Source of the DNA: Antedon mediterranea | Taxonomy: Eukaryota > Animalia > Echinodermata | Length of the DNA: 64,000 bases | Direction of reading: 5' to 3' | Assembly: GCF_964355755.1 (NCBI RefSeq) | Contig: NC_092673.1 | Span: 36,081,648-36,145,647, forward strand | Shown here: piece after piece, positions 1 to 64,000 of the stretch | How positions within the stretch are numbered: position 1 is the stretch's first letter | Layout: each line of letters opens with the position of its first letter | The notes under the pieces: generated by a model | Databases searched by the model: none | Seen by the model: only the letters and a program-made list of their open reading frames with translations | Told to the model about the DNA's origin: nothing | Made by a program: the position numbers and the translations under genes

Positions 1-349
1 TCGTCTATTTTGGAGCTAAACGTCTAATTCATGGTTTTATTTAGTGGACTTTAGTACTTATAATTCTACAGCGAAGAAGCCGCGATCAAAGTAAATTACT
101 TGCCGCTAAATGGCATCAGCGGTAACACCTTCTTTGAATAATCAAAGGATGTACTAAAAGTTAACGACACTCTTTTCATTTCAATTCGTACACCCTTTTA
201 GACCTCATGTTCAATATAAATGAACCGCTGAGTTAGGAGTATTTATCTTAAGCTTTAAATGACTACATCTTCTTAGCCACATCCACTAAATGTTGAATTA
301 CAAAGTTATAATTCATATAATAAAAATGAAATTGTTATTGCTATTTCAG

Positions 350-989
350 AAACTAGAATACAAGAACCAGACTGGATGAAATCAACAAGTGGGCAATTAA
401 AGTCAAAACGCATTCGTACAATATTCACTCAAAACCAGCTAGACAGTCTGGAACAAGAGTTTACCCGTCAACAATATATGGTTGGATCTGAAAGACTTTA
501 CTTGGCATCAACGTTAAATCTATCAGAATCTCAGGTGTGTAGATGATCTATTTTTAACCAATAAATCATATCACGTTCTTATTTTTTTGTTTCTGCAAAA
601 TGTCATAGTTTTAATTTTTTAAATCAAGTTTTAACAATTTTATTTTTAGCACACCTTTGATCTTTTTATCACTTAAATTCTTATTTAAAAAAAATGATAT
701 GTGTAAAATAATGTATTACCAAAGGAAACAGTAAAGACTCTTTCTAATATTAAGTACTTTATTTAGAAAGTTCTAAAACCATTGTAAACTTATCGAGATG
801 TGTTTTGTTTCTCAATAGGTGAAAGTATGGTTCCAAAACAGACGAATAAAGTGGAGAAAACAGAATTTTGAAAAACAACAAGCAAAACTAGCTAAGATCC
901 GGGCACTTCAAAATATGCGAGAAAGTGACGGAGAAACGTCAAATTGTTCAGAAACAGAAACAGACGACAGAGAATATCAGAATAACTAA
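350..989 (+). CDS. NOTO: Not/Noto-class homeobox transcription factor, last two coding exons (5' exon not identified, probably upstream of the window)
   Basis: Exons 350-534 (tttcag|...CAG|gtgtgt) and 819-989 (aatag|GTG...TAA) join to [56 protein letters not shown]|[26 protein letters not shown] and NRRIKWRKQ are typical of Not-family homeodomains. Intron at the common Q|VK position. Confidence 0.9.
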
Positions 990-3774
990 AAGTGCAACAT
1001 TTACACAGAACATTATTTAAATAAATTGTACAAAAACATAGACAATATTATATTGAAAAGATGGCCAACCGTCTGCATTATTTTGAGGGGAATATTTGTA
1101 AAAAAAAAAGTATTGTAGTTAATAATAATGTTGGTATTTATTATTAACAAAATATGTTGTAAATATATTATCGATGTGAACATCCAACCAAGAGTGGCTA
1201 CTTAAGTTTGTACTTAATTAGACCCATTTTGTGGTTACGGCACATGATTTTACAAAAATAAAATACGAACATAAATAATGACATTTGTAAACATTTTTGT
1301 ATCGATGCACTCTTGACGGACACACCCAAACGACACCAAACACAATATCACAGGTCTACTTGTTATTTATGAGTCAGTATATTTGTATGTTGGTAAATAT
1401 TATATTTTATTAGCACTACAAAAACAAATTGGTGATTATAATGATAATATAAAAACACATGTTGTAATACAGGTTAGATCATTATGGGAAAATACGTCAC
1501 ACATAAACTCACTATATTGACTGATTAAAAGCTGATCAAATACACATTAGAAATAATATTGATTTATTTATTACCGTCATTTATTTAAATCTCATAAAAC
1601 AAGAAAATCCATCCCATATTGCAATCCTGTTGCATCATATTCCGCAGCGGTTACACATAAATTATTACCAGAAACCTCATTTATATGCTTTCGGAAAAGT
1701 ATAAATAATAAATAATATAATAAAAATATTAATTATTACCAAGCCTTCGCGTGTTATATAATTTGTATAAGACGGAGGATTTGGATCAATGTCATATTTT
1801 GGGGGAATTTATTCATAAACGAACAAGAGTTGGATTGAAAAAAGTTAATATATGTTGAAATGGAGTTATTTAATTACCAATAATAGTTCGTACGGACGGC
1901 ACAATTTATTTCACTACGATCATGATGCGAAAGATAAATACATACAAATAAATGACAGTATTGATATAAGTTATGATCAGGAATGACAATAACATATCAG
2001 CATTCTGGTTGTCAATATTGACTGAAACAACAAGATCTTCTCAGATATTGACTTATTATATATAATTAATTAAAAAAAGGTGTCATTGTCTTGGTATTAG
2101 CAGCTACTAAAGCATGGTTAGTGTGAAAGGCCACGCTGTCGTCGTTGATGGTGATACTTTGTAAATATTGATGTTGAGACAGGCCTAGACTTAGGAGGAG
2201 GAGGAGGAGGAGGGCAATACCCTGAGTGCTACTCTTTAGTAATGGCAATGAGGAGGGCAATACCATGAGTGCTACTCTTTAGTAATGACAATTATTAATT
2301 AAATTTTTTATATATTCTGTATATTTTATATTCATTTTTAACTTGTATTAAGTTGTATGTTACAGGGATTGCGGACACAAATGTGTTATGGCGCTCTGTT
2401 GCTGTCGCAATCCCTGGACCGCTTGTTGTCGAATAAAGAAATGAAAAAATGAAATGAAATGAAACATTGGTTATAGGCCTACTTTTAAAAAGGACAACAA
2501 CGATTCTTCTTATGCCTATTTCTTCGTTAAAACACACATATAGCATTAAAAACCTACTCAAAAATATTTAAAAGCATGATTCAATTATTTAAAACCTGCA
2601 GTGGCCTTTATTCCTAGTTGAGTATTTGGATTAACCACGTTAGATTCATTAGTAGCTACTCATCTTTTACTCGATGCTAGGGACAACGCTTACGTCCTAT
2701 TCATGTTTTGTCTTTCTATGTATACAACAGTTAATAACACATTACAAAGACGAATGATTTCATAATGGGCAAAAGAGGGATTATGTAACAATATTGTCAT
2801 AAGTTGCATCATTAATTATTTTAGTCTGATTGAATCAAGATACAATAGTAAACCTAAAGAGAGTTTTTATGGAGTGCGTTAATTGCGTCATTAATAAATA
2901 TAATGTAACATAACATAGTATTAGCGTTCATAATCAGAGGCCTTGATATTGCCGCACATTGTTACGCCGTTCATAATCAGAGGAGGCCTTGATATTGCCG
3001 CACATTGTTACGCTGTTCCAACTAAGACAACTCAAATCAGGAACAAATCAATGGAATAATTCCTGCAACATATTTCACTTCAGCGCGCATGCGTCAAATG
3101 GTCAAAATATTACTATCCCGTCTAAAGTTTACGCCTGTGTTTTGTTTTGAGTTATAAAATGAAAAATATTAATGAATCATAATCATTGAACCAATTGTAT
3201 ATTATTTGTTTCGTTGGGATGTGGCATTATGTTTAGTTCTTGGGATTCGTAACTTTGTGTGGCAAATTCTACTATACTGTATAATATAAATGATTATTAA
3301 CATTATTAATGTTTAACTATTACTATATATTTTACGTAAAATGTAATGTATAGTCTAATATTTCTTTAGTGTTTGTAACTGGAAACAGTCTTATTCACAG
3401 TACTGCGAAGTTGGTAGACTACGACTCTTATTTGAAAGAGGGCGCTAAACAACATTTTAGAGTAGCAGCACTGTGCTTTCAGTTGGTAGTAAATAAAGAC
3501 GAGCGTGATGATTGTCTTGAACTTAAGTCTGTAGAAGAAGAAAAAGAAATGGTAAAGCGGCCATGTAAAAACGGAATAAATATCACGCTAAGGTACTAGA
3601 AGAAGTAGACACACATTTATACCAACAAAAACGAAAACAAACCGAATATTTATTCTGGTAATCCTTTAGGCCTGTCGTCGGTCAACATCCAGGTACCACA
3701 AATGATGACCACCACCACACACAGGATTACACACACAAGAAGGTGCTTATCTGCATGCTGTGAGTAACTCTTTA

Positions 3775-3811
3775 TTACTACTCTACTACTACTACTACTA
3801 CTACTACTACT
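3775..3811. repeat. (TAC)n microsatellite
   Basis: Run of tac triplets upstream of the KNDC1 start codon. Confidence 0.85.
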
Positions 3812-4409
3812 GCATGACGCTGAATGATGGTTTATGCTCAAGGCAAATGATTGAGTCCAGAGATTCAATTTCCAATACAAAACATTATAAAAAGGCCTAT
3901 ATAAATTTAACAATTTTGCCGTGTCCGTACGGTTTGCTTGGTCAGAATATGTAAAAGTAAAACTGAGTTGTCAATTTTAACAGAATTCAGAAATGTAAAT
4001 ACAGTAATCTACAGAACAAAGTGACATGAAAAAGTGTATTTTATAGATGATCAGGATTTTACATTTGTACCGTCAGAATAAGTACATTACAGTGCAAGAT
4101 TTGGTGCAAGTTCATAAACAGTTTATCCTTGTTTAAACATGATGCCTACACTAAGCGTAGATCACACTGTCAACAAACGTTTCAAGTGCATTGTATGATG
4201 CAATAAGTGTTTTACTGTACACACAAGGAATATCTCTTTCATCGTTAGTGTACGGCATTCAATGTTTTTCTTTGAGAATTGAAGAATATATGTTATAGAC
4301 ATTGCAAATTGAACTTCAACATTAATAGTCAAATAACAATGTTATGTTGCAGAATATAAAATCTGTGGAAAAATCATTAAAAAAAGTAAGAATGTTATAA
4401 AGTTGGTTT

Positions 4410-7400
4410 ATGATGAAATCATCCTGCATTCCAGGTTTTACACCTCAGCTTTCCCCTCTACAGGAGGAAGAAGAATTGAATGTTCTTTCAGATATTTTAT
4501 ATTCTCATGGTAGACGTCTTCTTGAAGATGAATTATGGGCAGTTTGTAAAGAGAGCGTTGTATCATTAAAATCAATTGAAGGTACAAAAGGAAGATTTAG
4601 AACAATATACCTGTGTCCAGAAACCATAGCTTTTAGCAAAGATGGAGCAATTACTTACAAACCAGCAAGTAAGTTTTAAATATCTTTAATTTATACATAA
4701 CAAAAATTATTATTTGAAAATAATGGCTTGCATAATAAAAGGAACCTTGGGACATGTTTATTTGCCACCAAAGATGTTGACTAAATACCAACACAATACG
4801 TTTAAAGTGAGACAAATTTTTTTCTGAAAGATGATACTTGATATACAAATAGAACAGCTTGAAACTTTTACCTTTTGTGAAGAACAGCTTGACAAAAAGG
4901 ATTTTTGTTACGCCGCTATAGATACATTGAAACTTATACATGGTTACCATAGCATTAAAGTCTTTGTTTTGATTGGCAAATAAAGTCTATTATTATTGCT
5001 TACTTATTTTTCTAGGTAGGTTTCAGTTGGTTTCTCGTTGTGTTGTTTCTCGTAAATTGGTTTTCTACAATAAATCATATTATTTTCAATTTATATTTTT
5101 TAGCAATTTATTCTTGTTGTTATGATACAGTTTTTTGCTTGATGTGTCATCTTTTCTTTTCAATTTTGTTATCATTTATTATTCATGAATTTGTCAGCTG
5201 ACGGTGGTAATAGAACAGTGAGCTTGTCTACTAAAAATGAAAGTTAGTAGCATAACATTTTGTGGAAGTTAGTAGCATAACATTTTGTGGAAGTTAGTAG
5301 CATAACATTTTGTGGAAGTTTAGATTTTAATTTAAACTATGGTTTTGATGATGCATTGTCTTTTTATGGTTCTATTAAGACCAACTCTAAGAAACCCACT
5401 CTAATACCAATCTTTTTACAACAGATTATATGGAGGTTTCGTTGATATGCTTGATTGGTTTCAGTTGAAGTCGGCAAAAAGTAGCTTTTTTAATCAATAT
5501 TTATTAGGAGTAATCTTTTATTAGTAAAGATTAGTTGTTATTTACCATGCATGGCAGCACATACTACCCATGCTATTCTTCTCTTATGAGTGGGTCCTAT
5601 TGATTACTTGGCTTCTTCTCTTATGATCAAAGTTCTTAATTGTTCAAAATAGTGTACTTAGCATTCTAAGAAAACAGCTAAGTATTGACAATCAATAGCA
5701 ACAAACAAACATGGGTTAAATGAACATGTACAACTTTTGTTTGCTTTTCTAAACATACTACCACCTTGGATAAGAGACATTATCAAGTATGCTAATCATG
5801 AATAGAGTGACAGTTATAACATGGCAGTCAGTAGTCATTAAAGGTAACAACAAGTAATAACTTATGAAATGTTTGCTCAGACTACTTTTTTGTCATCAGG
5901 AATTATCATTTTGAGAATTCTATGTGGATGTTTTAAGTGATTTAAATTGTAAGTATTCAATTTGTTAAAACTAAGAATTTGGATGGTAATTTCAAAGCAG
6001 TTTCTATACATAATCAGTTACTATAGCAAATTGTGGAGCACATTGTACCAAAAGATAAATTATTTTATGTCCTACATAAAGGGGTTTCTAATACAAAAAA
6101 TCCCAATTATTATCATATCAGTGTGTATCCAACAAGATGGTTGCCTTCAATAGGCAATATTAATGTCTTAGTTGATTATAAATATTTACATTTTTGTTAA
6201 ATTTATGAGAAAATATATTGAATGTTCTTGTTTTCAATTTGTTTTAATTTCATAAACTTTTGTCAAGATTGTGAAGATAGTGAATACCTGCCCCCAGAAT
6301 ATGAAATATGTGGTGCATCTTTTGAGGTAATTTTGTATTTTATATTATTATCCATGGGCAACAAACAAACAAAGTATAATATTCAATGTTGTTGTATACT
6401 TAAGATGTATTGTCCTCCAAAAACATAAAAAATGATGATTAATAAATCAGACTTTAAATAGGCCATTTTGCAGTTTTAATAATGTTATTCACTTCTGTAA
6501 AAAAAAATAGAAACAAATATTATTTCACTTGTAAAAAGACAAAATAAATGTTTAATTTTAACCAAAAACCATTTTCTGATGACAGTTAAATATTTTTTGC
6601 TTTAAATTGCATTTGTATCAGGTAAATAATTTTTGGTCAAAGTGAATAACTTTAACTAATAATAATATTATTATGTGACATTAAAATGGCATATTAAACA
6701 AAAAATCGAAAAAAAAATGTGTTAGGGGGACAATATATCTTTAATAAATGCAGCTATAGATTTCTAATGTTTGTACACTGGAGTCTAATTGTGTTTCAAT
6801 GAATACTAAACATCAATAACAATCTCAGCTTGGTAAAGTAGGTTTCCTGTTTTTTGACATCATTGATCATCACATAATCCTGTATCATCTGATTGCATTC
6901 ATGAGAAAGTGTTTCTTGTTGCGAGTAATAGTAACCTTGCATTTTATTATTGAATCTGCAAATAGAAACTGTCAAATGTGAGGGAAAGATTTTGACATAA
7001 ATATATATTGATCTGAGTGTACGAGAACTGTGAAGAATGCTGTGTGTAAACAACCATATCTATTAGAGAATATGTGCATTGTACGTAGAGTAATATACAA
7101 TCGTAGCAGCTTTACAATTTAGAATTGTGTGAACACAACTCTTTGGTACTGCAGGCATGTAGTTGAATTATGGAACACACTCTATTTGACTCAAGTATTT
7201 CACTTCCTTCTTGCTGTTTATTTATCTGAAAATCAACTTGTGAATCAATTTGCTGATTAATTGTTTCTGGATAAAAATAGAAAATCTACACCTGCTAATT
7301 GCTGATTGCTGTTATTTTTGGGACCTGAGTTAATTAGATTTTTATTCTAGATAGGACAGAAGAATGATTTTTTTAACAATTGATTTGAGAAATTACAGTG

Positions 7401-10400
7401 AACCATCAATGGCAATACAAAGTAATTGGAGCAAATACAGATAATTTTGAGAGACCGTACATACAAGTTTTTGATTTATGATTTATGTACCGATAATAAC
7501 TACAGCAAGATGTCAAAAGAAAATATTGTGGTGTGTTGAAATTTAATTTATGTACAGTACAGTACAGTATTTATTTATTTATTTATTTAAATATTTATTT
7601 TTTTTATTCATACTAATGTGTATTTAAAATTGTACTAATCCATATAAAACACATTCATTTCTTGGCTACTAAATAATTTAAGTTAAAACATAGCACCACA
7701 TTCTGTACGATTTATTAGACATAGACTAGAGTGGACTTCCTGTGTAAAACGAAGGCAGCTGAACATGCTGGTTGATTGATCACAAGTTCCATGGCAACAG
7801 AAAATATAACAAATTTAAATTTACACATTTTCTGCATTGTTGTTTACCGCTTTACGTGAGGACAATATTGCAATGTGGTTTATTTTGTTTACTATACAAA
7901 ATTATTTCATTTCACAATTTTAAGTGTTAGCATTTTATTATTTGTTCTCAAAATCCTGCTTCTAACCTATTTACGTACTACAGTTTGTTTAACAGAAGAA
8001 ACTTATCCTATTATTTTAGAGTGAGTGAGCACTTGTATCAGAGTTATTGTGATCATTATGGCTACCACCTGCAAATAATTAAATTTTGTTCTAATAGGGT
8101 CACCTGTACTCACTAGCTCTTTGCCTATTGGAAGCAGCCGAATTTAATTTACCAGCAGAACAACAAGTTGAGATAAGTAATGGACTTCTTGGGTTAGTAA
8201 CTCTAATGACCCTAGATGATCCTTCAAGAAGACCATGTTATGAGGAAATTATTACCACATGTGTAACTCATCTTGAAGACAAATCATCTCAGGAAATTTG
8301 TAGAAAACTATCTTCAATTGGAAAAAGTGTCAAATCACAAGAAATTAATTGTAAGTTACTTTATTGAATAGTTGTACACATGATGAAATGAAAAATGGGT
8401 TTATTTAATCCGCACATTAAATGTTTTAGATTAGGAATAAATTTGGCTTGTTTACCAGTAGCTATTTTCTTTAAATTTCAGCACAACATAGGAGAAGTAC
8501 CATTGGAGAAGATGGCAATGATCAAAGTGTTTCACAAGTAGAAAAGTATCTACACCAAATCAAACTGAATGAAAATTTAGGGGAACATTCAAAGAAAGTT
8601 GCAATACAAGATGATTTTGAAGAACTAATTGAGGACACCATGACCTCTAAGGAGGACGGAAAAAAATCTGGTGCATATGATACTCTTTCACAAAGGGCTC
8701 AGGAAATACTCAAGGAGATCTATTCAGGCACAGAAACTCCACAAGATTCTGTATCATGTTTAAAGTCTGAAGAAACTTCACCAATTGAAGGCCAAACTGC
8801 TACAAAAGAAACATTACCAAAGCAGGTCTTGTCTATTGCTAACATTTTACAAAATAGAGCATTATTAAGAGAATCAAACACGTTCAGAAAATATTCCAGC
8901 AGTAATGATATTTCTACACAATTTGTACATAATAGTGATAGAAAGAACATTGAATGTCTTGAAAAATCTTGGAATGAAAAAGATTATTTGGATTCACCTA
9001 CTAAAATCACTAAAACCAATGAACAGCTTTGTGAACAATCAGGAAGAAAGTTACAACCTTCAACAACTCAGCATAATTGGAAAAAAAGTTTACATTTACA
9101 CACAACTAGGAATGAAACTAATTTGTGTGATGGAGAGGAAAGTATTCCAGAAAATGAGGAAAAAGTTAAGCATTCAATCTGTTCAAAAGAACATGGTGAA
9201 GAATTTGTTGTGCATGACCCCAGTTCCTCATCTGATTTACCAAATCCAGTGTCATTTAAAAGAACCACATACTCACACAGTATGTTTCACAAACATTCTT
9301 CATTAAATAAAGAAAGGGATGCTTTTAATGCAGGTCCAAGAGTAAGTGGTAGATTAAAGACAAACAGCATACATTCTTCAATGATGTCGGAAGAATGTAT
9401 TGAAGATAAAGGAAGAGCTACACTTCCACAGGCCTACTCTTCTAAAGCCACACATTTTACTCCTATTGTGATCTCTTCAGATAAATCTAAGACTGAAGTA
9501 AAGCAGAACACGTCACCAGTTAGTGTTGTCAAGTTGAAGGCTAAAATTGCAATGGAGGCAATAAAGAAAGGTCCTCAAATTCCAAAGAAGGTTCCACCAC
9601 CTGCTACCATGCTTACTGATCTGGAAAATGATGCCGCAAATGAGGATAGTAATTTTTCAGAAAATATAAGTCACTCCAACCAGGATAAACCAATTATACC
9701 AACAAGTATTGATTCATTATTAATTGTTGAACATATGGAACAGTCTTTTGCTGGTACTCAAAGTAATGGAAATAAACAACATGAACAAGATTTACATTAT
9801 GAGTCTATTGTACCTTTAACATCAACCTCTTTTAAACCAGTCAACAAAATAGATACTGGTGATGCATTCAACAACTCAGAAACTTTAAAACATAACCACA
9901 TGCTATCTGATTCAACAACCATGGAAAATGAAACAAAATCACCCGGAGAAGAGGCAGCTTCTGTCTCAATGCATGGGTTTAGACAGAATACGGCTTCTAA
10001 CTTATTAAGGCCATCATTTGCTTCTTTGACGTTTCCAGTTGCCACTTCTGTGCAATCATTAATTCCTGCCATTCCTGTTTCAAATTTGGTCCATGCAGTT
10101 CCTTTCAATTTACCATCAACTCAAAGAATGGCATCAACAGTTCAAAAGACACCAGTCAATAATGTTTTGTTACGACCAACAGTTCCTTCTTTAGGTGGAT
10201 TATCTTCAAAAACACAACCTGCCAGTAAGGAAATAATTCACCAATTACCAAATATCTCTGGTCCTATGCAAATTTGTCAAGATCCACATACTGGATTCTT
10301 CCATATAATTCCAGTTGAAATTCCAGGAACTGGCACAGTACCTATATTACAGTCTTCCTTTGCACCAGATGTTGAAGCAGTTTCACCAAACACTTTGAAT

Positions 10401-13400
10401 TGCTCGTTATCACCAATTTCCACAAAAGAAATTCCGACTACATTCTCAGCTAAAACTGATCTTACAGGTTTACATAGTTCAGCATTTCGTCCAATTGAGC
10501 CACATTCAAATAAAACAAACACAATTGCCACTAACAGTTCATCTTTCATTGCACACAAATCTTCCAAACATGCCAAAGACTACTTGCAAACTGGTAAAAC
10601 AAAAAGTACTGGTACTAACAAAGATATAAGTAAAAAGGAGTATCGTAAAAAGTTGGACAAGAAGGTTTTAGTAGTTTCAAAGTTACCTTACAGAAAAGTC
10701 AATCATGAAACTGACTCTGAAAGTAGTGAATCCACATACCATGATCCAAATGTACGTATGCCAAGGTACATGAAAAGAACAGTTAAGTCAAATCATGGTT
10801 TTCAGGAATCTGAGAAATGTCGTAGTAAATCACAAGGTCGAACATTAAGAAAGGAACGAGAACGAAGTAAATCACGAGAGCGTGCAAAATCATTAGACAG
10901 AAAATCACATGAGAAACTTGTTGGACCTGAAACAAAAGTTGTAGTAAAACCTGTTCATAAACTTAGCCAAGATAAACTTGAGAAAAGGACAAAAATGGAA
11001 GATGTCGATGATACAAAGCCAATAGATGCTTCTAATTCACCAACATCTGTATCAATTGTATCACGTGATAGTGGAGTTCATATGAGATATAGCCATTCAA
11101 GTGGTGAAGATGCAACAGGACTTACGGTTTATAATCCTCTGAAAGATGCATTAGCTGGTAACAATATGTTAAGAAAAGTTGTAAAATTGGTCAGAGTTGC
11201 TTTTGCGTTTGATGGGTATTTAGAAAATGGTGTTGAAGACTTACAAATGGGTAAGTTTGTTTTAATTTTGTATCTTCTAATAATTAAATTGTTTACATTT
11301 TCTAATAACAGTCAAATTTAAATTTGTTGGTTTACTGTTCAGGCGAGTATATTGTATCCCTTGCACACTTGAGATGGATGACTTTTGTCAGTGCAATAAC
11401 AGAGAAGTTTTGTGACCTTTACTGGGAAGAGGATTTACTGGAAAGTCTTTATGAAGTGGTGAATGGCAGTTTGCCAAGAAAGTCACAGAAGTAAGTATTT
11501 TAACTGCTACTATGTTATAATAAATTTTAATGATTTTCTTATAAAAACTTAATGAATGTTATTATGATGTTTACTGGTAAAGTAGCAGACCAATGCAAAT
11601 GGTTGGCATATTCTGTATGAACCCTCTTCTGTAGATTTTTTAGTCAAACGTTGAATAGATAAAATTACATTTTTTTTTCAGACCTCTTGCTATGAGCCCA
11701 AGTAGACCAAGACGTAAAACAGAACCAATCATTTTATCACCTAGCAATACACCAGACAATCTTGACAGTGATGACAATGCTTCAATTATTGATGATCTTC
11801 TTCCGGCAGACAACACTTTCATCAAAAAAGGAACCAAGAATAGCAAAATACTAAGATCTAATGTTGTTGCTCATGCTGAATTGTTTAAAAGACAACAAAA
11901 ACCAAAGAGTAAAAAATCTAATGACAAGACAACCAAAGTAAAAGGAGTAGATCCTAAGGATTTAACAGACAAATTGAGTGAGCTTGAGAAAAACACGAAA
12001 GATAGATTAGATGATGCACCTGTAGTCACCTCACGACAGAAGAAAAGACATAAAAATCATAAGCACAATGATAAAAATGTACAAGAACCAATGGAACCCA
12101 TTCCAGAAAAAAGTAAAGAATCAACTACAGAAAGTAAGAGCTTAGATTTCAGGCAACATGACCTTAGCAAATCTATGAGTAGTATTGCAAGTGGTTCTTC
12201 TTTTGGGTCTTCATCAAAAAGTTTGCAGGATTCCAGAGATCGATCAAAATCTGGGAGTTATGTTGCAAGCGAAGGATCAGTAAAGTCAGCAAGTACAGAA
12301 AACTGTGGAAAAGAACACATTTTACAGACTCATAGAAAGCCAAAGATGTTGGCAACATCATTACCAAATCCAACAACTCTTGTACGGCACAGTTCAGAAT
12401 CCAGTTCCAGTTCTGGTACGGCAACCAAGTATAAACTAAAGTCCATCATGTTCAATCACAGACTTACAAAGGCTGATAGTTCTCTATCTCTGATTAGTGG
12501 AGCATCTTTAACAAATACTAAAGGTCTTGTTGATTCTAAAACAGACTCTATTTTATCATTGCCAAGCTCTGTGTCAACTGGGGATAATTCTCAACTTCTG
12601 TTGAATGCTGGTGTCATGTATGGTGATTTGGCTGTAGATCCAATTGTTGAGGATTACACAAACAAACTGGTTGTTAACTGTGAAACACAGCAAGGTATTG
12701 AAGTTAAAATAGGGGTAAGTTATTATTATTTATATTTTTCTAAACACCATAAATGTATGGTATCGTATCCGGATATTCACCCCCTGGACATTTACCTCCC
12801 GGAAAACTACTCCCCCCCCGGACAACAACCACCTGGACCACTACCCCCTTAGGACAACTACCCCTTTAGGACAGCTACCCCCCGGACAAATACCCCCTTA
12901 GGACAACTACCCTTTTAGGACAGCTACCCCCGGACAAATACCCCCCGGACAACTACCCCCTTAGGACAACTACCCCCTTAGGACAACTACCCCCTGGACA
13001 ACTACCCCCCGGACAATTACCCCCTAGGAACAATTACCCCCTAGGAACAATTATCCCCCGGACAATTACCTTCCCCCCCCCCCCCGGGTAATTACCCCGC
13101 GGACAACTACCTCTGACACAATACTCCCCGTAGGACAACTACTTCCTGGACAATACTCCGAGGGCAAATAATCTTTTAGGACAACTACCTCCGTAGGACA
13201 ACTAACCCCTGGACAACTACCCCCGGACAATTACCCCCTAGGAACAATTACCCCCTAGGAACAATTACCCCTTGACAATTACCCCCGGACAATTCCCCCC
13301 CCCCCCCCTCGGGTAATTACCCCGCGGACAACTGCCTCTGACACAATACTCCCCATAGGACAACTACCTCCTGGACCTGGACAATACTCCGAGGGCAAAT

Positions 13401-16400
13401 AATCTTTTAGGACAACTACCTCCGTAGGACAACTAACCCCTGGACAACTACCACCCAGAAAACTATACCTTTAGAACAACTAACCCCCGGACGGACAACT
13501 ACCACCCAGACCATTCAACAACCTGACTCTGCAACAGCGTATAATAAGAATTAATAACTATATTTTATTTCGTTACTTTGACGAATTACTATTCATTATT
13601 GTAAACAAAAGTAAAAGATTGAACATAAATATAGCCTGGTATAAACTGAAGATTGTCACACATGATCATAGGATAGTCGAACGTATTATATAGTACTCCC
13701 TGTATTTACTGTAAAGACTGGGTTCGCTAATAATAATAATAATTTTTGCGTCAGGACAATGCTTCGATAACCACTGGTCTTAAAAGAATTAATTTTTGTC
13801 TCAAATTTGTCATTTGTATTTTTGTACACTTGAAGAATAATATCACTTTTGATATTTGACCTCAATGTTCACTCACCGAATAAACGGCGATCTTTAAATA
13901 AATTCCCCTCAAATAAACGGTGACCGTACCATGTCACTCCCATGACACATCATATGGAATAATCGGCGTCTATTTCCATTAGATTATACCCCCTCCCATT
14001 GAATAAACAACTTTCTTCCAATAAATGTCCACCTAAAAACCACCTAAACAATAAACAGCCCAGACCGTTTTTTCAATAAATACGGTACTTTAAATCTAGC
14101 ACATCTAGGGTCTAGCGTGCTGTTAAACAGAATAATCGGTTAAAAACGGGTGTTTCGAAACTAGAGACCCGAGACCAGAGACCAGAGATCCGAGACCCAA
14201 TACGAAAAGGGAGACCTAAATATACGAAAAGGGAGACCCACGTACAAAAAGGGAGACCCCACTATACGAAAAGGGAGACCCCACTATACGAAAAGGGAGA
14301 CCCCACTATACGAAAAGGGAGACCCCACTATACGAAAAGGGAGACCCTAATATACGAAAAGGGAGACCTAAATATACGAAAAGGGAGACCAAATATACGA
14401 AAAGGAAGACCCAAATATACGAAATGGGAGACTCAAATATACGAAAAGGGATACCCACTATAAGAAAAGGGAGACCCCCCTATACGAAAAGAGAGACCAC
14501 ACTATACGAAAAGGGAGACCCTAATATACGAAAATGGAGACCCAAATATAGGTCTCCCTTTTCATATTGGGTCTCGTGTCAGGTCTCTGGTCTCGGGTCT
14601 CTAGTTTCGAAACACCCGTTAAAAACAGATGATTTCATTTTTACAGAAACCGGTCCTATATAGGCCTATTTGTCTACTTTTAGATTGGGGGGGGGGGTAG
14701 TTGACCGGGGGGGTAGTTGACCGGGGGTGTAGTTGACCGGGGGGGGTAGTTGACCGGGGGGGGGTAGTTGACCGGGGGATAGTTGACCGGGGGGGTAGTT
14801 GACCGGGGGGGTAGTTGACCGGGGGGGTAGTTGACCGGGGGGTAGTTGACCGGGGGGTAGTTGACCGGGGGAGTAGTTGACCGGGGGAGTAGTTGACCGG
14901 GGGAGTGGTTGTCCTAAGGGGGTGGTTGTCCTAAGGGGGTGGTTGTCCTAAGGGGGGTGGTTGTCCTAAGGGGGGTGGTTGTCCTAAGGGGGGTGGTTGT
15001 CCTAAGGGGGTGGTTGTCCTAAGGGGGTGGTTGTACTAAGGGGGTGGTTGTACTAAGGGGGTGGTTGTCCTAAGGGGGTGGTTGTCCTAAGGGGGTGGTT
15101 GTCCTAAGGGGGTGGTTGTCCTAAGGGGGTGGTTGTCCTAGGGGGGTTGTAGTTGTCCTAGGGGGGTTGTAGTTGTCCTAGGGGGGTTGTTGTTGTCCTA
15201 GGGGGGTTGTTGTTGTCCTAGGGGGGTAGTTGTTGTCCTAGGGGGGTTGTTGTCCTAAGGGGGTAGTTGTCCTAAGGGGGTAGTTGTCCTAAGGGGGTAG
15301 TTGTCCTAAGGGGGTAGTTTTTCCGGGGGGTAGTTTTTCCGGGGGGTAGTTTTTCCGGGGGGTAGTTTTTCCGGGGGGTAGTTTTTCCGGGGGGTAGTTT
15401 TTCCGGGGGGTAGGTTGTCCGGGGGGTAGGTTGTCCGGGGGGTAGTTGTCCTAAGGGGGTAGTTGTCCTAAGGGGGTAGTTGTCCTAAGGGGGTAGTTGT
15501 CCTACTAAGGGGGTAGTTGTCCTACTAAGGGGGTAGTTGTCCTACTAAGGGGGTAGTTGTCCTACTAAGGGGGTAGTTGTCCGGGTGGTAAACATCCGGG
15601 GGGTAACTGTCTAGGGGGTAGGTGTCCTAGAACCGTTCTTTCAATGTAATATCTTTCTCAGACATGTAAAAGTATAATGTGTAGGTCCAGTATTTATGCT
15701 GTGATGTTTGTATTTGATAGGTTATAGATCAGGAACTCATGATGGAAAGAAAGATGCGTTCAAAATCACAGAAGTTTTATCATAAAATGTTGGAGGCCCA
15801 GCAAACAAAAGGTAATTTAAGTTGCAATCATTTTACTATATTCATTTATTTTAAAATGTTGTAGGAAACATTTATGTTTAAATTTTACAGTGTAATAATA
15901 AGAATATAATAGTATCAATAGGCTAAATAATAATTGAAGTTGTTGTTACTTGTAAAAAAATACTAAAAAAATAAGAAAAGATGTCTTGAAATTAACTATA
16001 CAATATTATTGTTTCAATATGAAAGCAGCGTTTCCAAAATTAGAACCAGCTCTCCATGAACTTTTAACATCACTATCTCAGAATGGTAATTGTTTGGTAA
16101 CAGCAAATAATTGCTTACTATTAAGAATTTGCTTTCTGTGTTAATTTAGCATGCATGTTAAACATGATGAAATATTGTGGAGTTTGAAGCTACAGTTTGC
16201 ATTTATAGTTTAAATTTAATCTTGATATTTTGTGCATTGTGTGTCAACAAATATATTTAATTTTAATGTATGTTTGTTATCCCTTTTGTTTTATTAATGT
16301 CTATAGCTCCACCTGCTAATTACTGTTATTATTATGTTTCGTATTGCTATTTTCTGTTATGGCACGGCATGCACTGTTATGTATCATTCAATTCATTTTC

Positions 16401-19400
16401 ATAAAGCAATGTTAAAATTTGTTTGTATGTGTGTGATGATATTTTTAATATGTTATTGAAGTTTTTTTTAGAATTTAATGTAGCTAAGTTTCTACCGCTG
16501 CCTTGAAAGTGATGATGATAAAATTTGCTTGATTTTAAATATACAATGCTCAGATTCTAAAATTCTGAACTGTTTTTTTCTACAGGAACAGATTATAAGA
16601 CTATGGTAATTAGAGTTGGAAAAGAAATTGATGAAATGACAAATAAAATTGAATTTCTAGAATCTGCAAAACGTCATCTAGAGATGCTTTATTCCGAGCA
16701 GTGGGGTCTAGACCATTCCTTACTATACACATTTGCAACAAGGTAATATTTTAACAACATGTATATTTAATATGGCTTATTTTGATCATGTTTGTATATG
16801 TCACTCGCAAACTGAATTTTTGTTATTTCAGTATGGGACAGGAACCAATGTATCTTCACCATAGTCAGGAAGAATGTCCTTTGCTGTTGTTTCATTATAT
16901 AAAATCAGGTTCAACTTTGCAGGCAGGAGAGCCACTTGGACTATTCTCATACCTTTATGCCAGGTAAAGTTTGTCTACTTTATATACAATAATAGCACAA
17001 TCAAATTTGTGAGCTTGCATGTTGCTCTGTATGTGGAAGGTGTAATATTTATATAAAGTGTAGTAAGAGCCAACTAATGCTACTCATAATTCAAGTCATA
17101 GTATGTATTGATACTGTATAATAATGGTTCTTTAAATTGCTTTTTTGTTTTCAGACAAGCGCTTCTGGATGGTTACATTCATTATTTTTTCTCTACCTAC
17201 CACTACTATGCAACAACAGATGAAATATTTAAGTTCATTGTCGATAAATTCTGTGCTGCCAGAAGGTAACCATTTTTAAACAATATATCTGCTGTATACC
17301 TATTAAGGGTAATCAAACACAAATTTCCAAATTAATATGATAAAATAAAATATTTCTTTTGATATTTCAGTATGAGCTCAGCTCAGGCAGAAAGCAGAAC
17401 TAAAATCTTGTGCCGGACAATTGATATTCTACAAGTATGGATTGAGAATTACTATGCTGTTGATTTTCGACCAAACTTAAATCTTGTTAATCAGTTGACA
17501 GATTTTATTACAGAAAAGGTTAGACATAAACTTCTCTATAATACATACATACAAAATAAAAAGCTAATGATTTAAAGTTACTCTGTATTCAATAATGCTA
17601 TTTGCTATGCTATTTTATATAAATCAATTGAAGAATTTTATAGTTTTATCTCAATTTTATAGGAATTCATGTTGTTTTTGTGTGTTATTCATTTTATGTA
17701 AGTATGTCTATGTGAAGAGCCTCTTGACGGTTATTTTTATTTATAACTTTTAGGTGATCCGGCCTCATTTATTTACTTTTATGTTTTTTTATGTCTTACT
17801 TTGTACTGACTGTATATTGGCGAAATAAATGATATGATATGATATTTATTTATTGGAGTGCGTTTGTAATCAAATCAGGAAAACCATTACATTAGTTTGG
17901 ATGTGGTTATAATAAAAAGGGTGAGAATTATTTAAAATGCGTAGAAATTTTATTTATAATTAGATCTATGTTTGAATAATGCATTATGATATTGTTTGTT
18001 TTTACAGATAATATCTGTTGATGCACAGGGTGAATGTTTGCTGAAACTGTTAAAGAAATGTCAACAAGAAAAAGAAAAGGATATGTTGTTGGAAACATTA
18101 AGAAGACATCAGGAATGTGGAAATCATGCTAAACCAAAGAAAGTAAGTTTAGAATTAACCAAGTCATGATAAACCAAAGAAAGTAAGTTTAGAATTAACC
18201 AAGTCATGCTAAACCAAAGAAAGTAAGTTTAGAATTAACCAAGTCATGCTAAACCAAAGAAAGTAAGTTTAGAATTAACCAAGTCATGCTAAACCAAAGA
18301 AAGTAAGTTTAGAATTAACCAAGTCATGCTAAAGCAAAGAAAGTAAGTTTAGAATTAACCAAGTCATGCTAAACCAAAGAAAGTAAGTTTAGAATTAACC
18401 AAGTCATGCTAAAGCAAAGAAAGTAAGTTTAGAATTAACCAAGTCATGCTAAACCAAAGAAAGTAAGTTTAGAATTAACCAAGTCATGCTAAACCAAAGA
18501 AAGTAAGTTTAGAATTAACCAAGTCATGCTAAACCAAAGAAAGTAAGTTTAGAATTAACCAAGTCATGCTAAACCAAAGAAAGTAAGTTTAGAATTAACC
18601 AAGTCATGCTAAACCAAAGAAAGTAAGTTTAGAATTAACCAAGTCATGCTAAACCAAAGAAAGTAAGTTTAGAATTAACCAAGTCATGCTAAAGCAAAGA
18701 AAGTAAGTTTAGAATTAACCAAGTCATGCTAAACCAAAGAAAGTAAGTTTAGAATTAACCAAGTCATGCTAAACCAAAGAAAGTAAGTTTAGAATTAACC
18801 AAGTCATGCTAAACCAAAGAAAGTAAGTTTAGAATTAACCAAGTCATGCTAAACCAAAGAAAGTAAGTTTAGAATTAACCAAGTCATGCTAAAGCAAAGA
18901 AAGTAAGTTTAGAATTAACCAAGTCATGCTAAACCAAAGAAAGTAAGTTTAGAATTAACCAAGTCATGCTAAACCAAAAAAAGTAAGTTTAGAATTAACC
19001 AAGTCATGCTAAACCAAAGAAAGTAAGTTTAGAATTAACCAAGTCATGCTAAACCAAAGAAAGTAAGTTTAGAATTAACCAAGTCATGCTAAACCAAAGA
19101 AAGTAAGTTTAGAATTAACCAAGTCATGCTAAACCAAAGAAAGTAAGTTTAGAATTAACCAAGTCATGCTAAACCAAAGAAAGTAAGTTTAGAATTAACC
19201 AAGTCATGCTAAACCAAAGAAAGTAAGTTTAGAATTAACCAAGTCATGCTAAACCAAAGAAAGTAAGTTTAGAATTAACCAAGTCATGCTAAACCAAAGA
19301 AAGTAAGTTTAGAATTAACCAAGTCATGCTAAAGCAAAGAAAGTAAGTTTAGAATTAACCAAGTCATGATAAACCAAAGAAAGTAAGTTTAGAATTAACC

Positions 19401-22400
19401 AAGTCATGCTAAACCAAAGAAAGTAAGTTTAGAATTAACCAAGTCATGCTAAACCAAAGAAAGTAAGTTTAGAATTAACCAAGTCATGCTAAACCAAAGA
19501 AAGTAAGTTTAGAATTAACCAAGTCATGCTAAAGCAAAGAAAGTAAGTTTAGAATTAACCAAGTCATGCTAAACCAAAGAAAGTAAGTTTAGAATTAACC
19601 AAGTCATGCTAAAGCAAAGAAAGTAAGTTTAGAATTAACCAAGTCATGCTAAACCAAAGAAAGTAAGTTTAGAATTAACCAAGTCATGCTAAACCAAAGA
19701 AAGTAAGTTTAGAATTAACCAAGTCATGCTAAACCAAAGAAAGTAAGTTTAGAATTAACCAAGTCATGCTAAACCAAAGAAAGTAAGTTTAGAATTAACC
19801 AAGTCATGCTAAACCAAAGAAAGTAAGTTTAGAATTAACCAAGTCATGCTAAACCAAAGAAAGTAAGTTTAGAATTAACCAAGTCATGCTAAAGCAAAGA
19901 AAGTAAGTTTAGAATTAACCAAGTCATGCTAAACCAAAGAAAGTAAGTTTAGAATTAACCAAGTCATGCTAAACCAAAGAAAGTAAGTTTAGAATTAACC
20001 AAGTCATGCTAAACCAAAGAAAGTAAGTTTAGAATTAACCAAGTCATGCTAAACCAAAGAAAGTAAGTTTAGAATTAACCAAGTCATGCTAAAGCAAAGA
20101 AAGTAAGTTTAGAATTAACCAAGTCATGCTAAACCAAAGAAAGTAAGTTTAGAATTAACCAAGTCATGCTAAACCAAAAAAAGTAAGTTTAGAATTAACC
20201 AAGTAATGCTAAACCAAAGAAAGTAAGTTTAGAATTAACCAAGTCATGCTAAACCAAAGAAAGTAAGTTTAGAATTAACCAAGTCATGCTAAACCAAAGA
20301 AAGTAAGTTTAGAATTAACCAAGTCATGCTAAACCAAAGAAAGTAAGTTTAGAATTAACCAAGTCATGCTAAACCAAAGAAAGTAAGTTTAGAATTAACC
20401 AAGTCATGCTAAACCAAAGAAAGTAAGTTTAGAATTAACCAAGTCATGCTAAACCAAAGAAAGTAAGTTTAGAATTAACCAAGTCATGCTAAACCAAAGA
20501 AAGTAAGTTTAGAATTAACCAAGTCATGCTAAAGCAAAGAAAGTAAGTTTAGAATTAAACAAGTCATGCTAAAGCAAAGAAAGTAAGTTTAGAATTAACC
20601 AAGTCATGCTAAAGCAAAGAAAGTAAGTTTAGAATTAACCAAGTCATGCTAAAGCAAAGAAAGTAAGTTTAGAATTAACCAAGTCATGCTAAAGCAAAGA
20701 AAGTAAGTTTAGAATTAACCAAGTCATGATAAACCAAAAAGTAAGTTTAGAATTAACCAAGTCATGCTAAAGCAAAGAAAGTAAGTTTAGAATTAACCAA
20801 GTCATGCTAAAGCAAAGAAAGTAAGTTTAGAATTAACCAAGTCACGATAAACCAAAAAGTAAGTTTAGAATTAACCAAGTCACGATAAACCAAAAAGTAA
20901 GTTTAGAATTAACCAAGTCATGATAAACCAAAAAGCAAGTTTAAAATTAAACAAGTCATGATAAACCAAAAAGTAAGTTTAGAATTAACCAAGTCACAAT
21001 AAACCAAAAAGTAAGTTTAGAATTAACCAAGTCATGATAAACCAAAAAGTAAGTTTAGAATTAACCAAGTCACGATAAACCAAAAAGTAAGTTTAGAATT
21101 AACCAAGTCACGATAAACCAAAAAGTAGGTTTAGAATTAACCAAGTCACGATAAACCAAAAAGTAAGTTTAGAATTAACCAAGTCACGATAAACCAAAAA
21201 GTAAGTTTAGAATTAACCAAGTCATGATAAACCAAAAAGTAAGTTTAGAATTAACCAAGTCACGATAAACCAAAAAGTAAGTTTAGAATTAACCAAGTCA
21301 TGATAAACCAAAGAAAGTAAGTTTAATGTAATGTAATGTTGTTCGATTTATAAAGCACTTATACAATCAAAAGATTGTCCCAAAGCACTAAGAGAAAAAA
21401 CAGAAAGAAATTACAAAGAAAAAAGATTGGTTTTTAAGAGTGTTTTTAAAACTATGATAAAGGATGCATTTTTGATAGTTTAGGAGTATAGCTTATCCAT
21501 TTCCCCAGATGTGCTTGTTCTGCATCATGTATGATTAATTGGATGTATTGGAAGCATGGAGTAAATAATTACTCCAGGCTTAGAAGTGAAGTAATGAAGG
21601 TTCATCGTTTTCTTATTGTCTCTTTATAGAGGTACTCTATTCGAGAAGTATTGAGTGTTCCATCACGTGCACTGCGAGCTGAAAAGATGCCCAGTGGCGT
21701 TGCATCATGCTTTTCAGCAGCACATAAGAAAGAGTCTATGGAGACACAGTCTATTTACATACCTGTACAATCTGGTGATAAAGAATTTACAATGAGTGAA
21801 CACACAGCACAGAGACTGGCATACCAGCTTACACTTATGCAACAGGTAATTTATATTTACATACTTCATCTCTATTCCAAAATTTCACGTCATGTATTTC
21901 TACCTCGATATTTAGATCTTGTCAATGCAGTTTAAGTTTAAAAAACAATGAATCATTGGAATAGTGTAGCTTGGGCTAGGCATGGGTTAGGTTAGAGTAA
22001 TATTACACTGATATGAGCATATAAGTGCACAAACTCATTATTCTACAGGAATTGTTCCGTAAGGTCCATCCAGTACACTACCTAAACTCTCGCTACAATG
22101 GTATTGGTGTCGGCATGGAAGTGGATGTATCTTTGTCATCTCCTTCCATATCTCGTGCTGAGGTAGAACAAGACTATCCTAACTTGTTTGTTAATACACT
22201 CGGTGATGAGGGACTTGTTCATATACAGTTGGAGCATGCTCGTGAAGTGTCACACTGGGTTGCGGCTGAGGTTGTTACATCAGTTAGTCAAAAGGTAAGC
22301 AAGTGTCACACTGGGTTGCAGCTGAGGTTGTTACATCAGTTAGTCAAAAGGTAAGCAAGTGTCACACTGGGTTGCGGCTGAGGTTGTTACATCAGTTAGT

Positions 22401-25400
22401 CAAAAGGTAAGCAAGTGTCACACTGGGTTGCGGCTGAGGTTGTTACATCAGTTAGTCAAAAGGTAAGCAAGTGTCACACTGGGTTGCGGCTGAGGTTGTT
22501 ACATCAGTTAGTCAAAAGGTAAGCAAGTGTCACACTGGGTTGTGGCTGAGGTTGTTACATCAGTTAGTCAAAAGGTAAGCAAGTGTCACACTGGGTTGCG
22601 GCTGAGGTTGTTACATCAGTTAGTCAAAAGGTAAGCAAGTGTCACACTGGGTTGCGGCTGAGGTTGTTACATCAGTTAGTCAAAAGGTAAGCAAGTGTCA
22701 CACTGGGTTGCGGCTGAGGTTGTTACATCAGTTAGTCAAAAGGTAAGCAAGTGTCACACTGGGTTGCGGCTGAGGTTGTTACATCAGTTAGTCAAAAGGT
22801 AAGCAAGTGTCACACTGGGTTGCGGCTGAGGTTGTTACATCAGTTAGTCAAAAGGTAAGCAAGTGTCACACTGGGTTGCAGCTGAGGTTTTTACATCAGT
22901 TAGTCAAAAGGTAAGCAAGTGTCACACTGGGTTGCGGCTGAGGTTGTTACATCAGTTAGTCAAAAGGTAAGCAAGTGTCACACTGGGTTGCGGCTGAGGT
23001 TGTTACATCAGTTAGTCAAAAGGTAAGCAAGTGTCACACTGGGTTGCAGCTGAGGTTGTTACATCAGTTAGTCAAAAGGTAAGCAAGTGTCACACTGGGT
23101 TGCAGCTGAGGTTGTTACATCAGTTAGTCAAAAGGTAAGCAAGTGTCACACTGGGTTGCGGCTGAGGTTGTTACATCAGTTAGTCAAAAGGTAAGCAAGT
23201 GTCACACTGGGTTGCGGCTGAGGTTGTTACATCAGTTAGTCAAAAGGTAAGCAAGTGTCACACTGGGTTGCAGCTGAGGTTGTTACATCAGTTAGTCAAA
23301 AGGTAAGCAAGTGTCACACTGGGTTGCGGCTGAGGTTGTTACATCAGTTAGTCAAAAGGTAAGCAAGTGTCACACTGGGTTGCGGCTGAGGTTGTTACAT
23401 CAGTTAGTCAAAAGGTAAGCAAGTGTCACACTGGGTTGCAGCTGAGGTTGTTACATCAGTTAGTCAAAAGGTAAGCAAGTGTCACACTGGGTTGCTGCTG
23501 AGGTTGTTACATCAGTTAGTCAAAAGGTAAGCATCACGCTACAAATTTAGTTGTTATGTTTCTATTTGAATACAATCATATTTCAAATGTACATAAAAAC
23601 AGAGGTTTTTTTTGTTTTGAAAGATACCATGTTCAACTGGTGTAAATTAAAATCTTGTTCATTGTGAGATAAAAATATTACATTTTTCGTTATTTTTTCA
23701 AGTACCAAACAGCAATCCTGTGTAAGTTCATAATGATAGCTAGAGAGTGCTATGATATGAGGAATTTAGCCACCTGTATGCAGATTATTGATGCTCTAGA
23801 AAGCCTGATTGTAAGACAAGTACCGGTAGGTTTACATACTTGTGTTGCTTTTTTTTTTTATCAAATAAATTAAACTCATGGAGTCGCTATGTAAACTGCA
23901 CTACTACAAAGTTCTCTCTTCTTAAAGGCCTGGCGGAATCTTCCAAGTAAGATTGGAAGTAGTTTTGAAAAGTTAAAGGCGGCCAAAATCATTTTGAAAG
24001 GTGATGGAGAAAGCCTAATAAAGAATAACATTCATCATGACAAACCTACATTACCATGTTCATTGTTCCTACTGATGCATCTACAAAGTGCTGAGATCGG
24101 TGGATTCACACTTGCTAATGGCATGTATAAGTGGACAAAAATGAAGTAAGAATAATTTATATCTTTTTATCTCATTAAACATATTATTTATCGATTGACT
24201 AAAAACACTAAACTAATAAAAATCATTTTGTAAAAATTGATTGAAAAATTTACTGCATATAAAATGTTGCTCAAGTAGTGCAAAAATTCATTCTACTGTA
24301 TATTGCACAATTGTACACAGTTTGTAAACATATTTTGTTCAGGCTGACTGTCAAATAGGCTACTACTAATTGTACACAATTGTACACAGTTTGTAAACAT
24401 ATTTTGTTCAGGCTGACTGTCAAATAGGCTACTACTAATTGTGCACAATTGTACACAGTTTGTAAACATATTTTGTTCAGGCTGACTGTCAAATAGGCTA
24501 CTACTAATTGTACACAATTGTACACAGTTTGTAAACATATTTTGTTCAGGCTGACTGTCAAATAGGCTACTACTAATTGTGCACAATTGTACACAGTTTG
24601 TAAATATATTTTGTTGAGGCTGACTGTCAAATAGGCTACTACTAATTGTGCACAATTGTACACAGTTTGTAAACATATTTTGTTGAGGCTGACTGTCAAA
24701 TAGGCTACTACTAATTGTGCACAATTGTACACTGTTTGTAAACATATTTTGTTCAGGCTGACTGTCAAATAGGCTACTACTAAGTGTGCACAATTGTACA
24801 CAGTTTGTAAACATATTTTGTTGAGGCTGACTGTCAAATAGGCTACTACTAATTGTGCACAATTGTACACAGTTTGTAAACATATTTTGTTCAGGCTGAC
24901 TGTCAAATAGGCTACTACTAATTGTACACAATTGTACACAGTTTGTAAACATATTTTGTTGAGGCTGACTGTCAAATAGGCTACTACTAATTGTGCACAA
25001 TTGTACACAGTTTGTAAACATATTTTGTTCAGGCTGACTGTCAAATAGGCTACTACTAATTGTACACAATTGTACACAGTTTGTAAACATATTTTGTTCA
25101 GGCTGACTGTCAAATAGGCTACTACTAATTAACTATTTTAACTTTTATTATGCAAATTTTCACATTTTCAAGTAAATATTTCAGATACACTTAGTGTAGT
25201 TTATGCAACATTTTCTTACTTTTTCAGATCTATTGCAAAACTTGTCGACCAGATTAGAGTGTTCCAGAATCATACTTTTACCTTTGAATCTGACGCTGAA
25301 CTTCAGGAGTTGCTACAGAAACGCATCCTTCAAATGAATGACCATGACATACACTCATTGGCTGCCCAGCATTCGGCTAATTTTCACCAGCTTGCTTCAG

Positions 25401-25465
25401 AAAAGAGCTCAAATCGTTTTAAAGTAGCGTTTAAAAAAGTTAAACATTACACTGAAACTTTTTAA
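4410..25465 (+). CDS. KNDC1: KIND-domain RasGEF (very-KIND / KNDC1), 17 coding exons
   Basis: Phase-consistent GT-AG exons: 4410-4668, 6268-6326, 8098-8350, 8482-11250, 11343-11490, 11682-12714, 15721-15811, 16586-16742, 16832-16963, 17155-17265, 17371-17518, 18008-18142, 21630-21845, 22049-22294, 23703-23825, 23928-24145, 25228-25465. N-terminal KIND motifs (LSDIL...LLEDELWAVCKE, YLPPE, GHLYSLA), the KNDC1-like block FAFDGYLENGVEDLQMGEYIVSL...ITEKFCDLYWEEDLL, REM (ILQVWIENYYAVDF) and RasGEF (LAYQLTLMQQELF, VSHWVAAEVV, RNLATCMQII) segments. Confidence 0.9.
5242..5320. repeat. 25-bp tandem repeat x3 in a KNDC1 intron
   Basis: aagttagtagcataacattttgtgg repeated three times. Confidence 0.85.
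6400..6744. mobile_element. Non-autonomous TIR element with TTAA flanks (Kolobok-like MITE)
   Basis: Left ttaa-gatgtattgtcctcc and right gggggacaatatatct-ttaa are imperfect inverted repeats. Homologous copies in this window at about 26646-26900, 34560-34787 and 37254-37576 (inverted) share ttttggtcaaagtgaataact...gacattaaaatggcatattaaacaaaaa. Superfamily call is inferred from the TTAA target and purine-start termini. Confidence 0.7.
12764..15635. mobile_element. Foldback-like element with long, internally repetitive inverted arms
   Basis: Left arm (about 12764-13510) is made of ggacaactacccc(c)-type 15-17-mers; right arm (about 14688-15635) is made of the reverse complement gggggtagttgtcc-type units. 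It fills most of KNDC1 intron 12715-15720. No clear target-site duplication and no transposase ORF. Confidence 0.75.
14148..14617. mobile_element. MITE with 9-bp target-site duplication (Mutator-like), nested inside the foldback element
   Basis: TIRs gggtgtttcgaaactagagacccgagaccagagacc / ggtctctggtctcgggtctctagtttcgaaacaccc. Perfect direct repeat gttaaaaac at 14139-14147 and 14618-14626. Interior is a 22-23-bp tandem repeat (tatacgaaaagggagacccca). Confidence 0.85.
18124..21325 (+). repeat. 40-bp (38-bp distally) tandem array, about 80 copies, spanning a KNDC1 exon end and 5' splice site
   Basis: Unit tcatgctaaaccaaagaaa|gtaagtttagaattaaccaag; the first copy is the real end of exon 18008-18142. 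Confidence 0.95.
22245..23532 (+). repeat. 56-bp tandem array, 23 copies, spanning a KNDC1 exon end and 5' splice site
   Basis: Unit aagtgtcacactgggttgcggctgaggttgttacatcagttagtcaaaag|gtaagc; donor GT at 22295 + 56n up to 23527. Confidence 0.95.
24305..25130. repeat. 69-bp tandem array, about 12 copies, in the last KNDC1 intron
   Basis: Unit cacaattgtacacagtttgtaaacatattttgttcaggctgactgtcaaataggctactactaattgt(g/a); the period is divisible by 3, which explains the repetitive minus-strand ORFs. Confidence 0.92.
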
Positions 25466-25960
25466 ACTATAATAATTATAGTAATATCTTATTGTTTGCC
25501 TCTCTGCCAATGACATTTAGTCAGGTTAACATTTTATGCTGTCCTGTTCGTTTTAATGACAATATGAATTAAAAAAATAGTATACATAATAATATAATAA
25601 TAATATATATAGTGTATATATATGCAGTATTAAACAAGTTTTAAATATGACAATCTAAAAAAACATTTTTAATTTTAATGTGTGTGAAAATATCAATGTG
25701 TGTCATATATTATATATTCAATCTATTTTATGTACAGTACTACAATAAATGTTTTAAATATCTAAGATGTAAAATTTAACTGAAAGAAGAAGTTGCGATA
25801 AATCATTGAGGTGTTGAAATCAATAAAGGAAACTTAAATACGTTAAATTACAAATTATTGGTTGGGAAGTTTATGAAAATTTGTCAATTTTAAATGAATG
25901 TGAAATAAGGTTATAAAATACATCACAGTGACTTGGTTTGCCACAAACTGACGCATCCAG

Positions 25961-26199
25961 CATTTGTCGTATTTGATTGGGACTTTTACCGTTGAGTATA
26001 GTTTTTCCGTTGTTGAGTACTTATTTATCGAAGTATTTTGAGCGTTGAGATTGTTCTTAACGAAAAAGTTTACGTTGTTAACGTTTTCTATTCAATGATT
26101 TTCTATTGAGCACATTCCGTTTAAAATTTACCATTCGAATACAACAAGTACTCAACGAATCTTTATCGAACGAAAGTTCCCAATCGAATACGACAATTG
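25961..26199. mobile_element. Small inverted-repeat element (MITE-like) between KNDC1 and SGSH
   Basis: catttgtcgtatttgattgggac pairs imperfectly with gttcccaatcgaatacgacaattg; decayed cgttgagta-type subrepeats inside. Confidence 0.6.
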
Positions 26200-27055
26200 A
26201 TGCCATATGGACGATCCCCAAACCAAACCGCGCGCTATTCACTAATAGCTATTCCGTGATTGGTTAAATATCTTCACGGTAGAGGGCCGTCCATACTTGA
26301 CATACACACGTGCAGCTTACTAAACTAGGCTAGCTACTAGTTACTGTAAATTCACTTACTTCTTCAAGTATACCAAACGTTCTTTGGATTGGTATATCGG
26401 CAATTTAAATCTTAGGAAGACACTTATAAAGAAGAGGGAAGGTATGTTTTTTTAAATCAAAATTGAGGAAATCTAGATCTCGGCTAATTCGTACGTTGTT
26501 AAAAGAGGTAAGCTCGTGAAATCATATGTATCGTCGCCTTTAGGCTTATTTGTCAGTGTTTTTTAATGCTATCTCAGACGGTATTTAATTATTGTTTTTA
26601 CGCGTGCTAAGGGCCTATCATTCATAACATTATGACATATTACACTTAAAGATGTGTTGTCCCCAAAAACAAGAAAAATTAATTAAATCAGAATTTGAAG
26701 AGGTTATTTTGTAGTTTTAATCAAATCAATCTATTCCGAATAAATGGTTAAATTCAACCAAAAACTCATTGGCTGGCAGCCAATTTGACAATTAAATTAC
26801 AGTTTTTTCAGGTAAATAATACATTTTTTCGATTCAATTTTTGTCAAAGTGGATCACTTTTATGTGACATTAAAATTGCATATTCAACAACAAAAATAGT
26901 TAATGCTTTAATAATAATCAGCTTCTGCATAATCCAAAATCACCTTCGTGAACTCTTAACGAGCGGAAGTTATTTTTCCGAGGTACTGATATTATAATCT
27001 CAACAACCAGACCAGAAGCTGTTCTGGCTTAGCCTATATCATTTTAAAAAAAATC

Positions 27056-28603
27056 ATGGCGGACTCGGTAATAAAAACGATCATTTTAATGCTACTGATA
27101 ACTTTACTCAGTGTTGGAAATGGCCGACATACACATAGACGGAATAAAACTAGAGGCGACCCCAAGAAGAAGAACGTATTAATAATGTTTGTTGACGATG
27201 GTGGATTTGAAAGCCCAGTGTACAATAATACAGTCTGCAAAACTCCAAACTTGTCCGCATTTGCTAAGCGTAGCGTTGTATTACGTAGAGCCTATACATC
27301 TGTGAGCAGTTGTTCACCAAGTCGCTCTGCTTTACTCACTGGACTACCACAGCATCAGAACGGTATGTACGGATTACATCACTCATTCCATCATTTTGAA
27401 TCATTTGAAGGAGTCAAAAGTATCCCACTGATTCTAAAGGACCATGGTGTTCGGACGGGCATAATTGGTAAGAAGCATATAGGGCCTGATGACGTTTATA
27501 AATTCGATTACGAAAGAACAGACGAACATTACAGTATGTTACAAGTTGCTAGGAACATCACTAACATGAAAATTCTTGTGAATGAATTTCTATCCATGGA
27601 TGATCGTCCGTTTTTCCTTTATATTGCTTTCAAAGATGTTCACAGATGCGATGCAGGTATTGAAAAATATGGACAATTTTGTGAACGATTTGGAAATGGT
27701 AGCCAAGAGACGGGAACTATTCCAGATTGGAAACCAGCATATTACGACCCATTTGACGTCATTGTGCCATACTTTCTACCCGACACATTGGCAACCAGAC
27801 AAGAAATTTCAGCACAGTATACGTCGGTCAGTAGAATGGACCAAGGGGTCGGACTTTTCCTAAACGAACTAAAATCGTTGGGGTTCCTTGATAACACGTT
27901 GGTTATCTACACTGCAGACAATGGTATACCTTTCCCTAACGCAAAAACAAATCTGTACGAAAGCGGCATGGGTGAACCAATGATTATATCATCTCCTATG
28001 CACACCGAACGTTGGGGTGAGATTAGTGATGCTATGGCCAGTACTATTGATATTGTACCGACAATACTAGATTGGTTTGGAGTTGACTACCCATCATACC
28101 TCCTTAATGGTGTCACTGTGAATCTGAGTGGCAAATCTTTACTTCCAATATTGACTTCTGAACCAACAACGGGAGAGAAGTTTGATGAAGTGTTTTCCAG
28201 TCATGATCTACACGAAATAACAATGTACTACCCAATGAGAGTTGTACGCAATCGTCAGTACAGACTAATACATAACCTGAACCACGCCACGTCATATCCG
28301 ATCGCACTCGACATTTTCATGTCCCCAACATTCCAAGACACGTTAAACCGATCCCATGAAGGAAAGCCAACCAACTGGTTCAAGTCTTTACACCAGTATT
28401 ACTATCGACCAGAGTGGGAACTGTACGATGTCAACAATGATCCACAAGAATTGACCAACTTGATAGATAACTCGACACTGGCTGACATGGTGAAGAACCT
28501 GAAGACCAGCTTACAGGCATGGCTAAAAGAAACCAATGATCCGTGGCAATGCCTACCTAATGGCGTGTTAGTTGGGTCTGAATGTTGGCCTCTTTATAAC
28601 TGA
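27056..28603 (+). CDS. SGSH: N-sulphoglucosamine sulphohydrolase (sulfamidase)-like, single coding exon
   Basis: 515-aa ORF with hydrophobic signal peptide, NVLIMFVDDGGFES, formylglycine motif SSCSPSRSALLTGLPQHQNGMYGLH, RTGIIGKKH, YTADNGIPFP, HEITMYYPMR, YYYRPEWELYD and TNDPW. Probable 5'-UTR exon ending at 26441 (AAG|gtatgt). Confidence 0.95.
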   Translation: MADSVIKTIILMLLITLLSVGNGRHTHRRNKTRGDPKKKNVLIMFVDDGGFESPVYNNTVCKTPNLSAFAKRSVVLRRAYTSVSSCSPSRSALLTGLPQHQNGMYGLHHSFHHFESFEGVKSIPLILKDHGVRTGIIGKKHIGPDDVYKFDYERTDEHYSMLQVARNITNMKILVNEFLSMDDRPFFLYIAFKDVHRCDAGIEKYGQFCERFGNGSQETGTIPDWKPAYYDPFDVIVPYFLPDTLATRQEISAQYTSVSRMDQGVGLFLNELKSLGFLDNTLVIYTADNGIPFPNAKTNLYESGMGEPMIISSPMHTERWGEISDAMASTIDIVPTILDWFGVDYPSYLLNGVTVNLSGKSLLPILTSEPTTGEKFDEVFSSHDLHEITMYYPMRVVRNRQYRLIHNLNHATSYPIALDIFMSPTFQDTLNRSHEGKPTNWFKSLHQYYYRPEWELYDVNNDPQELTNLIDNSTLADMVKNLKTSLQAWLKETNDPWQCLPNGVLVGSECWPLYN

Positions 28604-29384
28604 TGGAGCAGCCATGTATCGCACAATAGCACAATTATTACATTCATTGATATTCTAAAATACTACCTCATTTTTTTCTTAACGGCTAAAACAATCCATG
28701 ACATGTTATGGATACTGGCCTTATTATTATTATTATTGTTATTATTAATGTGAACTTGCAATGGTATATTGGCATGCTTCGTATATTTAGGGCTTACGCC
28801 TATTATGTATTATGGTATATTATGTATTTTCATACATTTTCATAATATTATTATAAAGAAACTTTATTTGTATTGTAATAAACACAGTAGCCATGATTTT
28901 CTTTTAAGTCATTTAATATTAATAAGCATCAGGGTTGTATAACAGTACGGTAAATGGTTTAAAATTAAAAACAATGTAAATACTACCGTTTTACCATAAT
29001 GCACGGATGCATGCATGAATGTTGTACCGGTTTACCATAATGCACGGATGCATGAATGTTGTATATAGAAGTACTGTAGTTTGTTGAATGATGTTACTGA
29101 ACCAATTTCACAAACATATCAGTTACATCGAATATAGTAGACTATTACTCCTTGGTACATTATCTGACCCATTTAAATCGTGAAATTATCGTAAATTATT
29201 ATTCACGATCGATATCGTGAAACACAGTTACACTAAATGTTAATAATGAGCCACCTGCTATAGTGACTGTCTAATTCACCCCATCATTCTCTTTTTTTTT
29301 AACGTCTCTCGATGCCACTGTGCTTGCCAGGTCATTGATCCATCGAGAGCGACATCATTTTTCAGAATGATAACATTCATGTGC

Positions 29385-32300
29385 TTATTTACATGAAAGA
29401 AGTCCAAATGGGTCACTAATGTCATTCTGAAAGGTACAATATGAAACGTACCCGAATTTATTCAGATGATTATACTTGCATATAGATGTTTCGAGTAATG
29501 TATAGATAATTACCTGGTGAGGAGGCGCTTCAGTTGACAGACTCGTGAAAGAGAAGTGTTTGGCATAGCGCGAGTACTTGAGAATCGCTGCTAAATTCCC
29601 ATCCACAACTGTCCGAGTACCAGTCTACAAAAAGAGTGTGTTACGGTAAATCACATCCAACCTAAATAGTCAAACTTTTGATTGAGATTAATTTACATAC
29701 TGCAAATATAGTACTACTCACCGTGAAAGTAACAGAGTTGTCAAATACTAACTTATCCAGGTGGTCTTCGGTTCCATTAAACTTCACTTCAGATTCCGTC
29801 GATTTACCACTGGCTTCTGGCGGTAACTTAAACAGTCGACACGTGATCGACGCATACTGGATATCACCTTTTTATTTAACAATAGAGAGTTTTGTTAAAA
29901 AATAGAAATTTTCGTTTGTTTTAAATATTTTTATATTAAAAGCTGAACAGACATACCAACCAGTTCTTTATATTCGGGCTTGTTGACGTTAATTTTACGT
30001 ATTGCATAAAGTCGTGGACGCGTAAATCCCACTTCTTCGGCAATTTCAAGCAATTGAGACCAGGTGAGTGCTCCAGCCAATCCATCACCTGTAATAAGAT
30101 TGTAAATCAGTAATTGAAATTAGTACTTTCTTTTATGCTTTACAGAGAAGATAGTTCATTTCATTGTTGATGTAGTCCTAAACTCGATCATATAATGGTC
30201 GATAATAAAAATTATCAATTCTCTGAGGCAATCCTATTTGGAACAAATCACAAATTAAACATGTATAAACAATTAATGTCCAGGTTTATCACTCGATCAG
30301 TAATTAAATTGTGAACATTTGAATAGAGTTATTAGTACTAATTCATTCTCCCCAGATATTAAATGTAATTTTTATTTCAAACCTACTACTTACCCCAAAG
30401 TGATTTGTTTGTCTTCAAGGTGTCTGGAATCGGCTTATTAGCATACATATCGCTAAAAAAGATCTCACCTCCATCTTTTAAAGAAGTGTATGCTTCTTTT
30501 AACACTGACCGTTTATCGGGCGATAGGTTTATTACGCAGTTGGACCTATTATATTAACATTTAAAAAATTAATTTTGAGTGAAATGAGTGACGATGTGGT
30601 GATCCTATAATTAGTGGGTTAGGATAGGAAATGGGTTATTATTTAATAATAACGAATGATAATGGAGGATCTATGCAGTGACTCGAATCGGACATTATAT
30701 TGTACAATCGATGCTGTTACTGCCCCACATGTCTGGCAACCTTTAACATATTGTAGACGGATGATAATTGCCAATAAGTAATAGTTTGAACTTACACAAT
30801 AACGTCAAATTGGTTAGCCTTAATTCCAGATGCAGACAGCTTCTCTATATATCCTTCCTTAAAATCAACATTACTCTCGTTGTATCCGAATGCTTGGCAA
30901 TGATAGTCGACGTATTTCTTAGCAAAACTTAGCTATATAACATTAAAACATACATTGTGGTTAAGCATTTAGAAGTTTTATAAGTGTGTGTATCGCTTGT
31001 ATTTTATGCTGGTCGTCATATCATTGTCAGCGATGACCTCATAATTACGAAGACAACATAGTCCATAGACATTGCATTATTAGTTCGTTCAAATTCAACA
31101 CTAACGTTATAATTTGTTTTTGAATTTTGAATCTGCTGGTGGGGCACTGATTAGAACATTGGACTCTCATTGGTTCCTTCCAACCAACCCAGGTGACAAA
31201 AATTAGCACTGGTATTTTTACTGACTCAGACTGGTGTAACACTCACAAACATGAACAGTACTATCAGTGGAGGTCTGCTCTAAACGGTCAATGAAATGGA
31301 GATAGGTAGGCAGCACGGTGGTTAGATAGGTACGGTAGGCAGCACGGTGGTTAGATAGGTACGGTAGGCAGCACGGTGGTTAGATAGGTACGGTAGGCAG
31401 CACGGTCGTTAGATAGGTACGGTAGGCAGCACGGTCGTTAGATAGGTACGGTAGGCAGCACGGTCGTTAGATAGGTACGGTAGGCAGCACGGTCGTTAGA
31501 TAGGTACGGTAGGCAGCACGGTCGTTAGAAAGGTACGGTAGGCAGCACGGTCGTTAGATAGGTACGGTAGGCAGCACGGTCGTTAGATAGGTACGGTAGG
31601 CAGCACGGTCGTTAGATAGGTACGGTAGGCAGCACGGTCGTTAGATAGGTACGGTAGGCAGCACGGTCGTTAGATAGGTACGGTAGGCAGCACGGTCGTT
31701 AGATAGGTACGGTAGGCAGCACGGTCGTTAGATAGGTACGGTAGGCAGCACGTTCGTTAGATAGGTACGGTAGGCAGCACGGTCGTTAGATAGGTACGGT
31801 AGGCAGCACGGTCGTTTTAGAAGCTTCGATTTCGACTTTACCCTTAGGCTTGGTTCTCACTAGGACGCACCGCAACGACACAAGCAATTTGACCAATCAT
31901 GACGTGTAATTGGTCAAATAACTAGTGCGTTGCGCGTCGCGTCCTGATTCCCAAGTGGGAACCAAGCATGTGTGAATTGGAATATAGGCCTTACAAACTG
32001 GGTCCTCTTGTAGACTACCTCAAAATTGTGATTATTGTCAAATTACTTGTTTAATTGATAAATGAAGGCTTACCAGTTCGTCGGTCATATCAATACCAGT
32101 GACATGACCATTTGGTCCAACCATCTTGCTAAGTAAATAGACATCTCGCCCTGTCCCACATCCCAAGTCAAGCACATGAGCCTCAAGTAGACAAGAAGGC
32201 AGAGGTAAACCACATCCAAAATATCTGGTGTAAGAAATTAAGATAAAAATAACTGGTGTAGCTAAACCTGAGGGTATCACTATCAGTATATATTTTGTAT

Positions 32301-34134
32301 GATTTTTTAATTTGTAAAGGGGGTTAAACTGTTTTAACCATTTAAAGAAAAGCATGTTATTTGAAAAAATATTTATACAAAATCTCGGCAGTCTGACGAC
32401 CGAGGCAGGCCTAAAGTAAAATCGTTTTCAGATTCAATGACGGAATTAAGTACATCGTGTCACGAAAATTGTAATTTAAAGCATAAAATAGTCAAATTGT
32501 TTGTCTGACAAACAAAAGTACTGTACAATTTAAATTATAATAAAAAATGCAATAAAAACGAATAAAAAGGTAGACAAAGTACAATATCGCTCACTTTGTC
32601 TCTATGAACTACGGTATCTATAAGTTTAACATATTAACTTTTGTAGGAGTGTGTGATTTTTCTTTCTGTTCTCGGTTTTTGAATTGTTGGTAGTTTAGGC
32701 CTACATTGACATTGGTTCGGAGCAAGCGAGGAATACTACCGGTACTGTACGGATATATAGGGGGACAATATTAAGCGAAGGTAAATTTAACAATTCTAAA
32801 GCTAAATTTATACACACTATACGGTAATTAGACTGGGCCAATTTTACCCAGTGAGGGACGCAGGTCCTGCAATTGATACATTGCTAAATTTATTTTATTT
32901 TTTTATTCAATTTACAAGACCTCCACTAACAGGTTGAAATAAAAGAAAAAAGAACACAACTTTTACAATTTGAGATCTAAAAATGGATAAACTATTTTAA
33001 AAATATAAATATCATAAACATTTAATGTATTGACATTTTTAGCTAATCTTTGAAATAAACCTTTGTAACGTCACTGGCCCAAAAGTTACATGAATTAAAT
33101 TCCTTGAGTGAGGGATAGGTAAGCCGTCGCTATTTCCAGATCCCGGGGAAAACTCCCTCTGACAGCCAGACAAATCGGGATACATTTCTCATAGGAACGT
33201 AAAATATTAGATGTTCAAAATGTACATGCATTCATGTCCTCATTATAAACGAACTCTTATATATTTAGACGATTAACTTTTCAATAATTAATTAACACGA
33301 TATTAATACAGTACTTTTAATTTACCTCTTCCAAATCCTAGTATATCTCTTTAAGAAGGTTTATACAGGGACAAAACAATTGCATATTCCAGGCAGAGGT
33401 AATATATTATTTCCGAAGTATAGGCCTAGACTGTATTTCTAATCCAAATGAAATAATAATGATAATAATTTATAAATTAATACTTTACTTTACTATATAA
33501 TTTGAAGGGGTTAAACTATCCCGAGTGAAAGTTTTTTTTTTCAGATTCAGACACCAAATTCACTCCATCGCGTTGACACGTGGGTTGTGGACTTTGGACA
33601 AAAGGTTACAGAACAGATCGTCACGAAGAATCTATTTCTATCGACTTCAATCTGTTGATTATCAGTAGTGGGCCCGTCAGTGGGATACTAACGCTATAAT
33701 TCGTAATTAAACAGCCTGAACATTTAGATTGTTGGCCATGTGCCTACACACCACATACCAAACGTGAACAATGCATGGGTTCAGAGACGAGCAACCCCAA
33801 TAATGACGTCACAATATAAACTAAAATAAAAAATAATGTAGATGCAGATAGGGTTGTTCAATTTGTGTGGGTTTAGCTTTTTAGGCTATGTCTGATTATT
33901 TATATACCAGCACATTACAATAATAATAAGGCCTCAATAATAATACTCTTTTTACCTTTCCTTAATATCTCCATGTACCAAAGAAAGAGCATTTTTTGCG
34001 CCCTTCGTCATCATCTGTGTTGCTTTTAGTGAACAAACATCAGATCCAAACCTAATTGATCCTTCAAGAACATTTTTATAATAATCTTGCATGTCATTCC
34101 AAGTTTCTGTTGACTTTTTAACACAAGTAGACAT
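29385..34134 (-). CDS. AS3MT: Arsenite methyltransferase-like SAM-dependent methyltransferase, 8 coding exons
   Basis: Minus-strand exons 34134-33956, 32224-32074, 30932-30796, 30545-30394, 30088-29957, 29867-29722, 29624-29514, 29426-29385. Motifs QDYY, RYFGCGLPLP, VLDLGCGTGRDVYLLSKMVGPNGHVTGIDMT, NVDFKEGYIE, FDVIVSNCVINLSPDK, LKDGGEIFFSDMYA, LWGDGLAGALTW, ISDPF. Confidence 0.92.
31305..31816. repeat. 29-bp tandem array, about 17 copies, in AS3MT intron 2
   Basis: Unit ggtaggcagcacggtcgttagataggtac. Confidence 0.92.
31848..31967. mobile_element. 120-bp palindromic MITE-like element
   Basis: gcttggttctcactaggacgc...ttgaccaat pairs with attggtcaa...gcgtcct...agtgggaaccaagc. Confidence 0.65.
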
Positions 34135-34849
34135 GATGAAGAATAATACGATCAAAATATCGAAGATTAGGGTATTTTGTATATAGGCCTAGTCGTCTTT
34201 TGTTATACCGGCGGCTTATATACTACTGAGAGTTATTATCAGTTGATACGGTCATCCTCGTACAAATATACGTGCCCGACTACTTACATATAAAAAAAAC
34301 ATAATATACCGTACTATTTAATATTTTAGTCTTAAAAATACATTTTGTATAATGATTAAGTAGGATGGAAGACCTGCATTGGCGATGTATAGTTGTTGTA
34401 CACTTAAATTTGCATTATATTTATCTTTATAATATTTACATTACATTAAAAATGTTTTACCCCCCCTCATGTCATTCAAGGGTTATATTTATTGCCGACG
34501 TCATGCAAGGTCACAGACAGGAAGTGATTAGATTATTTAAACCAAAGTGAGACTATCTTTGTTAAAACTATAAACTGGTGGTACGTAGGCCTACAAAACA
34601 CAGAAAAAACGTTTAATATTTTAACCAAATTATCTGTGCATGGTCTATGACAGACAATTTAAGTATTTTTTGCTTATTATTTTTGTAGGTAAATCCAGTT
34701 TTTGTCAAAGTGAATAACTATGACATTAAATTGGCATATTAAACAAAAATTGAAAAACATCTTTTTTAGGGGGACAAAATCTTTAACGAAATATTCTTCA
34801 AAACGTAGTTGTGTAGGTACAGTTCCGATCTCTGCCACAATGTTTTTAT

Positions 34850-35430
34850 AATAATAATAATATTTATTTGGAACAACACTTTTTTAACAGTGGCACACAT
34901 GCGTAGATGGTGCGTCCATACCAATTACAAAATTCAATACAAAAACAATGAAAAATAAAAACTGAAACGAAAATAAAACATATTTAAATGACATAAAATT
35001 TGACTCGACGCTATTACAAAACTTATTTACAAACTAAAACTACACCAATATACAACTACTAATTTTGCAACAGCAATGCCTGGAAAAGAAAACAGGAATA
35101 ACGTGCTTCCTAGGACATATTGAACCTTAATAGATAGGTCACCAGAAATAAAATTTACCCAAGTATCTACACAATTTATTGCAATAAGTTTATGTTGAAG
35201 TGTTTGTAATTCTTATTACAAATAAACAGGAAATGTTTAACATCTTCTTCACCTGACCCACAAACCTTACACTTGTCATTTAGATTATCAATGTTCCACT
35301 TATTTGTAATTTTTCCAAGTGGTAAAGTGTTTGAACAAAGTTTAAATTTTAAACTTGAGCCATAAAAATCTGTTTTATCCAGTAGGTAAGGTTCTAGGCT
35401 AGGTGACTCTTTTATCAAAGAGTAATTTTA
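34850..35430 (-). mobile_element. 5'-truncated non-LTR retrotransposon remnant (C-terminus of ORF2 and 3' tail)
   Basis: ORF 35418-35176 contains LKFKLCSNTLPL...KCKVCGSGEEDVKHFLFIC, a CX2C-X4-E-X4-H-X4-C zinc knuckle of the type ending LINE ORF2 proteins. Downstream on the minus strand is aataaa followed by a (tat)n tail near 34868-34850. Confidence 0.65.
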
Positions 35431-35700
35431 CAGGGGGCGCTATTATAATCGAGCGTTCTCATCCCGTGCTCAGATTTTGCTGGTGTGGTTTTTTCGCGGA
35501 TTCATGCGGCTACTGTACTGCTGCTAGGCTAGTTTGTTACGTACATGGCCGTGTGTATGATCGGGAATATGGAGTGACTTGCAAAGTTAGTCGCTTTACA
35601 TTTCATGTTGGTTGACTATTTTGTTTAAAGAAGTTTGACGGATAGCTATTGTTTCATAATCGTCGTAATGTTCTGCATATGATATGGAACTCAGCAGATC

Positions 35701-38700
35701 ATGGACAATGGAGACGATTATGAAGCGCTGCCTACCTCCAAGTTTACTACACACTTGCTCGCTGGTGCAATGGCGGGCATGGGAGAACATTGCATAATGT
35801 ATCCGATTGATTGTGTGAAAGTGAGTTTATAAAACTACTTGTCTTCAATCATGTCTATTTCTGACTATCACAAGGATTGTAAAATTTGTTTGCGCGCACT
35901 AAAATAACAATAAAATGTTCCAGTGCAGTTCCTGAGTGATTTTACTTGTGTATTACAATCAGAGCAATGTCGAACTCACGTGGCACACCCGAGCAGGAGC
36001 TAGAAGGCTAGAATAGATATATAGATAAGCCTAGGCGAGTCCTAAACATCACACAGCTCAGGCCCATTCCCTACGGCACACCTCTAGGCCTAGTCGTCTC
36101 TCACACAGATTGGTGAGGAGTGTCATCGATGGAGTAGCCAATTAGCCTTACTTAGTTATAAATTTAAACTGCTTTATCACTCTGCTTCCTGTAGTGTTAT
36201 GAGATATAGTTTTATACTGTGATAAAAATTAACTTGCTAGCCCACCTCATCCTAACTAGTTAGAAGAGAAGGCAGTTGTGTGAGGCCTAAGGCTGTAATG
36301 TATAATAGTAGAGTAGGGTGGTATTGCTATTTAGAATCCTACTACTAGGCCTAGCTAGTGGCGGTACTATTATATTAATTTTCAGAAATTTTAGAACAAT
36401 TAAAATAAATAATTTTACTAAAAGACATTTTAATGTAGAATATTATGGAAAATTTGGTTTCCTTATATTTTTTGAATTTTTCAGACTCGGATGCAGAGTG
36501 TTCGTACATCACAACAAATGTACCGTAGTGTTTTTGGAACACTAAGAACTATAATACACAATGAAGGGTTCCTGAAGGTTGTACGAGGTCTAAATGTTGT
36601 GGCTGTAGGAGCAGGACCTTCGCATGCTCTCTATTTTGCTTGTTACGAACATTTAAAAAAGAAATTAAGTTCAGGAAGACCTGGCCAAAGTCCATTGGTA
36701 AATGGTATGTATGCTGTGAATATTTTGGGTTTTTTTATTGAAGAAACAACATTTTTATTTTTTCATTTCTAAAATCATTGTCAGTTAAACTTTAAAACAT
36801 TTCACTACCTATTAAGTAATAACCAATTAATCAGTGCTGAATTAATTCTTAATACCCTTCTGTCCTTTGTGGGAAAAATGCTTTGTCATTTTAATACACA
36901 AGATGGTGTATTTAAACAAGTACTCCAAACTTCATTATTGAATGAGTTTGCATTTTGTATAGAAACATGCTGCAGTTAAGGTTTACCAATTTGTGATTAG
37001 CTGAAATATATTCCTTTTAAGTTTTAATATTAATTAACTTGCCCATAGGTCCTTGAGTATAATCCCACCCCTGTACATGAAATTTGTTGGAATATATCCG
37101 GGAATCCTCTGTACATAAACCAAGGCTTAATACTGTCCAAATGTAAATATTGTGTTATGTAAAGGTGCTCTGGTAAGGTCAGGGGTCGAATTATACATGA
37201 AGATCTACGGTAATTATAAAGGATTTACCAGGCTAGTACTTTAATTAGTTACAAATATATTGTCCCCCTAAACATTTTTGTTTTCAATAAATATTCCATT
37301 TTAATGTAACATAATAGTTATTCACTTTGACCAAAAACTGAATATAAAAATTATTATTATTTACCTGAAAAAATGTAATTTAAAGCAAAAAAAATACTTA
37401 AATTATCTGTTTAGACAATGGTTTTTGGTTAAAATTAAATGTTTCCTTTGTCTTTTTCCAAGTGAAATAATTTTTTTTTTTACAGAAGTGAATACATTAT
37501 AACAGCCAAATAGCCTATTTAAAGTCTGATTTAATTAATCTTCATTTTTCATGTTTTTGGGAGAAGTTGCATCTTGATAACAATAATGTCACATGTTTTT
37601 ATTCAAATGTCGTTTTTTTTTTACATTTCTTAAGTATAGGGTCTGTAATTTCATGTTGTAAGTATACAATAAAAGCAAACTAATTACTGTTACATTTATT
37701 AATAAGTGTAAAACCATGATTACAAATTTATACTGTTGTAATTAATAATAAAAATCCTAATATAATAAGTTTATAATTTAATAACTGAAATTATTTACTA
37801 AACTAATTATTGAACTTTTTTGTAAAGTACCATTATATTTTAAAGCAAAAAGTAGAGTGCATGTTCTTATCTTCACAGCTGTCATAAGATTTTTTTCCAA
37901 ATGCGAGAACATTTTTTTTATATACATACACAAAAGCCGAACATGCAATTTGAACTAATAATTTCCACCATACATTAAATATCAGTGTTATTGATGGCAC
38001 ATGATGCATAATTAACCAGTCAAAATACTACAATACACTGTTATAATAAAGAATATTTATTGACCATTTTCTACTAGTTAATTATCAGTAGTTATTTATT
38101 TACTGTTGAATGAATTAACAAACAAATTCTGCTGTTTTTTTTTCCGTTTGTTTCAGCTATTGCTGGGAGTATTGCAACTTTGGTGCATGATGCAGCGATG
38201 AATCCAGTCGATGGTAAAAAGTTTTAGTTTTTGGCAGTAAAAGCAGACATTTTTATAACCGGTGGTCATCATCTCAAATGATCTGGGCGTTGCTTAAATA
38301 ATCTGGGCACTGCTTAAATGATCTGGGTTTTGCTCAAATGATCTGGATGTTGCTCAAATGATCTGGGCACAGCTCAAATGATCTGGGCACTGCTTAAATG
38401 ATCTGGGCACTGCTCAAATGATCTGGGCGCTGCTCAAATGATCTGGGCGCCGCTCAAATGATCTGGACGCTGCTCAAATGATCTGGGCGCTGCTCAAACA
38501 ATCTGGGCACCGCTCAAACGATCTGGCCACCGCTCAAATGATCTGGGAACCGCTCAAATGATCTGGGAACTGCTCAAATGATCTGGGAACCGCTCAAATG
38601 ATCTGGGCGCTGCTCAAATGATCTGGGCGCTGCTCAAATGATCTGGGCGCTGCTCAAATGATCTGGGCGCTGCTCAAATGATCTTGGCGCTGCGAAAGCG

Positions 38701-39427
38701 ATCTGGGCGCCGCTCAAACGATCTGGGTGCTGCTCAAATGATTGAGGATATCTTTGGATATCCACAACCTTTATAAAAGAAAATGTGTTTATTTTGGTTT
38801 ACAGTACAGAATGTAATTAAAAGTTAATAACCTCATTCTTTGTTTTCAGTTATAAAGCAAAGATTACAGATGTACCAGAGTCCATACAAGAGTGGAATTG
38901 ACTGTATGAGGACTGTTTGGCATAGTGAAGGCAGTCTAGCTTTCTATCGTAGTTACACTACACAATTGACAATGAACATCCCATTTCAAGTCATACATTT
39001 TGTGACGTACGAAATAGGACAAGAAATGCTGAATCCCACACGGAAGTACAATCCCAAAACACATGTTATTTCTGGCGGGTGTGCTGGTGCAATAGCTGCT
39101 GCGGCAACTACACCACTTGATGTGTGTAAGACTATGCTTAACACACAAGAGAGTTTAATTTTAAATAATAAAAACGGCACAAGTGTCGCAATTACTGGTA
39201 TGATTAATGGGATGAGGACACTTTATATGAAAGAAGGTCTTTCAGGATTTTTCAAAGGCTTGCGAGCTAGAGTAATCTTCCAAATACCAGCGACGGCAAT
39301 TTCCTGGTCAGTTTATGAATTCTTTAAATTTATGCTAACAAACCAAGTGAATACGACGGACAGTAATAATGGAAACGGGTTAGCAATGGCTAGTAGTAAA
39401 TTATCATTAAAAGGAGACCAGCAGTGA
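35701..39427 (+). CDS. SLC25A37: Mitoferrin (mitochondrial iron carrier; co-ortholog of SLC25A37/SLC25A28), 4 coding exons
   Basis: Exons 35701-35820, 36485-36704, 38157-38213, 38850-39427. [11 protein letters not shown]...[23 protein letters not shown]|[82 protein letters not shown]. Confidence 0.95.
38251..38778. repeat. 20-bp tandem array (about 23 copies), possibly the interior of a small TIR element, in mitoferrin intron 3
   Basis: Unit atctgggcgctgctcaaatg at about 38273-38745; the flanks ttttataaccggtgg and ccacaacctttataaaa are weakly inverted. Confidence 0.85.
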
Positions 39428-39513
39428 TTCTGAAGATTTCTACACTTTAATAATAAGATACTATTTTGTGTAAAGACACGTTTAGAGAGTTCAGCACTTT
39501 CTGCTGTACAACT

Positions 39514-39726
39514 TGTTACAATGGTATAGTTTACTGTGGGCATGCTTCAAGGCAGCTTGACCTCCAATAGATGATGTGTAGCATGTTACAATGGGATAGT
39601 TTATTGTGGGCATGCTTCAAGGCAGCTTGACCTCTAATAGATGATGTGTAGCATGTTACAATGGTATAGTTTATTGTGGGCATGCTTCAAGGCAGCTTGA
39701 CCTCCAATAGATGATGTGTAGCATGT
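39514..39726. repeat. 70-bp tandem repeat x3 just downstream of the mitoferrin stop
   Basis: gttacaatggtatagtttattgtgggcatgcttcaaggcagcttgacctccaatagatgatgtgtagcat three times. Confidence 0.85.
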
Positions 39727-40494
39727 ATAACATAGAAGAATAGAATACACACTATTTTACCAATGAACAAAGTAGTGCCTTGCAATAACCACAAATCATT
39801 AGTTTATGTAATACAGTAGTCAACACTATTTCATACTTTTTAAACATAGAGTACTGTTCTACTGGTTTGTATACAGCACTGTAGGTAGTCATTCACAATA
39901 AATCATGTTTTTGCTTCCAAATTGAAGATGTTTTAACATGGGGTTCTTACTGAAAATTATTGTGGATAGGTCATTAGTTTTGTTATTGTATTCTGATGCC
40001 TTTATCAACAATGGGAAAGTAATCTATCATATGTGGCCTAGCTTTATTGTGTGAGATTAACATTATTGTTTTCCTTTCATTTGGCAATCTAACTAACTTG
40101 AACAAATATGTTTTTGTTTTTCCCCCAAAAAACAACTGAAAATGAAATAATAGTGTAATATGGATTTGTGTTGCATTATTCAACTCACAAATTTGCATAA
40201 TGTTCTTGCATGTAATGTCAAGATATGAGGAATAATATAATTTAGTTTTGTGTATACTTTTCAGAAGCACACCAAATTAGCAAATTGTAAGCAGATTAAT
40301 AAGTTTTGTTGAATAACATTTACAGTATTCGTGACTGGTGTATTTGCACCTTCACTAAACTAAGATTTTATGTTGCTTGGCTGCAGTGTTACTATTTTGT
40401 ACATTGATTGTGCAATTAACAAAAGATATTACTGTTTGAAGTAAACTTATTTTGTTGTACATTAAAATGCAGTAAATATGTACTGAAAACTTGT

Positions 40495-40726
40495 GTTGGT
40501 TTAGCAAGGTTGAAACAGATAGATGAGGTTTCCCTATCAAAATGTTGCTAACATGAACACTACTACTTGGTTGGTTTAGCAAGGTTGAAACAGATAGATG
40601 AGGTTTCCCTATCAAAATGTTGCTAACATGAACACTACTACTTGGTTGGTTTAGCAAGGTTGAAACAGATAGATGAGGTTTCCCTATCAAAATGTTGCTA
40701 ACATGAACACTACTACTTGGTTGGTT
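40495..40726. repeat. 72-bp tandem repeat x3
   Basis: gttggtttagcaaggttgaaacagatagatgaggtttccctatcaaaatgttgctaacatgaacactactacttg three times. Confidence 0.85.
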
Positions 40727-41414
40727 CGTAAAGTTACATTTAATGTGTACATACTGTACAAGAAAAAAAGCATAGGCCTGTAGTTTAACTTTCATCGCAC
40801 AAATGTATGTTTACCAACAATAGTACAAATTATAAGAAATATATATATATTGTTGGTGGTGGTATATAATGGAATTTTTAAATAATTATAATAGTAGTCA
40901 TTGATTTAGAATGTAGAAAATATTTTATTAAGATTGCAAATTGTATAACATTGATATTAAGAGTACTATTTAGTATACAGTCCCTACTAAACAATATCCT
41001 ATTTTGTGACAAGCATGTAATATTCTTTTCTTTTAGGATCCTTTTTATAAAAAAAGACTGAAGTGACCAGTGTATTGTGTGATTACTATCTAACATGTGC
41101 AGATTAGTTTATCATTTTAACATTTACTTTCAAAAATGGTTTTTTTCTCACTATAATATAATGATATGCGATTTAAATATAATCTAGTATCATTGATGAT
41201 TGGAAACATTGATAAAATGTTGATTAAAAAAGAGTTGATTACAAAAATAATAATTTTAAATTGTCATGATTACACTGTACATTTGCAATAAAATATTGAT
41301 GTTACTAAACTTTACACATATTGTTTACATATAACATGAGTTATGACTTTTATCTTGGTAGCAGTTTATAATAATTCTTCTTGTCTTTATAAGGATTTTG
41401 GCATTGCTGCTAGT

Positions 41415-43440
41415 CTATGCTTTACTCAAGTCCTTATTTAGTGTAAATAGTTCTTCTCCTTGCTTTATAGCGTAATCAATGCCTTCACATATTTCCTGCC
41501 ATTTCTTTGGCACAAACTCCAATCCATAATAAGCTCCACCAATAGCACCGGCCATTGTTGCTATTGTATCTGTATCTCCATCCATTGTAATGGCGTAAAG
41601 TATGGTACGCACAAGGCCATTATCTGTTGGAATACTTTCAATGTGTTTAACTGATCGCAAGAAACAGAAGATTGCTGTAACTACAGATTGATGTGCTGCT
41701 ATGCCATTGCCTGTAAAAATATGAAATTAAACTTTACATATTTCTCATTCTATACACCATCAACAGTGTATGACATCCTTTCCCTTTAGAATATTACATA
41801 CCAAGTTGTTCAACCACTTTTTATTTTAAACTTTACATATTTCTCATTCTATACACCATAAACAGTGTATGACATCCTTTAGAATATTACATACCAAGTT
41901 GTTCAACCACCTCTTTATTTTCTACATTATTCCTTTTCAAAAATTCTTTTACAATTTTCAACTTGTTTGCATATACTGCTTCCTCAGAAACACGCTCATC
42001 AAATCTATTTTAAAAACAATAGAAAATAATGCAATCAGTAATTTTAGACATAAAGATAATATTTTATTTAATAATTTATTTTACTGAAGTAGAACAGAAG
42101 TAATAATTATACCTTGATTTTGTAGCTTCGCTGACTTCTTCTGCTCCTCCTTCAACATGTTTCATTATATCAATTAATCCATCAACAAGTTTATCTGTAT
42201 CGATATCCGTTCCATTGTCAATGTGAAGCACATTGTGGATTGCACAGCATAGTAACAATGCACCATTATATCCTAAGCTGTTAGAATGTGTTAAACGGGC
42301 AGAGTCAACAGCAACCTATGTAGTAGATCATTTGTTAAAATTATTGAACCTTTTTTGCCACTTGACAGTATCGCCATTTTAAATATGAAATGTGGAATCA
42401 TGTTTAGTTTGAATTCTTGTTGATCAAAGCATATTGATCGAAACATCGAGAAACTCAACAGTTATTTTCAGAACTAATACACGTGGTGTACCGCAAACTT
42501 TATATCAACAATTTTGAAAATCCACAAAGTTGGTCATTGAACCTACCTGTTTCATAGTTTCAAAGTTATTGTAGAAAGCAAGAGCAACTGGTGCTACTCT
42601 CATTGCTCCACCATTCCCATAAGATCCACTCCCATTAAATTGTGTTGTTGCTGGATGATAAATATTGGTTAATGCAGGGTCCGCTAATCTTTGAAATATA
42701 TCTGTTACATTTGCTCCATACCCTCTCCAGTTCTCCTTTACGTATTCATCATTGAATCTGCAATTTTGATTAGGAAATTCAAAATGATATATGCAGCACA
42801 GAAATTGAATGGAACAATAAATATGAAACATAATAATTATAATGTTGAATAGATTGTGCTACCTTTTAGCCATATCCCGTGCATTAAACTTGCATGTACT
42901 CTCTATGAGGGACTGAGCAACTGACCTGGCCATAGCTGTATCATCTGTAAACTTTAGTTTCTCTGTAAATGCAGAAAAAACACACTCACAAATGCTGGAC
43001 ACATAGATATATCAGTACCATAATGCAGGAGTGCAAGTATACAATTTATTAGGTTCAATTTAATGGTTTATTATTATAGAAGTGATTGTTGTTGTTCACT
43101 CACAGTATTATTTACTTATTCTATTATGTTCATTTTATATGTATGAACCCTAACCCTAACCCTAACCCACTGAAGTGGATTTTCTATTTTATGTATGAAC
43201 TGCCCACTGAAGTGGATTTTCTATTTTTACAATTCAACTTAAAGATGAGAAGGATGCATGAATCATTTGGAACGTACTAGAATCAAAACTCAACTCCTCT
43301 TCAAACTTGATAACCTTGTTGACACTTTCAACACCACATACTTCAAACGGAGCACCAAGGCAGTCGCCAGCAACTGCAGCTGCCAAACAACCCTGAAAGC
43401 GAGCCTTTAACTTGTGTCCCCATGCTGCAGTTGCAGACAT
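41415..43440 (-). CDS. ADPRS: ADP-ribosylhydrolase ARH3 (ADPRHL2), 6 coding exons
   Basis: Minus-strand exons 43440-43278, 42962-42863, 42757-42547, 42315-42113, 42004-41895, 41710-41415. ARFQGCLAAAVAGDCLGAPFE, FTDDTAMARS, RGYGANV, QFNGSGSYGNGGAMRVAP, SARLTHSNSLGYNGA, LGNGIAAHQSV, DGDTDTIATMAGAIGGAYYG. An acceptor at 43505 implies an upstream exon, so the start could extend. Confidence 0.93.
41728..41910 (-). repeat. Two-copy duplication (about 90 bp) spanning an ADPRS exon end and 5' splice site
   Basis: Sense-strand GTGGTTGAACAACTTG|gtatgtaatattctaaagg occurs at the true donor (41894) and again at 41801 inside the same 184-nt intron. Confidence 0.85.
43146..43168. repeat. Short interstitial telomere-like (TAACCC)n tract
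   Basis: aaccctaaccctaaccctaaccc, about 4 units of the TTAGGG complement, in an ADPRS intron. Confidence 0.7.
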
Positions 43441-43899
43441 CCCAAACCACCTCACCAAATTCAGCTTAAAAAATTTCTTTAAAAAACAAAGAAGATGCAA
43501 CAAACTGTTAATTCAAACAAACAATAGATTTACTACTACACACACTACAGCAAATATACTTATGACATGCAGCCTGAGTTATGATATTATATAATAACAA
43601 AAACTGACAGAATATATCACCAGGCTAGGGCCTATAATTAGGTTAGTACTACACTAGTACTGTCTGTAGTACTACTAGATAATAAGTAGTAGAGTTCAGT
43701 AGGTAGTACTTAGTAGTGGTGGTAGTAGGCCTTACTAGCTAGGCCACCTCTCTAGCTAGGCTAATCCAAATTTTCATTAGAATTCAAATTTTCTAAAATA
43801 TTTTTTAGAATATTCCTCCAATTAAATATTCCTCTCTTGGTTGGTAGAAAAATGATTAGTGTTTAAATATGCCTAGTTGTCCTACTATAAGTGTATTTG

Positions 43900-45031
43900 T
43901 GAAAGATATCAGAATGAGCAATCCGGGGTTTTCCCTTGCAACAGTAATTTTGTTCCGTGCGGTAGGGCGCCGTATACGTCGGGATGATTTGTGACGGTCA
44001 CTAGTTTGATCCCGAGTTTGATAAAAAAGTGCGATATGCCCAAATATGGTCGTGATATGACATCATCATGTCCCTATATGGCACATAACATTTTTTGTCA
44101 CGTAATTGATAGCGTAGACAGAGCTATAGCCTGGTGGGCCACCGGTAGGGTTCTCATGATTATCAAGTACATGCTAACATCATGTTTTAAATGCTATTTG
44201 GATCATGATTTTTTAAATCGTTCAATATGCAATTATTTAGTAAAAAAATGACAAATAGACAGTTCTTCGCATCAACTGCCTGGCGTATTGTTGTTAGGAT
44301 AGTTCATTAATATTGCAATAGTCAACTTTTTTCTAATAGAAAAAATAAATATTACAGGTAGTTGAATTTGACATTGTATAACATGTATTTTATAGTAATT
44401 TATATCATAAATATTACTTGACCGGGCGTAGATTAATATGCGGCAATGGCAAAGAATCTGTACTTTTTATTGTTTTAAACATTGTATTTCAAACTGCACG
44501 TGTATTAACAAAGAATTTCTATTTTTATATAAATTAGACCAATGAAAGATTAATTGAATACTAAGCCATGCTTGGTAACATGGATGATTTTTGCTGTAAA
44601 CATTTCTTTGTGAACTAATTTTATTTTAGTTATTTTATTTTATTCAATCGAAACCAACAGCAATAATTACCGCCGCTAACAGGTTGATACAAACAAAGCC
44701 AGGACTCAGCACCTTGGTTGGTCCTAACATGGTGGTAAAATAATTTTTCTATTTTCAATTTTTTAATGCACACTAGTATGTTATTAGATATTTTTCATGA
44801 GATGTTATATAATTGCAAAATATACTATCATTCTATTTAAATCAATGACTGTTAAGCACCTTGGTTGGTACATCCGCTAGGGCGGGCAGGCACCCATGCT
44901 CTAAAAAGTACACAGAGAGACTTTCCAATGCAAAAATCGCGTGACGTGTGTACAGTGAGTGGTGGCAGCAGATTAGCAGCAGCAGCACCCATGTGTTAAT
45001 ACACGTTGTGTGAACACTTTTTTCCTTCAAA
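43900..45031. promoter_or_regulatory. Probable head-to-head promoter region shared by ADPRS and MAK16
   Basis: Divergent genes with start codons about 1.6 kb apart; local CpG/GC enrichment at about 43920-44000 and 44870-44990, including cgcgtgacgtg at about 44938. Transcription start sites not determined. Confidence 0.5.
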
Positions 45032-48000
45032 ATGCAACATGACGATGTAAGTATTTCTTTATTTGGGATCTTCATTTAAACATTGATTTCAATATTAGTT
45101 TAATTTCTAATTTCTTATAATATCACTATCTAGGCATCTAGAATTTAAATTCTAGGCTAGGCTAGGCCTAGTCCTCGGAGGACTAGAAGTCCGTCCTTCC
45201 TTGTGTAGGATTAGGAACTAGGGAGCCTGACCCTGGGTCGATTCGTCCCAGGAACAATTCAACCCGGCAATATTATTGTATGTTATTAGCCTATAGTAGT
45301 AGGTAAATTAATTTTATACACAACAACTTCAAACACTTTCTCTTGACTTAGATTTATTTGCATTTTAAATCACAAATTGCATTTATGATTTAATTAAAAA
45401 CAAAGAAAAGTGGCTAACCACCGAAATGAGCCAGTTTCATTAAAACTTTACCAAAACTGTATCCAATTTAGTTTTAGATTGTCTTTTTCTGGTTCAGTTA
45501 GCCAGACAATAATTATGTTGTATGAATAAAAATGAAATGAATTCATTATTTTTTTTTAAAATAATTACTGTTGTCTTGTCACAGGTCATATGGAGTATTA
45601 TTAACACCACATTCTGCTCATACAAAGTGAATTCGAAAACAACACAGTTTTGCCGTAATGAGTATAACTTAACAGGTTTATGTAACCGATCAGCCTGCCC
45701 TCTTGCTAACAGTCAATATGCAACAATCCGTGAAGAAAACGGTTAGTTTAGTAGATTATACACTTTCAGTTTTGCCGTAATGAGTATAACTTAACAGGTT
45801 TATGTAACCGATCAGCCTGCCCTCTTGCTAACAGTCAATATGCAACAATCCGTGAAGAAAACGGTTAGTTTAGTAGATTATACACTTTCAGTTTTGCCGT
45901 AATGAGTATAACTTAACAGGTTTATGTAATCGATCAGCCTGCCCTGTTGCTAACAGTCAATATGCAACAATCCGTGAAGAAAACGGTTAGTTTAGTAGAT
46001 TATACACTTTCAGTTTTGCCGTAATGAGTATAACTTAACAGGTTTATGTAACCGATCAGCCTGCCCTCTTGCTAACAGTCAATATGCAACAATCCGTGAA
46101 GAAAACGGTTAGTTTAGTAGATTATACACTTTCAGTTTTGCCGTAATGAGTATAACTTAACAGGTTTATGTAATCGATCAGCCTGCCCTGTTGCTAACAG
46201 TCAATATGCAACAATCCGTGAAGAAAACGGTTAGTTTAGTAGATTATACACTTTCAGTTTTGCCGTAATGAGTATAACTTAACAGGTTTATGTAACCGAT
46301 CAGCCTGCCCTCTTGCTAACAGTCAATATGCAACAATCCGTGAAGAAAACGGTTAGTTTAGTAGATTATACACTTTCAGTTTTGCTGTAATGAGTATAAC
46401 TTAACAGGTTTATGTAATCGATCAGCCTGCCCTGTTGCTAACAGTCAATATGCAACAATCCGTGAAGAAAACGGTTAGTTTAGTAGATTATACACTTTCG
46501 TAGTTACAATGTAAAGAGCAAGAAGTATTTAGGTGCTTTAATAATAATACTGTAATAATGACATTATATGTTTTATGTTGATAGGTGTTTGACATTATAT
46601 GGATTATATGTTTTATGTTGATAGGTGTTTGACATTATATGGATTATATGTTTTATGTTGATAGGTGTTTGACATTATATGGATTATATGTTTTATGTTG
46701 ATAGGTGTTTGACATTATATGCATTATATGTTTTATGTTGATAGGTGTTTGACATTATATGGATTATATGTTTTATGTTGATAGGTGTTTGACATTATAT
46801 GCATTATATGTTTTATGTTGATAGGTGTTTGACATTATATGGATTATATGTTTTATGTTGATAGGTGTTTGACATTATATGGATTATATGTTTTATGTTG
46901 ATAGGTGTTTGACATTATATGGATTATATGTTTTATGTTGATAGGTGTTTGACATTATATGGATTATATGTTTTATGTTGATAGGTGTTTGACATTATAT
47001 GGATTATATGTTTTATGTTGATAGGTGTTTGACATTATATGGATTATATGTTTTATGTTGATAGGTGTTTGACATTATATGCATTATATGTTTTATGTTG
47101 ATAGGTGTTTGACATTATATGGATTATATGTTTTATGTTGATAGGTGTTTGACATTATATGGATTATATGTTTTATGTTGATAGGTGTTTGACATTATAT
47201 GGATTATATGTTTTATGTTGATAGGTGTTTGACATTATATGGATTATATGTTTTATGTTGATAGGTGTTTGACATTATATGGATTATATGTTTTATGTTG
47301 ATAGGTGTTTGACATTATATGGATTATATGTTTTATGTTGATAGGTGTTTGACATTATATGGATTATATGTTTTATGTTGATAGGTGTTTGACATTATAT
47401 GGATTATATGTTTTATGTTGATAGGTGTTTGACATTATATGGATTATATGTTTTATGTTGATATGTGTTTGACATTATATGGATTATATGTTTTATGTTG
47501 ATAGGTGTTTGACATTATATGGATTATATGTTTTATGTTGATAGGTGTTTGACATTATATGGATTATATGTTTTATGTTGATAGGTGTTTGACATTATAT
47601 GGATTATATGTTTTATGTTGATAGGTGTTTGACATTATATGGATTATATGTTTTATGTTGATAGGTGTTTGACATTATATGGATTATATGTTTTATGTTG
47701 ATAGGTGTTTGACATTATATGGATTATATGTTTTATGTTGATATGTGTTTGACATTATATGGATTATATGTTTTATGTTGATAGGTGTTTGACATTATAT
47801 GGATTATATGTTTTATGTTGATAGGTGTTTGACATTATATGGATTATATGTTTTATGTTGATAGGTGTTTGACATTATATGCATTATATGTTTTATGTTG
47901 ATAGGTGTTTGACATTATATGGATTATATGTTTTATGTTGATAGGTGTTTGACATTATATGGATTATATGTTTTATGTTGATAGGTGTTTGACATTATAT

Positions 48001-51000
48001 GCATTATATGTTTTATGTTGATAGGTGTTTGACATTATATGGATTATATGTTTTATGTTGATAGGTGTTTGACATTATATGGATTATATGTTTTATGTTG
48101 ATAGGTGTTTGACATTATATGGATTATATGTTTTATGTTGATAGGTGTTTGACATTATATGGATTATATGTTTTATGTTGATAGGTGTTTGACATTATAT
48201 GGATTATATGTTTTATGTTGATAGGTGTTTGACATTATATGGATTATATGTTTTATGTTGATAGGTGTTTGACATTATATGCATTATATGTTTTATGTTG
48301 ATAGGTGTTTGACATTATATGGATTATATGTTTTATGTTGATAGGTGTTTGACATTATATGGATTATATGTTTTATGTTGATAGGTGTTTGACATTATAT
48401 GGATTATATGTTTTATGTTGATAGGTGTTTGACATTATATGGATTATATGTTTTATGTTGATAGGTGTTTGACATTATATGGATTATATGTTTTATGTTG
48501 ATAGGTGTTTGACATTATATGGATTATATGTTTTATGTTGATAGGTGTTTGACATTATATGGATTATATGTTTTATGTTGATAGGTGTTTGACATTATAT
48601 GGATTATATGTTTTATGTTGATAGGTGTTTGACATTATATGGATTATATGTTTTATGTTGATATGTGTTTGACATTATATGGATTATATGTTTTATGTTG
48701 ATAGGTGTTTGACATTATATGGATTATATGTTTTATGTTGATAGGTGTTTGACATTATATGGATTATATGTTTTATGTTGATAGGTGTTTGACATTATAT
48801 GGATTATATGTTTTATGTTGATAGGTGTTTGACATTATATGGATTATATGTTTTATGTTGATAGGTGTTTGACATTATATGGATTATATGTTTTATGTTG
48901 ATAGGTGTTTGACATTATATGGATTATATGTTTTATGTTGATAGGTGTTTGACATTATATGGATTATATGTTTTATGTTGATAGGTGTTTGACATTATAT
49001 GGATTATATGTTTTATGTTGATAGGTGTTTGACATTATATGGATTATATGTTTTATGTTGATATGTGTTTGACATTATATGGATTATATGTTTTATGTTG
49101 ATAGGTGTTTGACATTATATGGATTATATGTTTTATGTTGATAGGTGTTTGACATTATATGGATTATATGTTTTATGTTGATAGGTGTTTGACATTATAT
49201 GGATTATATGTTTTATGTTGATATGTGTTTGACATTATAATGACATTATATGTTTTATGTTGATAGGTGTTTGACATTATATGGATTATATGTTTTATGT
49301 TGATAGGTGTTTGACATTATATGGATTATATGTTTTATGTTGATAGGTGTTTGACATTATATGGATTATATGTTTTATGTTGATAGGTGTTTGACATTAT
49401 ATGGATTATATGTTTTATGTTGATAGGTGTTTGACATTATATGGATTATATGTTTTATGTTGATAGGTGTTTGACATTATATGGATTATATGTTTTATGT
49501 TGATAGGTGTTTGACATTATATGGATTATATGTTTTATGTTGATAGGTGTTTGACATTATATGGATTATATGTTTTATGTTGATAGGTGTTTGACATATG
49601 GATTATATGTTTTATGTTGATAGGTGTTTGACATTATATGGATTATATGTTTTATGTTGATAGGTGTTTGACATTATATGGATTATATGTTTTATGTTGA
49701 TAGGTGTTTGACATTATATGGATTATATGTTTTATGTTGATAGGTGTTTGACATTATATGGATTATATGTTTTATGTTGATAGGTGTTTGACATTATATG
49801 CATTATATGTTTTATGTTGATAGGTGTTTGACATTATATGGATTATATGTTTTATGTTGATAGGTGTTTGACATTATATGGATTATATGTTTTATGTTGA
49901 TAGGTGTTTGACATTATATGGATTATATGTTTTATGTTGATAGGTGTTTGACATTATATGGATTATATGTTTTATGTTGATAGGTGTTTGACATTATATG
50001 GATTATATGTTTTATGTTGATAGGTGTTTGACATTATATGGATTATATGTTTTATGTTGATAGGTGTTTGACATTATATGCATTATATGTTTTATGTTGA
50101 TAGGTGTTTGACATTATATGGATTATATGTTTTATGTTGATAGGTGTTTGACATTATATGCATTATATGTTTTATGTTGATAGGTGTTTGACATTATATG
50201 GATTATATGTTTTATGTTGATAGGTGTTTGACATTATATGGATTATATGTTTTATGTTGATAGGTGTTTGACATTATATGGATTATATGTTTTATGTTGA
50301 TAGGTGTTTGACATTATATGGATTATATGTTTTATGTTGATAGGTGTTTGACATTATATGGATTATATGTTTTATGTTGATAGGTGTTTGACATTATATG
50401 GATTATATGTTTTATGTTGATAGGTGTTTGACATTATATGGATTATATGTTTTATGTTGATAGGTGTTTGACATTATATGGATTATATGTTTTATGTTGA
50501 TAGGTGTTTGACATTATATGCATTATATGTTTTATGTTGATAGGTGTTTGACATTATATGCATTATATGTTTTATGTTGATAGGTGTTTGACATTATATG
50601 GATTATATGTTTTATGTTGATAGGTGTTTGACATTATATGGATTATATGTTTTATGTTGATAGGTGTTTGACATTATATGGATTATATGTTTTATGTTGA
50701 TAGGTGTTTGACATTATATGGATTATATGTTTTATGTTGATATGTGTTTGACATTATATGGATTATATGTTTTATGTTGATAGGTGTTTGACATTATATG
50801 GATTATATGTTTTATGTTGATAGGTGTTTGACATTATATGGATTATATGTTTTATGTTGATAGGTGTTTGACATTATATGGATTATATGTTTTATGTTGA
50901 TAGGTGTTTGACATTATATGCATTATATGTTTTATGTTGATAGGTGTTTGCTTTTTGTACATGAAAACAATAGAGAGAGCAGCATTTCCATCAAAGTTAT

Positions 51001-52202
51001 GGGAAAAGGTTAAGTTATCAAAGAATTATGAGAAGGCCTTACAACAAATAGATGATCAGCTACGATACTGGCCAAATTTCATCAAACACAAGTGTAAACA
51101 GCGTTTTACGAAAATCACACAATACTTGATACGTATGAGAAAACTTGTTTTAAAAAGACAGTAAGTTAAAATTGGATCAAACTGAACAGAAAATGATGTG
51201 CAAATTTCAATGGTATAATAGCAAAAAATTAGAATTAGTAACAACATGTAATAATATATATGATAAATAACATTTAGGTTGTCTATAAAGCTAAATATAG
51301 TCAGCCCAATTAAAACCAAGCATGTACTGTAGTCCATATCATAATATAATACATTTTGTCGAGTTCACATGATTTCAGATATTTTGATATTTTTACAGGA
51401 GAAAACTTGTTCCAATAAGCCGTAAAGTAGAAAGACGAGAGGAACGTAGGGAACAAAAGGCTTTGGTTGCAGCACAGCTTGATAATGCTATTGAGAAAGA
51501 GCTCTTGGAACGACTTAAAAAAGGAACTGTGAGTATTATTGTTCCGTGTGTAGGCCTGCTTTTTATATTTCACATAGAACACCATGTATATGTGTGACTG
51601 GTCTTTTTTTGCAGTATGGCGATATATACAATTTCCCAGCACATGCATTTGATAAGGCGTTAGATGCTCAGGAAGAAGATGAAAGTGAAGTGGAAGGAGA
51701 ACAAGAAGAAGAATATGAGGAAGAGGTAATGTCATTTAATCGCCTTTCTTGGATCTTTACACCTGAATATATGTTTGATAGTGTTAAGAAATTAGAAAAG
51801 TTGAGTTGGATTAACATTGATAAAAATGCTTGTTACTTTAGGAACCTGAAGTAGAATATGTGGCAGAAGGTGACTTTGAAGAAAGTGATTTAAGTGACTT
51901 TGAGGTGAGTTGGAACACATGATATAATAATAATCATTTTATTATTAATTTGTTATGTAAGTAGATGCAGATGCATTTGGTATTTAAAAGTATATTCAAT
52001 TTGTGCATAAATCAATATTTGTATTTTTTTGCAGGAGATGGACAAACTCCACAACATAAGCGATGATAATTCAAGTAGTTCAGATGAAGAGCAAAAGAAA
52101 AGTGTGAAAAAAATGTTCAAAAAGAAAAGACCACGAGTTGAAATAGAATATGAAAAAGAACTTGATCAGCCATCAACATCAAAACTAACTCTAAAATCAT
52201 GA
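45032..52202 (+). CDS. MAK16: MAK16 60S ribosome biogenesis factor, 7 coding exons
   Basis: Exons 45032-45046, 45585-45741, 50944-51160, 51399-51528, 51615-51725, 51842-51904, 52035-52202. MQHDD|[45 protein letters not shown]|[65 protein letters not shown]|YGDIYNFP, acidic tail, RPRVEIEYE. Confidence 0.96.
45645..46499 (+). repeat. 122-bp tandem array, 7 copies, duplicating the 3' part of MAK16 exon 2 and its donor
   Basis: Donor gttagt at 45742 + 122n up to 46474; copies 2-7 alternate between two variants. Confidence 0.95.
46560..50950 (+). repeat. 40-bp tandem array, about 110 copies, spanning the MAK16 exon 3 acceptor
   Basis: Unit gacattatatggattatatgttttatgttgatag|gtgttt; the last copy is the real acceptor (AG at 50942-50943). 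Confidence 0.95.
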
Positions 52203-52703
52203 ACATTTATTAAATACTGTAGTTGATATTAGTTAATACAATGGCATCGATTGTGAGTATTTTGAGTGTTCCAACTTCCATGTTCATAAACCAATCTGTA
52301 TTGTGAAAATCAATGTAATCTAAGTCTAATTTCTTTAGTCCAGACCCTTTTCTTTTGTTGAAATTACTCCCATTTGACCATGAATCTTAATTTTTCAATA
52401 AAATAATTTAAGTACAGCATTACACATGTTGCATACCATAATTAAAGTTAGCAGGATGGGGACGAAAGCAAAGATGAATTGTTCATATAATTGTAGCTTT
52501 TCTCGTAAAGATCTTATCAAGGCTGATTGACAAGTCTGACTTATCTTTTTTGATATTAAAAAACAAAGTAGTGTACTGTATTTGCTACCGCCCTCTACAA
52601 TTAAATAAGTGAACCATCGCTCGTACGACGCGTCTCTCGAGAGCTGATGAGAGGAGAGAGAGAGCTGAGAGAGAGAGGGGGATGTTGATGAACAGTCAAG
52701 AAT

Positions 52704-55640
52704 ATGGCGGAGGCGAATACATTGAGTGATCAGTCTCCGACAAAATCAACGGTTGCTGGTGTAGTAAAGAGAGAAGGTAGAATTTATTATTTATGGTTAA
52801 TTATTTAACAATTAAGGATACTGTAGCTCAGTTTTATTCGCCAAGGCTTAATCTGGCTATTCATTTTTAAAGATACCAGCTAGGCCAAGGCTATCGCGCC
52901 TAGACTAGTAGGAGGGCTAGGCTAGTTAGGCCAAGGTGCCTAGCTAGCGGGGAGTATGATCGGTTGAGCCGCCGGTAATTTCTATGAAACGCCCAGTGCG
53001 TCTTTTAGGACATTTCGCGTAGTGATTAGAGTGGTTAGTAGTGTCCTAGTAGTACATAAGTTCATGCTTTAGGTTTGTTGTGTCATGAAAATAAATTACA
53101 TGTTTATGTCATTTTTGGCTAAAAACTATCATTTTTGGTGATGTTTTAGACCTTATATTTTGGAATCTACATACAAGTCAGATTTGTAATTGTAATATTT
53201 AATAATATATACTAAAATCATGATATATAAACTTTTGAATATAGAACTTCTATTGAATAGAAACAAGCACCGGCGTTTCATAGAAAATAACGTTTTTATG
53301 GCGGCGGCTCAACTTGGCCTAATCTGGGCCTAGCCTAGTAGGCCTTGCTAGTATTTTTTGTTGTTTAAAAAGACCCACCACATTCACCGGGGAAATCCCG
53401 CTTTTTACCCTCGGGCCTGGCTAGCTACCTACTTGCTAAGTAGGCTAGAGTAATGGTGGTACCGTAGTATTGAGTATGATCCATGATGGGTCATGATGGT
53501 ATGCCTAGCCTAGTAGGCCTAGTCTAGTGTAGTATTAGGCCTAGTGTAGTAGGCTCAGCCTAGGCCAGGTAGAAATTTAAAGCTCTAGGACAGGTTAGAC
53601 TTTAATAATTAGTGTTCAGTCAGTGTAGAGTAGAGTAAGCGGCTACAATACATACAGCTGCCCATCTATATATATTTTTAATTATGATATTGGATAACTA
53701 ACACCCAAACAACAATTATTGGCTCTTCCTCTACTAAACCTCTCCTAGATGCTACTCTTAATTTTTTATTATTTTAAGACAATACGCCATTTTCACAAAA
53801 AGAATGACATCTTTGATCGATGACATACAATGCTTAGTCTTAATATTAGTAAAAGAGATAAATATTTTGGCACATATGGCGTTTCATACGTATACTACTT
53901 GATTTTAGATACTCCGTTTGGGAAAACACGTACAAATCACATGGTTTGACACCAAGAATCCTTGGTGCATACGATTATCCAGTTGACTAGTTTCAGCCAC
54001 ATGCCATTGGCTACTCACTCGTATGCAGTTTTAATATTCATATTTCAGAATTTCAAAGACTCAACAACTAAGACGATGCGCATGCGCTATGTTACGTTTA
54101 GACAGTATGTGTTGGGTACATTGATGAACGTTTCTAAAGGCTAGAAATGATTGATCGGATTTTTCCCAAGAACATGAAAACTCGTCTAAATATGATAGGC
54201 TGCCTTCTCCGCAAATCAAACATTGAATGGATCATTTATTATGTGGAGATAATTTGATTTAATTCCCACCCAGCCCAGACCCTGTCCCTGTGTGGTAGGT
54301 GTGTAGCTCTGTTGTGTACCGCTGGTGGTATGTACCTTATTGGCTTTTTATTTGGCAGGTCATACGTACCAGTTGAGTAGGCCTACGAAGGAAGCCTAGG
54401 CCAGGACTAAACAATTAGGCCTAATAAACAAAACAACTTGGCAACACGATTTTATATTTTAACAGTTGTTCAGTCTCGATCGTACATTCAGCACTGTACG
54501 TACTCAATCTTTTTCATTTTGAAACAAAATGATCATTGGTTGATTCGAAATCCATACATACCGCCCGCCCCATATAGCCAAATACGGTAACGATAACTTA
54601 GGTCTTTCTTATCGGATGTTTGCAGTCTGCAAATCGATTTCTATATGTGTTTCACAAGTCAGTATTTTCAGACAAAAATCGAAATAAAAACAAATAAATA
54701 AAATAATTTGTTTTTACTTAAGAACATTTTAAATACAGTAATTTGTTTTCTCATAAGACCCTCTGTACAGGAATTTTTAAATTAACATGGTGTCCTGAAA
54801 TTTCCTGAAAACGCTGTTGGTTACGCTTCTCGATTGAATATGTAGTGCTAACTACCAGCAGCAGCTATTAATAATGGTCGTACCACGGTATCTGAAACAG
54901 GGAAGCGAGGCTGTACTTCTTGATTTTGCACAAATCTGAGTCCAATTTTATTATTTATTATTATTTTGCCATATTTATAAATATAAATTGTTTTTATAAA
55001 ACAGACATATATATGTATATATACCGTTAAAATGTTATTTTTATTAAATAATCCAATGTTAGGTAAGAAAGGTCGACTACGAACTACGTCCAAGGTTCGC
55101 TTTCCAGAAGATGTGCACGAACCAGATATTTTAGTATCCCGAGAGAATAATGGTGCAATCGATATAAATGTGGGTTTTTTACTAAGTCAACACAAGTATG
55201 AAGCTAGTTTTACTATAGAAGATTCTATTAAAGATGATATTGAAGTGCCTACAGATCAACAAATATTGCTCAGAGTTCGTAATATCTATACATCTCAAAA
55301 TGGTATGCACTTGTTTTATTTATTTCCCTTTATGTGTTTTGTTTTTAATTAGTTTTCTGTCTACTTCATGTCTAGTTCAGATGGTCAGTATGAACCGGAC
55401 ATGGTTGCCAACATGATTGCTCACTACTTTGCGTATTTTATCCGTTTATTTTATATTGACACTGATAGATTCGTCTATTTGTTATTTAAATATTTTTATA
55501 TAGTTTATTATATATCATTGTTGTTACTTTGGGAGTACGGAACCTGAACTCTTGTTATAGTGATTAGGTTCACTTTTAGGTTCCTACCTACTCCCTTAGT
55601 TTCTGTGTTTTTGTTTGTTTGTAACTGGTTTTTGGCAATA

Positions 55641-55673
<33 letters not shown>

Positions 55674-58600
55674 TTCATTAAATTGTATCCAACAAAAGAA
55701 TCGCTTGGCAAAAATGATACGTCAAACATCTCTGGTTTCCTTAAATATAAAAAAAAAGTTGGGTCCTGATGCAAATGAATATCTCGACCTGAAATATGGC
55801 AAACTAAGTTTTAATGTCACTCCTGCCAGCCTCAAATAAATAATGTCTGCATCCAGTAAAAACATCTCAGCTAAGATGCCAGTAAAGCGTGGTTTCCAGT
55901 CGACGTAAGACTTGCTTCCGCTTACGATTGCGTCGTTTTCTTACGATTACGCTTGCGTTCCGATCAGTTGACCAAAAACTAACGTCGACACAAAATTGTC
56001 ATAATCACGTTGGACCGCACAAATTTAGATTATTACATGTGCTGATTCCGTCGTTATGAAAGTTGAATTTATCGCAAAGTCTGTCCTTCTTGCCCTTACG
56101 TCGAGTTGAAATTTTTCCTTGCGATTACAACACATATGACGTGATAACAAGAAATGATTTCTGATTGGCTCATAAATTCCGCGCGAATAGAGGAGGCCAT
56201 TTTCTAAAACATAAACAGTGCAGTGAGGCTATGACGTATTTTTTTACATAATCTTAATTAAAATGTTTATCAGTTCTTCTTTTGATAAGTTGCCGACAAA
56301 TTTAATCTTTTTATTCTGAGAATTATTTTATGAGCGGCTTAAACAATCCCATGATTTTACCCACCCAGGAGAGCTTGTTTATCGGAGTTTTACTTTTGTG
56401 TCTGCCGCCTTTTGTTTTGATTTTCTTTGTACCACCCTGCATGGCTTATTGTTTATGATTAGACTGTTGTTATAATTGTCTGTTCTTCGAATTATTTTTT
56501 ATTCCTGATGATGATGATCTTTATTTGATGAACGTTGAATATCATGACTTGCCTACGATGTTGTTTATATACAGTACAGTTTATCTATTAGGTTTTTTTT
56601 ACCCGGTTTTCATTTCTTTTTTTTATAAATAGATAATTCAAATGATGTAGGCTAATAATTATTTATTTTCATCATCAAATTATCATATGCCTATAAATTA
56701 TGTTTAGATTCAAGCAAACACTACGGTGAATTTAATAAATATATATTATTAATTTATTACCCAACATACCTTCATCATACAATTAAAACAAAATCATTAC
56801 GTAATTTTTCCCCACCTACTTTTGAATGCAAACTATATGCCAGGTGAAACGTATTGTTATCCTGATGATCCTGATGATGACACTGTTCTCTAACATTTTA
56901 TTATTATTAATTTAGTCTGTCTGTGTGTATTATTTTTACCCATTATATCGTATTTTTACTATGTTTATATAATTATAATAAGTAACAAGCAAGACAATTT
57001 TGTATAGTTCTCACATCCATTTTGTATTTCATCCACCTAAATTATTACATTCTATCACGAATTGAACAACATCGTGGTTCAGGTTTATTTACGTATCATT
57101 TATTGTCAACAATTCTTATATACGGTACTTTCTACTTTCTTTCACCTTTCTAAGCTTTGACCTTCTTGCCAACGTCACATAATCCTCGTCACTGATTAGC
57201 TGGTTCTTACGATCCTTGCGCTTACTCTTACAAAAGTTGACTTCAAGCGTAAGCGGAAGGGTATAAAATCGCATCGTAAGACATGTTCATCCAGAAATTC
57301 ACCGGTTTCCTGTCGAATCGTCGAATATCGACGTAACAGACGGAAGCTTCAGTCATTGGTTTCCTGTCAAACACTTGTACTACGGCGATTTCTACTTGCG
57401 TTATGTCGTTTTGACATTTAGCTTTTTTCAACCGGTTTCCTGTCGATTTTCAATTTCCAATGTAAAAACGACGCAATCGTAAGAAATTCTAATTTATTAA
57501 TTTTCTTACTTAACTAGTTTGTTTTGCAGTGTATTAATATGTTAAAACTAAAACATTGAGACTGAATGAAAATTATAATTTAAAAAAAAGTGTATCATAG
57601 GGCAGCCTTTATTTTTTGGATCATAAATAAAGTGTATCATAGGGCAGCCTTTATTTTTGGATCATAAACAAAGTGTATCATAGGGCAGCCTTTATTTTTG
57701 GATCATAAACAAAGTGTATCATAGGGCAGCCTTTATTTTTGGATCATAAATAAAGTGTATCATAGGGCAGCCTTTATTTTTAGATCATAAACAAAGTGTA
57801 TCATAAGGTAGCCTTTATTTTTGGATCATAAATAAAGTGTATCATAGCAGGGCAGCCTTTATTTTTGGATCATAAATACACATGAAATGCAAAAGATGTA
57901 TGTCTGATATTTTCTTTTGGAAGATTTATAAATTGTTTATTAAAACAAAATCAAGTTGATTCTCATACTTTCCTTTGCCATGTAGCACAACACAATATAT
58001 CGTATAATAATTCTACAGTAAAAAGGCAATGTTTTCTGTCCACTGCCTCATGGTAATTTATACTGATAGTAATTCATAAATGAATTTGATTAATATACTA
58101 AATGCATAAATACATAACCAAGTACTGTACAGTGTCATAGTTGATAAAACATGTATTGAATATACATGTATACTTATACTATTTTGGATAGCATATTTAG
58201 ATGTGTTGATATAGTTTGGTTCTTATTCTTTATAATTTTGTTTTCTTTTTGTTGCCATTATTGGTCGTTGCCATTATTTGTTTATGACCTAGTGGGGAAA
58301 TTGGCTTTGCATGCTATATGTGGTTAGTACGTACCAAAATGTACGAATATATTCACATCATGTAGACTAATTATTCCAAAATTGTATTTTGCTCTAGGAT
58401 GTGGACACGATATTGTAATGGAGATCCACGCTCATAAAGAGGGAGTATGGTCTGAACAGATTCAGTTATCAAGCAAATTGGACAACAACAACAAAGTGAT
58501 CTTAGTTGTTCATGCAAGAGTCATGGGTATATATCTTTTTATATCAATATACTGTATCTTTTTATATCAATATATTTTTAATATGAACACTTTTTTAATC

Positions 58601-58795
58601 AACAAATAAAACAAAGCAGACTATTACTACTTCTATTATAATTTGATAAAAATGAACCATTATTTACATTTGTGAATAGATAAAGAGCAAGGCCATCCGT
58701 TATTAAAAGAGGGTATTCACTGTTTAGGATTGTTAAACCCAATAGCAGAAGCTGGGTCAGCATCTGAAGACAGTGACTGGAAGGGCTTTGAGTGA
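52704..58795 (+). CDS. C20orf27: UPF0687 / C20orf27 (ADISSP) homolog, 4 coding exons
   Basis: Exons 52704-52776, 55063-55302, 58398-58526, 58680-58795. SKVRFPEDVHE, INVGFLLSQHKYEASF, AHKEGVWSEQI, VVHARVM|DKEQGHPLLKEGIHCLG and EDSDWKGFE match the family blocks VHFDEKLHD, VKVGFL, AHKEGV, QARVMD..GTPML and SDWHGFD. Exon 1 is the least certain. Confidence 0.85.
52963..53313. mobile_element. MITE-like inverted-repeat element in C20orf27 intron 1
   Basis: gttgagccgcc / ggcggctcaac outer pair and tttctatgaaacgcc / ggcgtttcatagaaa inner pair. Confidence 0.6.
55885..57483. mobile_element. About 1.6-kb non-autonomous inverted-repeat element in C20orf27 intron 2
   Basis: Perfect 19-bp inverted repeat cttacgattgcgtcgtttt (55921-55939) / aaaacgacgcaatcgtaag (57465-57483); recurrent ggtttcc(a/t)gtc subterminal motifs at about 55891, 57304, 57358 and 57434; CpG-rich ends; no ORF. 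Confidence 0.55.
57588..57877. repeat. 41-bp tandem repeat, about 7 copies
   Basis: aaagtgtatcatagggcagcctttatttttggatcataaa(c/t). Confidence 0.88.
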
Positions 58796-59023
58796 AATCA
58801 ACACAACCAGATAATACAGGCCTAGCTATGTTGTAATATGACAATAATGGACGTCAGTAGCAGTCTTTACTAATTCATTATTGTCTGAATTACATTCCAA
58901 GACATTTTATTATGTTAAATTAATTAGTACAGACAGTTTTAGTAGGAATGTGAATAGTGGATGTACTATCAGGTTTGATTCAGATTTTATTTGTCCCAGA
59001 AAGTGGATGATATTCATTCACAG

Positions 59024-59710
59024 TGGATACAGTAGAGTTGTATCCATGTCACCAGTGATAGTCCAGTGACATGGTGACATGGATACAGTAGAATTGTATC
59101 CATGTCACCAGTGATAGTCCAGTGACATGGTGACATGGATACAGTGGAGTTGTATCCATGTCACCAGTGATAGTCCAGTGACATGGTGACATGGATACAG
59201 TGGAGTTGTATCCATGTCACCAGTGATAGTCCAGTGATATGGTGACAGTAGAGTTGTATCCATGTCACCAGTGATAGTCCAGTGACATGGATACAGTAGA
59301 GTTGTATCCATGTCACCAGTGATAGTCCAGTGACATGTCACCATGGATACAGTAGAGTTGTATCCATGTCACCAGTGATAGTCCAGTGACATGTCACCAT
59401 GGATACAGTAGAGTTGTATCCATGTCACCAGTGATAGTCCAGTGACATGGTGACAGTAGAGTTGTATCCATGTCACCAGTGATAGTCCAGTGACATGGAT
59501 ACAGTAGAGTTGTATCCATGTCACCAGTGATAGTCCAGTGACATGTCACCATGGATACAGTAGAGTTGTATCCATGTCACCAGTGATAGTCCAATGACAT
59601 GGTGACATGGATGCAGTAGAGTTGTAGCCATGTCACCAGTGATAGTCCAGTGACATGGTGACATGGATACAGTAGATTTGTATCCATGTCACCAGTGATA
59701 GTCCAGTGAC
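59024..59710. repeat. Tandem array of hairpin-forming units (about 51-59 bp, about 12 copies) downstream of the C20orf27 stop
   Basis: Units combine gtgacatggataca-gtagagt-tgtatccatgtcac with cagtgatagtcca linkers. Confidence 0.9.
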
Positions 59711-61830
59711 AGAAATTCATTCTTTTTATAACAGAACTTGTTTTGTATAATCAGACAGTTTATATACCAATTATTATTATTATTAGTGATAATACTTTTA
59801 ATAGGCTTTCTCAATACATACTGTATTAAGCAAAAAGCTAAACATCTACTGTCGAAAATGAGGGTGGTTGGTAGTAGACAATACAATATTTTAACTTCAA
59901 TTAAGAAATACAGTAGTTGGTATATAAACTGTTTTTGGCGAGAAACAATCGCATTTAATTTAACTTATTTAATTTTAGATATTATTTGTAAATTTGTATT
60001 TTTTATACTGTGCCAAATTGTGTAGGATAAATAGAGTAGTAATTACTGTAATACATTGATAAGCATATTTAAAACTTTATTGAAACATAAGTTCATGTAT
60101 TTTATTATAGTTACTGCAGCTTGTGGTTAGGGGTGTTTTATGCTGTCATTCTAGCAAGTGTTTCAAGGTGCAATTAACTCATTGCTAACTAGTCAAATTA
60201 GTATTATTACTGAGATAATGTACAGGGGCGGGCTATTCCATTTTGCATATATGTATAATTGAAATAATACTATTAAATAACTATCAATATATATATATAA
60301 ACAAATCAGGCAAAGAACACTAATTCTAAACTGCCCGGTAATATACTGAAATTTAATTAATTAATTTGAAACGATAAAGATGAGGAAATCTGTGAGAATG
60401 AGAAAAAGTCGTATATATATATATATATAGTATAATAAAAAAAAATTTGATTAAAATTTGATAATGGTAGAATAAAATGAATTATATTGCAGAGGATGCC
60501 TTTGCACCATCATTCCTTTAAATCCGCCATTGATATAGTACAGTGTATTTAGGGCTACGTTGGTGATGAATACAAACATGAGATGTAATTTGAATTCAAT
60601 TTTTCCTCCATGTATTTTATTCATTAATACAAATTTATTGTGAAATAAAACTATCACAATGAAAACGAAGACAAATCGTGTTTATATAATTAAAGCTATT
60701 TTGGTTTGTTTATTTTATTTTCACATGAACCAACTGCAAATACTTTTTACTAAATGTGAAACCCATGTTTTTTAAAATAATCAAATCTCATTTTATTATG
60801 CTTAGGTAGTGAGGCTGTATTTGAGGGCTGGAAAAAATCCTGCCAGAAAGACCCTTTGGAACTAGCAAGCACTAGCGCTGCAAAATACAGTACCTGTTGT
60901 TGTGAAAGAGTATTATCATCATTTACTACTTGGAAAAATGCCAAGCACATTTCATTTTTGTTTGCAAGTGCCAGCCTTCTGTCTTTCGTCAAGTATTTCA
61001 CTCAGTTTTTATAAACGCTTGATTTCCAACTGCTCTTCTGTTGTCATTGAGGGATGTTATTTCAAAACATGTACATCATCACTGCATAGACTTTATTGCA
61101 ATCATACCAATTATTTCATGTCCTGTTATTCACTACCCGATTTATTCAACAACAAAATAAACAAATGTGTTATACTGTTTTTTATTTTATTTTTTGTCTT
61201 ATTACATAAAAAGTGGAATGAATTTAACAATACAGTACTTCCCCAGACTTCAGTTTTGAATTTCTGAAGGTAAATATGTTGTATAAAATTGATTATATTT
61301 GGTAAAGCAGTGCTGGATTTGGTATAGCAATTATCTTACTTGTTGTACTAGCCAGATTTCAGCGTAATGATTTTATAAAAACACGCTTGTAATGTACAAT
61401 GGTATTGCTATAATATTGTTACTTTTCAGCTAAACCATAAAAATACTGTACATGATTTTAACATCCAAATGAAAACAATTATTTTCAGCAAATTGTGAAA
61501 TTTAGAATTCTGCAACCCATTAATTTTTATGTTTTGAAATTATAATAGTAAAATATTTTTTAATATTGAAAATTCATTTTTTAGCAAAATATTATTAAAT
61601 AGGCAACTAACTATACTGAACTCAAAATAACATGGTCTGCATTTTGTTGACAGATTAAAACTTTTTTCAAATTGTTCATTATCTACATTTGCTGTATCTT
61701 GACGATAACAGTAGTAAGTCATGAATTGGTCATCACAATTTCTCAATGATAGTTTTTGTTGCTTGAAGACTTGTAAAAAGTAGTTGAAGATGCATATTCT
61801 AGAAGACTGAATTAAAAACTCCCAGCAGAT

Positions 61831-62031
61831 TTAGAGAATGCCACATTTGCCCTTATCCTTGTAATGATTTTCACCGCTTGGTGGGATTCCAGTCAAAAGC
61901 ATATCCTTATCACGATGTTCCACACAGTATTCACGTAGACTGGTTGCAGCTTGTGATACAAGCAAGCGTTTGATTGCCGCCTCACGTTTTAGTTGTTCGA
62001 CAACTTTCTTCATATTCTGGACACCAGTCAT
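61831..62031 (-). CDS. GNG: Heterotrimeric G-protein gamma subunit (copy A), intronless CDS
   Basis: 66 aa: MKKVVEQLKREAAIKRLLVSQAATSLREYC...DMLLTGIP...KCGIL, a GGL fold with a CaaX (CGIL). Acceptor aaacag|ccATG at 62034; probable 5'-UTR exon with donor near 62375. Confidence 0.92.
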   Translation of the reverse strand: MTGVQNMKKVVEQLKREAAIKRLLVSQAATSLREYCVEHRDKDMLLTGIPPSGENHYKDKGKCGIL

Positions 62032-63293
62032 GGCTGTTTAAAATAGAAACAAATCAAATTATTTATAACAATCAATATGATAACAACAATTAAAAAAGGT
62101 CATGCTTCAAAATTTCAGAGGCTGCTTTATCTTCTGATCGGTTGTCACATTGTTGGTACAGTAAATAGGCCTACAGTATATCAATAGGCTAGCTAGGCGG
62201 ATCGGGTCATCCGGGGCTGGCTAGGCTACTGTAGGCCTAGGCTAGCTAGAGAATGTACGTCACTACTCGTGCTGATACCGATATGATAGCCTACGCCTGC
62301 TAAACTGGCTAACCGCCGTTCTGTTGATAAAAAAAATCAACAAGAATTTATTATAAATGAAATAAATGTTCCCACCGTGATAAATTTATTCTTGTAAACC
62401 TTAGATTGACAGTAAAAAAGATGTATTTTCTGATGACTTCCGTTCTGGAATTACAGCATCAGACCAACTCTATCGGCGACGCCTATTTTGGTTGTTCTTT
62501 GAGGGTCTCTCGATAGAGGGCGCGCGGTGGGAAAATGTAACTCCTCTCTGTTTTGGATTCTTTTATTCGGAAAACTTGTTTCCGCAGAGGGATTTTCTTC
62601 TTTTTTTCATCTTTTTTTCTTTTTCAACGTTCCACCATTATTATTTGAAATATCTTAATTTGTTAATTTGATAGGAGGCGGAACCAAAAAACTGATGTTA
62701 TCATTTTTTATATGTTCAATATAGGCATTGCCAAGGAAAGTGACGGCCCTCTTTACCTTCTGGACCAACAACAAATTGTTCCTTTCGTTTAATAGGGGGA
62801 CCGACCACCAAGTAACATTACAAATTAAATGGGAAAATGAATGAATGACTAATTTGACAATACATGTTGGCATCAACCAATGAAAGCTGTCATAGACAAT
62901 GCCTCATCATGTTCATATATTATGAAGATCCATGTTGTACTACCATCTAAATGAATGTAATTTTGATCTTTGTCAAGAGAAAAATCCTCCAAGGCGTATG
63001 ACAGAGGATTTGAACCGGTAGTTTATCCACCCCCTTCTCCACTTTATCGAATTTGTTTTTTTAAATGGTTGATCTCGACCCCACCACTGATGATAGTTCG
63101 CTAAATAAGCTATATATGTTTTATCCTTAACTGGGCCATAAACAAATAGAATAAGAACGCAACATGTTTGAATCACCGGCCAATTGTTATTTTATTTCAC
63201 AATTTCAAATAATAAAGTCTTATATATGAATTCATGACTTGTGTTTTGCCAATCTTCCCACCAATGAGGCAATTAAGTTCTTGTCATCAATGG

Positions 63294-63420
63294 GATCACA
63301 TCTTTCACATAATGGAATTATTCAGTGAATGCCTCTCTGATGAGGACGGTTAGTAGAGGGACCACATCTTTCACATAATGGAATTATTCAGTGAATGCCT
63401 CTCTGATGAGGACGGTTAGT
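63294..63420. repeat. 66-bp direct duplication downstream of G-gamma copy B
   Basis: cacatctttcacataatggaattattcagtgaatgcctctctgatgaggacggttagt twice. Confidence 0.8.
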
Positions 63421-63538
63421 TAGCAGGATGAGTAACGCGCGACATCCTCTTTTATGATTTTATTAAAATACCAGTTTTCACCACCAATAGATGAACGGAT
63501 ATACACATTATTAGTGGAAACAAATGATTTATTTGGCT

Positions 63539-63742
63539 TTATATTAAACAACATGGTCTGCTACTCATTCTGTAAGGAGAAACACGTCCTGGGTTGTCAG
63601 CTGTTGGACCTCCTGTCAGTAAAAAGTCATTTTTTCCAAGTGAAATGCAGTATTGTTTGAGATCAAGTGCTGCTTCTGATACTGGGATTCGAACAATTGA
63701 TGCCTCTCTTTTTAACTGTTTGATGTCCTGTCTTAAGCGCAT
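63539..63742 (-). CDS. GNG: Divergent G-protein gamma subunit (copy B)
   Basis: MRLRQDIKQLKREASIVRIPVSEAALDLKQYC...DFLLTG...SPYRMSSRPCCLI*: a GGL pattern with a C-terminal CaaX. Acceptor-like tttcttcataccacag at 63771, so the N-terminus may extend from an exon outside the window. Confidence 0.82.
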   Translation of the reverse strand: MRLRQDIKQLKREASIVRIPVSEAALDLKQYCISLGKNDFLLTGGPTADNPGRVSPYRMSSRPCCLI

Positions 63743-64000
63743 TGACTCTGTTTTGATTCTATACTGAACTCTGTGGTATGAAGAAATAAACTTTATGATA
63801 GATACTAATTTAACCTTGTTCACTCAACTGAAATGTAATGCATTCGATCAGTAATAAAAATAATAATAATAATCAATAATATTAATGAAAGTACAGAGTA
63901 GCCTTGTCTACCAAACGTAACGTCACATTTTATTTCCATTTGTCTTATCTTTCGTCATTTTCGTCATTACTTCTGTTCACTATAACAAAGTGTTATACAT

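Follow-up and report, generated by a model that had tools for sequence, protein, structure and literature searches.

Tandem repeats that lie across exon-intron borders have been described in amphioxus and in human genes. The amphioxus "mirage" minisatellites have tandem units of 10-160 bp over the borders, on both the donor and the acceptor sides (PMC3087553), at the globin loci BflGb6 and BflGb9 (PMC3087553) and at PGBD5 (PMC3902484), and the available parts of both papers report that they do not disturb splicing (PMC3087553, PMC3902484). In human F7, as far as the accessible text goes, the first unit of a 37-bp VNTR in intron 7 is the real donor and is followed by identical pseudo-donors, and the most upstream donor is the one used, as shown by mutation in mammalian cells (PMC1557585). 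The same text names comparable repeats in 6-16, CBS intron 13, lamin B2 and PDGF, with two further sites used as well in CBS and 6-16 (PMC1557585). Human CBS also has 844ins68, a 68-bp intron 7/exon 8 duplication that is spliced out to give normal mRNA (PMC2630376); the sites are termed donors in the available portion of that paper, and the title of the study cited there speaks of 3' splice sites. Tandem duplications that involve splice signals are described, too, as a route to new introns (PMC2812944, accessible part). The class is thus already described; what is new here is the occurrence of unusually large and dense members in an echinoderm, which would extend mirage minisatellites to that group. 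In the literature searched, which covered few subscription papers, we found neither a crinoid report nor a genome-wide study of junction enrichment.

Tandem arrays were called with TRF in the window, that is, the whole 64,000-nt stretch of DNA analyzed, along which all positions are counted. Gene and exon models were built by hand, with a few UTR junctions being approximate. Four sequencing runs were compared with the window over 40760-45790: X5, from another sample; X9, tentatively taken as RNA because of its spliced contig; X10, from a related species (organism B); and X13, which covers 1 of 30 bins. The three host genes and the arrays that they carry are as follows.

4435..25465, plus strand: host gene 1, RasGEF_N plus RasGEF, 17 coding exons modelled, carrying A1 and A2
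41390..43906, minus strand: host gene 2, ADP-ribosylglycohydrolase (ADPRS-like), seven exons from the 2018-nt X9 contig
45032..52202, plus strand: host gene 3, MAK16-like (Pfam L28e family), seven coding exons, 286 aa, carrying A4 and A5
18124..21325, plus strand: A1, TRF 40 bp x 80.7, 81 donor copies
22245..23533, plus strand: A2, TRF 56 bp x 23.0, 23 donor copies
41727..41921, minus strand: A3, TRF period 99 x 2.0, two copies across the ADPRS donor
45645..46499, plus strand: A4, TRF 122 bp x 7.0, 7 donor copies
46563..50950, plus strand: A5, TRF 40 bp x 109.7, 110 acceptor copies
46474..46584, plus strand: inner intron-like segment of 111 nt, from the last A4 donor to the first A5 acceptor

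The initial annotation had placed five arrays across splice junctions and had read them as copies of their hosts' own exon-intron boundaries. Both statements hold for all five arrays, on the evidence of TRF, open gene models and Pfam continuity. The A1 unit consists of 19 nt of exon end, the donor and 21 nt of the intron side, and its first donor, at 18143, keeps the frame; the A2 unit has 50 nt of exon and 6 nt of intron (first donor 22295), and the A4 unit 97 nt of MAK16 exon 2 and 25 nt of intron (first donor 45742). The two A3 donors are 93 nt apart, the exon-adjacent one at 41894 and the decoy at 41801. On the acceptor side, the A5 unit comprises the acceptor and 7 nt of MAK16 exon 3, with AG followed by GT, and the last acceptor keeps the frame (exon start 50944). 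GT is kept in 80/81, 23/23, 2/2 and 7/7 donors of A1, A2, A3 and A4, respectively, AG is intact in 104 of the 110 A5 acceptors, and over the core signal the decoys do not differ from the true sites. Unit identity given by TRF is 98% in the four large arrays (A1, A2, A4 and A5) and 91% in A3. Pfam L28e segments 1-54 and 57-115 continue over the first-donor/last-acceptor joins, and RasGEF segments 12-61 and 67-102 likewise continue over the join, the 12-61 piece being weak (E 0.096). The 3' part of the RasGEF host gene runs for 605 codons with no internal stop; its name, KNDC1, comes from the initial annotation and is putative, as is a KIND domain, and a homolog search with one RasGEF exon gave none among 99 candidates of 145-2000 aa, which is weak evidence. 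The 111-nt segment between A4 and A5 probably differs little from the ancestral MAK16 intron 2. An intron of the RasGEF gene also contains what is presumably a foldback-like element (12779-15630), whose long inverted arms consist of 16-17 bp tandem repeats, and a nested element at 14131-14634, bounded by 56-nt inverted repeats with a 22-bp array inside.

Four of seven mirage features are found here: boundary span, unit size (40, 56, 93-99, 122 and 40 bp, within the mirage range of 10-160 bp), kept signals and a homogenized interior. As in amphioxus, there are several loci per genome with GT/AG intact in many copies, and the interior is homogenized with distinct edges, which is clearest in A1, weaker in A2 and A4, and not evident in A5. 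The Adh3 mirage in amphioxus is reportedly unstable in somatic length. Unlike the amphioxus mirages, the present arrays sit in an echinoderm and amplify both ends of one intron, and copy numbers reach 81 and 110, against 3-6 in the accessible account of BflGb6. The human F7-type repeats, as described in the available text, have 5-25 copies, donors only, one per gene, whereas up to 110 copies and an acceptor array are found here. CBS 844ins68 resembles what is predicted for A5, in that the copy adjoining the intact exon is used, at an exon start, but the accessible description is of two copies rather than the 110 of A5. Tandem duplication of AG|GT sites has reportedly been studied as a source of new introns. 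It likewise involves duplication of splice signals, and A5 units have AG then GT; in contrast to such gain, existing introns have been lengthened here, and no new intron or exon is seen.

We consider that the arrays are probably mirage-type minisatellites, chance duplications over exon-intron borders that have grown and been kept as the exon-adjacent site is still spliced. The genome would often make tandem duplications of 20-120 bp, either by slippage or in the repair of breaks, with ends that overlap little or not at all, and some of them would be enlarged by unequal exchange. Copies wholly within coding exons would be purged, whereas those crossing a junction would be shifted into the intron, leaving the exon intact. 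The first donor may then win by 5'-to-3' scanning or exon definition, by analogy with F7, and the last acceptor by exon definition; splicing between inner decoys would leave the outer sites available for a second splice, and rare decoy products with early stops would be removed by NMD. A2 and A4 each hold an integral number of units and one extra base, the pattern of a simple tandem duplication, and A2 has a 1-nt overlap at its ends. The 11-nt spacer of A5 repeats 10 nt from immediately upstream, a match equalled in 2 of 1000 shuffles, and this suggests a template switch; no local template was found for the 12-nt spacer of A1, for which 902 of 1000 shuffles match as well. In A1, 38-bp variant units are restricted to the last 16 of 80 units, at the 3' end, and these edge units, together with the variant blocks, would fit growth by slippage or unequal exchange.

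The claim that the arrays share a polarity, with the first donor or the last acceptor keeping the frame, stands; that it calls for a special explanation does not. When a duplication crosses a donor, it is the first copy that stays on the intact exon, and when it crosses an acceptor, the last; the polarity thus arises by itself and says nothing about the mechanism. The stops met on decoy use had been attributed to four arrays. Early stops occur in all five, after 8, 19, 2 and 1 codons for the four array donors and two codons in for the A5 decoy acceptors; however, read-through of the 40 modelled donors reaches a stop in 38 (median 9 codons), and early stops are generic for introns here rather than peculiar to arrays. 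Transcripts with premature stops are NMD substrates.

Strict choice of the exon-adjacent site is likely the rule, and at A1, A2, A4 and A5 this reading is based on open frames. The accompanying assumption that identical competing sites are normally used fails for F7, lamin B2 and PDGF. At ADPRS, an X9 contig (2018 nt, depth 96.3) joins the exon-adjacent donor, and neither a join to the decoy donor nor a MAK16 junction is found among the X9 matches listed; the X9 individual need not carry A3, so this contig may not show a choice. The A5 acceptor copies score alike (6.8), so position must decide, and the last acceptor is likely marked out by exon definition together with the next donor, which lies 217 nt from it. 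Removal of the 111-nt inner intron copy would leave both outer sites usable. Re-splicing at A5 is possible but weak, the regenerated donor scoring 4.8, above one of the 40 real donors (4.4-11.3). Separately, A4 was considered as a ready-made new exon and set aside: its junction-made acceptor scores 0.0, above just 3 of 41 real acceptors, and splicing to it would yield either an in-frame form of 265 aa or a stop at 60 aa.

The decoys could alternatively act as regulators, with copy number tuning decoy splicing into NMD or with U1/U2AF being soaked up. The match of decoys to true sites over the core signal, the early stop in every array, and the decoy use in CBS and 6-16 repeats noted in the accessible text of PMC1557585 are in line with such a role. 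However, the stops are generic, arrays away from junctions look alike, the three hosts have in our judgement no obvious common pathway, and A3 and A4 are not conserved, being absent in organism B. A regulatory function is thus highly improbable, and the copy-number-tuned poison splicing or snRNP decoy control put forward at first is left without positive evidence.

The comparison of runs bears on age as well as on assembly. A3 is absent from organism B, in which one X10 contig spans the ADPRS intron and is 99 nt shorter, and so is A4: an X10 contig tracks MAK16 exon 2 to 45768, diverges at unit 2 and continues for 2752 nt past the divergence point. From the length of this contig, organism B would also lack A5. 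The intron positions of A3 and A4 are present in organism B, with no new intron position there, and the absence of both arrays indicates that they are recent. In the X5 sample, a 152-nt contig, made up of one 122-nt unit and 30 nt more, crosses the A4 unit junction with zero differences, and A4 therefore exists outside this assembly. X5 depth at this junction is 800.7 against 250.6 in the flank, that is, 3.2 times the flank depth compared with 7 copies here, although contig depth is not a copy number. That the large arrays A1, A2 and A5 are assembly or library artefacts could be argued from their 98% unit identity and from the fact that the independent match covers A4 rather than these three. 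The A4 junction in X5, the recurrent variants and edge block in A1 and A5 units, which are unlike random read errors, and the frames that restart cleanly on either side of the arrays all speak against it, and we regard such an artefact as very doubtful. Recurrent variants in A1, A2 and A5 argue against random error, without proving copy number.

Other features of the ADPRS region were noted in the same comparison. At 43146-43227, an ADPRS intron has three to four telomere-like hexamers followed directly by a 37-bp duplication, possibly the trace of a break that was repaired; organism B carries 80 nt of different sequence where the window has 163 nt. Short repeats at 42420-42510 and 44015-44081 are of high copy, with X10 bin depths up to ~158,000 and 870,000, and are probably small mobile elements.

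To place the arrays relative to junctions, 19 locally born arrays (unit of at least 20 nt) were each collapsed to one unit and compared with 93 modelled junctions; microsatellites, units below 20 nt, a 79% two-copy repeat at 29870 and the arrays of the foldback-like element at 12780-15630 were excluded before the count. Five of the 19 span a junction (5 of the 93 junctions carry an array), 14 miss all 93, a point absent from the initial annotation, and none is wholly coding; no 14-mer matches of the 19 units occur elsewhere in the window. Across 15 null settings, 1.4-2.3 hits were expected (nominal P = 0.009-0.068): 1.4-1.8 under uniform placement (P = 0.009-0.028 for at least 5), 1.7-2.3 with placements wholly in coding sequence barred (P = 0.022-0.068), and 1.6-1.8 within gene spans, where 5 of 12 were seen (P = 0.012-0.020). 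Non-junction units have a GC content of 0.40 against 0.31 in the non-coding background (P = 0.013), and the excess remains under a GC-weighted null (1.9 expected, P = 0.034). All of the three longest arrays lie across junctions (nominal P = 0.010), as first noted for the window's two largest arrays, and junction arrays rank high in length (P = 0.005) and in copies (P = 0.044). The excess speaks against pure chance but is mild and weakly supported, a lead only, as the P values are nominal and the single window was singled out because of these arrays.

It has been proposed that a mutational process is aimed at junctions, so that duplications are born or grow preferentially there; exon borders could promote this through polymerase pausing or R-loops, or longer arrays could be favoured for distancing a short intron-defined inner decoy pair from the exon. 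The excess of 5/19 over about 2, the three longest arrays, the amplification of one short intron (MAK16 intron 2) at both ends, and the suggestion, in the available part of PMC3087553, that mirages may be general in cephalochordates with an unclear mechanism lend it some weight, and survival alone does not predict junctions at all three longest arrays. On the other hand, the P values are nominal, the exon models were hand-built and the single window was chosen for these arrays; and the 14 arrays off junctions include four with 12-24 copies. What is left of the proposal is a weak excess, and we think a junction bias unlikely. Chance duplication and retention is still the preferred reading. Non-junction arrays such as those at 24304-25130, 31305-31816, 38273-38742, 57583-57876 and 59024-59711 are young local arrays at high density. 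At 58532-58574 a 23-bp duplication begins five bases past a donor, a near miss with the donor excluded.

These arrays provide natural large test cases, with 80 identical decoy donors in A1 and 103 identical decoy acceptors in A5, the latter preceding an exon of MAK16, a conserved single-copy-type gene. A5 is the most useful, as an upstream acceptor would be expected from scanning and the last one from exon definition. A bolder and rather doubtful reading is that in this crinoid lineage splice-site-capturing repeats arise or expand faster than other minisatellites, which would make junctions hotspots of array growth, and that the MAK16 intron 2 acceptor is found past 103 intact decoys, possibly by nested, repeated re-splicing that uses the 111-nt copy of the intron together with the AG-GT sites of the units. 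If a junction excess were true genome-wide, it would tie splicing or transcription to the birth of repeats, for which the accessible part of PMC3087553 calls the mechanism unclear. Junction arrays can also mislead gene annotation.

Three further gene-like features lie in the window. A minus-strand gene of eight exons at 29282-34137 is methyltransferase-like, presumably arsenite-methyltransferase-like, and its intron 2 bears a 29-bp x 17.7 array. An N-sulphoglucosamine sulphohydrolase-like gene at 27056-28603 has an uninterrupted frame of 515 codons and what looks like an intron in its 5' UTR, and it is possibly a retrocopy. Its closest protein is from the feather star Anneissia japonica (81% identity), followed by one from Antedon mediterranea (65%), and a comatulid crinoid is therefore the most likely source of the window. 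Two neighbouring short frames on the minus strand, at 61834-62020 and 63542-63828, resemble what we take to be G-protein gamma subunits.

Follow-up and report, generated by a model that had tools for sequence, protein, structure and literature searches.

Which 5′ splice site is used when the donor of a coding exon is repeated some eighty times down the intron that follows it? This question is raised by a minisatellite that lies across an exon-intron boundary within a window of 64,000 nucleotides (the whole stretch of DNA analysed) from Antedon mediterranea. The source genome is AT-rich. We read the array, with good confidence, as a 'mirage' minisatellite, in which the first donor is the one used in the RNA seen and the remaining copies are probably passengers that splicing ignores.

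The array and its host gene

Nine sequencing runs contain the gene, and four of them were compared with positions 16400-18200 of the window: X4, from the window's own sample and DNA-like; X5, from a second sample, of organism A; and X8 (DNA) and X9, both from a related organism B. The host gene and the parts of it that flank and carry the array are as follows.

4490..25461 (+): host gene, with a KIND-like start and RasGEF_N and RasGEF domains (open exon chain and Pfam; upstream of 8098 the exon models are tentative)
18008..18142 (+): coding exon, 135 nt, phase 0-0 (open exon chain; X5 and X9 contigs cover 18006-18142)
18124..21325 (+): minisatellite across the exon-intron boundary, made up of 80 complete units and a partial one of 28 bases, with 81 donor-type sites, 79 of them exact
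18143..18148 (+): authentic 5′ splice site AAA/GTAAGT, copy 1 (both X5 and X9 are spliced from 18142)
21326..21629 (+): unique sequence that completes the intron, including the pyrimidine tract and the AG of the acceptor (from sequence)
21630..21845 (+): next coding exon, 216 nt (exon chain and spliced contigs)

With the splice from 18142 to 21630 in place, the chain of 15 exons that runs from 8098 to 25461 is open over 2005 codons, for which Pfam matches were obtained to RasGEF_N (E 3e-06) and RasGEF (E 2e-07), together with a match to KIND that is below the cut-off (E 0.015). This architecture is what we take to be that of KNDC1 (very-KIND). A candidate exon at 16026-16085 was rejected, as it is skipped by both X5 and X9.

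Analysis of 18124-21325 by TRF gave a period of 40, 80.7 copies and 98% matches, confirming the place that the first-pass annotation had given to the array, and its estimate that the array makes up about 90% of a 3.5-kb intron agrees well with the 91% found for the 3487 bp of 18143-21629. The units are of minisatellite size and stand head to tail, and the unit lies across the true exon-intron boundary with the splice site duplicated, its exonic part being the last 19 bases of exon 18008..18142. A total of 81 donor-type anchors were located from 18143 to 21317, all preceded by AAA; 79 carry the exact GTAAGT, and the remaining two read GCAAGT (at 20935) and GTAGGT (at 21125). The description of about 80 perfect GTAAGT donors in a row was thus right in number, with two sites altered. 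Likewise, the proposal that each unit repeats the last 19 exon nucleotides plus AAA/GTAAGT stands for AAA (81/81) and for GTAAGT (79/81) but not for the 19 exon bases, which are copied exactly before 46 of the 81 donors, the true donor counted. The context from -3 to +6 is identical in 79/81 copies, in agreement with the claim that the copies share the U1 pairing context of the true donor. At the rate in the rest of the window (14 GTAAGT outside the array), only about 0.7 would be expected in 3.2 kb, and a 16-base unit motif gave 80 matches, every one within the array, against 0.15 in shuffles.

The 80 full units, of 11 types, measure 40 bp in 67 cases and 38 bp in 13. The 38-bp type has a single early member, unit 65 (20703), and otherwise fills units 68-79 (from 20821) as one block, after which the last full unit is again 40 bp and of the same type as the first. 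Since the 13 units of 38 bp all fall within units 65-79, and one 40-bp type occupies both ends of the series of full units, the change of unit length is a step between two blocks and not the gradient from 40 to 38 bp that had been described. The distal 38-bp block itself, said to take over after about 20730, is real, with its first member at 20703, its main body from 20821 and a final unit of 40 bp. At a higher level the array is organised into three blocks.

18143..19342 (+): 30-unit block of 1200 bp, copy 1 (1 difference from 19343-20542)
19343..20542 (+): 1200-bp block, copy 2 (from the comparison with copy 1)
20543..21316 (+): units 61-80, a distal block with more variation, to which the 13 units of 38 bp and the two damaged donors are confined

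Units 1-30 and units 31-60 thus form a tandem repeat of 1200 bp with a single difference, and the match at a lag of 30 units (0.97) was reached by none of 20000 shuffles. Mean pairwise differences are 0.45 among the exon-side units 1-60, as compared with 1.44 among the distal units 61-80. The block duplication shows past turnover of the array. The distal block would be the older part, with the growth on the exon side following later and involving one large unequal exchange.

The presence of the array in DNA was examined with X4. The unique depth of this run is 308-324, and its contig ends at 18153, where 31-mers turn repeated, the depth in the last two bins being 50595 and 17297. The summed depth at 18178 is 19855, including 3759 with the 2-base deletion of the 38-bp unit. 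These values are roughly 61-64 and 12 times the unique depth, set against 80 and 13 assembled units; as depth summed over contigs does not truly measure copy number, the estimate holds for the order of magnitude only. The data support the presence of the array in X4 with about as many copies as were assembled, and the array is no invention of the assembly. It is unlikely that a real array owes part of its length to the assembly, either by writing the 1.2-kb block twice or by merging two alleles. The two blocks differ at just one of 1200 bases, as this reading would predict, and 61-64 times the unique depth falls between 50 and 80 units; against this, the one difference does separate the two blocks, the 38-bp share of the depth (0.19) is closer to that of the assembled array (0.16) than to that with a single block (0.26), and the same limit on summed depth applies to the intermediate value. 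A partial duplication in the assembly is therefore less likely than a real unequal exchange. The view of the first-pass annotation, real stepwise expansion and not a collapsed assembly, stands as regards the reality of the array; as the 1.2-kb duplication of units 1-30 and 31-60 indicates, its growth was not only stepwise.

Donor use and the read-through stop

In order to see which donor is used, we turned to X5 (depth 19) and X9 (depth 54), each of which yielded one contig, unbroken across four upstream GT-AG introns. The run records do not list RNA, and both were treated as cDNA on the ground that they yield spliced contigs. Both contigs pass from 18142 into 21630, X5 exactly and X9 with 1 change in 30. 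This junction identifies the first donor as authentic: a normal mRNA is made from it in both samples, the predicted end of the exon at 18142 is borne out, and the proposed comparison of junctions into 21630 from 18142 and from later donors comes out for 18142. The junctions listed in the X5 and X9 contigs include none from a later donor; such contigs drop rare variants, so that low-level use of donors 2-3 could escape them, and decay of RNA carrying a stop would mask it further. X5 also holds contigs matching the array, with a summed depth of 39 at 18178, above the 19 of the mRNA; these are read as collapsed pre-mRNA or DNA, which here look the same as cryptic products would.

For the origin and persistence of the array we propose the following. 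A local duplication across the boundary, in a repeat-prone genome, likely seeded the minisatellite, which would then have grown by slippage and unequal exchange, including the one 1.2-kb block duplication. By analogy with human F7, it is probably tolerated because the donor closest to its own exon is chosen, either by oriented scanning or by exon definition, and rare leaks would bear a premature stop and be degraded. The copies would on this account be neutral. The exon would measure 135, 175, 215, 255 or 295 nt according to the donor used, and only the first few donors of the array would give exons inside the usual size range. Masking of the decoys by RNA folding was ruled out, as no unusual fold was detected (z +0.86).

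Read-through past the first donor meets a stop at codon 9, and the same stop is included by all 80 downstream donors. The earlier statement that every downstream donor is poison is correct to this extent (80/80), but such a stop is ordinary for the introns of this gene. Among the 14 modelled introns, the read-through stops fall at codons 2, 2, 2, 2, 2, 6, 9, 16, 18, 19, 20, 24, 30 and 46, and since 6 of the 13 other introns stop earlier, the 'poison' is nothing special. An early stop is the default for intron sequence.

These observations bear on a regulatory reading, according to which the array is a ladder of poison donors or a sink for U1 snRNP, transcripts from later donors are degraded and array length tunes the output. 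With 79/81 donors intact and the stop in all 80 alternatives, the array has what such a device would need; array-matching contigs are present in X5, and the minisatellites of human CBS and 6-16 leak to two downstream sites, according to the available excerpts of PMC1557585. We nevertheless consider this reading improbable. The first donor gives the only junction among those listed, a stop at codon 9 falls in the middle of the range for the 14 introns, the intact donors follow from units that are about 99% alike throughout, and 9 of the 13 window arrays as long sit away from splice sites. In addition, the close relative B probably lacks such an array. In B, 22 of the 685 exon letters compared are changed (X9), and its DNA contig X8 aligns up to 18154 and continues for 1389 further letters unbroken; arrays of this kind break assemblies, so that a near-identical one is not expected in B, and its probable absence is judged from this behaviour of the assembly in a comparison without an outgroup.

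That the copies serve as ratchet points for recursive splicing, or mark intron birth by AG/GT duplication, is very improbable and largely refuted by the sequence: each unit does carry a donor, and mirages have been put forward as a source of new introns (PMC3087553, in the excerpt available), but AG precedes none of the 81 donors, leaving no AG/GT, and in the 14 bases before each of the unit's five AGs there are 3-7 pyrimidines, as compared with 9-12 at seven true acceptors of the gene, so that the combination of AG/GT with a pyrimidine tract is lacking.

Other boundary-spanning arrays in the window

The mirage reading of the array at 18124..21325 can be set beside three further boundary-spanning arrays in the window, one in the same gene and two in a single intron of MAK16, a gene identified by Pfam matches to L28e and Mak16.

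22245..23533 (+): second donor-spanning minisatellite, 56 bp, with 23 donors AAG/GTAAGC (TRF and frame test)

This second array lies two introns downstream in the host gene, where the predicted junction is 22294-23703, and among its first 7 donors tested the first alone is predicted to keep the frame open. At its 5′ end the MAK16 intron, with the predicted junction 45741-50944, carries 7 donors in units of 122 bp, and at its 3′ end 104 intact acceptors in units of 40 bp. As judged from the reading frame, the full 286 residues of MAK16 would be obtained only from the first donor and the last acceptor, early stops being met from 6/6 other donors and from 103/103 other acceptors; of its two exons, one matches the profile at positions 1-54 and the other at 57-115. 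If the last acceptor proves to be the one used, this would fit exon definition better than pure 5′-to-3′ scanning.

The window holds 13 arrays with a period of at least 20 and about three copies or more, which were compared with 81 splice sites, partly read by eye. Four of the 13, the present array included, span a splice site, against 1.25 expected (P 0.028), and nine of these longer arrays touch none. With the present array left out, the enrichment at splice sites is not significant (3/12 against 1.17 expected, P 0.10). It is doubtful, though conceivable, that boundary arrays are frequent and extreme in this species and always spliced at the site nearest their own exon, that is, at the first donor or the last acceptor.

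Comparison with known arrays and significance

The array likely belongs to a class already described in human F7 and in amphioxus. As given in the available excerpts of Borensztajn et al. 2006 (PMC1557585), intron 7 of human F7 contains a 37-bp VNTR of 5-9 copies, and in minigenes only the most upstream of its identical donors is used, while its knock-out activates the next. F7 IVS7 and the present array are alike in unit size, in the first unit crossing the boundary, in the repetition of donors downstream and in the most upstream donor being the only one seen in use. They differ in that F7 has 5-9 copies with 4 exonic bases per unit, whereas 81 copies with 19 exonic bases per unit are found here, and the F7 mechanism was tested with minigenes, whereas the present evidence is the main junction only.

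The amphioxus 'mirage' minisatellites, reported for Adh3, the globins BflGb6 and BflGb9, troponin C and PGBD5 (PMC3087553, PMC3902484), leave splicing undisturbed (PMC3087553). In the excerpts of these papers no aberrant mRNA is reported for them; they have units of 10-160 bp and occur at both 5′ and 3′ boundaries, with several in one genome, and in these latter respects the arrays found here are similar. BflGb6 has 3-6 units there; the counts here are 81 donors and, in MAK16, 104 acceptors. Instability of length is demonstrated for the amphioxus mirages; for the present array, length is known from one assembly and from collapsed contigs. Reiteration of a donor by a minisatellite is also described, in the excerpts of PMC1557585, for CBS IVS13 (15-20 units), intron 2 of 6-16 (25 pseudo-sites), lamin B2 and PDGF intron 4. 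CBS and 6-16 differ in using two downstream sites as well, none such being found among the junctions listed here. Our literature search found no genome-wide account of VNTRs overlapping splice sites, and a search for an echinoderm counterpart returned only the human F7 paper (PMC1557585).

Within this class the present array stands out by its 81 copies, where the excerpts of the cited papers name no more than 25, and by the three further arrays in the same window. It indicates that 80 near-identical competitors need not disturb the main splice, while the precedents in those excerpts have 5-25 copies. Such arrays can mislead both gene prediction and short-read assembly. If the pattern were true genome-wide, it would offer a natural test of exon definition against 5′-to-3′ scanning, and array length would possibly be a heritable dial on NMD-linked expression.

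Second donor array and other elements of the RasGEF gene

The RasGEF gene carries, in addition to the main donor array, a second one, in which AG|GT is found at each donor.

22245-23533 (+), second donor array, 56-bp unit, 23 donors

At 16026-16085 (+), a 60-nt exon-like stretch lies in frame and is absent from both spliced contigs, X5 (second sample of the same organism) and X9 (related organism B), and is possibly a minor cassette exon or a chance occurrence. The intron upstream of the main donor array includes a dispersed high-copy element at 17563-17874, with depth up to 57000 in X4, a DNA-like run of the window's own sample; the contig of organism B skips these 312 bases, and therefore the element is probably an insertion in A. 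mediterranea.

By eye, an intron is full of GC-rich arrays (units of 14-22 bp) at 12809-15630, and mirror-image blocks (12809-13503 versus 14691-15630) flank a 22-bp array with inverted ends, together looking like foldback or MITE-type elements.

Neighbouring genes

Among intron-rich neighbours, the sulfatase gene at 26990-28603 (+), with an SGSH C-terminal domain, carries no introns and is possibly a retrocopy. Four other genes were read by eye only, three of them with presumptive names taken from motifs.

349-989 (+), presumably a homeobox gene
29300-30548 (-), multi-exon gene, given no name
35685-39427 (+), presumably a mitoferrin-like carrier gene
41395-43440 (-), presumably an ADP-ribosylhydrolase-like gene

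The MAK16 intron and further minisatellites

Two arrays identified from the sequence span the boundaries of the MAK16 intron, 45742-50943 (+).

45645-46499 (+), donor array, 122-bp unit
46563-50950 (+), acceptor array, 40-bp unit

The intron starts with 7 donor copies and ends with 104 intact acceptor copies, besides 6 further copies with AG changed to AT; AG|GT is present in every acceptor copy, and each 122-bp donor unit also generates a TTTCAG acceptor-like site. As predicted from the reading frame, only pairing of the first donor with the last acceptor would preserve the frame, and this double array is arguably more striking than the main donor array at 18124-21325. Five more minisatellites overlap no splice site.

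24304-25130, 69-bp unit
31305-31816, 29-bp unit
38273-38742, 20-bp unit
57583-57876, 41-bp unit
59024-59711, 56-bp unit

Tandem expansion looks like a general tendency of this genome.

Follow-up and report, generated by a model that had tools for sequence, protein, structure and literature searches.

A 23-copy minisatellite over an exon end and its 5' splice site in a presumed KNDC1-like gene of Antedon mediterranea

The DNA analysed (the window, 64,000 nt of A. mediterranea contig NC_092673.1) carries a head-to-tail array whose unit joins the end of a RasGEF exon to the 5' splice site (donor) that follows it. The array is most probably a young minisatellite that likely arose by local duplication and grew by slippage or unequal exchange; it is likely tolerated, with splicing likely favouring the first donor by position, and is likely neutral. 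We regard it as a likely by-product that the cell puts up with, probably using mainly the first signal.

Sequencing runs were compared as assembled contigs, six of nine listed runs, on two stretches each holding about one unit. X2 and X4 came from one sample (S1), probably the source of the assembly, which they check without being independent of it, and X5 is a second sample. X6, X8 and X9 came from a close relative, organism B, X6 and X8 being DNA runs and X9 being taken as RNA on account of its spliced joints. X5 was taken as RNA by guess and may contain DNA; no run is on record as RNA. The features used below, all on the forward strand, are as follows.

4412..25465, + strand: host gene model of 17 coding exons, with a frame of about 2110 codons that stays open solely when each array is spliced from its first donor; KIND, RasGEF_N and RasGEF domains.
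18124..21325, + strand: second donor array, in the host gene, about 81 copies of 38-40 nt, each made of 19 nt of exon end, GTAAGT and intron; absent from organism B.
22049..22294, + strand: RasGEF exon, number 14 in the gene model, whose final 50 nt belong to copy 1; spliced contigs from X5 and X9 cover it.
22245..23532, + strand: minisatellite of 23 x 56 nt, the unit being the final 50 nt of that exon plus the 5' splice site GTAAGC.
22263..22264, + strand: sole CpG of the 56-nt unit (positions 19-20), the dinucleotide holding 8 of the 9 array substitutions.
22295..22300, + strand: first donor, the sole frame-keeper among 23 by frame analysis.
22352..22354, + strand: TAA in frame for transcripts reading beyond donor 2, by frame analysis.
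23477..23532, + strand: last copy, which adjoins the ancestral intron and alone carries GCT (copy alignment and the relative's intron).
23527..23702, + strand: ancestral 176-nt intron, alignable to the array-free intron of the relative in X8 and skipped as 176 nt by a joint in X9.
23703..23825, + strand: next exon, RasGEF positions 67-102, E 2e-7.

Single exons of the host gene gave Pfam matches to KIND (E 0.0054), RasGEF_N (E 3e-6 and 0.0012) and RasGEF (E 2e-7, 23703-23825), and only the last clears its Pfam cut-off. The exon 22049-22294 alone matched positions 12-61 of RasGEF PF00617 (E 0.096), adjoining the profile positions of the next exon. From the domain order KIND, RasGEF_N, RasGEF, we take the gene to be KNDC1-like (v-KIND). 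A homologue search among proteins of up to 2000 aa, with the exon that bears the array as query, found none.

The alignment of the copies and TRF (period 56, 98% matches) agreed on 23 full copies, each of 50 nt of exon and 6 nt of intron, as the earlier note had described them. The repeated exon end encodes VSHWVAAEVVTSVSQK. The exon makes up 89% of the unit, which stops right at donor position +6, and the array borders share a 1-nt microhomology (A) at 23533. The consensus was matched exactly by 15 of the 23 copies, and donors 1-22 have an identical 50 nt upstream and an identical sequence downstream. The earlier note had put the coding-derived part of the intron 22295-23702 at 88%; this figure is correct as the share of the array (1238 of 1408 nt), while the exon-derived part comes to 1100 of 1408 nt, or 78%. 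It had also held that the intronic copies vary almost only at one position. Eight of the nine substitutions were indeed clustered, but over two adjacent positions, with six G>A and one G>T at position 20 and one C>T at position 19 (six GCA, one GCT and one GTG), and the ninth, a G>T, was found at position 30. A near-palindrome, AGTGTCACACT, opens the unit at the duplication breakpoint (22246-22256); it could have aided slippage or could be there by chance.

The age of the array was read from organism B, whose exons differ from the window by about 4% (18 of 462 letters in X9). In X8, an unbroken contig of 6834 nt takes in the upstream exon, one unit and then a 176-nt intron, so that the comparison with an orthologous intron proposed earlier yielded a single unit and no array. 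In X6, an unbroken contig of 10,782 nt crosses both array sites, with a single 56-nt unit. Since the relative holds a single unit, the 56-nt array is young, and both arrays in the KNDC1-like gene would have arisen after the split from organism B, precise loss in B being less likely. A single unit stands in place in the relative, and no other copy of the unit was found outside the array within the window, as expected of a local origin. The seed would have been one local duplication spanning the exon end and the donor, which would have left copy 1 on the exon and the protein untouched and placed all extra copies in the intron; slippage or unequal exchange would then have lengthened the array.

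Frame analysis bore out the claim that donor 2 shifts the frame and that later donors run through a stop codon. Donor 1 alone among the 23 preserves the reading frame. Donor 2 adds 56 nt (56 mod 3 = 2), which shifts the frame and leads to a stop in the next exon, and donors 3-23 all include the TAA at 22352-22354. Transcripts with such premature stops are expected to be degraded under the established rules of NMD. Because donors 1-22 are alike on both sides, nothing but position (how far a donor lies from the upstream acceptor, or the order of transcription) can single out donor 1; donor 1 would be preferred by position, and transcripts from later donors would be NMD substrates. In predicted RNA structures, donor 1 was equally or less accessible than the other donors, and masking of the later donors by RNA structure was dropped as an explanation. 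Recursive splicing at AG/GT was likewise set aside as improbable on sequence, the unit having AAG and no pyrimidine tract.

Spliced joints that leave out stretches of 176, 102 and 203 nt, each with GT..AG ends, were found in X5 and X9, and in X5 the spliced joint to 23703 had a depth of 47.7. The upstream contig of X5 is 5566 nt long, of which 5124 nt lie upstream of 21630 (5293 coding nt in the model), and it passes unbroken through the exon junction of the 40-mer array. Since the assembly word exceeds the 19 nt of repeated exon there, the continuity of this contig, the letters of which are not shown, implies first-donor use at the 40-mer array. X5 contigs cannot be phased through the 56-mer array, because its 50-nt repeated exon part exceeds the 31-letter word.

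One result speaks against a clean first-donor reading, namely the depth of the array junctions in X5. The contig over the unit junction had a depth of 142.4 and the core contig a depth of 112, while the spliced contigs on either side had depths of 19.2 and 47.7. The excess may come from pre-mRNA, retained intron, DNA, a longer allele or distal donors. A leaky array, in which a sizeable share of transcripts uses later donors or keeps the intron and is destroyed, so that array length tunes the output of the gene, is unlikely but is the best of the alternatives. It would fit the junction depth, which, were every junction to stem from mRNA, would amount to about 3.4 for each spliced transcript, the strong identical donors (AAG/GTAAGC), the lack of any X5 contig over the unique parts of the intron, and the use of downstream donors in the precedents of IFI6 and CBS described below. 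Against it, the RNA nature of X5 is a guess, and copy number multiplied by unspliced pre-mRNA accounts for the junction depth equally well. Contigs lose side paths of low depth, and the missing intron carries no weight. If the copy numbers of the assembly hold, the array junctions reach about 7 per copy, equal to 15-38% of the depth of the spliced contigs. The comparison with the 40-mer array depends on the divisor, the per-copy level there being 0.8 with the consensus 40-mer (9x lower) or 5.6-6.7 with the 38-nt variant, which is the record X5 has for this array and gives the same level as the 56-mer array. A more specific version holds that 15-40% of the RNA of the gene carries the array through later donors or a held intron, that a rapidly changing repeat sets the RasGEF dose via NMD, and that feather-star genomes seed repeats preferentially at splice junctions; we consider it somewhat less probable again. 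X5 held only the 38-nt variant of the 40-mer array, a weak hint that the make-up of that array differs between animals.

The variable codon is likely explained by decay of a CpG. Deamination at CpG yields C>T and G>A, and eight of the nine array substitutions fall in the sole CpG of the unit; three of the four distinct variant types lie within 2 of 56 positions, for which the chance is about 2e-4 in this post hoc test. CpG o/e was 0.30 in the KNDC1 coding sequence and 0.85 in the intronless sulfamidase gene of the window. The low value would be consistent with gene-body methylation, for which we found no supporting paper. Variants would then have arisen by deamination of methylated CpG and spread through turnover of the array; the six GCA copies may go back to one event.

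The earlier note had proposed that gene conversion from the array could feed variants back into the exon. Twenty-two near-identical templates adjoin the exon, so that conversion or unequal exchange is mechanistically possible, and the array variants would yield A>V, V>F or synonymous changes. In the two samples seen, however, the exon has kept its sequence at this site and no array variant was seen to have entered it: the X5 upstream contig ends at 22274 with zero differences from the window, and GCG was found in both X2 and X5 (0 differences at the site). The change tallies point to G or A, not T, as the letter of the relative at this site. As eight of the nine substitutions sit at the sole CpG of the unit, the variants are the expected products of CpG decay, and a role of the array as a variant reservoir for the exon is quite improbable. 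The T of the last copy was also considered as ancestral, with conversion into the exon, and was rejected, as no G>T was counted there in X6 or X9 in tallies that leave differences at piece ends unlisted.

The 56-nt array is not an assembly artefact. The earlier note had named absence from the reads as grounds for giving it up, and multi-copy or junction contigs of the array were present in X2, X4 and X5. In X4, which is DNA-like, a cyclic unit contig had a depth of 4055 against 291 in the flank, or 14x, where the assembly predicts 17.9x; the difference is at most a hint of copy-number instability. In X2, the repeat records, which overlap, total 44x the flank, and the unit junction was also present in the second sample, X5. 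An artefact is extremely improbable, since multi-copy unit contigs (X4, X2), the X5 junction contig and internal variants in non-random order outweigh an exact copy number taken from one assembly and the shortfall in depth. An A>G change (Gln>Arg) was seen at 22170 in an X2 contig and is likely a heterozygous site of S1.

The array belongs to a class already described, the splice-junction minisatellites or 'mirages'. It has a head-to-tail unit of minisatellite size, it covers a real exon-intron boundary with a reiterated splice signal, and it is of local derivation. In amphioxus, repeats at exon-intron borders were named mirages and were described in Adh3, the globins BflGb6 and BflGb9, troponin C and PGBD5, reportedly without disturbance of splicing (PMC3087553, PMC3902484). 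Compared with those accounts, the present array comes from a crinoid, is dated by an array-free close relative, and has near-identical copies and a unit that is 89% exon. The 37-bp VNTR in intron 7 of human F7 has 5-9 identical donors; splicing takes only the most upstream of them, and loss of that donor activates the next (PMC1557585). The two cases share a first unit that bears the exon-intron junction and identical donors downstream. They differ in copy number (23 here), in the longer exon part here, and in that donor choice was tested in F7 and is a prediction here. As summarised in PMC1557585, the minisatellites of CBS intron 13, LMNB2 and PDGF are listed alongside that of IFI6 (6-16), which has 25 pseudo-sites of which two are used; in IFI6 and CBS, two downstream donors are used as well. 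These genes carry 10-25 reiterated donors, a number similar to ours, whereas every later donor in the KNDC1-like gene either shifts the frame or runs into a stop. No crinoid case of a splice-junction minisatellite was found in the literature searched, which lay mostly outside subscription journals.

Four junction-spanning repeats besides the 56-mer were found in the window, one of them in the host gene. The five arrays that cross a splice site are the 56-mer, the 40 x 81 array (donor, same gene, where it fills 3183 nt of a 3487-nt intron), the 122 x 7 (donor) and 40 x 110 (acceptor) arrays in one intron of a presumed MAK16-like gene, and a 99 x 2 array (donor) in a minus-strand gene. Five of eight TRF arrays thus cross a splice site, against 2.0 expected by random placement outside exons (P = 0.024, a small post hoc count over 4 modelled genes and 30 introns). 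The count set aside a gene at 29300-32230 (minus strand) with an intron-internal 29-mer array, the dispersed-type cluster at 12809-15630, UTR and intergenic arrays, and microsatellites. The excess at splice sites is a hint, and part of it is probably accounted for by short introns and by survivor bias, because the exon comes through unharmed when a duplication spans its donor. The junction-spanning arrangement is nothing unusual for this genome.

The two arrays at 45645-50950 (+ strand) belong to the gene that we call MAK16-like, which has a Pfam match to Ribosomal_L28e. Repeats fill 5139 of the 5202 nt of this intron, where the acceptor array keeps TAG in 104 of 110 copies and every internal 122-mer forms a 94-nt pseudo-exon between tttcag and gttagt. 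An older two-copy duplication of 99 nt over a donor (GTATGT) lies at 41727-41921 on the minus strand, in a gene presumed to be ADP-ribosylhydrolase-like.

At 21326-21478, a dispersed repeat of high copy number (about 780x flank depth in X2) abuts the end of the 40-mer array, and organism B has 34 other letters there. On the minus strand it closes with an (ATTAC)n-like tail, which we take to resemble an L2/SINE 3' end, and the repeat may have had a part in seeding the 40-mer array. In a KNDC1 intron, two clusters of GGACAACTACCCC-type repeats in opposite orientation flank a 22-nt array at 12809-15630 and look like a dispersed element family. For the further minisatellites at 24304-25130, 31305-31816, 38273-38742 and 59024-59711 (69 x 12, 29 x 18, 20 x 23 and a hairpin-rich 56 x 13), no overlap with a splice site was seen. 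The intronless sulfamidase (SGSH-like) gene at 27057-28603 (+ strand) is possibly a retrocopy; its protein is closest to those of crinoids, with 81% identity to Anneissia japonica as the best of 120 matches listed, and crinoids have several sulfamidase paralogues.

As it stands, the 56-mer array is a clean, datable example of a described class of repeat and has little significance. The MAK16-like intron, which requires both the first donor and the last acceptor, is the better test locus. If the leaky reading were true, this genome would hold many natural tests of position-based donor choice. The 22 donors of identical context, the array-free relative and the marked last copy would offer a natural experiment on the weight that position alone carries when a 5' splice site is chosen, in an invertebrate whose introns are short.

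Follow-up and report, generated by a model that had tools for sequence, protein, structure and literature searches.

Minisatellites whose units straddle a splice site are known as mirages, and a 2002 paper on Adh is said to be their founding description. In lancelets they occur in Adh3, troponin C, the globins BflGb6 and BflGb9, and PGBD5, with Adh3 units of 10-72 bp and globin units of 150-160 bp in 3-6 copies, and by RT-PCR the latter leave splicing undisturbed, as described in the sections drawn on here (PMC3087553, PMC3902484). Could such arrays give rise to new exons? The Fig. 7 legend of PMC3087553 suggests that one copy of a mirage may turn into an exon, with the remainder forming a new intron; in those sections of the two lancelet papers the model is proposed, not demonstrated. 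A second group is human. In intron 7 of F7, a 37-bp VNTR repeats the donor and the most upstream copy is used, a mechanism tested by mutation, while lamin B2 (100 bp x 10-15) and PDGF (81 bp x 16-18) use the first donor only, according to the part of PMC1557585 consulted. Finally, intron gain by tandem duplication, either crossing a boundary or at an AG/GT proto-splice site, is described, in the portions cited, for potato RdRp (PMC4974935) and Drosophila (PMC2891723), and ITRs are described as drivers of human gene changes (PMC2812944).

The case examined here lies in the ribosome-assembly gene MAK16 of the feather star Antedon mediterranea. The window, meaning the whole stretch of 64,000 nucleotides that was analysed (contig NC_092673.1, positions 36,081,648 to 36,145,647), contains a seven-exon MAK16 model that is open for 286 amino acids and identical, letter for letter, to the public protein P0001, "protein MAK16 homolog B-like [Antedon mediterranea]," the 1 member of its protein cluster. 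The model shares 189 of 190 N-terminal residues with an Anneissia japonica protein, is matched by the human MAK16 chain at 7e-117, and contains an L28e-like N-terminal domain, a Mak16 C-terminal region (Pfam PF01778 and PF04874, 7.6e-40 and 2.6e-31), and a four-cysteine motif. MAK16 stands head to head with an ADP-ribosylhydrolase-like gene, which we take to be ARH3, with about 1.6 kb between the starts (43440-45030), and a gene that is presumably C20orf27-like begins about 500 bp downstream (52200-52705). The parts of MAK16, all on the plus strand, are as follows.

45032..45046, plus strand: coding exon 1 (MQHDD), where gene model and public protein agree
45585..45741, plus strand: exon 2, 157 nt, ending in phase 1 (gene model; Pfam Ribosomal_L28e, 1e-16)
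45742..50943, plus strand: intron 2, 5,202 nt (gene model; spliced contigs)
50944..51160, plus strand: exon 3, its first 7 nt inside the last 40-bp unit
51399..51528, plus strand: exon 4 (gene model)
51615..51725, plus strand: exon 5 (gene model)
51842..51904, plus strand: exon 6 (gene model)
52035..52202, plus strand: exon 7, to the stop codon (gene model)
45645..46498, plus strand: donor-spanning 122-bp x 7 minisatellite (mirage), arranged A(AB)(AB)(AB') (TRF; X1 cycle contig)
46563..50950, plus strand: acceptor-spanning 40-bp x 110 minisatellite (TRF)

Exon 2 codes for the motif CX11CX9CX4CP, with cysteines C16, C28, C38, and C43. The motif is defined as in PMC12646323, which reports, in the part consulted, that these four cysteines bind a [4Fe-4S] cluster in yeast Mak16.

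The first array starts within exon 2. TRF reports a period of 122, 7.0 copies, 98% match, and a score of 1661 at 45645-46499, which is seven whole units plus 1 base. Each unit joins the last 97 nt of exon 2, which in unit 1 are the exon's own, to the opening 25 nt of intron 2; it leaves out the exon's acceptor and initial 60 nt. The repeat is thus head to tail with a unit of minisatellite size, its terminal unit spans an exon-intron boundary that spliced contigs and the public protein establish as genuine, and the donor is intact and identical in 7/7 units (ACG/GTTAGT, the slash marking the boundary). The array belongs to the known mirage class. Only three positions of the unit vary, 10, 42, and 58; those at 42 and 58 distinguish type A (copies 1, 2, 4, and 6) from type B (copies 3, 5, and 7), and copy 7 has one extra C>T (B'). 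The order A, A, B, A, B, A, B' is a 244-bp higher-order pattern, which the first-pass annotation of this DNA had also recognized. One variant is synonymous and two change an amino acid (L>V, R>C), and with two of the three doing so, the copy variants have not been purified. Tandem, mutually exclusive duplicated exons were considered as a description and rejected, because the unit lacks the exon 2 acceptor and two-thirds of the variants are nonsynonymous.

Is the array real? The read evidence consists of Logan contigs, in which rare forms are dropped, for 4 of 15 listed runs, compared on 44900-45766, a stretch with one unit. In X1, a DNA run of organism A, a 152-nt circular contig equals one unit plus 30 nt, and the unique flank contig stops 30 nt into the unit, with its break at 45674. 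Because the cycle and the flank contig ending inside the unit are both there, the array is no assembly artefact, and the tandem copies described in the first-pass annotation are borne out by TRF and by the read-derived contigs of X1, although X1 may be the source sample and so no independent individual. The ratio of cycle to flank depth is 3.9, against about 5.4 predicted for seven copies on both haplotypes, and this shortfall is what would speak for a misassembly or an inflated copy number; contig depth, though, is no copy number, and with a cycle in read-derived contigs and ordered copy differences at three sites, an artefact is exceedingly improbable.

The array also appears young. In X10, from organism B, one contig of 3,059 nt crosses the whole unit in a single pass at a depth of 52.4, versus 57.4 next door, and extends 2,754 letters beyond the stretch. 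Organism B, which shows 7 differences from the window in 207 nt, would therefore lack the 122-bp array, and the 40-bp array is probably missing as well. Within the unit B differs at 45662, 45698, 45707, and 45731, and all seven copies have the window's letter at these four sites, so that either the duplication followed the split or the copies have been homogenized. As judged from one relative and one run, the array likely arose after the split from B. At both diagnostic sites B has the type-A letters; by the same single relative, type B is likely derived and confined to the intronic copies. For other individuals (X5-X8) and organism C (X13 and X15), shares of 0.58-0.67 are a hint only, as the 40-bp array alone predicts 0.58 and both arrays 0.69.

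The duplication also places exonic sequence between donors. The six unit junctions read TACACTTTCAG and so create ...TTTCAG sites; copies 2-7 each read AG, 94 nt, and GT, spaced by 28-nt GT..AG stretches. A further AG, TTAACAG/GTTTAT, lies 28 nt beyond the junction site inside each unit. Two sets of potential cassettes result.

45770..46473, plus strand: six pseudo-exons of 94 nt that follow the junction-made CAG, starting at 45770 + 122k (sequence; acceptor scoring)
45798..46473, plus strand: six 66-nt in-frame (phase 1-1) pseudo-exons behind TTAACAG/GT, starts at 45798 + 122k (sequence; scoring)

The first-pass annotation was correct that tandem duplication made six AG-exon-GT cassettes and that inclusion of a 94-nt copy is a frameshift; translation stops after 60 aa. 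It also judged the 28-nt spacers probably too short to splice, and this agrees with a reference set of 39 GT-AG introns from seven genes of the window, hand-annotated by open frame and incomplete, in which the shortest intron is 86 nt and the median 238. Spacers of 28 and 56 nt fall below that minimum, while 150 nt, the distance from donor 1 to the junction acceptor of copy 3, and 178 nt are possible lengths. Animal introns shorter than about 30 nt are reported only in two parasitic lineages, in the part of PMC13644364 consulted.

How good are the junction-made acceptors? A weight matrix was built from the acceptors of the 39 reference introns. Real sites have leave-one-out medians of 7.6, 7.4, and 6.3 bits at 14, 20, and 25 nt, and the junction site scores 4.7, 1.5, and 1.3. 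Real acceptors scoring below it number 10, 5, and 5 of 39, and intronic decoy AGs scoring as high number 53, 128, and 134 of 491. Its AG-free zone is 13 nt, as short as none of the 39 real ones, and no TRAY branch motif is present at -45 to -15, where 26/39 real acceptors have one. The junction-made acceptor is weak, and the "good acceptor" of the first-pass annotation does not stand. In the true exon the same site scores only -1.2; the duplication did raise this, to 1.5 at the junction. Among 9,652 simulated breakpoint pairs, 9-22% make an equally good junction AG, and in 69-89% an AG of that quality remains somewhere between donors. Exonic AGs come to lie between two donors in every duplication of this kind, so the pseudo-exons are best seen as a by-product.

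What do transcripts show? Two contigs, X9 and X14, are taken as RNA because a spliced junction is present in them. The X9 contig (organism A, depth 121.5) exits at 45743 into GTTTGCTTTTTGTAC..., with exon 3 from 50946, and the X14 contig (depth 1243.5), from organism B, which likely lacks the array, makes the same exit at 45743 into exon 3, GTTTGCTTTTTGTAC. X9 is the only spliced contig from the array-bearing organism, and the presence of the array in its individual is presumed. Both contigs fit only the last of 104 acceptors, as the upstream 40-mer acceptors would read on differently. In X9, type A at both diagnostic sites, the main contig joins the end of exon 2 to exon 3; among abundant forms, normal splicing is kept. 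The contig is unbroken at the donor, with no branch for read-through or for pseudo-exon splicing, again among abundant forms. By the logic of a k=31 graph, forms that use donors 2-7 or a pseudo-exon after exon 2 would be absent or rare, and that logic is borne out by the break of the X1 contig at 45674. Because the X9 contig begins within the duplicated sequence, at 45656, it does not tie the donor to copy 1; copies 2, 4, and 6 are identical. This start implies a branch at 45655, the second base of a CpG that is mutated at its first base in copy 7. No joint appears in any of the 4 runs (Logan contigs, 44900-45766), nor do the contigs contain a new intron or exon: there is no go-back joint and one annotated protein. 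The "exon and intron genesis in progress" of the first-pass annotation is not supported, as the spliced contigs show only the end of exon 2 joined to exon 3; its account of the duplication, the frameshift, and the short spacers survives, and the arrangement itself is a class already described, the mirages. The contigs show no exon birth in MAK16 intron 2, though they would miss low-level inclusion. Two further products were considered. Splicing from exon 1 to the junction acceptor would be in frame (265 aa, minus 21 aa with C16) and was rejected because the X9 start at 45656 misses the predicted merge point; a circular RNA from a 94-nt copy would have no open rolling frame in the sequence.

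In steady-state RNA, accurate site choice and decay of errors look alike. Frequent leaky use might be made of donors 2-7, of the junction acceptors, or of the 103 40-mer acceptors upstream of the real one, the errors masked by decay, and copy number might thereby tune the dose of MAK16. Decoy and real sites, donors as well as acceptors, share the same core sequence, the frameshifted products all stop at 58-60 aa, early in a seven-exon gene, and the human genes 6-16 and CBS make use of two pseudo-donors, as reported in the part of PMC1557585 drawn on here. Yet the same part of that paper states that F7 chooses the first donor even where downstream donors give no premature stop. The X9 contig is without branch or joint, the junction acceptor is poor, and an essential gene that tolerates 110 + 7 copies suggests a low cost, all of which makes dose tuning by leaky splicing decidedly unlikely.

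The TTAACAG site, a stronger and in-frame cryptic acceptor inside the unit, was omitted from the first-pass annotation. It scores 6.6-8.9 bits over four window sizes, like the median real acceptor (18-28 of 39 lower); exonic AGs reach its level in 1-6 of 717-769 cases, and a TAAT lies at -20. Splicing from donor 1 to TTAACAG of copy 3 or later, across an intron of at least 178 nt, would add a 66-nt cassette of 22 aa starting GLCNRSACP(L/V), and the product, open for 308 aa with the frame kept in all six copies, would escape nonsense-mediated decay (NMD). Is a cassette exon being born here? The AG-free zone is 11 nt, whereas all 39 real ones measure at least 14; pyrimidines are few, the 5/12 equalling the lowest real value (3/39 real); and the site has no YTRAY. 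With the cassette included, an essential knot-fold domain would carry two of its four Fe-S ligand cysteines, C38 and C43, twice over, which is likely harmful. No use of it is seen in the spliced contigs, X9 being unbroken at the donor, and the public annotation has one isoform in its cluster. An in-frame exon in use is accordingly very improbable. The regenerated donor at the CAG/GTTTAT proto-site was also tried as a candidate and rejected as weak, with 2/39 real donors lower.

The other end of the intron carries an array of its own, likewise omitted from the first-pass annotation. Among its 110 copies, 104 retain TAG/GTGT, the last being the real acceptor, and 6 have AG>AT; splicing to an upstream 40-mer acceptor leads to a stop after 59 aa. 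Together the arrays account for 98.8% of intron 2 (5,202 nt), and between them lies one further stretch.

46474..46584, plus strand: GT..AG stretch of 111 nt bounded by donor 7 and the first of the 40-mer acceptors (compared with window intron lengths)

Judging from its sequence, this stretch is likely the ancestral-size intron 2, intact midway in the present one. Might it be removed first, by intron definition, with the rest of intron 2 following stepwise from this or other inner pairs? The inner pair has the ancestral sequence and a typical length (13/39 window introns are of 86-131 nt), and by sequence logic the upstream donors and downstream acceptors would still be usable after an inner cut. 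The contigs contain no intermediate, though, the end product is the same as that of direct splicing, and cotranscriptional capture of donor 1 is simpler, so that there is little probability of a stepwise route.

The explanation that we consider probable is a young, near-neutral minisatellite whose copies leave with the intron, the end of exon 2 being joined to exon 3. It would have begun with one 122-bp tandem duplication with 1 base of homology at the junction, as the one base seen there suggests. Two substitutions may then have arisen in the distal copy, and either slippage or unequal exchange may have spread the 244-bp A+B pair. The 40-bp array could have grown in the same way from the intron's other end, so that the intron would have expanded from about 111 nt to 5.2 kb. 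Why would this be tolerated? The array would be tolerated because, relative to the genuine site, its copies lie toward the intron: (i) exon 2 retains a unique acceptor and may encounter donor 1 first, by exon definition or 5'-to-3' scanning, as in human F7; (ii) exon 3 may be defined at the last acceptor only; (iii) slips in splicing may be cleared by nonsense-mediated decay.

MAK16 is not the only gene in the window with repeats of this kind.

18124-21325: donor-spanning array, 40 bp x 80, with 79 intact donors, in a RasGEF-domain gene
22245-23533: donor-spanning array, 56 bp x 23, with 23 donors, in the same RasGEF-domain gene
41727-41921, minus strand: 99-bp two-copy repeat comprising the end of an exon with its donor, about 90% identical, in the ADP-ribosylhydrolase-like gene

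The donors repeated in the two RasGEF-gene arrays are strong. The gene, presumably KNDC1-like, has a RasGEF_N match of 2.5e-06, just under Pfam's cutoff; the exon next to the 56-bp array, delimited only by open frame and GT/AG, gave no match in a homolog search. The 99-bp duplication fills most of a 184-nt intron. A 69-bp x 12 array (24304-25130), with an acceptor-like TTCAG in 8/12 copies and TTGAG in 4, was rejected as a mirage because it ends 97 nt before the real acceptor. Reducing 42 TRF rows to 19 nonoverlapping arrays with a period of at least 20 (short periods, overlaps, and G/C-rich 17-bp arrays were dropped), 5 of the 19 span an annotated boundary versus 1.69 expected (P = 0.021; one window). 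Without the focal array the count is 4/18 versus 1.49 (P = 0.055), and for arrays of at least seven copies it is 3/9 versus 0.65 (P = 0.022). With one window, several subsets, and incomplete annotation, the excess is suggestive only. A bolder reading, in which splice junctions are a preferred source of minisatellites in feather stars and intron 2 has, since the split, become a test of 7 donors against 104 acceptors with the 66-nt exon or the stepwise route in use, is unlikely.

Several other features of the window deserve mention. C-rich and G-rich 16-17-bp arrays in opposite orientation flank a 22-bp array in one 3-kb intron (12770-15635), which with its long inverted ends looks like nested foldback or MITE-type elements. 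An intronless sulfatase/SGSH gene of 494 aa with a Pfam match (27119-28603) sits among intron-rich neighbors and is a possible retrocopy. Two neighboring small genes on the minus strand (61660-62020 and 63545-63785) presumably encode G-protein gamma subunits, which they resemble, and other window genes we label AS3MT and mitoferrin by sequence resemblance.

How, then, does this locus compare with the systems described above? Like the lancelet mirages, its units are long, span boundaries at donors and acceptors, keep their signals, and accompany normal mRNA. Unlike them, it is found in an echinoderm, its 7 donors face 104 acceptors across one intron, and exonic AGs create an AG-exon-GT cassette in each donor unit; variation among haplotypes in length was shown there, whereas for MAK16 the depth ratio of 3.9 is a weak hint of it, beside the single copy in relative B. 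Supplementary mirage alignments of PMC3087553 may include similar AG-exon-GT cassettes. With the F7-type VNTRs it shares a first unit that spans the donor and is followed by identical pseudo-donors, but the F7 unit holds 4 exonic bases versus 97 in MAK16, and no facing acceptor array is described in the part of PMC1557585 consulted. As in the cases of intron gain, a boundary-crossing duplication provides two sites, one inherited and one cryptic, and the MAK16 unit even has a CAG/GT proto-site; there, however, a new intron or exon is reported as gained, and the MAK16 transcript contigs contain none. Among the open-access papers listed in literature searches, no echinoderm mirage and no arrays at both ends of one intron appeared.

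Boundary-spanning arrays such as these mislead gene callers. Beyond that, MAK16 intron 2 is a ready-made experiment, in which identical donors and acceptors face each other across an intron of a highly conserved gene, with copies tagged by the A/B variants and an unexpanded allele likely in a close relative. Were the in-frame exon or the stepwise removal to prove true, exon birth could be observed directly, along the lines of the model put forward for lancelet mirages.

Follow-up and report, generated by a model that had tools for sequence, protein, structure and literature searches.

How is one productive 3' splice site chosen when it lies behind 103 copies of itself? The question is raised by a gene on the forward strand of a 64-kb stretch of Antedon DNA (the window, i.e., the whole stretch that was analysed). 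A reading made from the sequence alone (hereafter the sequence-only reading) had called this gene MAK16 and noted an intron of 5.2 kb, and both points were upheld. The translation of a seven-exon model was identical, letter for letter, to the crinoid MAK16 protein P0001. The model comprises coding exon 1 (45032-45046), exon 2 (45585-45741, 157 nt), exon 3 (50944-51160, 217 nt, with GT at its start and covered by an RNA contig) and exons 4-7 (51399-51528, 51615-51725, 51842-51904 and 52035-52202), with four GT..AG joints present in a contig of run X9. Consecutive parts of the Pfam domain PF01778 are encoded by exons 2 and 3 (positions 1-54 and 57-115, respectively). Intron 2 extends from 45742 to 50943 (5202 nt).

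Two junction-spanning arrays in MAK16 intron 2

The acceptor end of the intron is occupied by a forward-strand array at 46555-50950, detected with TRF (period 40, 109.7 copies, 98% matches, score 8604, far beyond chance) and resolved by unit splitting into 110 units of 40 nt, each composed of 33 nt of the intron end and the first 7 nt of exon 3. The majority type accounted for 89 units, 12 carried G>C at -23, 6 had AG changed to AT (altered base at 47464, 47744, 48664, 49064, 49224 and 50743) and three were single odd forms: the first unit, which is set apart from the interior ones, the unit at 49232-49273 and that at 49594-49630, with three bases missing. The AG was intact in 104 of the 110 units, 103 of these being decoys. 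The roughly 110 tandem 3' splice signals and the few AG-less copies described earlier were thus confirmed. Selection toward AG loss was considered and rejected, as the loss concerned 6 of 110 units and one recurring change, with no sweep against the decoys.

The working 3' splice site lies in the last unit (50911-50943): the AG at 50942-50943 is the one to which exon 2 is spliced in an RNA contig, and a branch-like A at 50911 (position -33) would be used. This unit has the C form, as does the close relative described below, and G is present in 96 of 110 units. The branch-like A proposed for each unit at about -33 was found in the units, the exception being the first decoy. The unit after each decoy starts such that exon 2 spliced to that decoy would read Gly-Val-stop, and in translations of three decoys and the last AG, the last AG alone continued the MAK16 frame, in agreement with the GT and in-frame stop noticed earlier. 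The AG/GT juxtaposition is present at all 103 decoys and also at the true acceptor, because exon 3 itself starts with GT, which was copied into the unit.

The donor end carries a second forward-strand array (45645-46499) of seven 122-nt units with six decoy donors, each unit comprising the last 97 nt of exon 2 and the first 25 nt of intron 2. A joint that goes back by 122 nt was found in run X6. Only one of the seven donor copies, that at 45742, keeps the frame. A cryptic AG within the donor unit, which bears on exon-duplication isoforms, scored 0.0 bits as an acceptor, a value exceeded by 20 of the 22 real ones. Between the arrays the sequence-only reading had left about 60 nt of unique sequence; about 55 bases are indeed unique, but they are the central part of the ancestral intron, which is preserved intact over 111 nt (46474-46584, +), begins at the last copy of the donor and ends with the AG of the first decoy.

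This remnant was recognized by alignment with a 3059-nt contig of a relative (X10, 90-95% identical), which contains a unique exon 2, a 117-nt intron and exon 3, and neither array. Over 46377-46591 the contig differed by 14 substitutions and by 6 inserted bases, and its aligned intron segment is flanked by the unique exon 2 and exon 3. To judge from these sequences, both arrays are tandem duplications across the two intron junctions. They were likely gained recently, where the choice of gain over loss draws on one relative and on the 98% identity of the units. A 40-nt duplication across the junction would leave an intact acceptor with its exon in the last copy, so the gene would survive; the array may then have been amplified and homogenised by slippage or unequal exchange, and the donor end likewise.

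Traces of this history were visible in the string of variant labels, in which a block of 24 units is duplicated (46752-47711 and 47952-48911, together spanning 46752-48911, +). The longest repeated block in 300 shuffles comprised 19 units, and 24 was reached in none of them. Unit splitting also revealed that the odd unit at 49232-49273 (42 nt, +) repeats the start motif of the array, likely as a product of template switching to the beginning of the array. The recurrence of this motif near 49240 had been noticed before and is real; a block duplication from there, which it had been taken to imply, was not supported by the variant pattern (one in-register non-majority match against a shuffle mean of 0.78, P = 0.58).

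An assembly artefact, with the array missing or far shorter in the animal, is barely conceivable. The array is not bridged by any contig, two haplotypes could have been joined at the restart motif (49232), and X1 may be the assembled sample itself. However, repeat depth in X1 was 25000, apparently a cap, compared with 326.5 for single-copy sequence, corresponding to at least about 77 copies, and the variant blocks are structured. Repeat cycles also occurred in X5, X6 and X9, three samples from two other studies, whose collapsed contigs carry no copy number; X5 and X6 are small runs with depth falling along the gene, and their depths were not taken as copy number. The repeat is therefore real, 110 being its count in the assembly.

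Choice of the last acceptor

In run X9, exon 2 was joined to the last AG in a spliced contig of 1127 nt (depth 121.5), in which all four downstream introns were spliced and exon 2 formed a loose end before 50943. No junction of exon 2 to a decoy was present among the X9 contigs, two of which were aligned in each comparison, although assembled contigs drop rare forms. The X9 repeat contig had a depth of 21, i.e., roughly 0.17 unit per mRNA, a rough figure from one run recorded as 'RNA?', depth being a poor measure of expression. All 17 listed runs were available as assembled contigs, in which rare or short-lived intermediates are not visible, and none was recorded as plain RNA. Six of them were compared with the locus; X13, from a third species, yielded no aligned contig and weighs neither for nor against the array. 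The splicing of exon 2 to internal AGs that had been considered conceivable thus found no counterpart in the X9 contigs, where the last AG alone was used; this weakens the recursive and poison models without formally refuting them.

The choice of site had been posed as an open question, and the scores bear this out. The decoys reached 6.7 bits and the true site 4.9 bits, so local sequence cannot discriminate between them. First-come scanning in the 5'-to-3' direction would take the wrong, first acceptor; hence, the choice must come from downstream. In the 50 nt after the shared 7 nt, four GAA/GAG words were present at the true site and none at the two decoys checked. Two other candidate discriminators were rejected: an RNA hairpin closed by the next unit (z = -1.34 within the array and +0.52 at its end) and accessibility of the AG (unpaired 0.34-0.51 for five decoys and 0.47 for the true site).

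Taken together, the array is probably a near-neutral minisatellite of the kind termed "mirage", derived from the boundary of MAK16 intron 2 and exon 3, with only the last acceptor used in assembled mRNA; its effect on the gene is likely harmless. The enlarged 5.2-kb intron would be read by exon definition, in which U2AF may be recruited to the nearest AG by U1, bound at the strong donor of exon 3, together with purine-rich sequence in the exon. That AG gives a 217-nt exon and the next choices would give 257 and 297 nt. A decoy is followed by just 7 nt of exon and would have no usable donor downstream, and the last acceptor would be preferred since it alone adjoins full exon 3 and its donor. 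The branch point of the working site would lie inside the repeat, because the ancestral upstream region is now 4.4 kb away, before the first decoy. Mis-splicing to any decoy would produce a stop at codon 60 and RNA cleared by decay, which would leave weak selection against the decoys. A cross-exon proximity rule is described in PMC9225289, where competing 3' sites overall favour the upstream one, a bias that exon definition lessens and does not abolish; these are human data with two sites, compared with 104 AGs here.

Splicing might instead reach the decoys at a substantial rate, chiefly the closest one or two to exon 3, with destruction of the resulting RNA, in which case MAK16 output would fall with increasing array length in an unregulated, dose-dependent way. 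We consider this unlikely. Decoys score at least as high as the true acceptor, all of them give a stop, and destroyed RNA would not show in contigs; in the human donor-side cases of IFI 6-16 and CBS, as presented in PMC1557585, the nearest one or two pseudo-sites are used. The X9 contigs, in contrast, had no decoy junction and a low repeat depth, units without AG have remained few (6 of 110), and the array is carried by three samples of two other studies.

Very improbable is a regulated poison switch, in which the array would have been selected for its capacity to redirect splicing to the decoys and silence MAK16 under certain conditions. In favour of this, the stop at each decoy differs by one base from the productive reading, and MAK16, a ribosome-assembly factor, is a plausible target of growth control. 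Poison-splice regulation is, however, expected to involve a conserved element, and the array is missing in X10. Moreover, the stop arises at the duplication seam, a single decoy would be enough, and similar arrays also occur in the neighbouring gene, which is unrelated (two junctions), and in introns and UTRs without a splice link. A regulated poison role gained no support beyond the stop codons themselves.

Possible stepwise removal of the intron

That reading had also considered a recursive ratchet, in which an internal AG first receives exon 2 and the donor regenerated there is then reused down the array. In a variant, inner donor-to-decoy pieces, e.g., the 111-nt ancestral intron, would be excised first and the outer ones last. 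We regard the ratchet and this variant, jointly, as improbable, and equally so the broader proposal that the array is crossed in steps, so that the recent expansion of a minisatellite would have made an ordinary short intron recursive, with many steps and with MAK16 output tuned by its length. The AG/GT at every decoy resembles the juxtaposition at ratchet points within introns, and even poor regenerated sites can be used according to PMC8184009, which makes re-splicing compatible with a weak score. The variant is favoured by the intact short intron between the arrays, as short introns prefer the closest cross-intron pair (PMC9225289).

Scored with a matrix from the window, however, the regenerated donor reached 2.2 bits, whereas all 22 real donors scored 3.9-10.1. 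A score at least as high as that of the regenerated donor was reached by 17% of the ordinary intronic GTs (n = 437). The same 9-mer is present at the exon junction of the normal mRNA, where it has to remain silent. In this respect the MAK16 AG/GT resembles the sites regenerated by accident where ordinary exons are joined, which the exon junction complex silences (PMC8184009). Ratchet points, as characterized in PMC8605326, are ultraconserved, have strong donors and a cryptic exon and reside in long introns. The array, by contrast, is not conserved, being absent from the 90-95% identical relative, and its 5.2-kb intron has grown from about 0.11 kb; a cryptic exon with its own downstream donor was not found, the AG/GT of the next unit scoring 0.3 bits as a donor. 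No 46473-to-46585 joint running on into the repeat occurred in the X9 contigs. With a copied exon GT, a weak regenerated donor and no array in the relative, the ratchet found little backing.

Mirages in the window and in other animals

Four mirages were identified in the 64-kb window, the two of MAK16 (45645-46499 and 46555-50950) and two in the neighbouring gene (18124-21325 and 22245-23533), in both of which the first donor is used. Arrays with units of at least 20 nt numbered 18 and covered 21.9% of the window. Of six arrays in two genes, four were junction-spanning, compared with 1.56 expected (P = 0.037, post hoc), a hint that array placement may be non-random.

The mirage class is already known, and what distinguishes the present case is its size, its occurrence at both intron ends and the visible ancestral state. 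In amphioxus, mirages have been described in Adh3, the globins BflGb6 and BflGb9, troponin C and PGBD5, without splicing defects (PMC3087553 and PMC3902484). As in those reports, the MAK16 units span an exon-intron boundary and retain AG/GT signals with normal splicing, acceptor-side (BflGb6) and donor-side forms coexist with several per genome, and a homogenised interior is bordered by distinct boundary units. In contrast to amphioxus, the host is a crinoid, both ends of one intron are expanded, each acceptor-side unit includes only 7 exon bases, the array has 110 units (3 and 6 in BflGb6) and the unexpanded intron is seen in a close relative.

Human junction-spanning VNTRs include those of F7 intron 7 (37 bp, 5-9 copies), IFI 6-16, CBS intron 13, lamin B2 and PDGF (PMC1557585). 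There, too, identical intronic splice sites are reiterated and the copy next to the full exon is used; in F7, pseudo-sites function once the authentic site is lost. These VNTRs are donor-side, a form exactly matched by the 122-nt MAK16 array, whereas the 40-nt array is their acceptor-side mirror, with a copy number about four times that of the largest human case in the same source (25 pseudo-sites). A literature search, with most subscription papers outside its reach, found no report of crinoid mirages. Somatic instability has been reported for the Adh3 mirage of amphioxus.

With four mirages in a single window of 64 kb, the present data add crinoids to the animals that carry them and document an intron enlarged about 45-fold from about 0.11 kb between close relatives through junction-spanning repeats. 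The importance would be far greater if stepwise removal or length-dependent expression were demonstrated. As it stands, MAK16 offers a natural experiment in which an essential gene is spliced at a single acceptor that follows 103 copies of equal or better sequence, with the array-free orthologous intron as the control. The rule of 3' site choice, cross-exon definition versus first-come scanning or cross-intron proximity, thereby becomes testable on the acceptor side.

Structure and origin of the acceptor-side array

The seven-exon model of MAK16 gave a translation identical letter for letter to P0001, the MAK16 protein of the feather star Antedon mediterranea as named by its source, and exons 2 and 3 matched consecutive parts of Pfam PF01778. 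Intron 2 was 5202 nt long and contained both the donor-side array (45645-46499, plus strand; seven units of 122 nt) and the acceptor-side array (46555-50950, plus strand; period 40 and 98% matches in TRF). Each acceptor-side unit consisted of 33 intron bases followed by the 7 bases that open exon 3. Splitting yielded 110 units, 104 with AG and six with AT instead, the latter at the very positions where AG had been reported lost. A G>C change at -23 was found in 12 units, and three were single odd units. Both the stop codon and the branch-like motif (-33) were created at the seam where exon meets intron sequence. In the first decoy, the ancestral upstream region was retained, with another branch candidate at -44. 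Splicing of exon 2 to a decoy would give Gly-Val-stop (three decoys translated, the bases concerned being identical in the rest) and AG 50943 was the only acceptor-side site at which the reading frame continued. The unit split and the translations bore out the tandem 3' splice signals, each decoy followed by a stop, of the sequence-only reading. Only the first of the seven donors of the donor-side array kept the frame. A 24-unit block was duplicated within the acceptor-side array (0 of 300 shuffles reached that length). For the block duplication proposed from about 49240, the restart motif was present (49232), but no recognisable block copy began there (variant-pattern shuffle test, P = 0.58).

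The 3' part of MAK16 was present in 17 public runs, all contig sets, six of which were compared with the window. Repeat contigs of run X1, which may be the assembled sample itself, had a depth of 25000 (an identical figure three times, apparently a ceiling) vs 326.5 for single-copy DNA, which corresponds to at least about 77 copies. The 40-mer also occurred as a repeat in X5 and X6, runs of one other study with no organism label and nearly all contigs at least 99% alike, and in X9 from a third study; the donor-side array was also detected in X6. The 110 units are the count in the assembly, the array being spanned by no contig in the compared runs. The acceptor-side array is real and had been correctly described.

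In X10, a run from another organism with contigs 90-95% alike, a single 3059-nt contig comprised a unique exon 2, a 117-nt intron and exon 3, with neither array. This contig aligned to 46377-46591, encompassing the last donor copy, the spacer and the first decoy. The ancestral intron (111 nt, 46474-46584) therefore lies whole between two arrays that copied its junctions outward. The last acceptor-side unit kept the C form found in X10, with G in 96 of the 110 units. The array was probably gained in the A. mediterranea lineage, judging from a single relative and from how alike the units are; a run from a third species (X13) aligned no contig and speaks neither for nor against a gain.

Use and choice of the last acceptor

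In a 1127-nt contig of X9, listed merely as 'RNA?', all four downstream introns had been removed at GT..AG and exon 2 was present as a loose end before 50943, which indicates that it was joined to the last AG. No joint of exon 2 to a decoy was detected in X9 (two contigs per comparison; contigs drop rare forms), and this also held for the first decoy, which lies 111 nt beyond the last donor copy. The collapsed repeat had a depth of 21 vs 121.5, roughly 0.17 unit per mRNA, or about 0.16% for each copy on the assumption of 110 copies in that animal. Depth reflects expression poorly, and a trace of pre-mRNA or of DNA could account for these rough values. The mRNA contig started within the duplicated part of exon 2 and not at its edge (45656, or 46388 in the aligned copy), which may reflect an allelic difference or a contig break.

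With matrices built from 22 verified introns of the window, the common decoy scored higher than the true site (6.7 vs 4.9 bits), and predicted RNA structure did not separate the two. Only the last AG was followed by a purine-rich exon body (four GAA/GAG words in 50 nt vs none at two decoys) and lay 217 nt from the strong exon 3 donor (8.8 bits); the next acceptor choices would extend the exon to 257 and 297 nt, and 18 of 20 internal exons in the window had at most 253 nt. The true site is therefore set apart from the decoys by downstream sequence and not by local sequence or structure. According to passages of PMC9225289, long flanking introns in human shift the choice towards the nearest sites across the exon, an effect seen for 3' sites as a reduced upstream bias. 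The last AG would thus probably be picked through exon definition, with the full exon 3 body and a strong donor downstream, and rare mis-spliced products would be removed by decay. The loss of AG in just 6 of 110 units suggests weak selection against decoys.

Recursive ratcheting down the array, considered conceivable from the sequence, found little support. The regenerated donor 9-mer was identical to the junction of normal mRNA and, at 2.2 bits, scored below all 22 real donors, a value that 17% of 437 ordinary intronic GTs also reached. Parts of PMC8184009 describe accidental regenerated sites at exon junctions as silenced by the exon junction complex, without which poor regenerated sites can work. 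Ratchet points, as characterized in sections of PMC8605326, are ultraconserved, lie in long introns and have a strong donor as well as a cryptic exon; most of these features were absent from the array, which is unconserved and has no cryptic exon. Short-lived intermediates would escape contig data; the weak donor, the missing conservation and the missing cryptic exon make stepwise removal of intron 2 very improbable. Regulated poisoning by the decoys, against which the lack of conservation also speaks, is even less credible.

Other repeats and known mirages

Mirages, minisatellites with a unit spanning an exon-intron boundary, were also found in the neighbouring KNDC1-like RasGEF-domain gene (model identical to P0121; exon ends also backed by the Anneissia protein P0122). 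Donor-side arrays occupied 18124-21325 (40 nt, about 81 copies, end of exon 12 and its donor), with a 38-nt variant taking over in the 3' part, and 22245-23533 (56 nt, 23 copies); in each, P0121 used the first donor (18143 and 22295, respectively). Eighteen arrays with units of at least 20 nt, chosen from 42 TRF rows with the GC-rich 12.8-15.6 kb repeats excluded except the 22-mer, covered 21.9% of the window. In the two verified genes, four of six arrays (GC-rich block excluded) spanned a junction vs 1.56 expected with exon-only placements excluded (P = 0.037, post hoc), a mere hint of enrichment.

A 69-nt array of 12 copies at 24304-25130 was purely intronic, with acceptor-like CAG motifs, some now GAG; its minus-strand open frames of about 280 codons are a repeat effect. 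Mirrored GC-rich short repeats (12809-13503 and 14691-15630) flanked an inner inverted element containing a 22-nt array (14163-14620), which together resemble non-autonomous DNA transposons nested within one another inside an intron. An intronless frame at 27056-28603, by eye presumably sulfamidase-like (SGSH-like sulfatase), stood amid intron-rich genes and is a possible retrocopy. A 29-nt intronic array of 18 copies (31305-31816) lay in a minus-strand gene (29280-34110) which we take by eye to be arsenite methyltransferase-like. At 41727-41921, in a gene presumed by eye to be ADP-ribosylhydrolase-like, a 99-nt two-copy duplication ended some 15 nt away from what appears to be a minus-strand acceptor; it would be a near-miss mirage, duplicating just the branch region. 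Other tandem arrays, with units of 41-75 nt, occupied UTR-like, intronic or intergenic DNA (39514-39726, 40489-40726, 57583-57876, 59024-59711 and 63292-63420) and suggest that short tandem duplications arise at a high rate in general.

Amphioxus mirages are described in parts of PMC3087553 and PMC3902484 as boundary-spanning tandem repeats on either side, with splice signals kept and splicing intact; human donor-side junction-spanning repeats are reviewed and dissected in sections of PMC1557585. Passages of PMC13196383 contributed no further specifics. Of the defining features of a mirage, the acceptor-side array showed the boundary-spanning unit, the authentic terminal unit with regular mRNA, the concerted turnover of the interior and the presence of several such arrays (four in the window). 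The A. mediterranea array is a mirage, a known class. It is distinguished by its size, by the growth of a single intron at both ends and by an ancestral state that can still be seen, and these traits recommend it for testing how acceptors are chosen.
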